Below, in pieces: positions 1 through 64,000 of a DNA stretch of 64,000 nt (the first letter of the stretch is position 1; every line of letters begins with the position of its first letter). Below the pieces are notes generated by a model that made no database searches, had not been told where the DNA came from, and saw only the letters and a program-made list of their open reading frames with translations. The position numbers were made by a program, and so were the translations under genes. The DNA is from Ascidiella aspersa. Its lineage: Eukaryota. The stretch is from NCBI GenBank assembly GCA_963924565.1, contig OZ004611.1, positions 21,328,001-21,392,000 of the forward strand, written 5' to 3'.

Positions 1-697
1 AATAAGATGACGTCTGCAAACAAAAATATTGCTAGTAAAATTGCGTGGACTGTACTTCACAAAACAATCATTATAAATATAAAAACTGAAACAAAAAGTG
101 TCACCGTAAAAAAACAAAACAAAGTAGGCTCCTTAATATATTGTTTTATTTTTGGCTAACTTTTTATTTAGTTATAATGACAAAATGTCTTAAAAACATA
201 TTCTCATATTAAATAATTTAAAAGAGGAGGTATTTATGTAATTTAATACATTATACAGGTAATGTTTTTAATCGTTAAATGGTCACTGATTCGCAATTGG
301 TTCAAGTCTTTCATGATAAAATCGGCCTAATTTAGGATAAATATTTTTATATTTGTAATCAGTACATACATTTTTAGATTTCTTTTTTTCTAAAAACAAA
401 TTCTGACAAATTATAAAAACTTGATAAAATTGGAACAGAAAGAAACAGAAACTCCTGACACAGATTAATTCCTTAAGGTAATAACTTAAAAAAAGGTTTT
501 ACACAAATTGAACTAAAATTGCAAGGAAAAAATGTGCTCTAACCTCTACCAAGATTGCCAATAGCAAATTACAACAATAAATTTAACATAAATAACCATC
601 GGTAGTTTGGATAGCTTAAGCTGAGATTTTCAACCAAAATTTGTTATTGTACATCTAATACTCCAACATTTAAACGATTTCCTTTGATAAACCAAAG

Positions 698-2191
698 TTA
701 TTTTCGTTTCCGCTTTAGTCTCAGAGGCATGTCATCAGTGTGGGGAAACTTTTTCTCTAAATCATCCCAATCTGTGTTTTCGTCAAAACTGTTTAGCAAC
801 TCAGTTTTTGTCAAACTATATCGACTCTCCTTCCACATGTTAAATAAAATTGCAAACGCATTTGAAATATCCTTTCCCTTTAGGCCCGCTTTTTGCTTTA
901 TCTCGCCACCTTTTAAAGGCATGACAGGAACTTTTATGTTAGTAAAATAGTTAAGTGCCTGAATGTCACCCACAAATTTCAGCAACTCGTATATCCAGAA
1001 AGTAACCCTTTTGTCTTGCCTAAACCACAGCACAAGTATGTCCATGTAGGCATCCAACCTGCCCGGCCCCACAGTTATTTTTGGCATGGTGCTCACTATG
1101 AAGAATAGGATGTCAAAATCTGCATTGGACAGACGAATCCTTTCGCGAAAAATCAAAAGTTCTTCCGTGGTTTGAAAAAGGGAGGCAAGAGGGGTGATGT
1201 AGTTCATTGAGAGGTGGCTGCAACGGTGGCAAATTTCCTTAAATCGGCAGGTGTCTCCACTCTCGGGCAAAGAAAAATATTTAAATAAACCACAGTCTCT
1301 CATTGTGCTAAAGATTTCGCCAACAATCCTACCTTTCAGGATTAAACTTAATTCAGCCCAAATCCGTTCACCAGAGATTTGAGATAAACCATGAGCGTTT
1401 CTGCGGATTGTGGCAAGGGTTTCGGGCGAATGCTCTGCATTACTCGGTGATATCCGTGCAAAGAATCGGAAATATCTCAATATCCGAAGGTAGTCCTCCT
1501 GAATGCGCTGTTCTGCATCACCCACAAAGCGTACCCGTAAATGCTTTAAGTCATCCTTGCCATTAAAGTAATCAATTAGATCACCATCCAAGGTCAAAAA
1601 CATAGAGTTAAAGGTCAAGTCGCGACGTGACGCATCCAACTGCCAATCCTTGGTAAACTCCACCTCCGCATGCCGACCGTCTGTCGAAACATCTATTCGT
1701 AAAGTTGTGATTTCAAAATTTTCTTCCTCCACACGGCAGGCCACTGTACCATGAGCAATCCCACTTTCAGCGATGAGACGAATCTCTTCCTTGTTAAACA
1801 TTTCAAGCATTTCCTGAGGGGTAGCCGTTGTCGCCAAGTCAATATCCTTGGGCTCTTTGTCCATCAGGAGATCTCTAACGGCCCCGCCACATAGGCGAAG
1901 TTCGAAGTTGTTTTTCTTGAAGAGCTCTTGGATAAACTTCAGTCCAGGCGAGAAGAGCTTTTTAAAATGCGGAGTGTCCAAATGTGCAAAGAGGGGTTCG
2001 AGGTCTGTTGTGTTTGCTGAGGATGCCATGTCCGATATTCTTTTGCTGTTCAATTTACAACAGTGACATCTTTGCAAATCATTGAGAAAAACAGAAGGCT
2101 TGAAAGTTGAAACAGTACGAATGGTTCTTGTTGCGGCCAAGTATTTGAAAGTTTGAAATTTTACCAGATTGGTAAGCAGCAGTCTTTCCAT
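698..2191 (-). CDS. TRNT1: CCA tRNA nucleotidyltransferase (class II), intronless CDS
   Basis: Motifs GGAVRD, DIDLAT, HGTV, EITTLR, RRDLTFN, EDYLRILRYFRF, ERIWAEL. First ATG at 2191 (the ORF-track start at 2254 is a non-ATG codon upstream of a polypyrimidine-AG acceptor near 2200). Second in-frame ATG at 2029. C-terminus ends RLKRKRK. Confidence 0.95.
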   Translation of the reverse strand: MERLLLTNLVKFQTFKYLAATRTIRTVSTFKPSVFLNDLQRCHCCKLNSKRISDMASSANTTDLEPLFAHLDTPHFKKLFSPGLKFIQELFKKNNFELRLCGGAVRDLLMDKEPKDIDLATTATPQEMLEMFNKEEIRLIAESGIAHGTVACRVEEENFEITTLRIDVSTDGRHAEVEFTKDWQLDASRRDLTFNSMFLTLDGDLIDYFNGKDDLKHLRVRFVGDAEQRIQEDYLRILRYFRFFARISPSNAEHSPETLATIRRNAHGLSQISGERIWAELSLILKGRIVGEIFSTMRDCGLFKYFSLPESGDTCRFKEICHRCSHLSMNYITPLASLFQTTEELLIFRERIRLSNADFDILFFIVSTMPKITVGPGRLDAYMDILVLWFRQDKRVTFWIYELLKFVGDIQALNYFTNIKVPVMPLKGGEIKQKAGLKGKDISNAFAILFNMWKESRYSLTKTELLNSFDENTDWDDLEKKFPHTDDMPLRLKRKRK

Positions 2192-2856
2192 GAAACTGCT
2201 TAGGAAAGAATACAAAACTAACAGCTCACAGTGCAATTCAAGTGAGATTAACACAAGTTTATTTCAATTGTAACACTAATTTAATTTCAGTTGAAACAGT
2301 GTAAAGAGTTTATATCTACTGATTTCTATTGTTGAACTAAACTGCAAATCCAGATAGAATGGTACAATATGAAATTAATGAGTACAAACAAAAAATCATT
2401 TGCTATTTAAAACCATGAAGGCTACAAATTAATATTACCACAAAAGACTTGATTATTCAAGCATATTTGCAGACAGCAGGCCAGCATTTTGGCAAGTGGA
2501 AATTTTAATTGAATCATTAACCCTATTTTAAATAAATATGTTTGATTACAAACGTTGAAGCTTCATTTAAAACAATAAAAAATACCGAGAAATAGCTAGA
2601 ATTGCAAATACATTTGCAGGGGGCAAAATAAGTTGCTCAGCTGCTTTTGCATTGCTGATTCAGGGGTAGTTTTTGATTATGGTCGGGGTTAGCAATGTTG
2701 TGATGTAATTAAATTCATTTTTATATTTTCATGATTTATTACCTAATCATGATTTACTTGTTAAAAGAGTAGATAGCTTTAGAAAGTGCCTCTGACTATT
2801 TGTCCAGCTCAATAGTTAAGCATCAAACCAGCCAGTTATGATTGTGTTTAACGTCT

Positions 2857-3068
2857 GGGCGTTGGTCTACAATCTTACCACTTTTTTACAGTAACAAAAC
2901 GAGTAGTCAAAAATGAAATTGCAAGACATAAATAAATATGAGAGAATAAATATATTACCAACTGTTGACCCACCGGAATCCAAACGCTAACTTGTACACT
3001 ATGCCAATTATGATAGCAATATGATAATCCCCCAACGAAAATGTGGTGTACGATTCTGGACCAGTTCC
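2857..3068. mobile_element. ~210-bp MITE with degenerate GGCGCTGGTCTAGAATCCTACCAC-type termini
   Basis: Starts ggcgttggtctacaatcttaccac and ends gtggtgtacgattctggaccagttcc (inverted). The internal sequence aligns by eye with 15830-16040. Confidence 0.65.
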
Positions 3069-5545
3069 GTTTTTCTGCATCTCTACTTATAATAATTACA
3101 ATTTTGCTTCACTTGGCTGCTTTAATAATAGTTGAGCAGCAAGCTTGCAAGTTGCCCTGTCCTTCAGCTATGGTTGTTTCTAAACATGTCATTCATGCGA
3201 ATCATACTGTGGTAATTGTTGGGCGTAATAGCGCCATCTTCTGTTAATCATTTTATTAGTGTGCAAATCGAAAATTGCACAATAACATCAAATTTATGAC
3301 CGAATGAGGACTTTTAGAAGACTTTCAGTCAAAAAGGTTAACTTTATTTTTGTTCGTGCCAGTTGCCGATAGAAACAGTAACAGCAAAAATCGTATATCA
3401 CGTGTCGTGTAGGTTGGTCTACCTCTCTATCACTGTCAAACCACAGCTTTTCCTCAACCGAGATTTTTTTCTCTTGCATGAATCACTTTTTTGGGTAAAG
3501 GAAGTGACTATTCGACAGGATCGCTCTTTTACGCTTGCACCTTTTAGTAATTATATGGCGATTTAAACTACTTTTGCTAACCACAAATAACAATCAACAA
3601 AACAAAAATGTCGGCAGATTGGCACCAAAACAATGCACGTCACTCTGTTTTAAAATGTTAAAAAAGCATTCGGACGATTGGGGCTTTTACTGGCTAAAAA
3701 AAATATTTTAAACATCCACAATATTTCAGCATATTTAAACCAGCCGGGAAATTTGACAATTGGTTATCCTCACCTAAATGCTTAATTAAACCTGAGAAAC
3801 AATAATTAAGGATAAAACTGGAACATAAGTGTCATATATCCGCCACGAAAGGCATCCCAGTCGGCTCTAAAAAAGCCTGCGGTTGGACTTCCACACAGAA
3901 TTAATCTAATTTGAAAATCTATCACATAGAATTGATCTACTTTTAAAAATCTAATTTGAAAATCTTAGACTGGAATCTGGAAGGTGGGAACCTCACATCA
4001 CAAAAGAAGTTTCATTGAATCATTTCGGATCAACCGTACTAACACCACGAACAATTGGGATTCGTGGTTTATCTATAAGTGTCTGTAGCTAAACGCACCC
4101 GCTAATAAACGCCGCGTTGTTCGATGTGTATACAGTAACCTAAGTTCTTCAGATGGATGAACCCGTTGCGGTGCAGCTGATTGTACCTCAGCGACGTCTT
4201 TGCTTAATCTTTAATTTATATCAGGGCCACCATCGTATTTATAGTTATATGAGTACCAATTTGAATGAGTACCAAACTGAAGTAATCTGTACCGTATAAT
4301 TTTAATTTTCGCTGTTTTAACATAGAGCGGTTCCGCCATTATTTCAAGGAAGAATCAGGGGTCCGCAATGCGAAAAGGTTTAAAAACATCTATTCTAAGG
4401 CCTGTAGACATCGCCGGCCGGACTGTTAAGATCAACTGCTAAGATTTACAATCGCTGATCGAATCAATTTTTTGTTGTTGAACTTTATTAACTTAATTAT
4501 CGTTAAACCAAGGAAATATATTTAACTGTGCAAAAAGAACTGCGGCGAGCGCTAACATAGTCGTTTATTGGAATTTTTATCACAATTTAGCTTTTAATTT
4601 GGAGCATAATAGTTTCCTTTATTAATAGTCGACGCCAGTCGCAATGATCTTAAAATTGGAAGCCTATTATGTGACCACGATTACCTGGTCACGTCATGTC
4701 CTGGTACAGGTACGTATATAGTTGCAGATTACATTTGGTTTGCATGGCCAATATAATTTGATTCATATGAACATTGCACTTTGTATATAATACCTGAACG
4801 ACGTAACACATGTTGGTAGTCTTAAAAAACAAACTTATATAGGTTTAACTTTGTTGGGCGTTATTTTGCTAAACATTTGGTATATTTACTGTGCATGATT
4901 TTAAATACAGGTAATTGAAGACTTTTTCGTCGCCATTAAAGGTTGTTCCCTGAATAAATCATGTAGGCCTAGTGGCTTTTTTTCATATGCCCTTAGCACA
5001 CTGGACTTATTTTGCTAGATGGCTATATAACCAGCTAATTTTGCTTGATGGTTAACCAGCCTTTATAACAGTTTTAATAACTTTTTAAGGTGGTCTGGCT
5101 TTTTGAAGTAAATGTCTATTTTGTATTTGAAAGACCATGATTGAATTTTACCTATAATATCAACATAAGTTACCCAGTAAATATTTATTACAGGAACGCA
5201 AATACTGAACATAAAAAGTCAAGGCAAACGCTTTGTGTAGTCGTTATTTTCATTTTTGTAGAGTTACTTCAAGCATTAAAACTGTTTTTTTTTAGCGCAA
5301 TGTTAAACATGTTACCACCGGAATTTCCTTTTCACCTACAAATGCACTTCAGTGCTATATTAAACGCAGCATAGTTAAAATTATGTGATTGTCACCTTTG
5401 TTAAAGAACAATTGCTGACTTATTGGTAAGGAAATGTCAATGAAACCAGACAAGAAAATGTTTAGCAAAACATTCTGGCAGTCGTAATCAGTTCCGCCTG
5501 TTTGAAAGACAACCAAAATGCCAATTCGTTGTTGGCAAGGCGAGA

Positions 5546-8523
5546 ATGTCAATAAAGCAACAATTGTCCTCACTGGTCAAGAGCGTTGCTGAACTACCGA
5601 CAGATTTTGAAACGTCGCACTCGAATGAAAACCTCGCAGAAGATGTCTTGCATTCCAGCGTTTCGGAATCTATGGTTCATACCAGCAGCAGCAGCAGAAG
5701 CGAACGCCAAAAGCGTAAAAGGACGAAAAGTGTCTCGTTCGCCGATTCACGAGGATTAGACTTGGAAGAGGTAAATTTATTTTTCGTTTTAGTTGATCGC
5801 GGTTTCGTATCATTAAACAAAACGGCGCCAAGAGATAACTATTAATGACTTAACCCTTACCGGTACGCCTTTACCGGTAATTTTTTTTTCGCTGGAAAGC
5901 AGATTGTTGAACTCTAGGCTGAAAAAGTTATTTCAAATAACAAACTGCAACAATGTAGGAATTACATTTTACCTGCGCGAATTTATGGGCGAAATTTCAG
6001 GCGTATCTAGAACACTGTCAAAAAACCCGAATGGGAAAAAAATGCTCAGTCCTAAAACATTGAATAATCTTCATGCTAAATACTTTTTTATTTCTGTTAA
6101 AGCGAATACGATTGGAGGTACTATTTCCACATAAATTCCGACAGTTAGTCAATTATTGCCCTGAATTTAAAACACTTTTAAACACTTTCACCACTTCGCT
6201 GTAAACTCTTTTAAACGGCCAATTATTGTGACGTCATGTTTAGCGAAAAATCGTAAGCGCCCCTGTAAAAATTGAAGTTCGGCGTCTTTTGAGCAAAAGG
6301 ACACACGGCAGCAGTTTAGTCTTTTTACAGGTTCGAGAATTCGACGCTGCGGAAAACGTCATCCGGCGTTCTTTTTCCAGCATTTCGTCACATTATCCGG
6401 TCGAAGCTTCCCAGAATGTTCCTCCCGATGAAAAATACTTTCTCCTATTTCCGCAGCCGTCCAATAACTACCGGAGCTTCATGCGCACCTTGTGGGGCCA
6501 AAACGTATCTCTGCACCTGGTTTGGCTCAACAAGTCTCAGGTGAGGAATACCACGGAAAGAAATCGCATGTCGTATATTTGAAAACAACGATACAATACC
6601 TTTTAAATTAAGCGGTGCGCCAATCGCAAAAGAACAAAAATGCAAAATAAACTTAGTTTAGACCAGTGCTTTCCCAACCTTTTTCAAGTTTTATTGTGCG
6701 ACCCACAATGTGACTAAACAAATAAAAAGTTACATAAAACCTGCATCTTTACTACTGGAGTACGTACTGAAATAGTTAATGCGACACAACACATCTAACT
6801 GTTACGTAATCATAATGCAATAATTTCCCGGTTTAATAGAAATCTATAACATTTAGAAATGGTTCGCGACCCACTGGTTGGGAAGCACTTGCTTAGCACT
6901 TCCTTTTAAGTACGATTCTTGCCCTCCACAGTTTATATCAAACTTTAGGGTCCGCTACAAGTCATTTTATGCAAAAAGACCCGGGACGGATTCATTTTCA
7001 AACAATCACCTGACAATTAAATTAAAACGTTCTATTGCTTGGTTAAGTAATTTTTCAGGCAAATCATAGATGTGGGCAGTGTTTTTTTAAGGTGTTTTTT
7101 TTTTTTTAAATGCCCCCAAATTTCTCCAGCGGTTTCCCAAAATTTGGACTTGTAACTACAGTAGAAAAGTAATGCTTGTTTCTCGCTATGTCTTGTCAAT
7201 AATACGAATATAGCCTACGATCAATAGTTCACGTCCGGAAAAAAGAATAAGTGGAGGTACAGCTAACAGCTGAATCAAAGGGTTATTCACAAAAGAAGTG
7301 CACCTTCGATATTCGTCAATGTTTATTTCTGATTTATGGCGCATAATGATCAGTTTTTACGTGTGGAAACATAACAAGCAGAAGCCAACAAGCACACTTT
7401 GTTTATGGCTATTTTATGGTATTTAAATGAAACACTTGCGGTCTCTTAAAACTACTTAGCGGTCACCCAAACCAAACCTTAAAAAAAAACTGGATGTGGG
7501 CATATATTAGGCTGTGATCCCTATTAATTTGGCCATGCCGCCTCCCAAAAATATATTTTTCGTCAACTTTTGCCTTGTAAATAGAAAAACGCGAACTTTT
7601 TAACTATATTTTGTCAGTTTTAAGAAAATCTATTCAGCCCAAAGACGCCATGCATATACTATGTCATATGTTACGCCGTGTGAACTCATAAACTTCATAA
7701 AGTGCAGTTTTGTTAAGTATGTGACGTCATCCAAAAAAATGTCATGCCGCCAAGCAAAAATCCAGAACCCGTCTCCGATACAGAGCACTTGGGCTACTAA
7801 ACTATTTTTAGCAAAGGCCTAGTTACAAAAGTTTAAAATTTACTTAGTCCGTTTTTATAACTCCCATGAAATAATTTACAGTCATACAAAATGTAATACG
7901 ATATAGTTTACACATTTCCTTCGCTTCAACTGAGAATTCAGTAATGTCCGTTACTAGAAAGGGGTTTCCAATGAACAGCAGCGACTGTTTGCCAAGCAAA
8001 ACTCGTCAAATCACATTGCAAAGTAAGACAGATAAGAACCGGATTCAACTCTGAAAAGGTCCGCCAGTTAGGTAGCCCTGACTTACACGTTCCTCGCCCG
8101 CTCGCAGGTGATCGGCACCGTGTACGTTGTGAACCTGGCCTACGAAAAGCGAGTGGCGGTTCGCGTCACCTTCGACTCGTGGAAGAGCTGGCGCGAGTTC
8201 GAAGGGCTCTTTCGGCGTCGAGAGAGCGAGCACATCGACATCTTCGACTTCGACTTTCCGGTACCGGACTTTTTTTCCTTTATTTTTCTGTTGTTGTTTT
8301 TTGGCAAAGATATTAGAAAAATATATATTTTTTGTTTTTTACCATTTTTCCGTAGGTGCCGGACGGCGCGCGCAAGGCCAACTTCTGCGTGCGCTACGAG
8401 TGCAACGCCGCCGTCTACTGGGACAACAACGCCGGGCGCGACTACTGCGTGGCAGCCAACGCGCGTGCCCTGAACGCCGCCAACAACGAATACGGCGGCG
8501 ACACCAACGCCTTTCTGTCATAG
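5546..8523 (+). CDS. PPP1R3: Protein phosphatase 1 glycogen-targeting subunit (PPP1R3 family, CBM21); exons 5546-5770, 6331-6540, 8108-8260, 8356-8523 (~251 aa)
   Basis: RVxF-type motif KSVSFADSRGLDLEEVREF across exons 1-2. CBM21 motifs GTVYVVNLAYEKRVAVRVTFDSW and FCVRYECNAAVYWDNNAGRDY. All introns are GT-AG, phase 0, and the frame is continuous to TAG at 8521-8523. Confidence 0.9.
6664..6890. mobile_element. hAT-like MITE in PPP1R3 intron 2
   Basis: Termini cagtgctttcccaacc ... ggttgggaagcact; internal gcgaccca motifs; TSD degenerate. Confidence 0.6.
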
Positions 8524-9319
8524 TTAAAAGAAAGCCTGATTTGCGTGAAACAAATGTCCAACGCCTGTCACGCACACAGTACTGCGCGAAAAAGCAGCGC
8601 CTTATTTTTTTGAGCGGTAATTAAAGCAAACGAAACTTAGTATCTATTTCGGTTAGTTTTGTTAGTGACTGTCTCAACTTTGAAACGGGATTTAAGGTCA
8701 AAAATGAATTTTTAGAAGTTATCAACAACAGGTAGTGCGTGCTGCGAAGTCGATAGTTAGACTCCACTGGGTTAGTTTATTCTTTTGGATTCCAATAAGT
8801 GACTTGGTATTCCATTTATTTTTAAGGCAGAATCACAAAATATGAATTTTACTTTAACCAAGCACCTCGACTTTACAGTCCTAGGATCAGGGTAGAGTAC
8901 CCAAATATGAATTTTCCTTTAACCAAGGACTTAGTGGGAGCTAAGGTGCCCCTCAAGCAAAAAATAAAAACACGAAAAGGTAGCACTGAATCACAATTTT
9001 TTAGAATTAAATATGTGGATGCTTGGCCTAGACAATAATAAAATTAAAATGTTTAAAATTAATTTTGGAATAAAGAAAACAAGAAATGTAAACAACTTCA
9101 GATGTTTTAATAAAAATGTTAATGCCTAGAAATTTAAAAAAACGTGGCATACATACAAAAGTGCATGCCATACAGGTACAGCAGTATAAAAATAAAATTA
9201 AACTAAAAAATAAAACTGCATTTTCAACAAATTCAAAGATGAACGTTATATTAAAAAAAATAACAATCACAGTGGGAATGTGTGTTATACTGTTGGTAAT
9301 GATCTCAAATTGTAACTTG

Positions 9320-9826
9320 TTAAGACTTTTTTAACCATTTAAAAACATCATTAAGCCCGGATTTGTCCTTACAACTCAGCTCCACAATAGTCACTTGGCA
9401 TTGGAGATTTTTAAGCAAATGTTTTAATTGTAAAAGGTACTTCAGTTCACTAATACTCATAGTGGTTGCAACATCGCATTTGTTAAGTACCACTAATGTA
9501 GGCAAAGACAGACATAATATCTCTTTTATTTGAACTGAAGCAGCAGAGACCTGAAGTGCATTTGATGCATCAATCATAAAAATGACTTTTGTTGTGTCTG
9601 TATAGTAACTCTTCCACAGTGGAGCCATGGCGCCACCTAATTCTCGCAGTTCAACAATGTTACGCTTTCCAAGATTAAGATTTAAGATATTGGTGCCCAC
9701 CGTTGGAATGGTCGAGGGCAATTCTTCAAACCCAGTTGACTGCTTTTGCTTCAGGTCTGGAAAGTTGGATAGCAGTTTTAGCAAAGTAGATTTGCCAACT
9801 CCAGTCGGACCCAGCAACAAAATCAT
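9320..9826 (-). CDS. ARL16: ARF-like small GTPase 16, intronless CDS
   Basis: P-loop GPTGVGKS, PTVG switch I, the ARL16-type RELGG (in place of WDxGG), and NKCD. It starts without an N-terminal myristoylated helix. Confidence 0.88.
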   Translation of the reverse strand: MILLLGPTGVGKSTLLKLLSNFPDLKQKQSTGFEELPSTIPTVGTNILNLNLGKRNIVELRELGGAMAPLWKSYYTDTTKVIFMIDASNALQVSAASVQIKEILCLSLPTLVVLNKCDVATTMSISELKYLLQLKHLLKNLQCQVTIVELSCKDKSGLNDVFKWLKKS

Positions 9827-10120
9827 TTTAAGTTGAATATAGCTAAAGACCTATAGTGAGTGAATGAACCTTCTGTTTGATACAAAATGTGTTTTCACAG
9901 ATTGAAAAAATGTTAATATTTTGGCGGCACATGGCTATTGACCCCAAAAGTAGATAAATCAATAATCAGTTTTCCTGTTAAAATCAGGACAAGAAATCTA
10001 ATATTGCCTTGTGAAACCAAAAAATTGTTGAGCCCACAGTTTAATTGAAAGACTTATTTATCTGGATGTCAACTAAGTAGGTAAATTAATATATTATTAC
10101 TAAGTGGTGTATACATAACC

Positions 10121-10377
10121 CACTGTGGAAAGTATGGCAAGTGCACCCGTGAGATTTTTTCAACCTTTTAAAAGTGCACCCCGAAAAAATTTGAACTGCA
10201 CCCAAAATATGTAAAACGCTTGTGCGGAATATGTTTACAGTGCAATGTATGCAATACAGAATGCATCCTAAAATCATAAAGTGCACCCGAGGTGCACTTT
10301 TTTGCCCTTTGTTGCACCCGGTCACACGGATTTTTTCGGCTGTGCACCCGCGAGATCTGCCATACTTTCCAGCAGTG
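10121..10377. mobile_element. MITE with CACTG termini and subterminal GTGCACCC repeats (CACTA/Transib-like)
   Basis: cactgtggaaagtatggca ... tgccatactttccagcagtg inverted termini; several tgcaccc copies; TSD not resolved. Confidence 0.65.
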
Positions 10378-10581
10378 TACATGCCTAGGTCTGGACTGTT
10401 GTGGTGTATGTTTTGGGAAAACTGTTGTTATTTTATCATGTTTACCCATTCTCTTAAAACAAAAGTATTAAAAGTCCAATAACAGGATTGTGATTTTTGT
10501 GTGAAACCTTTCAGGAATATGCTAGACCAGAAGTATGTTTATAAATTTAATATTTGTTACAGCACCTTATTTAAGTTTTTG

Positions 10582-10767
10582 GGAGCTGGACTAGAATCCT
10601 ATCTACGTATTGTTCTTTTACAGCAGGGTGACTCCATTATGATTAATTGCAATCGACTGAAAAATAGTTAAGACTCACTACCCGATGACTTTTTATTGAA
10701 TTTACAATTAAAAATAGCTGTTGTGGCGTACGATTTCATAACTGTGGTAGGATTCTAGACCAGCGCC
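10582..10767. mobile_element. MITE with the same termini as the large 52953-60038 element
   Basis: Left end ggagctggactagaatcctat; right end gtggtaggattctagaccagcgcc, identical to 60015-60038. Confidence 0.7.
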
Positions 10768-11184
10768 CAACTTTTAAATGCAGACAGGACTCACGATAGA
10801 CCATTTTGGTAATCAGTCACAGTGTATCTTTGTTGTGACTTTCATGTAAAGTTTATTTTGCACTTAAAAAAGAACAGAAAACGCAAAACCATTTACAAAC
10901 AGAAAAAAATATTTCACCCAACTAACAATGTTTACATTTTCAAGCCACTATAGAAACCACAAGTTGCGCAGCTAATTCGTTCTTCGTTATAGCGACATAG
11001 TGAACATTACAAAAGTAGGGTACGATTATAAAGCAATAGAAAAATGCAAAGAGCAATTTTACTGAATAAAATTTACACAACGTATTTACAAAGCGTTTTC
11101 ATTGTTAATGTGAACCATGAGATTCATGTTTAAAAAAGCATGTCAGTTTTGCCGGAAGATCTCCGCGTTTGCAAATCTTAGGCC

Positions 11185-13310
11185 TGTAGAGGAACGACGC
11201 ATGTCTGTTTGTGCTTGTAATTATAGCGTGTTCGCCTGGTAAAGTGTTAAATATTTCACCTCGATACTCATTTCCTTTCGTGGTCGTTCTGGCAAATCCA
11301 GCCGGCATTTCAACTCAATTATTTTTTTTTTTTCATCGCAGTCGCTTTTGTGCTATATAGTGTCACGCTACTGCTGGATAAAAAACTACAGTCAACGATG
11401 CGCTCCTTACTGGCAACACGTGTTTTTACTGCGCTGTAAGTCATTTTATTGAAAGCGAGCTATGCTGAATTATGTGAATGTACAATAAATCTATAAGCGA
11501 CCTGACAGTATGCACTTTGAAATGCCATGGCAGTTTGTTTTAGTTTCGATTTAGTGGAGTCAGATAGCACGGTGGTCATGTCTCACCTGTTGAAATATAC
11601 ATTGGTGACCCCGACGTGATATGAACAAGCAATTAAACCCTTCTAATTTAAATTTTATGCATACTGTCAGGTTGTATAGAAAGTATGTATTAATTTGGTT
11701 TGCTAGCGCAGTTTCTCGCTTGTAAGTATTTTTAAGCTACGCCGATCAGTTATGATTTGTTGAAACGTTTGTTGACAAGTTTATGCCAGCGTTATTGCTT
11801 GTCAATTTGATATTTGATTAGCCGTAATGCAGAGAAAAATCGTTTGACGCTTTAAATTAGTGGTTACGCAAGACTGTTATAGTTATTGTTGCGAAATTAT
11901 GGCCCTTTTTTTGGTAAAGTTTTTAAGGTGAAAATATTACGATCGAGGTTGACTGCAAACACCTCTCTTGATATCTAATCTCAAAACCAATAAACGGATA
12001 GATTCTATCTCAACCAGCACTTACAGAAGTCGTTACTTCAAAAGTGTCAAAGCCACTGCGGCTACTGTCTCTGGTCACGTGTTATGGTGATTAATGTTTT
12101 ATATCTCACCCAAAATAACCTGATCACTTTGTCTGAAATTCCTGCGTCACTTAACCGTTATGATTTATAAGAAGGAAAACAGAGCAGAAGGCCAAACCTT
12201 GTTGCCTATTCCCAACATAACGCGAGATTTATCTCATTTGTGACTGCAAGCGAAAATGCTCTGGGTATTATAAACCCATGATTGCTAAGGCCTTTGATGC
12301 CTCATTTACCTTTCAGACGGTGTGAGATAACCGTCATATAGCCCACATGAAGTTACTAGCATGCAGAGGGTAACTTTCTAGAATAACCTTTTGCGCCAAG
12401 GTTATTATGTCTGCTTTAGGGAACCCATCTTATGAGGACTAGGCGATGTAATTTGTTTTCGCGTTTTTGAGATTAACACCTTACCCCCTTTTAATTGGTA
12501 TTCTAGAGCAAAAGACTCTAAGCAACTAACTTCAGTTTTGCGATTTGAAATTCGAACTACGTTTTAAGACGATAATTTTTTTCTGCATTATAGGCTATTC
12601 AAAAGTGTTTTGCATTGTTGTTTATTGTGCCTTTTAAGTACCATTTCAGACTTGCATCGTGTCGTACAATCAGCTACCCCTGGAATTGTCCGTTTGCCGC
12701 CAAGACAAGTAATTCATAAACCTTTTTCGCTCTATTGAACGCCACGATTCCCAACTCGTGCTGCTTCCATATTGCACGAATTTACGACGTTCTGCGTTTG
12801 CTGGTCGATTCGTGATCGGATCCTGGAAAGATTTTAAAGAAGAAGCGCGGCCCAACAAAATGCTCGAGACCTTTTTCGTTTTCCAGGGAGAGGGAAAAGA
12901 TGTAGAGGAACGACGCATGTCTGTTTGTGCTTGTAATTATAGCGTGTTCGCCTGGTAAAGTGTTAAATATTTCACCTCGATACTCATTTCCTTTCGTGGC
13001 CGTTCTGGCAAATCCAGCCGGCATTTCAACTCAATTAATCCCCATCGCAGTCGCTCTTGTGCTATATAGTGTCACGCTACTGCTGGATAAAAAACTACAG
13101 TCAACGATGTGCTCCTTACTGGCAACACGTGTTTTTACTGCACTGTAAGCCATTTTATTGAAAGCGAGCTACGCTGAATTATGTGAATGTACAATAAATA
13201 TATAAGCGACCTGACAGTATGCACTTTGAAATGCCATGGCAGTTTGTTTTAGTTTCGATTTAGTGGAGTCAGATAGCACGGTGGTCATGTCTCACCTGTT
13301 GAAATATACA
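11185..13310 (+). mobile_element. Non-autonomous LTR retrotransposon (TRIM/LARD-like, Gypsy-type priming)
   Basis: LTRs 11185-11601 and 12901-13310 (TG...CA; about 7 substitutions plus one T-run indel). TSD GGCC at 11181-11184 and 13311-13314. PBS TGGTGACCCCGACGTGAT (tRNA-Trp) at 11603-11620. PPT agggagagggaaaaga before the 3' LTR. No gag/pol ORF inside. Confidence 0.93.
11819..12597. mobile_element. Probable TIR element nested inside the LTR element
   Basis: tagccgtaatgcagagaaaaatcgt at 11819 is an imperfect inverted repeat of acgataatttttttctgcattataggcta ending near 12597. Confidence 0.5.
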
Positions 13311-15829
13311 GGCCTAAGTGTTCCTCTTTTTTTGTCAAAATATCTGTAATGTCCCTAAAACCACATTCAACTAAATATGTAGTCGGAAATGGAAGAAGTG
13401 TTTGCTCTGCAACCGTTACTTTGGCATACTTAGCACAAACTTGTGGATCCAACCACGTTAGCAGTTTTTTAAATGAGTGAATTGGTTAAGTTGCTCTCGA
13501 GCATTGGCTTTGGCATTTTGCAGAATTTAAAATCTTATGTTTTACCCTTTCTTTATTACTTTTACGTACTTATAACCATGCTAAAACAAACAAACAGTAT
13601 AAAAACCTGTATTTTAAGCCTGTTTATAACAGGCCTACTAAAACGAAAACTGTTTTTGCGATTTGCGCGAATGTCTTCTGTCTTTCTTGAGTGTTCCACG
13701 CGATTTGTCGGCATCTTTACAGACAAATAGCGTCTTATATGCACTGAGGCACTATCTCCAACGAAAGTTTAACAAACTTAGTCTAATATTTATATATATT
13801 TTACGCTTCTGTCGAATGTATTCCGTCTTTAAAATATGAACGATATACCGATCATTTTCTAAACTCTTAAACATTATACCGATTCACAATTTTTGACCAA
13901 ATTTAGTTAATGCCATGTTGTGTGTTTCTCCCGATTTATATCGTCTTTGCAATATGGCCGTTGTACCGCAAGTAACATCGGTAACTTAAAGAGCCAAAAA
14001 AACATTTTACGTTTTTTTGTGCGAAATTTTTACGTAGGCTATTTTAATCTTAAATTTTGGGTCAACGTGCCCCACAACTTCATAAACGTTAATATATCAA
14101 GCAATGTGTATTTTTTATCTGTGCTCAATGTGTCATGCCCCCCCTCTAATTCTAAATTAATTTTTTTTTAGTACCAATTTCGTCTTCGCGCGATGCCTTT
14201 TGGCTTTCTTAAATTTTGACTTAAATTGCACATTTTCGCACAACTCAAAACGTAATATGAAGTTCATTAGCTTATTTTTTTATAGCGTCAGAGTATGACG
14301 TCATATTACGTGTATTTGAGATCCTGCTTTTGACCCACCACAACATTTTAAGTTTCTCATACGGCCCGCGGTTAAAAATAATTGCCCAGCCCTGTTCTTG
14401 GTCGTTATTGCAAACATTGCGCCAGAAAAGTTACAACCGAACCACACATGTAAAAGATCCCATTAACAAACTAAAGGCATGTGATTATTCACTTTAAAAC
14501 GTAGGATTTTAAATCGTTACTTATAACTCTCTTCGTATCCGCCAACAGCAAAATTCGCAACTAATAGATCAATATTTGCGATCGAGTCAGCAAGTAACAC
14601 CAAATTTCCTATCGAAAATTAACCCGAGAATCCCAAAACAACCAAACATCCCGAAAAGCAGCATAAAACATCATTGAACTCAAAAGTAACAATTCTACTT
14701 TCGTTTTACTTGCCGGCAAACAAATGTCCTCTTTTTGGGTGCTGAAAATATGGTAGCCCTTATTGGAAGTCATATTGGAAGTCATATCAAATAAAAAATG
14801 CAATAAAACTGACATATACGACAATTACTTTTTCTGGTGGGCTTAATATGAGCACAATAGGGACCTTACGAATCTACGAAAATTATTACCAATTTTTGGC
14901 CTGATGAATTGACATGAAATGACCTAAATATAAAAAAGTACGATTAACATGGTACGGTAACTACAAGATCTTTGGCAACAGGTTCCCCTGGTTGTTTGTG
15001 TTAGACTAGCCTACTGACAAAGAGCTAAAACGTAAACTTTATTGCAAAGCTAGGACAAATATCTGCACGTTAAAAACTATTCGTTCTTTGACCAATAATA
15101 CTATAATATCATTGTTCTAAACACTCTAAACTGTGCGAAACACAAAAGTTATTCATTAGGCCCATAGTAATCGATGTTCACCCATGGTTACGGCACTTGA
15201 GCACTGAAGAGCGCAGTTCACAAATTAAACGCCATGTTTGCCCCATAGAAACATAAACAACTGTTATTTATTGGTTTCAAATGGCGTAAAATGTTACCAG
15301 GGAAAAAATATTAAGTTAAATAAACAACAGTTATAACAAGATTTGTTGTCGAGTCGATACAATAGTGACAGCGCTAAATCCAAATCCGCACGGTGGCGAC
15401 CAAGTTATCGCGGTTGCTACACAGAAGTCCGACACATAGTTTGTTTATTTTTCATCTCAGTTATAAACAAGAAGATAAGTATGCGAATTGAACGATGTAT
15501 TTGGTGCAAATCATTAGTGTCAAAGCTATATCGTATCAAGAAACATGTTTACACAGCGGCGCGCTTTAAACCTTTAGTCGAATCTTTTAAGAAACGATCA
15601 AAGTCAAAAGTTTGAACGAAGCTAAGGGCACAGGTTATCAAATTGCAATAGATTAGGTTAGGTTTGACATGGACTTATAGGTTTAGTTTAATTAATGAAG
15701 ATCAATGTCAGTTCCTTGGGCTGTAATAAAAGAATAAGATAGCATATAAAACTCATTGCAATTTGTTTATAAGAAAAGCTAGGGAAGCATCAATTTATTA
15801 AAACTTGTAAAATTAAGGTGTTTTTTCCT

Positions 15830-16040
15830 GACACTGGTCTAGACTCCAACCACTTTTCTACAGTAACTAAATAATTTTTCAAAATTGAAATTGCAAGAAA
15901 GAAAGAAATATGAGAGAATAAATATAGTAATAATACTTGACCTACCCCCAATCCCAAACCATAACTCACACCCTAACCCAAATAATGTCAGCAATATAAA
16001 CCCCTAGACAAAAATAGGTTAGACTTCAAGACCAGCGCTC
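15830..16040. mobile_element. MITE, second copy of the 2857-3068 family
   Basis: gacactggtctagactccaaccac ... agaccagcgct termini; shares the internal tgaaattgcaag...aaatatgagagaataaatata. Confidence 0.65.
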
Positions 16041-16436
16041 ATTTCCCTCGCAGGAATATTATTATTAATCAATGAAGTAATGTTTAACCTTGATTTTTTT
16101 GTTTAAAGGTTAATCAGTAATAGTTAAAATGAAAATTTAGTTGACAACCTATAAAAATTGTTTAATTGTCATTGAATTGTAAGTATAAATGTTTCAACTA
16201 TGCACCTACAAAAAAGATTTTCAAGGCTATTTGGCTAGGTCCCAGTCAGTTAACATGCTACATAATTATTGGTTTAGTAGTTTGCAAAAACCTTAGGCCT
16301 ATGATGTCAATTCAGAGTTTACATAGAATATATTGTAGATGCCTTTATCAGTGCCAAAAGAATCACTAATATATGTGTTTTGTTTACATCTTATTTTAGC
16401 TACAAGCGTGGTTTGCTGAATTTGCAGTTGGCTGCA

Positions 16437-18736
16437 ATGCGGGGATGTGTTATGGTACAAAGCATGGCACGAAAACCATTTCACAAAAGTGCAATTTCGC
16501 AAGAGCTACAAGACCTAACAGATGACAGGTTAGTAGCCAAATTAGATGCACATGAAAAATATATACAAATGCACAAATATTTTTTGCTTCTTTGTAAAAT
16601 ATCAACCGTAATGTTGAAAAAACAAGATAAACAACATGTAGGGTCTGATCTGCACTTTATGTAACTTGTCAAAAAGCTTATGTGTCCAACAAAACTATTT
16701 GCATTTAGGTGTGCAATCATGTTTGTTCGCATACCTGATGTTTGGATTTCTAGCAGAATTATATAAACCTTTTTTTGAATTTAGATGCGCAATGTACTAA
16801 TTCAGGTGTTTACACAAATTGATTTAACAATCTCTGAGGTCCACCAGCCACAGAATGCAGATTGGCCAGGGTCAAGATATAACTGAAAACTTAAAACATG
16901 ATAAATTTCAATATTTTTTCAAATGCAATCACTTTTTAACTCTTTGTTCTTGTAAAATTATTCACTTAATGAAAAGCAAAAATAACGTGTCTAAAGTTTG
17001 ACATTATTTTAACATTATCATATTTTCAGGTACAGAGATCTAAGGCGGCCTCGGATTGTTATGTTTTACAAGAATGGAGACAGGTGTGAAATTATTTTAA
17101 TTGTTTTTGTATGTTTGAGGGTTTTGCAGGCCATTAAAATAATAATTTTGTGGTTTGTAGAGTAAATTGTACAACTTTCGTTAACTGATTCGTGAAATTA
17201 TTTCTAAAAAATTATTGTTGCATAATTTTTAACTGTGCAATGTAAGGAAACCAAGTTGCAAAATATATCATAGTAACAGCAAATTCCAAACTAAACAAAA
17301 TGCATAGAGATTATGCCCAAAATAAATTATTTTAAAAAGTTTGTTTGTGGTATTTCAGATATTTCAAGGGTAAAACTTTGCATATCACTCCTCATCGTTA
17401 TCTGCACTATGAAGAACTTCTGTCAGATTTATCAAAATCGATGTCCCTGCCATACGGAGTAAGAAAAATATACACTCCAATAGGTATGTAAAATAGTAAG
17501 GTTAAGTAAATATGACCCTTTCAAAGAACTTATCTTTCTGATGACCTGTATTTTTTTTAAATAATTTCCAGTTTTTAACGAGATTTTCACAATACTTTTA
17601 ATTCTTTGATCCATTCTTTAAGTAATGGCCTAGTTTAAATTGTGATAATAGCAAAGTAAATCCAAATCTAATCATTTAGCTTTGTAGTGAAAAAAAAAGT
17701 ACAGGAATACTATAAATATTAACTATTTTTAATTATATTATTACAAAAAAGTATTATTTAGGTTTGTTACCATATTGACTTCTTTAACTTACTTTTTATC
17801 TTGAAAGCATTCTGCCACAAAATATATACTCCAGTAGCATACAGCTAACGAGGTTTGTTGGGCACTTAAGTTTGGTTTACAGATTTTCTGTTTGTTGTTT
17901 TGTGTTTTAATTGTAATTGTTTTAATTTGAACTGGAAACTGGCTACATATTTTATTATGAAAAACGGCTACCTATATATAAAATTTTTTTTTGCTATTTA
18001 CTATTTTTTTTTTAATATTTATGTTCTTAATTTTAAGTGGAAATAAGTTGTCACTGCATGGAATATTTTGCTCACATTTAAAATTGATTTTTATCGAATT
18101 ATCACTTCACTATTGATTTGTGTCAGCATGCTGTGATTAGTCGAAATGCATTGTTAAATTAAAACACAAAAACAAGTCAACAATATTTGCTTTTGTTTTT
18201 GTAAAATTATTAAATATAAAAGAAATAATAAGGAAAATTAATTTCATTATAACAGAGAGGCTAAGCTAAGGATACAAAACAATAGGCTCTTTTGGTTTAT
18301 TTTAGTGTGCAAGATGTATTGAAGTCAATTTTGAAATTTTTTAGTTTTGTTTTTTACCACTTTACATATTGTGCATTTATTTCCATTACATTGGTTTGTT
18401 TGTGAATTGATTTTTTTGGTATGATTTGGTTTTGACTATTTATTTCGTAACTATGTTTTAAAAAAAAACAACATATTTTATAAAAGAGTTGCGGAAAAGC
18501 TACTTATATATCTGTTTATTATATATGAAAACATGTAAGATACTCGGTGTAAACGTTTTGTGTAAAATCTGAATTGATTGGTTGTAATATTTTTTTTACT
18601 TACCTTTTGCATTACTTAGGTGGAACCCTCATTGAGGATATAGAAGAGTTGAAAGATGGAGAGTCATACGTTTGTGCATCATTCGAAAAGTTTCAAAGAA
18701 TAAAGTATGGAATGTACACAGAGCATGGACATTTGC
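16437..18736 (+). CDS. DCLK3: DCLK3-like 5' module A, N-terminal DCX domain; exons 16437-16528, 17030-17083, 17359-17483, 18620-18736
   Basis: Spliced product ...RRPRIVMFYKNGDRYFKGKTLHITPHRYLHYEELLSDLSKSMSLPYGVRKIYTPIGGTLIEDIEELKDGESYVCASFEKF, a canonical DCX signature (FYxNGDRYFKG, LPxGVRxIYT, GESYVCAS). It ends in phase 1 at a GTAAGT donor with no stop. The start ATG (16437, 16452 or 16464) is uncertain. Confidence 0.8.
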
Positions 18737-20829
18737 GTAAGTTGTAGTGTTAGCTTAGTGTTTAAAAGTTTCTCTTGAACTGACATTAAGCATTTTCAAA
18801 TCAACTGAATCTCCTGGAGTTCTTGATTCGTGCTTTCGATGGAATCTGTTCGCCAGAAAATGTTGTTGCTATGTCTTTCATTTTCAAAATAAACTTGTTT
18901 TAATTTATTTTTGAAAAAACCTTCGAGTGTGGGCAGAGTTTTCTGTCAAGCAAGTTGAAATCAACTTTTAATTTGTCATAGGGAATAAATTGAAAACTGT
19001 TTTTTACTTAGATGGAAACCAGTAATGTTTATATTCACTATAAGTTTGCATTATTCAGATTTATTGATCAGAAAACAGCAGAAAAAAATAAAATGTCTGA
19101 AAACAGTATCACGTTTTTTTTTTAAATCGAGTTAAACTGGATTTAAAACTCATCTATATTGTGACATCATATATATTTTTCAGAACTTTTTAAAATTCTG
19201 TAGCTTTCATATCTTGACTTTATAGGATTTGTAATAACCTTTCCAATTCTCCTCCGAGTCGAGTTTGTTGGAAATGTGAATTAGTTTATTCAGCCAAACA
19301 AACGCTATCAATTTATTGCGATTACGTTACTGTTTTAGTTGTCGAAACAAGGCAGGCGTTTTTAACCGGAGGCAGCGTGTTTTCACTGTTAAAAGGAATT
19401 CAGAAATATGTCAGTCATAAAGCGTTTCTTTCCAGCTCGAAAAGGCGAAAGCATAACGCCACCGCAGAAGATAGACGCGTAGACCCTTGCGCTTGTAGCA
19501 TTGTGCCACGTCCCCTCAATTGGCACAAGACAATGGCTCAAGTGGCCATTCAACCACCGCCCATCTGGTCTATTATGGCACCGCTCAGGCCAAAGCCTGG
19601 ACATCGCCTTATTAAAACGAGTGATCTTGACTGTTGGGCTGTGCAAGCACTTTGCGAGCTGATATGGTGAAGGCTTGCACGATTTATCGCCTTTTTGTCG
19701 ACAATTGTTCTTGGAAATGCTGGCAAACAAAACCTGTATTTTCTATATTACACCTTCGAAAAATAACTTTTCTAAAAGTTTTGTTTGAAATTTATTTTTT
19801 ATTATCTTACTTCACTGTACTATCGCGGGTCGTGGCTTTTTTTTACATTTTTTTAAACGCAACACTTCGTATAAGCTGATATGTGAGAAAAATAGCTCGA
19901 TTGAATCAATGAATTGCACACAAAGGTCTCCTGTGTGGCTAAACGGAGCAGTCTTGAGGGGGCCATAAGCGTACATTTTTTAAAATATTAGCGAGGTGCC
20001 ACATTGTGTTGATAGTCCACCACTCATGAAAAGGCTGAGAACCACTATCATACACCTTTATATATTTACATATATATATTGTTTTAAGAGCAATACTAGT
20101 TTTCATACTAAATCACACTACATCCAATTAGGCACTCTTATTCTGCGCAATCACACACTTTGATACCAACGACTTGCATTTTAATTTTCTAATAATCTCC
20201 AGTCACAGAAAAGCTAGATCATGGTTGTTCAGACGGACTAGATCACAGTTGTTAAACACATGTGTATGTGTATCTTTTAATCTAAAATCTCCTTGTAGGT
20301 CATCAGCTCAGTGTAATATTTTTTACCAAGGTTGGAAAACCAAGTTATGCCGATTTTGCTTGATCGTGATTATAACAACTTATTTAAAGGTTAGGCCGGC
20401 TGTTCAACGACAGGCGAATACGAAAGGCGCTCGGCTCTTGTAAACCGCCGTAAATTGTCAGTGTATAGAATAGATAAACAGCATTCACCTACGCAAGGAA
20501 AAAATCTCGTTGTTTTGTATATTTGCTGTGGCCGTTAAATCGCAACACTTAGTACGGCTGTCGCCAAAATTAAACGCCAGTTTACTTGCTTGGTTTTGTC
20601 GATTACGTTTGTCGAGTTGTACCAAAGGCCAAGTATTCATTTCTAATTCTTTTAAAGTTTGTATTATAGAATAGATGAATGACATTCACCTACGCAAGGG
20701 AAAAATCTCGTGGTTTTGTATATTTGCTGTGACCGTTAAATCGCAAAACTTACTACGGCTGTCGCCAGAAATCCAAACGCCAGCCTTTTAACAGCGAGCG
20801 GTCATCACCTTGTTGTTTTTGCTAGCCGC

Positions 20830-20843
20830 GTTGCCATAGCGAC
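20830..20843. promoter_or_regulatory. RFX X-box-like motif
   Basis: GTTGCCATAGCGAC, near-palindromic match to GTTGCCATGGCAAC. Confidence 0.5.
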
Positions 20844-22306
20844 CGGTCTCGCCCTGAATCAGGCCCTTGTCCGTGTGCTACGTCATCACAACTTATGGCG
20901 AGGGGATTAGCCCACGTCAAGTGTCCCGTCCAATTTTATTGTAGCCGTTTTCGAGGGCTCGATTTCCATTGTTTCACTTCGGCGTATTGCACACAAGGCG
21001 GAGAATAGACTCCAGACATCCGACGTTGTCCGGGTCTTGTCGCCGAACTTGGCTTTCGATTACTTTTGGCTCATGAAATTGACTCTAACACTACCTTCTG
21101 TTTGAATTTACTATATGCTGTTGATTTTTGCCTAAAGATCGACACTACATTTCATCTAAGTTCAACCCTAAAAATCCAATGTTTTTTTAACTTCCTATAT
21201 CCTTCACAGGTATTTTTATATTTATTGACGGTTAAATGTTTTTGAAATCTGTTGGGGTTCTTGTAAATAGGTTTTCTCGGTTTTTATACCCTCATTTTAT
21301 GTTAAAAAAACATATTTGTATGTAAAGTATTTAAACTAGGGTTTCTTAAGTGACCTGTTCAGACCCATATAGGAGGCCCACGATTACTTGATATTTCAGT
21401 TAATAAACAGTCTAACACAAAATTACTATTTTTAAATACGACTTCAGAGACCTCTAAATTGCAACATTCCGTGACGCATTAAAAGGGGGACGCTAATTAT
21501 AAAAGCATGAGGACCACTGCATGAACCTTCACTTTCGGGCGTCGCCAATTTATACAAGCATGCGCCCTAATTGACAGCACATAAACTTAACACGGAAAAT
21601 AAAGTTTAAACGTCTGTTGTTTTAGCATCCGATTGGTATGTTTTAAACGGGTAGCCTTTATTTAAAACGAAAAAAAAAATTGTGAAATGCGTAACAACTA
21701 GGGTTTACGAGGAACATAATTATGCTACTGAAAAAATCTCTTCTTAAAAATATTCTTTTCGTCTTATAAAATCTATGACTCGTTGGACATGCATCTACTT
21801 CTTTACCCAAATGCATTCTGGTCGGAAATTTCTTATTTATTTCTTTGCTGGAATTTTTTTGATCCCTTAACAACAATGTTCTTGTGTTTCAAGGAGGTCC
21901 TAAAATAATAAGCTGCTCATGGCAGCATAATGGACATTGTTTCTCTTTTAGAAAGTAGTTAAATATATAATCCACTGAAAAGGTCCTATACGTTGATAAT
22001 TAATTTCGTGTATAAAAAAAACAAAATAAGCAAAACACTCGCCCGCTAATACGCACAATTTTAGGGCGAGTATCGCGAAAAGCTGCACATGTCCACAATC
22101 GAACTCGCGCCGCAGAAAAAGCAGCGCAAAGTTTACAAAAGCAAACCCGATAAGCGGATCGCCTTGGCGCACAATGGCGCCGAAAATCGCGCATAAACCG
22201 AACCAACAGTGGACTGAGCTTAGGGTCGGGCGGCGTTGCTCTTCAATGTACTGTTGAGTGGCCCTCTCTCCATGCCCCGTGGCCAATGACGGTCAGAATT
22301 TTTTTT

Positions 22307-22321
22307 GTTGCCACGGGCGAC
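22307..22321. promoter_or_regulatory. RFX X-box-like motif
   Basis: GTTGCCACGGGCGAC in a CpG-rich patch. Confidence 0.4.
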
Positions 22322-24364
22322 GCGTTGGCTTGGCATGGCGCGTAGTACGAGCGTTATCGAAATATCTTGTTTTCGTTGCAGTATTTATTCGCCGGCTAGT
22401 TATCGTGGCGCATTTTTACCTTATGTAAATTCATATGGAGTTTTTTTGGTTCTTGAGTCCGCCTACCCCTGAAACAAACGGGTACTTGCTTGGTTTTCTC
22501 CATTACGTTTGTCGGGCTGTACCAAAGTCCTGGTATTCGTTTCCAATTCTTTAAAAGTTAAAAATAATCCCCTTTTTGTGGTTAAAATGTGCGCTTATGT
22601 TCTTAAACTTTTCCTTCAGGTTGAATCGTTTTGAATTCCTCGAAGTGTATTTTCATGTGTGTATGTAAAGCGAAATTTTGGCGTAAATAGTTGCAATTGA
22701 TTCAAATTGTCATAAGCGTAGAGGTGCTGAACAAAAAAGCTAAAATCAGAGTCTATTTCACGCTGGTCAGGTAAGTTTGGCCCATATTGGCCTAAACGAT
22801 CATAATAGGTTTTAGGCGATGCTATCGCGCTATATTGGCACCTTCGACAAGCGACCGAAAGTCCGTAAAATCTGATTTTTGTTGCCGTGACTGCCCAGCT
22901 TTTGCCGTTTTGTCGTGTATTTACAAGGGTCGATAATAGCGATGTTTTCTCCGATGACAAAAGGTTATCGCTCTGACCACTCATTCTTGTGGGAATGAGA
23001 CTTTAATTGTCCTCCGTGTTTAAAGTAGTATTGCCATCTCATATTGCAATCTCCAAGAGTCATTAAAATATATATAATTGCAAACAAAAGTGTCGTCGAA
23101 TTTGCTTAGGTAAAAATTTTTAATTTTATTTGAATTATCTTCATTATGTTTGCTGCATCTATTTAAAATCAATAAAACTCACTACACAATGATTTGTTCA
23201 AGGTGTATTGTTCTTATGTGTTATCTTCCACAGAAAATCAACTTCAACTCGTTAAACAATGTTTAAGTTGTCTTTATATTGTGGACAAGCACGCTTTTGA
23301 AAACAACTTTTCTGATAACCAGGAATGTTTATCATTCGAGTCACAACACGATATGGTGCTCGGCATATTAACGGAATATGCGCGATTGTCAATTGGCAGC
23401 CTGTTGAAATGTTAAGGTTATTGGACTTTTCAAATTTATCGCTACCCCGTTGAGTGGCCACTTAGGTCTGAATCGCTATTCGTCAAACTTCAATATTAAT
23501 TAGGCGATTGCTCGAAGTTAAGAATCGCTTTGCTTATGCTCTTCAGCGCCACCCACTGGGGTATTTGTTTCTGTGAGCATTGGATGCTCCGTTGTTCGAT
23601 AGACGCCCCAGCCATGCGTGACAGCCTCCCTTATTGATTTATTTATATATACTTTTTTTCAATTAGACCTTGATAAATTAATGGAACAACGACCACAATG
23701 CAATTACTCTTCCATCGACTTGCATAAAAATTCTCATCTATACTTGTTTTACAGACCAGAATGAGTATCTGCACAAAGATAGATTTGTGTTTACCCTCTT
23801 ACCTTATTTGTTTTCGATCTCTCACGATAAGATTTTGCAGCGAATTTTAATAGACAAAAACAGCACAAATTATGTTTTGACTTTAGGGTCTTTTCTACGT
23901 CTTTAACTTACATCTTTCAGACTCGAAAGTTTCCTTGGTTTGTTCATATATGGTTAAAAAGCTCTCTTTCGTTTTGTCAACTCTTAGTTGACTGAAGAAG
24001 TTTCAACAAAAGCCTTGGTCAGGGAACATTAAACCACGTCCTTCGGTTAAATTTTTCCGGCCTGAGGCATTATTTTTAAATGATCCCTAAATACGGTTAT
24101 AACCACTTTATATGACGAAATGTTCAAACTTTGCTGAAATATGTTAAAATTTGACACTAAACGACAATTTCATATCGCCTACTGTCAATCTTAATTTTAT
24201 TTTCTTGCTTTGTTGTGAAATAATCAAGTCATATAAGGTTAAGACAAATTTTTATATTCGGCCCGCTATCTGCAAATATTTACAGTTATCCGGCCCGCGA
24301 CCGCCATTCCTTGCGGTAGTCCGGCCTTTAATGAAAAATGTTTGATGACCGCTGACCTTTAGGC

Positions 24365-24621
24365 CAGTTCTTCTTAAACTTTTTTAGTTTTGTTCACCCC
24401 TAGCATCTATCTTCAGATTTCATTTACCCTTGTCTCATGATATGATAAAACTATCTCGTCTATATTTCACTGAACAGGTTGAACACCCGGAATATCCGCC
24501 CTGCTCGCAAGCTATCATTCATTTCTGAATGTTCACCCTTATTCACCCCTTTTGGTTGGTTCACCCCTGCAAAAATTTTATCGACCCCGGGGTGAACCAT
24601 TTATCTGATTAAGAAACGCTG
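24365..24621. mobile_element. hAT-like MITE
   Basis: cagttcttcttaa ... ttaagaaacgctg termini; 8-bp TSD ctttaggc/ctttaggt; repeated ttcacccc motifs. Confidence 0.7.
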
Positions 24622-26561
24622 CTTTAGGTTATTGTTTTTGCTTTTTCAGTTACAAAATATTCGTTTTGAACTTTGTGATGGCTTCCAATTAAAAAAGGCT
24701 GGTATTCGACATGTCCTTAAATTTGGAAATCTGACCAGGGCCGTCAAAGCCAACAACTTAACCCCGCAAGCCTACAGTATCACCGCCAGTTATCCAACCA
24801 TGCAGTTTAAAGCCCCTTTCACTGATTTTTCTCCTTGTTATCTTTAAGAACGTGACGATCGCCCTCTCGACTTGAAGTGTTGTCTACTCTGGCTGCAATC
24901 CATTACAGGTGCTTTGGCGTCCGACCTGTTAATACTGGTTAATGTTCGACCAGAGAGAATCTTCCGTTTTTTATGCCGTCTAACTCTCACAACGCCCGGC
25001 GCGATTACTTCGTGGCGTGTCTCGAATACGCGTCGCTCGACTGGTACCTACGGCCGAGGTGCTGTGCAAATAAATGAGCCTATATGCGCAAATGTCAGCC
25101 TTTAATGTGTCTTCGCGTACAACAATTCAATTGTGTCTTGGCAACCGCCCTATCAGTTCACTGGCGATGGGTAGCGTCTCTGCCTTAAATGAGCGGTAAA
25201 ACTGGTGTCAGTTAGCTTTTTAATGAGCATTGAAATCTCAGTAATTTCTAGCCTTTCGTTTCTGATATTTGCTTAGCCTTACGTTGCTGCATCGCTCTTT
25301 TGAAGAATAGGCCATTGTTCTTTCACCACAAAGCAGAGTATAGCAGATTTATAAATTCTGACTTATGGTTTGGTTAGACTTATGAAAGAATATACAGATC
25401 CGCAAGAATACTAAACCAACCCCCGAAAGTTTATTCAAAGTGACAGACATTACTGTATTAAGGTAAGGTAGTTTTCGAGGACAATTTACAGTAAGGCTTA
25501 AGTTCAGAATACAAAATAAATTTATATTTTACCTTAAATTAAGAGGGAGAAGGAGACATAATTTCAGAGCAGAAGGTATAGTTTAAAAACATTTTTGTAA
25601 CTCAGGAATACGTACTGTTTAGATCAGCCGGCAAGGTAGACGAAGTGTACGCTTGTTCGTTTCTCCAAGTCTATTCAATTTCAATTACATTTCTGGTGGC
25701 GCCAGCCACATCAAAAGGGCAACCACAACTGAATACTGCCCAATATTTACCGTGATGGACTGATGGTGTTATGGATACCTGAATACCGCGACGGCCGATG
25801 ATAAATTATGCAGGCGCGTGGCCTAATGATGGGTTCCAAATAAAATCACCTTTGTCAGAAGTGCGGGCAACCGTAAAGAAAGTATTACGCTGCCGCCTTC
25901 GATGAAATGTCATTTTCTTGACGCGCGCATCTATACTTGGCCTTATCGTTGCTAACTGCTAAGGTGTACATGTTTTAGTTACCAGCAAGCGGGTGTTCAG
26001 TTAGCAGGGCTAATCAAGGTAGCATTAGCTTCATGTACACGAAAAACAGTATAGCGTTTGAAAAATCGACGTAGTATTTTGTTAATGAAAAGTGTCAGTC
26101 ACGAGTGATTTGTGGTAGAGTTATGTTAAATTTTAGTTTATAACAAAAGTGAACGAATATCACGCCGAAAAATTACAAAGGTAGTAAAATGATATTATAC
26201 AGTAATCAAAATAAGAAGTATACAGATAACTTTTTTGAGGTTTTGAATGCTATAAAAAAGATCAAAAGATAAGCATAAATGCTATACAGAAAAATGCACT
26301 ACTGTGTATTGCCGATACATATAGGACATAGGTGATCATTAATTACGCCGAGTTGTTGCAATTGCAGTGGTTTTTGATTTGCCTAAAACAAACAGTGCTT
26401 AAAAAAGAACCAGCTACTGCCCCCCAATGTTCAATACTCTGCGTCTAATTTCGACCTGTTTAAATTTAACCAGGCAATAAAATAGGAAATCGATTAAACG
26501 ACAAAGGGCGATGCGAAAGTGAAAGGAAAACAGTATGTCGACGTGATAGCAATCAACCTCA

Positions 26562-26715
26562 ATGGCTGACCTGGCCTCCAGCCTGTTTCCGCACATGAAC
26601 GAACTCCCAAAGGCGGTTCACCTCGGCACCATTAAAAAGAAGGCGGCGGTCGTCCGACAGCGAAGATTCGACCGGAACAAGGTGGAATCTAAAATCCGCG
26701 CCAAACCGATCAATG
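26562..26715 (+). CDS. Candidate alternative first coding exon B of the DCLK3-like gene (51 codons)
   Basis: ATG with an upstream in-frame TAG; GC-rich exon-like codon usage; ends AATG|GTAAGA, phase 1, in frame with acceptor 37441. Confidence 0.6.
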
Positions 26716-27461
26716 GTAAGAGATGCGAACCAGTGTGTTTGGATTGTTAGCGCCTTTAATGATATGGTTTACCAACAACAAAAAGCCACTTTCGGTATGG
26801 TTCGCCAAACAAAAATGGGAAACTCTAGCGGCAGTTTCATCTACAGCTAAGAGCTCGCGTGGGAGTGTATAAAAAACCTACAAACTATTTATGACTTTTC
26901 TATAACGCGAATAGAAAAGTCGGGACTGTGCATATATCCGATTGTTCAAAGAGTTTTAAGTACTTCGGCAAAACTGTTTATTTTGCGTTGTTAAATAGAC
27001 AGGTTGATTTCTAACTCCTTAGATTTTTTTTTAGAAAATATTTTTTCAATTGTGGATCGCTAAAATGTGTTTGTTTTAAGGAAAATCGTTACGATCTGGA
27101 AAGCATAACATGTTAGTAGGAAATCTATACTTTCAGCGAGCCTTGGCAAATCTGCTCCGGCATATATTTTCAGCCGCCAATAATTTCGCGTTTTATTCGA
27201 AAAAAAGCTGCACAAAACCTGAAAAGGCAAAGACAGGTGGTCCGTTGACTTTAAAGGATGGGCGCATACTACACACCGCTTCTTTCGTGAAATAAAGCGC
27301 GGGTATAGTACGACGAAAACACCCATTTCAAACCGGATTATCGCTGGCAAAGTGGCCTCGGTGCCACTGCAAGTCTCGGTAGCTTTTCAGGCGCCGCGCA
27401 GAAAACACATTTTCGTTTCCTGGCTCGACCATCGCTAGCTGGGGCCTAAGCGTCACTTAGC

Positions 27462-27475
27462 GTTGCCCTGGCAAC
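27462..27475. promoter_or_regulatory. RFX X-box motif
   Basis: GTTGCCCTGGCAAC, 13/14 match to the palindromic X-box, in a CpG-rich patch. Confidence 0.55.
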
Positions 27476-30391
27476 GGAGCGGCCCGAGAAACCGCTTTCT
27501 TGTTTCGCACCGAAGGCGCCCGACCCTCGACCACATGTTTCTACAAGCGACCGCGGTTTGTTAGCCTTGTTCAAAGGCGGCCGTGTTGTGTTTTTAGGCA
27601 ATTTTAGTGCGAAATGTCGCTGTCTGCGTCAGCGGGCTTTTGTCGCCCGCCGCGCCGCCGTCGCTGTACAAACCGTTTAGATCCGCGAGCAAATAAATCT
27701 TCTTCCCGACGATTTTGTCTCTTGTAGATGTTTTTTTGCAAAATGTATTCCCTTTGTATATTTTTAGTGTTGTGTAGACGTGGATTAGTGGCGTCTGAAC
27801 ACCTTAGCTTTAATGCTTTCGTTTGATGCGGTTTTTGAGTCTCGAATCGCCACTGCATTTCCGAAACTTTATAAATAACCGTCTTTACTCGCGTTCGGCG
27901 TTTCCGCGTGATGGTGATAGAGAGCAACTGGAAACGCTCTGTATTGTTTTATCATGCCCCGATTTATCGTAATTATGTTAGATTGAACCCAATAAAAAGC
28001 AATAGCAATAGTTCCTTATAAAAGTTTTCTGTGGTGTAACTACATTCTAGGATTTCTCGTTATTTGATTTGTTCTGGGTGTTTTGATTCATAAACGATCC
28101 AATGACTGACGGTTACTCTATTACACGTTGTATCACTCGAAATTTGTTGATGTGTCTAAAATAATATAGATTCATTTTAGCTTTTAAATATGCATGGTTC
28201 AGTGAGGCCAATGTTAGCCATCGCGTTCACAGCATTTTGTAGTTTGTTGCGTCCTTGTGTCTACCGAAAAATCTGATGGTACAAACTGTGCACTGGCTTT
28301 TCAAACTGTGCACTGACGACAAACCTAAACGTGTTTTTATATGTGAGTATTTAACATGCCTAACAGTAAAACACAAATCTGCTATTTTGGATGATTCTAG
28401 CTATTACAATACAGGTTAGGCATTTCATTTTACAACGCTGTCGCGTAAATTCGATTAAATCCCGATAAATTTCTCCCCCGATTGAAATGAAAACTTTAAA
28501 TCCCGTTTAAAGGACAGCGTTTTGCCGAAGGATTATATGAAAGAAATGACCTTCGCGCGTAAATGCGCGCTGTTACAAGTGTTCCACTTTGCTCATGTGC
28601 ATTGTGTGGCTTCGGCGCGAATCGCGAAATCCGAATGCACAAAAGACACCAAAAACAACAATCCTGACACTTTCACGTCGCCGGCGCCATTGTTACGTCA
28701 CGGGCCCTCCATTGTGACATCGTGCGGACGCGATGTAGATCGTCATCGCAAGACTTTCGATTTTGCCAGTGTCCGACAATTGATCTGGAAAACTTTCTCT
28801 TTCAGCGAATGATCTCGCTTTAACCGGGTTTTGGAAATTTGTCGAGTGGACCGGAGAACAATGCGTTCAAGCCGCAGTTAAGAGCTCATCGAATACTGTA
28901 GCGCTGTTGCCCGACGTAGTGGTAGGCAGCTGCTGATGTTGCATGCTGGTGAAAATTACTGCTTTCTCAGTCGTTTATACCAAGTTAGCCGTTGTGTTTA
29001 CCTGCTGTATAGTTTAACTGTTTGTTTCGGGCAGTTAGACCCTTTGACACTTTAGCTAAGATAAAACAGGCGGTAAAGAGGTCTATGCCTTTTTGTTGTA
29101 GTATTGCTTTTGACAGGCTGGTAATTACAGTTAATTTATCCATAACAGATCCAATTTTGTGCTACTATTTTCAGCGAATTGATAAGAACATAGGAAAACA
29201 TCCTCGTATAATTGTATAGCAAGTAATATCGACGCTAAACATTGACCTTGCGGCGTTTGTTTTAATACATCTTAAGTTTAGACCGTATAGGACGTTATCA
29301 GCGATATTCTGTAACATTTTTAGAAAGTAGCCAATTATGACATGAAGTCGTTTCGTAAGATATCATCACGCTTTGCTTTGCTCTTCTAGACCTTTCGCTT
29401 TAGGTTTTTGCAATCCATTATTTCTCACGAGTTAAGATGCGCGCTAGGTAGCGCCATCGTGTCGCGTCACCGGTGACGTACCACCCCTCTAGTTACGTCA
29501 CAATGCCTGTTTACTTGGAGTCGGTCGACGGCGAAGAGGACTCGCCGTGGCTGTGCAAGAAGTACATTTGGGGAAGAGTTAGTAAGTGAAAACTTTACTT
29601 TTATGTGTGTTATGATTGCGAACGCCGCAATGACTTTTATACTATGTCTTGTTGTTGCAATTCTTTTTGGCGGGCCTTCAACCAATCTGCATCTTGTATT
29701 TAAAAATCTCAAATGTGTTCGACCACCCAAAGAACGCCCACGTGAAGTTGGAAAACGGGCTTATTTAATTTTATAAGCTCAAAGCTTTAACCAAACTTGT
29801 CTATTTTACTTATTTAATTTTTTTTAGTGCTTTGTTTTATGCAAAAGTACTCTTAGTTTAAGTTGTAATCTAAACATTTGACATAATGTGGAATCACCTC
29901 AGTTCAGTTGAAGCTGTTTTATTCTTAACTAAGATTGTGATGTCCGTATATTGCACACCGAAATATGTTTCAGATATTTCTCAATTTAGGAATATCAGTT
30001 TTTTTATGAGCTCTATATTCTAGAGGTCATACTCACTGTTTATTGTAGGAAGTGCACTGTAATAGTAATAAAAGTAGATATAAAAAACGTTGGTTTCTTC
30101 AGAAAATTTGTTTGTATTTTGCCTGTCTTGAAAGAGCTAAAAATGCCGTGGCCTGTAGCGTATAAACTATTCCTCTGTTGTATTAAGCATTTCCTATTAA
30201 GAATCGCTGGAATAAATTATATGCAACATCAACGTTACTAATTGCACTTGATATTGGAGTGGCCATTGTGCCCCTATCCCGAGGGTTGTGATGTTCCGTT
30301 CCATCTTGTTTTAAGTGGCGTTTCGCGATGAAATTGGATTGCCTATTTGTGTAGGTTTAGTTTGATATTTGCTTTGGGCGTGCTGTTCAGC

Positions 30392-30422
30392 ATGCAATTT
30401 GGATATTATTACAGGAGAAAAG
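30392..30422 (+). CDS. Candidate alternative first coding micro-exon C (MQFGYYYRRK)
   Basis: ATG followed after 10 codons by a consensus donor AAAG|GTAAGT in phase 1. It is short enough to arise by chance. Confidence 0.4.
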
Positions 30423-31631
30423 GTAAGTTGTTAGTGCTACGGCTGCTCTGTATATTCTCTTACTTCGAATTTATGCGGTTATATTATACATATATTAAAG
30501 TACTGAATATATTTCATTATTATTAGAATTTTGTAGCTTTAACAGTGTACCTATAGTCATGTCGTTCAAAGAATTGAAGGACGTAACATACATCATAGGA
30601 AAGTATGTGTTCTGTTTTTACATGACTGGTTTTGTAGTGTGCATTTTTGCGAGAATATTTTTAGTTTGCCTCAGTAAGCGTATGAGCTGACATCAAATAA
30701 GGTAATAGGGTTACGACATTTTTGGCCTGATGTAGCAGAACAAAGCGAAGTTAAAACAATTTACCTCAATTGTTATTTAATCCTTGTTGTGTTCACTGAA
30801 TTTATAAGTTAGCGCGTAATTAACCGGTAGCGCGTAATTAAGGGACAGCCGCTTACAACTTTTATCCAAAATCTTGGTCTACTTTCCCACGCCGTATGAT
30901 TAGTCATCTTCTTGCAGCCAATCACTTGTATCAGATTAGTATCAATTTGCCTGGTCAGGTTTGCCTCTTAACGGACACTTTAGTCCCCCTGAGCTTATTT
31001 GTTTCCCGGATCAGTCGTCCGCGTGATGGCTGCTGCTGTTGCCTGGCGCAACTGCGAAATCTCGGGAAGATTGGAGAAGTCTTTTTTATTGATACATCGG
31101 GCGAAAGTATCTTTTTTCCCTCTCAGAGTGATTTCATTTATTCTTAAGAAGTGGCCAGTGCGGTAGTGAAAGTTATTTGTTTGCTGGTGCTGTATACATT
31201 AGGTTGTGTGGACAAGTCTGTATCTATGGTATTTACATAGCGAAGACTAATCTGGTTAAAACAATCAAAACGATTTTTTTTCCAAAGTTGTTGCTCTAAG
31301 TAAGATGTTTTTCAGTCCAGCTTGTTAAAGTGATTTTGTAGCGAAAAGAAGGCTAAAGGACTAAAAAAGTGCAAAACGAGAGCATCGCAGCAGTTGGAAA
31401 TTGCGATGCAAAGATGAAAGATATGCCAAAGTGTCTTCAATATGTTTACTTCACGAAAGGAATAGTCAATAGTGTCAGATCGGTTAAGATTGCAACGCCG
31501 ATACGGGTTTGAATTTCGCAGACGAATTTCTCCGAAAACAGTTTTACACAAGAAAATCAAGACCAGGAAATTGGATAGCTGCATGATTTTAAATGCTTGT
31601 ATGAACTAAAGTTCAGTGACCTTAAGCAAAA

Positions 31632-33222
31632 ATGGAATGGAAAAGTAGAGGCTACTCACAACCCGGCTTTCATGTCAAGCCTCAGTGGAACCAGTACGTC
31701 CCGCGCGCATGCCGACCGGTGACCTTGCTGTTGACCGACACGCATCGCTGCTGCCTGGCCTGCGACGTCATCAAACGCAGGAAGGCTCGCGTTTCGGAAA
31801 TTACGCAAGGCGACTCGAGGCGATTCGTAAAGAAGGGTCTCTCTAAGCAGAACTCAAAACGCGCCGAATCCAAAAAAGATTTTGTTGATTTTCACGTTTT
31901 GGGGTCGGGTAAGAATGTGCCTTGCTGTTCGGAAGCCTCTTACGCAACTACAAGCAGCGATGGAGACGACGCTTTGACTGGCAAATATTCAAAATCGATC
32001 AGAAGCATGCGCGGGCCTTTGGTAGAACAGCGTCGTCATTCGACGGACTTGAGAAACATTTACAAACTAAATCAAGCATCACGCATAAGTCCAAATGACG
32101 ACGGAGATTTTGCACGGCCGAACGCGCATCGGCAATATAATACACCTTGCTACTTGAACAGTTGCCCGACTGATGTTTCGTGTCACCGGCAAGAAACTTT
32201 GCTGCAACCTTTAAATCCGCAGTTCGAAAGGTTCGGAACCGGTTTGAGCCGGATTCGGGAGGAATCCCTGGGCGTCGACGTCACCGCGTATGAGCGAGAC
32301 AAAACTTTTGCGGATAGTTTTGGCAAAAAGATCGCTACGATCGGAAAAGAATCAACCTCAACTATTGCAAAAACCCGTTTAAAGCGACAAACAAAGAAAA
32401 GCCAACGAGTTCAAAAAAACGAATGGGATTCTTCGACGGCGACAGAAATGGGATTTTTTACGAGAAAGCAAAAGTACGAATCGCGTTTAAATAACGGCCC
32501 CAAAACGGGATACAACGAAGCGATTAAAGAGTCAAGCACGCTATCTAGCGGGACTAATAAAGCAGGCAAATTGGCCACGCGCGGTCGCCGCCGAGCCAGC
32601 TCTATTAGGCGTAAACCGCTCGCGTCCAAAATGTCGCCGACCTTTCGAAAACCAGCCGCGCTTGGCAAGAGACGAAGCAGAAGCCTTGTTGTCCCGAAAC
32701 TGAACCGGAACTCTGGGGTTTTAGCGGAAAAGTGCGATATGAATCCCGATAAAAGCGTCACGCCCGAAAGCTGTCGTCGTTTGGACCGCACCGGCAACCT
32801 ACGGCCAAACGAAATGGAAGCGACCAACGGAAAACACCTTTTCAACCGTAATCTGCATAACAACGCCGACGTGTTTTCGGGCTGCCGCTGCGACAATCAC
32901 GCAGTGGGATTTTTGGACCCCGCCCCCCGTCACGGTATGACGCACGTCACAGGAACGCAATACCCCTATGTGCGCGAACCCACGTCGATCGGTGGCCGTG
33001 ATCGTTTGCTGCGTTTTTCCGATCGCTATTTTTCGCCGCTGGCGTCTTTTGCCCGAAAACCGGAACAAAACACGCCGAAGTTTGAGCCCGTTTGCGCCGA
33101 TTCGTTTTCACGATGTCCGGATGGCGGATATTTCGCTCCAGCGGGCGTGACCGGACCCCGACCACCCCCATTTCACCCCAACGGAATCGCGTTTCGGCCC
33201 GCTCCCGGCCAAGAGAGAAGAG
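31632..33222 (+). CDS. Candidate alternative first coding exon D (530 codons, basic and low-complexity)
   Basis: 539-aa ORF with an upstream in-frame TAA; donor AGAG|GTAACG in phase 1 shortly before the ORF stop; no recognisable domain. Confidence 0.65.
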
Positions 33223-33613
33223 GTAACGTATATATAGAGATAAAGATATAGCGCTCGTGCGGATTTGAGGTCTTTGCCGCAGATTTGTTTTGTGTTACGC
33301 CTAAAATAGGGTAGCGGTTTACATTTTTTTTTCTGAAACAGTTCACCTGGATTTGGCGACAATTGCCTTACGTTTTGTACGCTTGTAGGCTTAGCAAAAA
33401 TATATGAAAAAGTTTTACGTTGGGCCGTTTTGTAGAAAAAGTTGCAATCTGAAAATGTTGAGTTGAATTACAGCAATGAAACTGCGCTGGTCGATACGAC
33501 TTTAATGTATGCGTCTGCGAAGTTGAGTTAAAATTTTGTGAAGAATGTGAAGGGCAATTGCCCATAGGTTAGGACTTTTATTCATTTCACGCAAACCGTG
33601 CCATCCTCTAAAG

Positions 33614-33930
33614 CAGTGTTACTCAAACTTTTTTTGCTGCGACTCAAATAATAAGCGTAAGTATGACAGCGAAGTTTAGGCGACTTAATTATCATCCTGA
33701 AACTTTAGGTAAGCTTAAAGTAAACAAAACACAAATAAGACATTGGCATGAAAACTTTTCAATTTATTGAGTACCAGTCGCGTCTTCGTTTTGCTTTCAA
33801 ATTTGAATTTTGTTTAATTCTTTGAACCAATTATATCTAATCTTACAATGTGAACTACTGCAGTCGGCGCCCCAACTCAAACAAACAGCAACCTATTGTT
33901 GTATCACGACCCATGGGTTGAGAAATACTT
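33614..33930. mobile_element. hAT-like MITE
   Basis: cagtgttactcaaac ... gttgagaaatact termini; degenerate TSD (ctctaaag/tcctaaaa). Confidence 0.55.
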
Positions 33931-34479
33931 TCCTAAAACAACAATCGAACTTGGTTAAGTATAGTGTCAATTCAATAATGGGAATTAGAATGCCAAATTA
34001 AGAAAGCGTAACGTTCGACGGCCGCTTAAGCGATCGTAACTCGCACAGAACAGTTTCAACGAGCGTTAAGCCCCTGAAAAATCCCCTACAGTGGCGATAT
34101 CCCTTCGCACCCCTTTGTCCATCGAAAACGCGCTCGGAACAACACCTCTCCCCGTTTCTCCCATATTCTCCAGGCATCTGAGCACGACAGCACGCGTTTG
34201 CGGGCGCGCGATGGAAACAACTTGCTCTTCGGACAAACGATCCGGCACCTGCCCCACTCGAGGTTTCATTAGCGCCACTTTGCCGATGCTGGGCGAAGCT
34301 CTAAGCACCCTTAACGTGTCAACCGCCAGAGCGATATTGCTTCATATTACGGGGGAAAATCGATTTTCTTCCTACCAGGCTTGGTCGTTAGTATAGTTAC
34401 TAGCGCGTTTGATATCCGGGTTTCTGTCATCGGCGATATTTACAAATTATTGCGATCGCCGCTGCTCGATTTGAGTTTC

Positions 34480-34519
34480 GTTGCTAGGGTGACTCGATAA
34501 TTGCCGTTGCTATGGCGAT
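34480..34519. promoter_or_regulatory. Tandem RFX X-box-like motifs upstream of exon E
   Basis: GTTGCTAGGGTGAC (34480-34493) and GTTGCTATGGCGAT (34506-34519), about 400 bp before ATG 34916. Confidence 0.5.
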
Positions 34520-34915
34520 ACAAATTCGCCTTTTGATTTGGTTTCCAGTCGTTGTCAGTCGAGCTACCGCCTATAACTGCACGAGGCTAGTTTGGGATAG
34601 TGTGTCAAATTTAAACCCAACGGTTACTATTTTTAAGATAGATATGTAGTTAAGAAAGTTTTGGACAGAATCGTACTTTGCGAATATTAAGTTCAATTTC
34701 GGTTAGGCGATTTACCTTTGACAGGTGTATAAGTCTATTCTCTCGTATTACTCACATGGCTAAGATGGTTGTTATTAATCCAACTAAAAGCCGATCTGTT
34801 GTTATTGTTGTTGTTGTTATTGTTCTTCGTTAGAATTTGAGATTTTGTTTAATTGAACCTTGCAATGTCTTTAAGATGGTAGTTTTAAGTGAGCAAATTC
34901 AGCATACTCGAGTAA

Positions 34916-36530
34916 ATGGTGTCAGACAAAGCACGACAAGCCGTTCAAATGTCAGAAAATCAAGATTTTCAAACCGAAAGTTTGAACAACGACTTGAATA
35001 CAAATTCGGATACCGGCAGCAGCGTTGCTTTGCCAACCTTTACAATGGTCAAGTCAAAACAACGAATCAAGTTGAAAACGGTCCCAAAAACGACCCCCAT
35101 TACCCCCAAGCAGGACGTGGTGCCCCCACTTGACCTCACTGCAATGCAAAACGTAACCCCAAAAGGAAAGTTGGACTCTCAACGGCCGACGGTGATAAAA
35201 AGCGAAAATAAACCAGTCGTTGTGCCGGTATCATTGCACAGCAACCGCGTCAACGAAATTCGCGTCACCACCGTAAAAACACCGGCTAAAAACGCCAGGA
35301 ACGTAGGGAGCACGCCCTTGAATCACGTCAGGAGTGAGCGGCGGCCTGTAAGCGTTTCCGCCGTCGATCCTAACGAAACCGAAAACGGACCCGCCACGTC
35401 ACCGCCAGAATACTGTGACGTCGCCATCGCGTCGTCGAAATTTCGCGGCGCTCTTTCGTCATCATCCAGGTACTGTGACGTCACCGATTCGTACGTACTC
35501 GGCGACGGCGCGGCGGCACCGATGGCGGAAAGTCGCGACGCAGAAAACCAAAACGACAGCGACGAACAACCGGCGGAGCGTGAGAACCCGGAGCCGGAAG
35601 TGACGCACCACCCGGAAGTGATCAAGTCGCGCTCGTCGCGTCGCTTCCTGTTTAGTTCGAGTGGAAGCAAGGAAGCAAAGGTGGCCGACAACAAGCAGAA
35701 AGCGCCCTTGGTAAAGACGAGTAGCGACCCGGGCGCGAAAGCCTCGGAACGCGGCGGGGTTCGATCCGAGGACGACTTCGCCTTTTTTCGGAAGCGCGCC
35801 TTTTTCAGCGTTAGCGGCACGGCCGAGGATTTCGAGGAGCTGCAACCTACCTTCGTGTCGGTGCAGAGCGACCCGCAGTCGACCGCCGTAAAGCCGCGCC
35901 ACCTTGACAAGCGCGCAAACACTCACGCCTCCACCGCTTCTTCTTCTTCTTCTTCTGGATCCAGCGCGCCGCGGACGCTGCGTCCGAGTCCCTACCAGCA
36001 AAAACTCGCCGACGCATCCTCGAAGCGGCGCGTCGCTCTTAACGCCGAGCAGACGAGGCCGGGCGTTCAAAAAAGCCAAGCGAAATCGGGGCGCAAAAGG
36101 CTGCCCACCGTTCCGGCGCCGGTTAAGCCTAGAGTTGTTGCCCCGCGGCGTCGACGCTCCCTTAGCACGGCGGCGGCTCCGGCTGCGTCGACGCCCAAGC
36201 GCGTTCAGCTGAAGTCCTTTGTGCTTCTGAACGACGCCGACGCAGCGCTGGTGAGCGAACGCGCCAGCTGCCAAATCGAGAAGCTACAGGCGTCGTTTTT
36301 GCAGAAGCGACAGGTCGAACGGGACTCGGGCGAAGATTTTGAGTTTGTTTTTCCGAGGGGAGAGCACCCTCCCGCCGTTGGCGCAAGAATCAGGGGCGGT
36401 GGCCTGAGCTCGCGCGCTCTTGCGGCCGAATCGCGCCGCGGGCGCTTTCTGGCCGACGAGAACGGTCGTTTGCTGCAAGGCACCGACGACGTTAGTGGCA
36501 CGAACGGGGAGGATTTGGAGTATATCCACG
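34916..36530 (+). CDS. Candidate alternative first coding exon E (538 codons, S/P/A/R-rich, probably disordered)
   Basis: TAA immediately precedes the ATG; GC-rich open frame; donor CACG|GTGAGA in phase 1, after which the ORF turns intron-like (T-rich). Confidence 0.75.
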
Positions 36531-37440
36531 GTGAGACTTTTGCCCCGCTTTTGCGACTGATCGGAACGTGTGTCGACGTTGTTTTTTGTTTGGTTGAGAT
36601 TCGGCGTTCACAGAAAAACCTACTGATCACGCTGCCAATTGTCAGAAACTATTTGCTTGCTTGTGTCGCGCTGGACGTGTTATTACATACATTACGTAGA
36701 GGAACTTGAAGACTTTTTCTTCGCGGCGTGTATTTAAAATTTGCCGTTTTGTGACTACCCTTGCAAATAGCAAATAACCAAAATACCCTCCATGAACAAG
36801 GAGAGGGTTTTGGCTTAGAGTTTGCCTTAAAGGATTAGGAATATAGCTTCCTTCAGACCATTGGTCGCAACCCGCTACTATTTAAAATTCAATACATTAT
36901 CGGTTGTTTATGTTTCCAGACGTGGCTGCATAAAAAAACAAAATACTAATGTTTTAACGTGTAATTGTTAAACATAAGTTTAAAGTATTTCCGAAAGTAA
37001 GGTTAATAAAATGACTCAAAACAGGCTTTAGTTTGTCAGAATATTTAATTACACATCCGCCTACTTTTGATAAATTTTTTTTTTTTGGCTGATTTTTTTG
37101 CTGATCGGGCGAACTTTGCGCAACTGCTGACTAGCCCGGGTAGTAAATAACACTGGATGGCCATACTCGTGTTGAATCTTGACCTTGAGTGGAGGTTGTT
37201 ATAGGAAATTACGGGATTTTAAAGGAAGTTATGGCCCTAAAAAACACGAACCAATGATTTATCTAAGCAGCCAAACAATATATATATTATACTGTTGGTC
37301 TTTATCTGTTTTACAAAACTCAGCTAATACTGTTCTAAACTCAGAACTTAGTCAATGTTTTGGTCGATGAAGGTCTCATACGGTACTTGGAAGTTTTTTC
37401 ATCTTGTCATTTCAATCTTAAGATGCCATTTACTTTGCAG

Positions 37441-40400
37441 GGCAACGGATACCCAACTACAACGGCTCGCACGGCGCCTACTTCGAGCAGGAAACCGGGG
37501 TTTACCCCAACACGAGCACCGGAACCGGAAGGAACGGACTGCGCTCCACGTTTCCCCCCAGCGGACGCGCCGCCTTTGGCAAGGTAAGCTCAGTTTAGCT
37601 TATCTTTATAGCGTTTCGAATGGTTAGTATTGTTGATTGTTGTGTTTTTGCATGGAATTCATAGCTTTGCAAAGTTAAGTTTGCAGAGCTCCCTGAAGAA
37701 GTACACAACACTTTTAAAATGCTATTTCCATATCTTACCTACCTCATTTCTTTACGTTGCGTGTTTTCCGTAACCCAAACTGATATAAACATTGAGTTAA
37801 CTACTAAAACAGGGATGTCCAACATTTTATTATAGTGGGCCGCATTGACACTTGAAATAATTTAATGGGCCGCAGAACCTATTACGTTTCAAGAAAAAGT
37901 ATTGCTCTTTAAGAGTTATAACGGGCCTTTAGAGTTATATATAGTTTTTTACCCATACTATACTATTAGTGCGCCCCTAAAAGCTGACTGGAACATTTTA
38001 ATTAAGCTAATATTGAACGTTTAAAATACTACTTGGAAATGAAAATGACTAGCGGGCCGCACAAAACTTTCAGACGGGCCCCAATGTGGCCCGCGGGCCG
38101 CAGGTTGGACATCCCTGTACTAAAACGAAGCCGCCCTAAACGGGATTTTAAAATCTAAAAAAAAGTCCTGATTAGGCCGACTGATTTCGAATATCTTTCA
38201 CGAAGGTATCATGTGTGATGATTTACACTACGAATTTGTTTTAGCAATTATGCAAAATTCAAGATTTTTGATATTAAAATGTATAACAGTGTTCCCCTTG
38301 AACTGCGATTTTGCTCTTTAAAGACATATATCCATCGAGTTTACCTCAACATATACATGCATACCCTTTACTTTTTGTTATTCCAATTAACTTTTTTGCT
38401 CGATCTTAAGTAATGTATACAAGTGACTTAACCTGCTCTATAAAGTCACTTTCACTTCCAAAAGTGACTTGATTGGGTAAAAATAATTTATCTTTTAAAA
38501 ATGGCTTTGTAACACTGGTTAAAGTCCAGCGTTATGTGCGCTTACCAAATGATTTACGAGTTTTTATCCCAGCACCGGCCAATGACGTTCGGGACAGCCC
38601 CTCGGGCCGACTACGCCCACACGACCCACTCGGACAACTCACCCATGAAGCCCAAGGTGGTCACGGTGGTCAGGGCCGGGCCGACCAGGCCACGAAAGAA
38701 AATCACGATCCTGCTCAATCGTCGAGCGGTCAGTCTTTGTTATTTTGGGTATTTTTTGTTATGTTTAGGGTTTTTATATATTTTATGTTTATAGATTGGT
38801 ATAACAATATATTTGTATGAAACTTATGTTGGTTAAGCAATTCTTATTAAGTATGTTGGTTTTTGCGAAATTCTACTAACAAATTTTAACTGACTTGAAT
38901 CAACAGACTGTTTTTTGAAAGTAGCTATATAGCGCATTCAACTGAATATTGTTGAAAACATCTTATAGAAATTTACAGTTTTTTCAAAAATATTAAATTT
39001 AAGAAATTTACTTTCAAATTTTATGATACTTAGATTCAAATGCACCATTTGTTTGTGTGTGGTCTTCTCGTGTTAAGTGATTAGGTGCATATGTGTTCCA
39101 GTATCGTATATCTAAAATGGATTTTTCGCGCAGGTGCAAACCTACGAACAGCTGGTGGCCGACATTTCCGAAGCGCTGGGACAACCCAAGTGGAAAAACG
39201 ACCACATTCGCAAGTAAGGCCCCCGTAGAAAAAAACAATAGGCATCGGTGGCATAATGCAAAAATATACCGGTAAAAACGGTTGCTGCTCAGCTCTTGTT
39301 AAGGCAGTGTTTCCTAATCTTTTTTCACGGCGACCAAAGTACACGTAAATATAACATCGAAGCTTTTGCGACACAATTCTATTTATTTATCTTTTTATGA
39401 GTAGCAAAAAAAACACAAGACAAATAGCATTAATAAATTCGAATAGAGCCATGTCTTCGTATTTTTCCCCAAAGTTTATTAAAATTTTCAAGAAATCTTG
39501 CTCTGGTCGGATATCAATAAATCTAACCTTGTGAAGTCGGCGACACATAGGTTAACACACCATGTGGTAAAGCAACAGAATAAAACTGATCTGTATTCTT
39601 AAGTCCTAGTTCAGGGATGGCAAACCACTGTCCCGCTTCATGTAAGGATAAATAAAGAAAAACAGTTCTTCGTTAGATAGCCTAGCATACTGTCAGGGCT
39701 CAGGGCTGGCAAATCTGTGGGTAAAAGTGTTTTAGGGTTGACGAGTATAGGCCTACACTAACTGCACTTCAACAAATGCGTGCAGAAAAGCAGACAAGTA
39801 AAATCATTTTGCTTATCTCTGTAAAACGTAAAGGGTGGCGATCCTTTACGGAAAATTAATATAGTTCTTAGACTAAAAGTTCTAAAAACCCTGGTTAAAC
39901 CAATAAACCATACTGAAAAGCTTTCTGCTGAACTTCTGTAATCCCATAAAAATGCTGCAGCATTTGTTAGCTATTTAGCTTCTTAACATTTGTGGGAATC
40001 CGAATTTGGAAATCATCCAAATACCTTGAATATCCAACGCAGACAATAACACTTAAAACGACGCAGCAGCAAAGCTTGACATAATACTAACATATAGATA
40101 AATATATGACCCACTTGTGCATTTTGTAAGGATCAAGATCGTGTTTGTGACCCGCACGATGAAAAGGTTCGCCATCCCTGTCCTAGTTAAACATCTTTCT
40201 ACTTTGTTTCGCAGACTGTACACTCTGAAAGGGCGGGAGGTGCGATCCGTGTCCGACTTTTTTCGAGAGGACGACGTCTTCATCGCAGTCGGAAGAGAGC
40301 AACTGACCACGATGGACGTGCAGGTAATTGCCATGTTAATATTATAACTTTTACAGTTGACAATATGTTCTGGAAAACGAAACCATCGAGGAATTCAGTT

Positions 40401-43400
40401 GATTCAGAACATTTTTTTCACAATTTATTTTTATGTAGTTTCTGATGAATATTTTTCAGTTTATTGTCTCCTTATGTGACATATGACCCTTTTTCCATTA
40501 CAGCAGGTAGTGAATAATTCAGTTGTTAACGAAGTAGCATTAAACTATAGCTTGCCAATATAACCGGAAAATAAAGTTTTCTTTGCAAAAAGAAACACAA
40601 ATTTAACTGTTTATTAACCGGGCCAAGACTATCGAGGAAATCAAAAAGCCTATTTAAGTCAGTGAAAGTACATATCGCATTTACGTTAAAATCCAATAGT
40701 TAACGTGTCGTTTTTGACGATTTTTCGACCATTGAACACTGCAACCTAAAAACTCCCCCCTCTTCCATGTAATCGCAAGATAAAGCGCGCATATATCATC
40801 AGCGCTTCTCTTGTCTTCCAGGACGTGCTTCAAGAGCTGTACCCGGACTCCCCCTACGCCGAGAGCCTAATCCGGCAGAACTTACAGAAGGCCTACAAGC
40901 AGAACAAGCAGGCTCGCCGGCACCTGACCGACCAGTCTAAGGGATCAAAGTCCGACTCGGGACTCGGCGATTCGACCGAAGGCGAAAGGTTGGATTTGAG
41001 ATGTTGTTTTTCTGCAGCCTGCATTCTACCGAAACTTCAAACTTGTTTAAAAGGCTATTTGAAGCCAAAATTGCTCTAAATGTTGGTTCGAAAAAAAAAA
41101 TCAGTGAAAATTTGCGTATAGGTCAATTGAGCATCTGTTAATATAAAATCTTCAAATCTTAAATAAGTCTAGCGGACTTCCGTTTAAGTGATTAGGCGGA
41201 TGTAACTTGGGGATTGGGATTTATCCCAACTTTTCGTAAACCTATATGTTTTCTGCCGAAAATACACTGTTTCAAACTATGCTATACTTTCTTGCTTAAA
41301 TGCAAATTCGTGCTTCAAATCTCTTGTCTTTCAATTTTTTAAATATTTGCCTAAAAATTTACCTCAAAACAAACCAGTCATAAAAGTCACCATAGCCTTA
41401 TAAAAAAACGACTCGTGACAACCACAAGAGAAAACCGACCGAACACCCTGCCAAAAAGGGTCCTCCTCCTCCGTTTTCAGTGATCCGCATTTCCTGCAAA
41501 TTCCGCCTTTTGGGCACAATTATCAACGGAAATATCCGTATTATAGGCGTTTCAACGACCCGAGCTACCGCTCGCCGCGCATGGAGAAGGGCAAGGCTCG
41601 CCAGCTAATGGCCGACCGACGCCGCTTCCAGGACCAGGAGCGCATCAAGGCGCAGAAGTGGGAGCGCGGGCGCTGGGAGCGAGAGCAAGAAGAACTGGAA
41701 GACGAGATGCGGCGTCGTCACGGCAACCGCGAGTCGCCTAGCGACGAGCTCAACCAGTCGTTGCGCGACACCGAGCGGCGGAAAAAGGAGCGCGCCCAGT
41801 GGGAGGCGGAAGAGCGCGAGCGCCAGAGGAGGAAGCAGATCGAGGACGAGGAGCGGCGGCGGAGAGAGGACGACGAAAAAAGGGAACGAGAGAGGCTCAG
41901 GTAGGATTAGAAGAAGGCTCTTTGTTAAAGTCAGCGTCGACAATGCTGCCAGGTTTAAACAAAAACAAACAATAACAAGACGGGTTTTTGAAATTATCTA
42001 GGATAAAGACCTGAAAACAAACAATGATAGATTTATCGTTATAAAGGTGACGAAATGCACTTTTTATCAAAGTCGGTGCATTCTTAAAGCGAATTACAGT
42101 TTGATGCGTTTAGTACAAATAAATTTGAAGTTTTAAAACAGCTTTGTAGAGCAACCTCAGGCTAGTTACAAAACGTTAGCTTAATATTTCTTTTTTCCCA
42201 TCGCTTCCAAAATGGCATTACAACTTTAATAAATCGTATGACTTTAAATACGAATCGCGTTAAACGATATTTGCTATAGACTTCGTAGATAACTCTACTG
42301 TACCGTAAACGGAAACTTATATGTTTTAATACTGAATTCGGTGCGTTAACCTTCTCAGGCGACAACGGCTCGGCCACCTTAACAGGTTAGTGTTGAGCAG
42401 CAATGGTTAGAAGTTCTTTCACTAGTGCTGTGCCTGTCCTTGTTATTCAATTAGAAACAAACTGCAATATGTCATTTCCTTGCATGATTTTCCATCCTTC
42501 AATGTATTTCTTAAACAGTGGTAACCGCACAACAACGTTTTATATGATGTGAAGTAATTTACGTGCCGCACTAAACCAGTGTCAAACAACATTCCTAGAT
42601 TGTATCAGCATCGAACAGGTTTCAGTTAAGTCGTTTAGAAAGAAAAATATAAAAATATTAACGAAAAGTTCGACAAAGGCAATTTGAAATTGTTGCACAA
42701 AGCATGTTTCGCAATCACAAGTCACACTTTCCGTACTCGTTCGGGTATTATTTATTATACATCTTTTTTGAAACTGCTGTTACATATTTTTTTCGGAACT
42801 GCTATAGATTTTGAGTTTGTAGGAATAGATATTAGTATTCACTTAAACGTTGTTTTGTCTGTACTTACATAACGTTGTTCACAAATTAATTAAATACAAA
42901 ATCAAACCTGCTAATGGGAATGATGAACTATACTTTGCCAAAAAATCATAGCAAATTTGTTACCATGTCTATAAAAAATTTCTGAAAGAATTTGTGTTGT
43001 CGGTTATTTCTCAAATACAAAATTTAAAATTACTGCTAAAAAGTATGTCGTCGCGATTTAACGACAATTGAAAGTATGATGAGTTTTTAGTACAAAACGA
43101 TATGGTGACGAACTTAAAATGTGTCCATCAAGTTTAAATCAACAATGTTATTGTTCTTTGATGACACAAAATGGAGTCCAAATTCGTTTTCCGCCAGAAG
43201 GGAGCGAGAATTGGAGGAACAGCGCAAGCTCAAGCTGCTCGAAAACGACATGAAGCGAGAGCGTCAGAAGGACGAGAACGAGAGAAAAAGGCGACTGAGA
43301 GAAGAGGAAGAAAAAAGGCGGCGACGCGAGGAGGAAGAGGACCGCAAGATGCGAGAGATCGAAAACGAGAGAAAGAAACTGGAAGAAGAAAGGCGACGAC

Positions 43401-46400
43401 TTGAAGATGAGGTAAGTGTAATTTCGGATTGTGGTGGATATATAAAGTGACGTGCTTAAAATTATTTGGGCTAAATATTATCATTTTCTCTATTACTTGA
43501 GTATCGCTGAAGGACTCGCCTATAGTACTCACTACTCCGTTACCGATTAGGAAGTACCTTATCAAGTTATTTTGTTAAATGTGTTGCCTTGGAGGTATAG
43601 AATATATAATTCTTATTAGACCTTAATTGCACAAATTTCCAGCTTTCGGACAAAAGTTTAATTTTTCCCTAACGGAAGTCTTGCACGACGTTACTGATTA
43701 TGACGTAATTCATCAGCCAATTTTATTAAATACGTTGCTTTTGGAATATAGGAAGTTTTAAATGTTGTAAAAGCCTTTGATACAATGTTATGTGTATTGC
43801 ACAATTTTCTGGCTTTCGGATGAAAATTCAATTTGTACTCCTCTTTTCTTGAATGGAAAACGTAATATTTAACATACGTGGACACTGGACAGCCATTATT
43901 TCAGAATTAACGACTCCGCCAAGTACTGAAAAATAACAATACTCATGCCGAACTGAAGTCTTCGGGTTAGACTCGTACATTTCCTGTTTTATGTTTTGTT
44001 TATTCCGTCGTTAAAGATAGAAAGTTAGTTCCAATAGTCTTCACTTAAACATATTCCACAGAAGCGGAGATTACGCGACGAAGAGGAAAGGCGCAAAAAA
44101 CGCGAGGAGCGTCTGCGCGAAGACGAGAGAAGGGAGCAGCTGGAGAGAGAAAAAAGGGAGCGGGACGAGGAAGAGAGGAGAAGAAAAAGGGAGCTCGAGG
44201 TTCGAGAGATTTGATTTGAATCAAAACAAAACAAACTTGACTTTTTTTTTTAAATATGAACAAAATGTACGTTATAATTCTAACTAAACAATAAGCGATG
44301 TATTTTTTGCAATTTTAGCTCGAAGAAATTACTTAGACTACTCAATTTTTTAGCAGGCTTTTCGGAAGATTTGAATAAAAACACGACGAACGTGACGTTA
44401 CAATATAACGAACGGGGTTTTAACAAAAACGACAATCTTGAACAAAATGTACGTTTTAATTCTAACTGAAAAATATGGTAAACAAACTACTTTTGCCAAT
44501 TTTAGCTCGAAGAAGAAAGACGCAGACGAGAAGCAGCTGAGCGCAAAGAAGTTCACTCTCCCGTGGCTTACGCCAATAAATCGGACGACACCGACCGACT
44601 TCGAAGGATACAGAAGTTTAAAGTAAGTTGATTCAATTGTAAAAAATAAAACATACACTTTCGTTTCGGTGTTAGAGGACGTTTTAAAAAATGAGTAGGT
44701 TTACCACGTTTTATTAATAATAACTCAACACTAGTGCCCAAAAAGCAGTAAAGAGAAAATAATTTAAAAAACACATTCTCCATCTGTGAAATAAGTAAGG
44801 CCACTCCACGACCAACTCTTTTCTGTAATTTAACCGCTAACGAAAGACTCCAAATCCCACCTCAAAATTTGCTATCCAATGTTTCAATAGGTTTTACTTG
44901 AGTTATTTACCTTTTAATTTTAATAGATTTGAAACGTAACAGTAACTGAACTTCCCATGTGGATTTCCATGTAAAGCTTATGACAACATTGCCTACTAAC
45001 ATAATAAAGTGACAAAACTACGAAAATAATATCATTTTTAGAGGTTGCGCAGACCGATAAACAACACCGGCCTGCTTCAAATGGGAACTTTTTTAAACAC
45101 GTTTTTGTGTCACTTTCGTTGTTAAGCCTTAAAATTCTCTGATAATTTTACGTCGTTTTTAACGCTGTTAAAATCAAGTTTCCGACCTTCAGTTATCGCT
45201 ATTTCGCAGTGATTTACTTAAAAAAGCCTTTATTTTCAATGTACCCCTGGTTTGGAATAACTGGTTTAAACAAATAGTGCCCGAACATGTGAACGTGTAA
45301 GGAGAAAGGCCTGAGGGGCCAAGCCCCCAAAAAAATTTATAAATTTTTTACTCTTAATAATTTGTTTTTTAGCATTTATGAGCAGTACCACAACAGTCGT
45401 TCACAGGTATTCCACACCTTTAATTGTCATACATTGTTACGCCACAAACGATGTAGTTATTATTACGTTTGCTATACATTAATGCAGTTTTACTACTTTA
45501 CGTCAGTTTTTGCACTTTTGAGTGTGACAAAAGCTAAACAACAAAGTTCAAACTTTAAAAAAAGAAAAAAAAAAATCGGCTGGCAACGCCACTGCCGACT
45601 GGCTAGCAAGAATACACAGCTTGACCTCCTCCTCCTCTTAAAACCTCCACCTCTTGCATCCCAGGCTCCTCCGCGGCGCATCATAACTCGACCGGACATC
45701 GAGGGTCGCTACGAGATCGGCAAGACGATCGGAGACGGTAACTTCGCGGTAGTGAAGGAATGCCGATTGCGCAACACCGAGTCCGAATACGCCATGAAGG
45801 TCATCGACAAGTCCAAGCTCAAGGGCAAGGAGGACATGATCGGTGGGTGGCGCCCGAGCGCGGAGTTTTTTTGGTTTGCTGCGGTCTCAAAAGGCCACCG
45901 GATGAGTTGCACTTGATAACACTGTTTATAAGTTTAATAAAAACTAGAGATGGAAAATTGCCACCAGGAGTAAATTTAACTCGTGTACTTGTTAATGCAC
46001 AAAGCGTTACGTTTAAATTGAAAATTTTTACATTAACATATCCTCGTTTGTAACAATGACTGTGATCTAGCCCTTCTGAAGTCGATTTTTGACCAACGAT
46101 AACGGCTTACGTATCATAGTACACCAGGACTCAGGAGCCATCGCAAACTAACTTAACCGAAGTTGTTTTTAATAGTTAGATTTGATACAGTCGGGCACCT
46201 TGGCGTTTTATCAAAAATTGATAAAGGTGTATTCGTCTGCTATAATGCTCCATTACAAGTATTAAAACCTCTTGCTAAAATCGTTTACTTTTATCTTTTC
46301 GTGGTAAATTGAAGCGATACTTGATAACGTCCATTTAAGCTTTATTTGTTATGACAGAAAACGAAATCGCGATTATGAAGAATTGCCACCACCCAAACAT

Positions 46401-49400
46401 CGTCAGACTTATCGAGGAATTCGAGACGGAAGACGAAATCTACTTGGTGCTCGAGTATGTGAAGGTGGGTGAATATAAACACTATTATACAGCTACAACC
46501 ACGAAATTCTCACGCAAGCATTAGGAATAAACTAAAACTTGGGTTCGGGTTTTGTTGTATTTATATATTTTGTTGTATATATATATTTGATAATGATTTT
46601 CTAAGTCACAAACAAACTATCTTTATTGATAAATACAAGTTGCTAACTGAAAGCATTGTAAGTTGGACATTATGTTGGTTGTTTTAATACGCTTTTGAAC
46701 ATTGGCGTTGTTATTCACAACCAATAGTTTTCGAAAAAGTTTAGTCACAAAAAATGAGTCGTGACATTCTAGTACGACTTTTTTCATGCTGGTTTAAACA
46801 CGCGGTCACAAACAGTATCGAAATAGAGCCTTGGCGGAAAACAGGTTTAACAACATTCAGCATTGTTGTTGTGGTAAGTAAGTGACAAAGGGTCAACAAC
46901 AACCAATATTCATCTCACAAACAATACTGTGCCCCAAAAAGCAAAGAAATATACCTTGCGGACGCCCACCGGCCTTTGCCATGGCAACCGATTCACCTAC
47001 ACCGTTATTTGCGTCACAGGGCGGCGATCTGTTCGACGCAATCACGGAGAGCGTGAAGTTCACGGAGCGTGACGCCGCCAACATGGTGGCCGACCTTTCG
47101 GAGGCTCTCATGTTCTTGCACTCGAAGAACATCATCCACAGAGACCTCAAGCCCGAAAACCTTTTGGTGAGTGGTGGATCGTATTGGACGCATTTTGCTA
47201 GATATGCCCGAGTTTTTGTTTTGAGATGCCCAATTACGATAGCCGTTTAATCCTGTACCACTAATTTTATCGCAACTATTAAACTAGGAATGCAGGTAAA
47301 ACTGCGACAAGGCCAGGAATATCATGTCCTGGTCCATTGGCATAAGAACCTTATTTTTTTTCAGCCCTTTATGATTTTTGCACAAAAATGGTTTGCTGCG
47401 TTCGCCTTTGTTTGCTCAAATTCCCACAACAATATAGTGTCCTATATTAGCCACCCCGATATTGGTAGAGCCATACTATACGACTGAGTATACTACTTAC
47501 GTTCAGATCTGATATATATATAAATACTTTTACATGTAGCATGTTAGCTTTAAAGAAATGCGGCAAAATAAGGGGATTTTTTCGCCGCTTATTTCCAAGA
47601 GTAACTATTAGTTTTCAACTTACACTCGTACATACCTTATGACTTGTCTCGGTATCTTACCTGTAACATTTTATTAAAATGGGAAACCCCCTCAAACATG
47701 TGGCTGTTCGACAAATGTATACCGTATATGTAATGCGAAAAAAAAACAGTGCTGGCTTTACTCTCGTGATTGCCAACTTGTTTACTTTCAAACTCTCGAC
47801 AGGTGTCGCGTAATAAAGACGGCAGTATGACGTTGAAGCTGGCGGACTTCGGTCTGGCGATGGAAGTCACCGAGCCGATATACACTGTGTGCGGCACGCC
47901 GACCTACGTGGCGCCAGAGATACTGGCTGAAACCGGTTCGTACCTGTTTGGTACCGATATTTAACAGTTATATGGCCGCTGTACACTTCTTGAAATTAGC
48001 TTAAACTTGGTGTAGTTCAACTTTTGCAAAATTTATACTGCTTGGACCTTCGCATAGGGCTGGTCATGTTTGGGTAGCAATACGTCGCTTAGGATACCAA
48101 AAAATGAAATTTAAGCCCTGGACGTTCTAGTGTTGAAGCAAATGTTAGACTGGCGATGGTTTAGAAGTTCCACTTTTACCTTGAACTTAAAAAAATCAAC
48201 TTATTTGCTAAGGTTTTGCTTGACTGTTGCTTCCATGAGCATTTGGTGTGCAAAGTGATTTTATGAAAAGCGTTTGCCTTAAATGTGATTGCGATTAAAG
48301 CGAGAACTAAAGCGGGTAGCTGTGATATTCGTGCGATTATAGTACGGACATGGCGTTGCCTCTGAAAAAAGTACTTTCCAATTAACTTTAGCTTACAAAC
48401 GATGCTTTTTATTACGTGTTGCGTCCCAAAGCAACCTGCCTTTTAAAAGCAAACTAAACGAACAACGTTCTTCTCTGTTCAACGTTCCGCATTGAAGTTA
48501 AGAAACCTGATATTCTCGGTCCAACAAATGTGTAAATAAGTCTGAAATATTTTTGATAATTAAAAGCGAAAGCAAAGCGTTTCTTTTCAGTTAAAATAAT
48601 AAAAGTTCTACTGACGTTTCGTCTAACTATTTAGAAAGCCCTCAGCCGGGAATGACACCTTCACGTTTGTTGGCCATGTGTGTCATTCCCTGATGAAGGC
48701 TCCCTGAATAGTTAGCCGAAGCGTCAGTAGAACTTATCTTCAGTGTATACAATGCCTGGTAGCAACAGCATATTTATTGTTCTTCTCTGTCGTTGTAGGT
48801 TACGGTCTCGAGGTGGACATGTGGGCGACCGGGGTGATCACCTACATCCTCCTCTGCGGCTTCCCTCCCTTCCGGAGCCTGGAGCGAGATCAGGAGGAAC
48901 TTTTCGAGATCATCCAGCTCGGAGAGTACGAGTTTCTCTCGCCCTACTGGGACAACATCTCGGACGGTAAGCGCGCTGCTATATGCGTACTTTGTTGGTG
49001 TACGCCAGTGTTTTTCGACCCTTTTGGAGCCAGGGAACACTTAATGTATTTAATAGGAATATTCAACGCATACCGGATCCCAAATTTGCTGTTTATATCG
49101 GGTAATTGAAATCGGTATAGTTTTTTTTTCGTTTTACCGCCGATGGTTGCACCTGCCCCTATTTGTGCAAGTGGCGAAAGTGACATTCTCACTTAATTGG
49201 CAAAATATGATTACATAACAATAAACTAGGCTAATTAAAATAGAAATACACACTAGTGACAGTGAATAACTACTTGAAAGCTAGCTAGACTATTCCGTGG
49301 AACATTTGAAAACTTAACAAATTTCTCGCGGAACACCGGTTGAAAATCGCTGATGACGCGACCAGAAAAAGTTGAAGAGCAAACTTTAAAGCACTGCTCT

Positions 49401-50197
49401 TAACTAAAGAATACGTTTTCATTAATTTTCCAGTTTCTCAAAATGCAACCTCCCTAACAAAGTTTACGACGTTTTCAACGCATGATGTTTGCGATACGTG
49501 CAGGATTTTGTTTTCTTTTAAAACATTACTATGCCCAAAATTGTTTTTTCTAACTTTTTTTACTTTTTTAAACCATTTTAAAACTCGCGGATGGATAACA
49601 TTTAATCGAGGGCACAGTTCTAGGTTTTTAAAAGAGTTAAATTGATGTCTATACTAAAAGTGTCCGCTGAAAACAAATCAGCTTTCTAAATTTAAGTAGC
49701 GACTTAAAGTGCAATAAACGAATCAAATCTAAACCTATCTTCGTATTGATCACTTGCGTTTAGATCAGTGAATCTCAGAAAATTTTAACCAGATGGATTC
49801 GCTTTAAGTTGCATATCTTACAGAACGCTGACAATTGATTAAGGGCGATTAATTCTCAATAAATGGGTTGTGCTCCTTCTTACATTAGTTGTAAATTAAT
49901 GACCTTTATAAGTTCCACCGACCCGAAAGCACAACAAAAACCACCCAGTCACGCCTTAACCCCTAACCCCTGACCTTTGACCTTGCAGCCGCCAAAGACC
50001 TCATCCAGCGTCTGCTCGTTGTCGACACCAAGCGGCGCTACACGGCCGAGCAAGTGCTTTCCCACCCGTGGATCCAGTCAGAGGGCTCGTACAAGGGTCC
50101 CAACCTGCAGCGCGAAATCACCATGAACCTGGAGAAGAATTTCGGCGACCGCAATCGCCGCAAGGTGGCGCTATCGCAACAGGCGGCCGTCCATTGA
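37441..50197 (+). CDS. DCLK3: DCLK3-like constant region (828 aa); exons 37441-37583, 38573-38728, 39134-39213, 40215-40323, 40822-40988, 41481-41900, 43198-43411, 44062-44199, 44506-44622, 45665-45842, 46358-46464, 47020-47166, 47803-47935, 48799-48966, 49989-50197
   Basis: DCX domain [66 protein letters not shown] closely resembles vertebrate DCLK3 as recalled. CAMK-type kinase motifs [35 protein letters not shown]. All introns are GT-AG and the frame is continuous (2486 nt + 1) to TGA at 50195-50197. Confidence 0.92.
37810..38117. mobile_element. Young hAT-type MITE
   Basis: Perfect 14-bp TIR cagggatgtccaac/gttggacatccctg; perfect 8-bp TSD tactaaaa (37802-37809, 38118-38125); subterminal gggccgca motifs. 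Confidence 0.9.
48603..48735. repeat. ~55-bp-arm inverted repeat resembling paired Penelope-like pLTR ends
   Basis: Arms 48603-48658 and 48680-48735; contains CTGATGAAGGCT...AGCCGAAGCGTC and, on the other strand, ...AGACGAAACGTC. Confidence 0.55.
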
Positions 50198-50216
50198 AGC
50201 GTTTATTTTGTCCTTT

Positions 50217-50218
<2 letters not shown>

Positions 50219-50268
<50 letters not shown>
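50219..50268. repeat. (GT)n microsatellite, ~25 units, in the DCLK3-like 3' UTR
   Basis: Direct inspection. Confidence 0.97.
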
Positions 50269-50273
<5 letters not shown>

Positions 50274-62410: not shown

Positions 62411-64000
62411 GTGTACGATATGGCTTTCAGCCGAGCTGGTGGTGGCAGGAACATGTTTGCTGGTGCATATGGCTCTGTGCGTATGTTTGATTTAAGACAC
62501 CTAGAACACTCAACAATAATATATGAGGTTGGTGCTAAAAATTTAAAGTTTTTTCATGTGTTTCCACTACGGAATATGGCCCTTACACAAACACATAGTG
62601 TCGTCGAAAAAAGTTCTAAAAGCTTTTAATAGCATGAGAAGTGCACCGTTTTGAACAACAATCAGTAAGGTTTAAAACTTTCAATATTAATTTATAGTAA
62701 ATAAACTTTTTTATATTAAAAGTTATGCACCTTGCTGACTGATTGTTGTTCAAAGCGGCGCACTTCTCAAGCCATTAAAATATTTTAGAACTTTTTCTTT
62801 TAATTTAAACTTGTTTAATTCATTGCTTGGTAAAGACATTTTTTTTTTTTTTTTTTTTTTTTTAGTTACTTGGATACTGCTGCAATCAAACTTTTTTGAC
62901 AAGATGTTTTACTAACTCTTGACAAAACATTATCTGTTGAAGATTTGTTGCATTTTCACAGTTTGTGATCATGCCCATATTTTAACTCCCACCCTTTTAT
63001 TTTGTTTAGGACCCAGGACACCAACCCCTTCTGCGTCTATAATGGAATAAACAAGATTAAAACTACTTGGCAACCATGGCTATCGATGGAATGGAGGTAT
63101 TTGTTTTGTTCTTTATGGGCTCCCGCCACTGGTCAGGGCAAGTGGTTCACTTTTTTGCCAAGTTTAATGTCTTTATGTCCTGTGAGATCACAAAAATATT
63201 AGTTGAAGTGACTAAAATAAACTACCCAGTAATCACACCTTCTAGGACTAGCGTTCTCAAACTTGGGTCTGTAAGAGGTCTTTAAGGTAATTCTAGAGGG
63301 GGGGGCATGAAAGTATAATGGAAATCTTAGTGATTAATTTAAAATAAAAGGAATTTCCGGTTGGCACCTTCTAAAATGTATTTTAGACTGTATTTTATTT
63401 CACATTTGTTGAACTAAAAACAACAGGTTTTCTATGTCTACTTGTTTTATTAAGGTTGATTTATGAAATCATCTCTAAAAATTCCACACCAACCCTGGTC
63501 CACAATAAACAAAAAAATTAGGGGATCTGCGTTAGGAAAAGTGTAAGGCCACTGTTCCATAAAAATAATTTTAGTATTTATGATTCGTTAACGGTTATTC
63601 AGAACAAAACTAGAAGCCTACTGTTGAAAGACGTAAGTCGGCGTTTGGTTTTTGGTTCATTCGCTGTTGATTTTTAATCTAATTATTATTAACGCCATAA
63701 GTCATGAAAACGTTCTAACCCAAAAGTAGTAATATAAAAAATTCTGTCTTTACAGATAACTTGTAGTTGCACAAGCTGTCTGGCAATCGCATTTTCATTA
63801 ATATTATGGTTTTAGGTGATGTTTCTTGACGTGTGTGTGCCAAGCTCAACACCCCTTTAAACAATCCCAAACAACAACAGCCGTCACATGAGATTAAATA
63901 TTCCTAGCAATAGTGCATCCTATTTAAAAAAAAAAATTTTATTATATATCCCAAATTACACTTGTTCCAGAAGACGATCAGCGGGCGCTGATCTGGGAGA
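62411..64000 (+). pseudogene. DCAF7: Unprocessed DCAF7/WDR68 pseudogene fragments (exons ~62411-62527, 63011-63097, from ~63816, from ~63971)
   Basis: VYDMAFSRAGGGRNMFA-GAYGSVRMFDLRHLEHSTIIYE / DPGHQPLLRL*WNKQD*NYLATMAIDGME / VMFLDVCVP / DDQRALIW. Two in-frame stops, a small deletion, and the first acceptor reads TG instead of AG. Confidence 0.85.
62608..62795. mobile_element. Short foldback/MITE with ~60-bp inverted arms
   Basis: aaaagttctaaaa...tttgaacaacaatcagt mirrored by actgattgttgttcaaa...ttttagaactttt. Confidence 0.65.

What the first reader, a model, noticed from the sequence alone, without database searches (positions are those of the whole stretch)
16437..37583. DCLK3-like kinase with a cassette of at least five alternative N-termini feeding one constant region
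Seen in the sequence: between the DCX-encoding module A and the constant acceptor at 37441 lie four more ATG-initiated segments, each with an upstream in-frame stop. All five end at GT donors in the same phase, +1 (coding lengths 388, 154, 31, 1591 and 1615 nt, all 3n+1), which is the phase the 37441 exon needs. The two large intronic 'orphan' ORFs (539 and 597 aa) are thereby explained as giant first exons. Known: variable-first-exon plus constant-region architecture occurs in clustered protocadherins, UGT1 and plectin, and DCLK1 uses alternative promoters. Inference: this kinase swaps N-termini (an extra DCX domain, short basic peptides, or ~530-aa disordered arms) by promoter choice. I am not aware of this being described for DCLK3.
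Basis: partly seen in the sequence, partly recalled or inferred. Interest (0 to 1): 0.8.

Follow-up and report, generated by a model that had tools for sequence, protein, structure and literature searches.

The report
Conserved coding segments inside DCLK intron

Summary

The gene is not DCLK3-like. Module A encodes DCX1, and the "constant region" encodes a second DCX domain plus the kinase, which is the DCLK1/2 architecture.

RNA contigs (run X3) confirm only the A4(18736)->37441 junction. No D or E junction was seen. E is transcribed through its proposed donor at unchanged depth, and cover stops just after an AATAAA.

A syntenic locus from a second species, taken from metagenome contigs, changes the picture:
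- ORFs D and E are both conserved, single-copy coding sequences.
- E's similarity ends at a phase-1 donor present in both species.
- D has a conserved phase-1 donor at 31908.
- C shows no conservation. B is not covered by the second-species locus. About as many such segments are expected by chance.

Verdict: partly supported. The likeliest reading (about 0.5) is internal-promoter 5' exons (mini-exon, D, E) that remove DCX1, with E also made as an unspliced mRNA. The main rival (about 0.33) is that D and E are nested orphan genes. This is a new variant of a known kind, of moderate interest.

The parts
16437..16528 (+). Exon A1, the start codon of the canonical long isoform
   Evidence: ATG with an upstream in-frame stop at 16302; donor CAG|gttagt
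17030..17083 (+). Exon A2, start of DCX1 (IVMFYKNGDR)
   Evidence: Acceptor ttttcag and donor CAG|gtgtga; translation
17359..17483 (+). Exon A3, middle of DCX1
   Evidence: Pfam DCX PF03607, E 1.1e-8, profile positions 2-36
18620..18736 (+). Exon A4, end of DCX1, with a phase-1 donor
   Evidence: Pfam DCX, E 1.4e-6, profile positions 36-60. Its last 30 nt are joined to 37441 in an RNA contig of run X3
29503..29581 (+).
   Evidence: 71% DNA identity over 121 nt with second-species L004:1304-1424 in otherwise unalignable intron. ATG, upstream stop and phase-1 GTAAGT are present in both species. 9 synonymous and 6 conservative codon changes
31632..33251 (+). ORF D (539 aa), a single-copy coding sequence predicted to be disordered. 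Residues 16-60 are conserved.
   Evidence: The homologous 869-aa ORF is at L004:5273-7882, 58% identical over 45 aa. Polymorphisms are 9 synonymous to 12 nonsynonymous, against 77% nonsynonymous expected. No RNA cover in X3; two reads in X4
31632..31908 (+). 'D-short': the conserved N-terminal part of D, up to a conserved internal phase-1 donor (GG|gtaaga), 277 nt
   Evidence: Donor score 4.7 here; the counterpart at L004:5597 (AG|gtgaga) scores 6.7 and is also phase 1. The two align at the invariant G93
34916..36530 (+). Segment E (538 codons + 1 nt), ending at a conserved phase-1 donor ACG|gtgaga
   Evidence: One homologue cluster among 1.84 billion representative proteins (P0001, E 1e-17), colinear over residues 40-537. 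Similarity stops at EDLEYIH|G versus EDVEYI|G, and both species have a GT[AG]AG donor there. Transcribed in X3
36531..36709 (+). Read-through tail of ORF E: 59 codons, hydrophobic, not conserved
   Evidence: GC falls from 0.585 to 0.453. Alignment shows no conservation. Most of it is removed by a heterozygous 409-bp deletion, 36574-36982, in DNA run X1. It stays open in both species, P about 0.04 and 0.08, and X3 RNA covers it at depth 6.19 against 6.28 upstream
37005..37010 (+). AATAAA, a candidate intronic poly(A) signal for an unspliced E transcript
   Evidence: Apart from one inside E at 35207, the only AATAAA between 33000 and 37600. X3 cover ends at 37022 and is zero from there to 37440
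37441..37583 (+). Common linker exon with a phase-1 acceptor
   Evidence: An X3 contig runs A4 | 37441-37583 | 38573. 59% identical to L004:12518-12664, which has a phase-1 acceptor ttctcag|
38573..38740 (+). First exon of the second DCX domain; the 3' end is approximate
   Evidence: Joined to 37583 in the X3 contig. 91% identical to the second species
39131..39217 (+). Conserved block between the DCX2 exons, probably the middle DCX2 exon
   Evidence: 85% DNA identity over 87 nt with the second species. Exon borders were not determined
40207..40329 (+). End of the second DCX domain; exon borders approximate
   Evidence: Pfam DCX, E 2.1e-6, profile positions 29-59. 85% identical to the second species
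45700..50194 (+). Kinase-domain exons (about 45700-45850, 46339-46470, 47010-47170, 47820-47940, 48790-48990 and 49967-50194)
   Evidence: Pfam Pkinase hits cover profile positions 1-263 piecewise. The closest solved chains are DCLK1

Best explanation
The locus is a canonical doublecortin-like kinase gene of the two-DCX (DCLK1/2, zyg-8) type. Its order is DCX1 (exons A1-A4), an 18.7-kb intron, a linker exon at 37441, DCX2, a charged coiled-coil-like region, then the kinase.

The long intron holds three evolutionarily conserved coding segments that start at an ATG: a 79-nt mini-exon (29503-29581), ORF D and ORF E. Each carries a GT donor in phase 1, conserved in a second species, that fits the phase-1 acceptor of the linker exon.

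My best reading is that internal promoters in this intron make isoforms that lack DCX1 but keep DCX2 and the kinase. Their front ends would be a 26-aa peptide, the conserved 92-aa head of D (or the long D arm), or the 538-aa disordered E arm. E, and perhaps D, is in addition expressed as an unspliced RNA that ends at an intronic poly(A) signal and would encode a stand-alone disordered protein.

Shown: the gene architecture, the A->37441 splice, conservation and single-copy status of D and E, the conserved donors, and unspliced E RNA.

Inferred: that the mini-exon, D and E are spliced to 37441, and that they have their own promoters.
For: - Two DCX domains and the kinase: Pfam on single exons and DCLK1 as the best solved relative.
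- A4->37441->38573 joined in one RNA contig.
- D and E are single copy in the 308-Mb genome.
- E has exactly one homologue cluster, colinear over about 500 residues.
- The second species keeps the same order: mini-exon, D, E, linker exon, DCX2, kinase.
- Between the two species only these three blocks of the intron can be aligned at all.
- Mini-exon: ATG, upstream stop and phase-1 GTAAGT in both species; 9 synonymous and 6 conservative codon changes; the junction codon with the linker exon is Arg in both (AGG and CGA).
- E: similarity ends at G|GT[AG]AG in phase 1 in both species. After that the composition changes and nothing is conserved. A natural 409-bp deletion removes most of the tail and the stop but spares the donor.
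- D: a strong phase-1 donor is aligned in both species at G93.
- Precedent: mammalian DCLK1 uses two promoters and an intronic terminal exon (CARP) (PMC6134793).
Against: - No junction from D or E to 37441 was seen in any run.
- The X3 contig passes from A4 into 37441 without a branch.
- X3 depth is the same on both sides of E's donor (6.28 against 6.19). Cover ends at 37022, 12 nt after the AATAAA at 37005-37010. This is what an independent unspliced mRNA would give.
- E's tail stays open for 59 and 57 codons in the two species (P about 0.04 and 0.08).
- D stays open for 446 and 760 codons beyond its conserved donor, so it must also be translated unspliced or from a later donor.
- The comparison rests on only one other species.
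- The mini-exon, B and C could not be tested with reads. The single read-laying run was limited to 31600-37590, and the only raw RNA run gave 6 reads there.
Confidence: 0.5

Rival explanations
1. D and E are independent, lineage-restricted, single-exon genes nested in the DCLK intron on the same strand. Each encodes a disordered protein, and the phase-1 donors are ordinary Gly-Lys / Gly-Glu codons. The mini-exon is then either the only alternative first exon of DCLK or belongs to something else.
For: - Each is a complete ORF with its own ATG and stop.
- E RNA runs through the donor at equal depth and stops after an AATAAA.
- No junction to 37441 was seen.
- E's tail is open in both species, joint P about 0.003.
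- D stays open far beyond its conserved donor.
- Donors inside ORFs can only be phase 0 or 1, so phase agreement is weak evidence.
Against: - Donor motifs sit at aligned positions in both species, and for E exactly where similarity ends. I estimate the chance at about 1% for each, from donor-site densities.
- E's tail is not conserved, has intron-like composition and is largely deleted in a natural allele.
- The second species has no canonical AATAAA between E and the linker exon.
- DNA contigs also break near 37012-37019, so the RNA end at 37022 may be an assembly artefact.
- The 26-codon mini-exon cannot be a gene on its own. It shows that internal 5' exons exist in this intron.
Confidence: 0.33
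2. One reading: five alternative first exons (A, B, C, D ending at 33222, E ending at 36530), each with its own promoter and each spliced to 37441.
For: All five have an ATG, an upstream stop, a GT donor and a length of 3n+1. C has a consensus donor AAG|gtaagt. The A junction is confirmed.
Against: - C is not conserved in the covered part of the second species, and B gives no match there, although its counterpart may lie beyond the fetched 10 kb.
- About as many such segments arise by chance.
- D's donor at 33222 is weak and lies in a stretch with about 5% haplotype divergence and 10 nonsynonymous to 4 synonymous changes.
- No D or E junctions were seen.
Confidence: 0.05
3. D and E are internal cassette exons (phase 1-1) included between A4 and 37441, not first exons.
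For: If an in-phase acceptor lay near their 5' ends, both would be symmetric phase 1-1 exons, so inclusion would keep the frame (arithmetic).
Against: - In-frame stops lie 1-3 codons upstream of both ATGs, and the second species also has ATGs with upstream stops at the same places.
- There is no polypyrimidine/AG acceptor in the right phase inside the first codons.
- The RNA contig joins A4 directly to 37441.
Confidence: 0.04
4. D and E are decaying remnants (pseudogenes or transposon ORFs) with no present function.
For: There are no Pfam, Atlas or database relatives beyond one species. The 3' part of D looks neutral.
Against: - Both are single copy.
- The ORFs are intact in two diverged species whose introns no longer align.
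- No frame-breaking indels occur in the other haplotypes (table 4).
- There is an excess of synonymous changes in the 5' half of D.
Confidence: 0.03

Closest known systems
Mammalian DCLK1 locus (two promoters; full-length, DCL, CPG16/short and CARP/Ania-4 isoforms; PMC6134793, PMC10602587)
   Same: It is the same kinase family. It uses an internal promoter giving N-terminally different isoforms, and a transcript (CARP) that starts inside the gene and ends at an intronic terminal exon. That resembles the unspliced, apparently polyadenylated E RNA.
   Different: In DCLK1 the internal promoter lies after both DCX domains, so short forms lack both. Here the candidate 5' exons lie between DCX1 and DCX2 and would leave one DCX domain. 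DCLK1 has no counterpart of 0.5-kb to 1.6-kb coding first exons for disordered arms. Splicing of the candidates is not shown here.
Invertebrate DCLK1/2-type genes (C. elegans zyg-8, Drosophila CG17528, Nematostella NvDclk1/2; PMC11193195, PMC10602587)
   Same: They have two N-terminal DCX domains followed by a CAMK-type kinase with a short C-terminal tail.
   Different: I found no description of conserved ATG-started coding segments inside the DCX1-DCX2 intron (paper searches). Orthology was not tested by a tree.
Variable-first-exon clusters (clustered protocadherins, UGT1A)
   Same: Several 5' coding exons, some large, lie upstream of one shared acceptor and all end in the same phase.
   Different: Exons in those clusters are tandem paralogues of one another. 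D, E and the mini-exon share no detectable similarity, there are at most three or four, and use of the common acceptor is shown only for A.
Same-strand nested intronic genes
   Same: D and E have complete ORFs. E gives an unspliced RNA that ends near an AATAAA inside the host intron.
   Different: The donors are conserved and phase-matched at the ends of the conserved coding parts, and the tail after E's donor is not conserved.

Membership tests
DCLK family (doublecortin-like kinases) | N-terminal DCX (doublecortin) domain(s) | tested here: met
   Pfam PF03607 hits on exons 17336-17488 and 18553-18744 (DCX1) and on 40102-40344 (DCX2)
DCLK family (doublecortin-like kinases) | C-terminal CAMK-type Ser/Thr kinase domain closest to DCLK | tested here: met
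   Pkinase hits cover the whole profile over six exons. The best solved chains are DCLK1, E 1e-23 for one exon
DCLK family (doublecortin-like kinases) | DCX and kinase parts on one transcript | tested here: inconclusive
   An RNA contig joins A4, 37441-37583 and 38573. The link onward to the kinase rests on strand, order and synteny with the second species.
DCLK3 subfamily | Predominantly a single DCX domain (PMC10602587, PMC11193195) | tested here: not met
   Two separate DCX domains were found
DCLK3 subfamily | Groups with the DCLK3 clade in a kinase-domain tree | not tested
   No tree was built.
Variable-first-exon / constant-region gene (protocadherin, UGT1A type) | Each variable exon is spliced to the same constant acceptor | tested here: inconclusive
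   Seen for A only.
Variable-first-exon / constant-region gene (protocadherin, UGT1A type) | Variable exons are paralogues arisen by tandem duplication | tested here: not met
   D against E by BLASTP gave a best E of 0.49. The mini-exon is unrelated to either
Variable-first-exon / constant-region gene (protocadherin, UGT1A type) | Each variable exon has its own promoter | not testable with these tools
   No CAGE or 5'-end data. CpG observed/expected is about 1 or more over the whole intron, so it does not mark promoters
Variable-first-exon / constant-region gene (protocadherin, UGT1A type) | Donor phase matches the constant acceptor, and this is conserved | tested here: met
   Phase-1 donors occur in both species for the mini-exon, D (31908 / L004:5597) and E (36530 / L004:11531), with phase-1 acceptors in both
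Nested independent gene (for D and E) | Complete ORF under coding constraint | tested here: met
   ORFs are kept in two species. They are intact in other haplotypes and show a synonymous excess in the 5' half of D
Nested independent gene (for D and E) | Own unspliced or separately spliced transcript that ends before the host's next exon | tested here: inconclusive
   E: X3 contigs cover 33240-37022, read through the donor and end 12 nt after the AATAAA. DNA contigs also break there, and contigs cannot show ends or strand. D: no cover in X3

The most novel reading that the evidence does not exclude
A two-DCX doublecortin-like kinase replaces its first microtubule-binding DCX domain, by promoter choice inside the DCX1-DCX2 intron, with lineage-specific front ends: a 26-aa peptide, a 92-aa conserved motif, or disordered arms of about 530 aa. 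The two giant 5' exons would be dual-use: spliced they extend the kinase, and unspliced and polyadenylated they encode stand-alone disordered proteins.
Probability: 0.3. Interest if true: 0.6.

Novelty: new variant of a known kind. Interest (0 to 1): 0.4.

Why it matters
If the mini-exon, D and E are spliced to the linker exon, the gene would make kinases with one DCX domain instead of two, attached to very different and fast-evolving disordered arms. The two DCX domains have distinct roles on microtubules (abstract of PMC7726794), so such isoforms should bind microtubules differently and could be targeted elsewhere. It would also be a clear case of young, lineage-restricted coding sequence recruited as 5' exons of an old gene. 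If instead D and E are nested orphan genes, the locus is ordinary and mainly warns gene annotators: phase-compatible ORFs in an intron are not sufficient evidence for alternative first exons.

Tried and rejected
- Pfam on D, E, B, the mini-exon and their conserved parts: nothing significant.
- Word searches for E, D and the second species' D head: only self hits.
- ESM Atlas for D and E: no usable hit.
- D against E: not related.
- My idea that E's conserved C-terminal part (KSFVLLND...EDLEYI) is a divergent DCX or ubiquitin-like fold. AlphaFold2 on the two-sequence alignment gave pLDDT 50 and pTM 0.21, with one long helix and no DCX-like fold, so I dropped it and did no fold search.
- The X3 loose end at 33962 looked like a splice. 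It is only a polymorphic stretch of the same place.
- Transposon origin of D and E: rejected, both are single copy.
- Internal-cassette reading: rejected for lack of acceptors.
- CpG observed/expected as a promoter marker: uninformative.
All searches were exon by exon, by reference.
- The 5,991-letter stretch 31600-37590 was chosen, so junctions of B, C and the mini-exon could only have shown up as loose ends at 37441, and only A's did.


Full report
**1. What is in the sequence**

The window is G000:C5:21328001-21392000 of a 308-Mb animal genome.
- Module A consists of four exons: 16437-16528, 17030-17083, 17359-17483 and 18620-18736. Together they are 388 nt.
- B is 26562-26715, C is 30392-30422, D is 31632-33222 and E is 34916-36530.
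- Each of these starts at an ATG preceded by an in-frame stop, ends before GT, and is 3n+1 long.
- The exon at 37441-37583 needs phase 1.

**2. What the gene is**

Pfam scans of single exons place one DCX domain in A3 and A4, and a second DCX domain in the exons at 38573, 39131 and 40207. Six further exons between about 45700 and 50194 cover the whole protein-kinase profile. Their best solved relatives are DCLK1 chains.

Two DCX domains are typical of the Dclk1/2 subgroup, while most DCLK3 proteins have one (PMC10602587, PMC11193195). So the gene has the canonical long DCLK architecture. Module A is DCX1, not an "extra" domain. I did not build a tree, so orthology is not settled.

**3. RNA evidence (one stretch allowed, 31600-37590)**

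- Runs X1 and X2 behave as genomic DNA of other individuals, with even cover and many SNPs.
- Run X3 behaves as RNA. One contig carries 120 letters before 37441 whose end is identical to the last 30 nt of A4 (18707-18736). The same contig carries 255 letters after 37583 that begin the exon at 38573. The A4->37441->38573 splices are therefore real.
- No contig or read joins 33222 or 36530 to 37441.
- X3 does not cover D (31600-33200). It covers 33240-37022 patchily.
- X3 contigs cross E's proposed donor. Contig 36111-36550 has depth 6.28, contig 36552-36712 has depth 6.19 and contig 36851-37022 has depth 3.5. Cover is zero from there to 37440.
- An AATAAA lies at 37005-37010. This is what an unspliced, polyadenylated E transcript would give. 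DNA contigs also break at 37012-37019, so the end point may partly be an assembly effect.
- The raw RNA run X4 gave only six reads over D, the spacer and E. All had the same orientation.
- X1 carries a heterozygous 409-bp deletion (36574-36982). It removes most of ORF E's tail and its stop, but spares the donor and the AATAAA.

**4. D and E are real coding sequences**

- Each is single copy in the genome. They are unrelated to each other and have no Pfam family.
- A full HMMER pass over 1.84 billion representative proteins found one relative of E (P0001, E 1e-17). It is colinear over residues 40-537 at 30-38% identity.
- The locus is syntenic. After the E homologue come the linker exon (59% identical), the DCX2 exons (85-91%), later exons and the start of the kinase (74%).
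- About 4.7 kb upstream of the E homologue lies an 869-codon ORF. Its residues 27-70 match D residues 16-60 at 58% identity.
- Apart from three blocks, the intron of the two species cannot be aligned at all. Any retained protein similarity therefore implies selection.
- In haplotype X1, D shows 9 synonymous and 12 nonsynonymous changes, against 77% nonsynonymous expected. The split is 5:2 in the 5' half and 4:10 in the last 250 nt, where divergence is about 5%.

**5.

The third conserved block is 29482-29601. It holds an ATG at 29503, 26 codons and one further base, then GTAAGT.

The second species has the same structure at L004:1326-1404. It has its own upstream stop, 9 synonymous and 6 conservative codon differences, and a phase-1 GTAAGT. 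Joined to the linker exon, the split codon is Arg in both species (AGG and CGA).

A 26-codon ORF ending in a conserved donor cannot be a gene of its own. The only conserved phase-1 acceptor downstream is 37441. This is the strongest, though indirect, evidence that the intron contains an alternative 5' coding exon.

**6. The donors**

- E: similarity ends at EDLEYIH|G in this species and EDVEYI|G in the other. Both have G|GT[AG]AG in phase 1 at that point.
- After the donor, GC falls from 0.585 to 0.453, the peptide turns hydrophobic and nothing is conserved.
- Against this, the tail stays open for 59 and 57 codons. Shuffling gives P of 0.04 and 0.08.
- A stronger phase-1 donor at 31908 (GG|gtaaga) aligns with L004:5597 (AG|gtgaga) at the invariant G93. 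The ORFs continue for 446 and 760 codons beyond it, so the long form must also be translated.
- A caveat on phase: GT[AG]AG in phase 2 would create an in-frame TAA or TGA. Donors inside ORFs can only be phase 0 or 1, so agreement in phase is worth about one in two, not one in three.

**7. B and C**

With a simple donor matrix, the intron outside D and E has 29 donor-like sites. Nine of them close an ATG-opened phase-1 segment. Markov simulations give about four such segments per twenty sites.

C shows no conservation. B gave no match, but its counterpart may lie beyond the 10 kb fetched. I treat both as chance until RNA says otherwise.

**8. Reading**

- Best (0.5): internal-promoter 5' exons (mini-exon, D, E) feeding 37441 and removing DCX1. 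E would also be expressed as an unspliced, intronically polyadenylated mRNA. This is reminiscent of the two promoters and the CARP transcript of mammalian DCLK1 (PMC6134793).
- Main rival (0.33): D and E are nested, same-strand orphan genes, and only the mini-exon is an alternative first exon.
- Internal cassette exons: 0.04.
- Decaying remnants: 0.03.

**9. Limits**

- There is only one comparison species.
- Contigs cannot show transcript ends, strand or rare isoforms.
Every search was exon by exon, by reference.
- An AlphaFold2 model of E's conserved C-terminal part was of low confidence (pLDDT 50) and gave no fold assignment.
- Atlas searches gave nothing.
- The earlier notes of this scan did not bear on this finding.

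Noticed in passing
window 701-2263 (-): An intronless 521-aa ORF with poly(A) polymerase / CCA-adding enzyme head and RNA-binding domains (PF01743, E 4e-33; PF12627). It looks like a TRNT1-like tRNA nucleotidyltransferase gene in a single exon.
   Followed up: no
window 8072-8470 (+) and 9323-9850 (-): A CBM21 starch/glycogen-binding module (E 8e-13), as in protein phosphatase 1 glycogen-targeting subunits. Next to it on the other strand is an Arf-family small GTPase ORF (E 2.5e-20).
   Followed up: no
window 36574-36982: A heterozygous 409-bp deletion, with one G inserted, in DNA run X1. It removes most of ORF E's tail and its stop codon but keeps the donor at 36530 and the AATAAA at 37005. 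The deleted allele would end the ORF after ...GTCVKYFRK.
   Followed up: partly
window 32945-33260: The 3' end of ORF D is hypervariable. Haplotypes differ by about 5%, with 10 nonsynonymous to 4 synonymous changes, against about 1% in the 5' half of D.
   Followed up: partly
window 15500-19000 versus 19000-39000: CpG observed/expected is 0.33-0.74 over the DCX1 exons but about 0.9-1.7 from 19000 onward. This suggests a boundary between a germline-methylated and an unmethylated domain inside the gene.
   Followed up: no
window 18737-37440 (+): Donor-like GT sites are about half as frequent in the real intron as in Markov simulations of it (11 against about 20 at score 2.4 or more). This fits selection against cryptic donors on the sense strand.
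   Followed up: no
window 41419-41901, 43118-43447, 44038-44211 (+): Exons between DCX2 and the kinase encode long Arg/Glu/Lys-rich stretches that look like coiled coils ([15 protein letters not shown]...). They are partly conserved in the second species and have no Pfam family.
   Followed up: no
window 54000-58700 (+): Gypsy-type reverse transcriptase / RNase H remnants (PF17917, E 6e-20) lie downstream of the kinase gene. They fall within the region that other notes of this scan describe as a foldback element.
   Followed up: no
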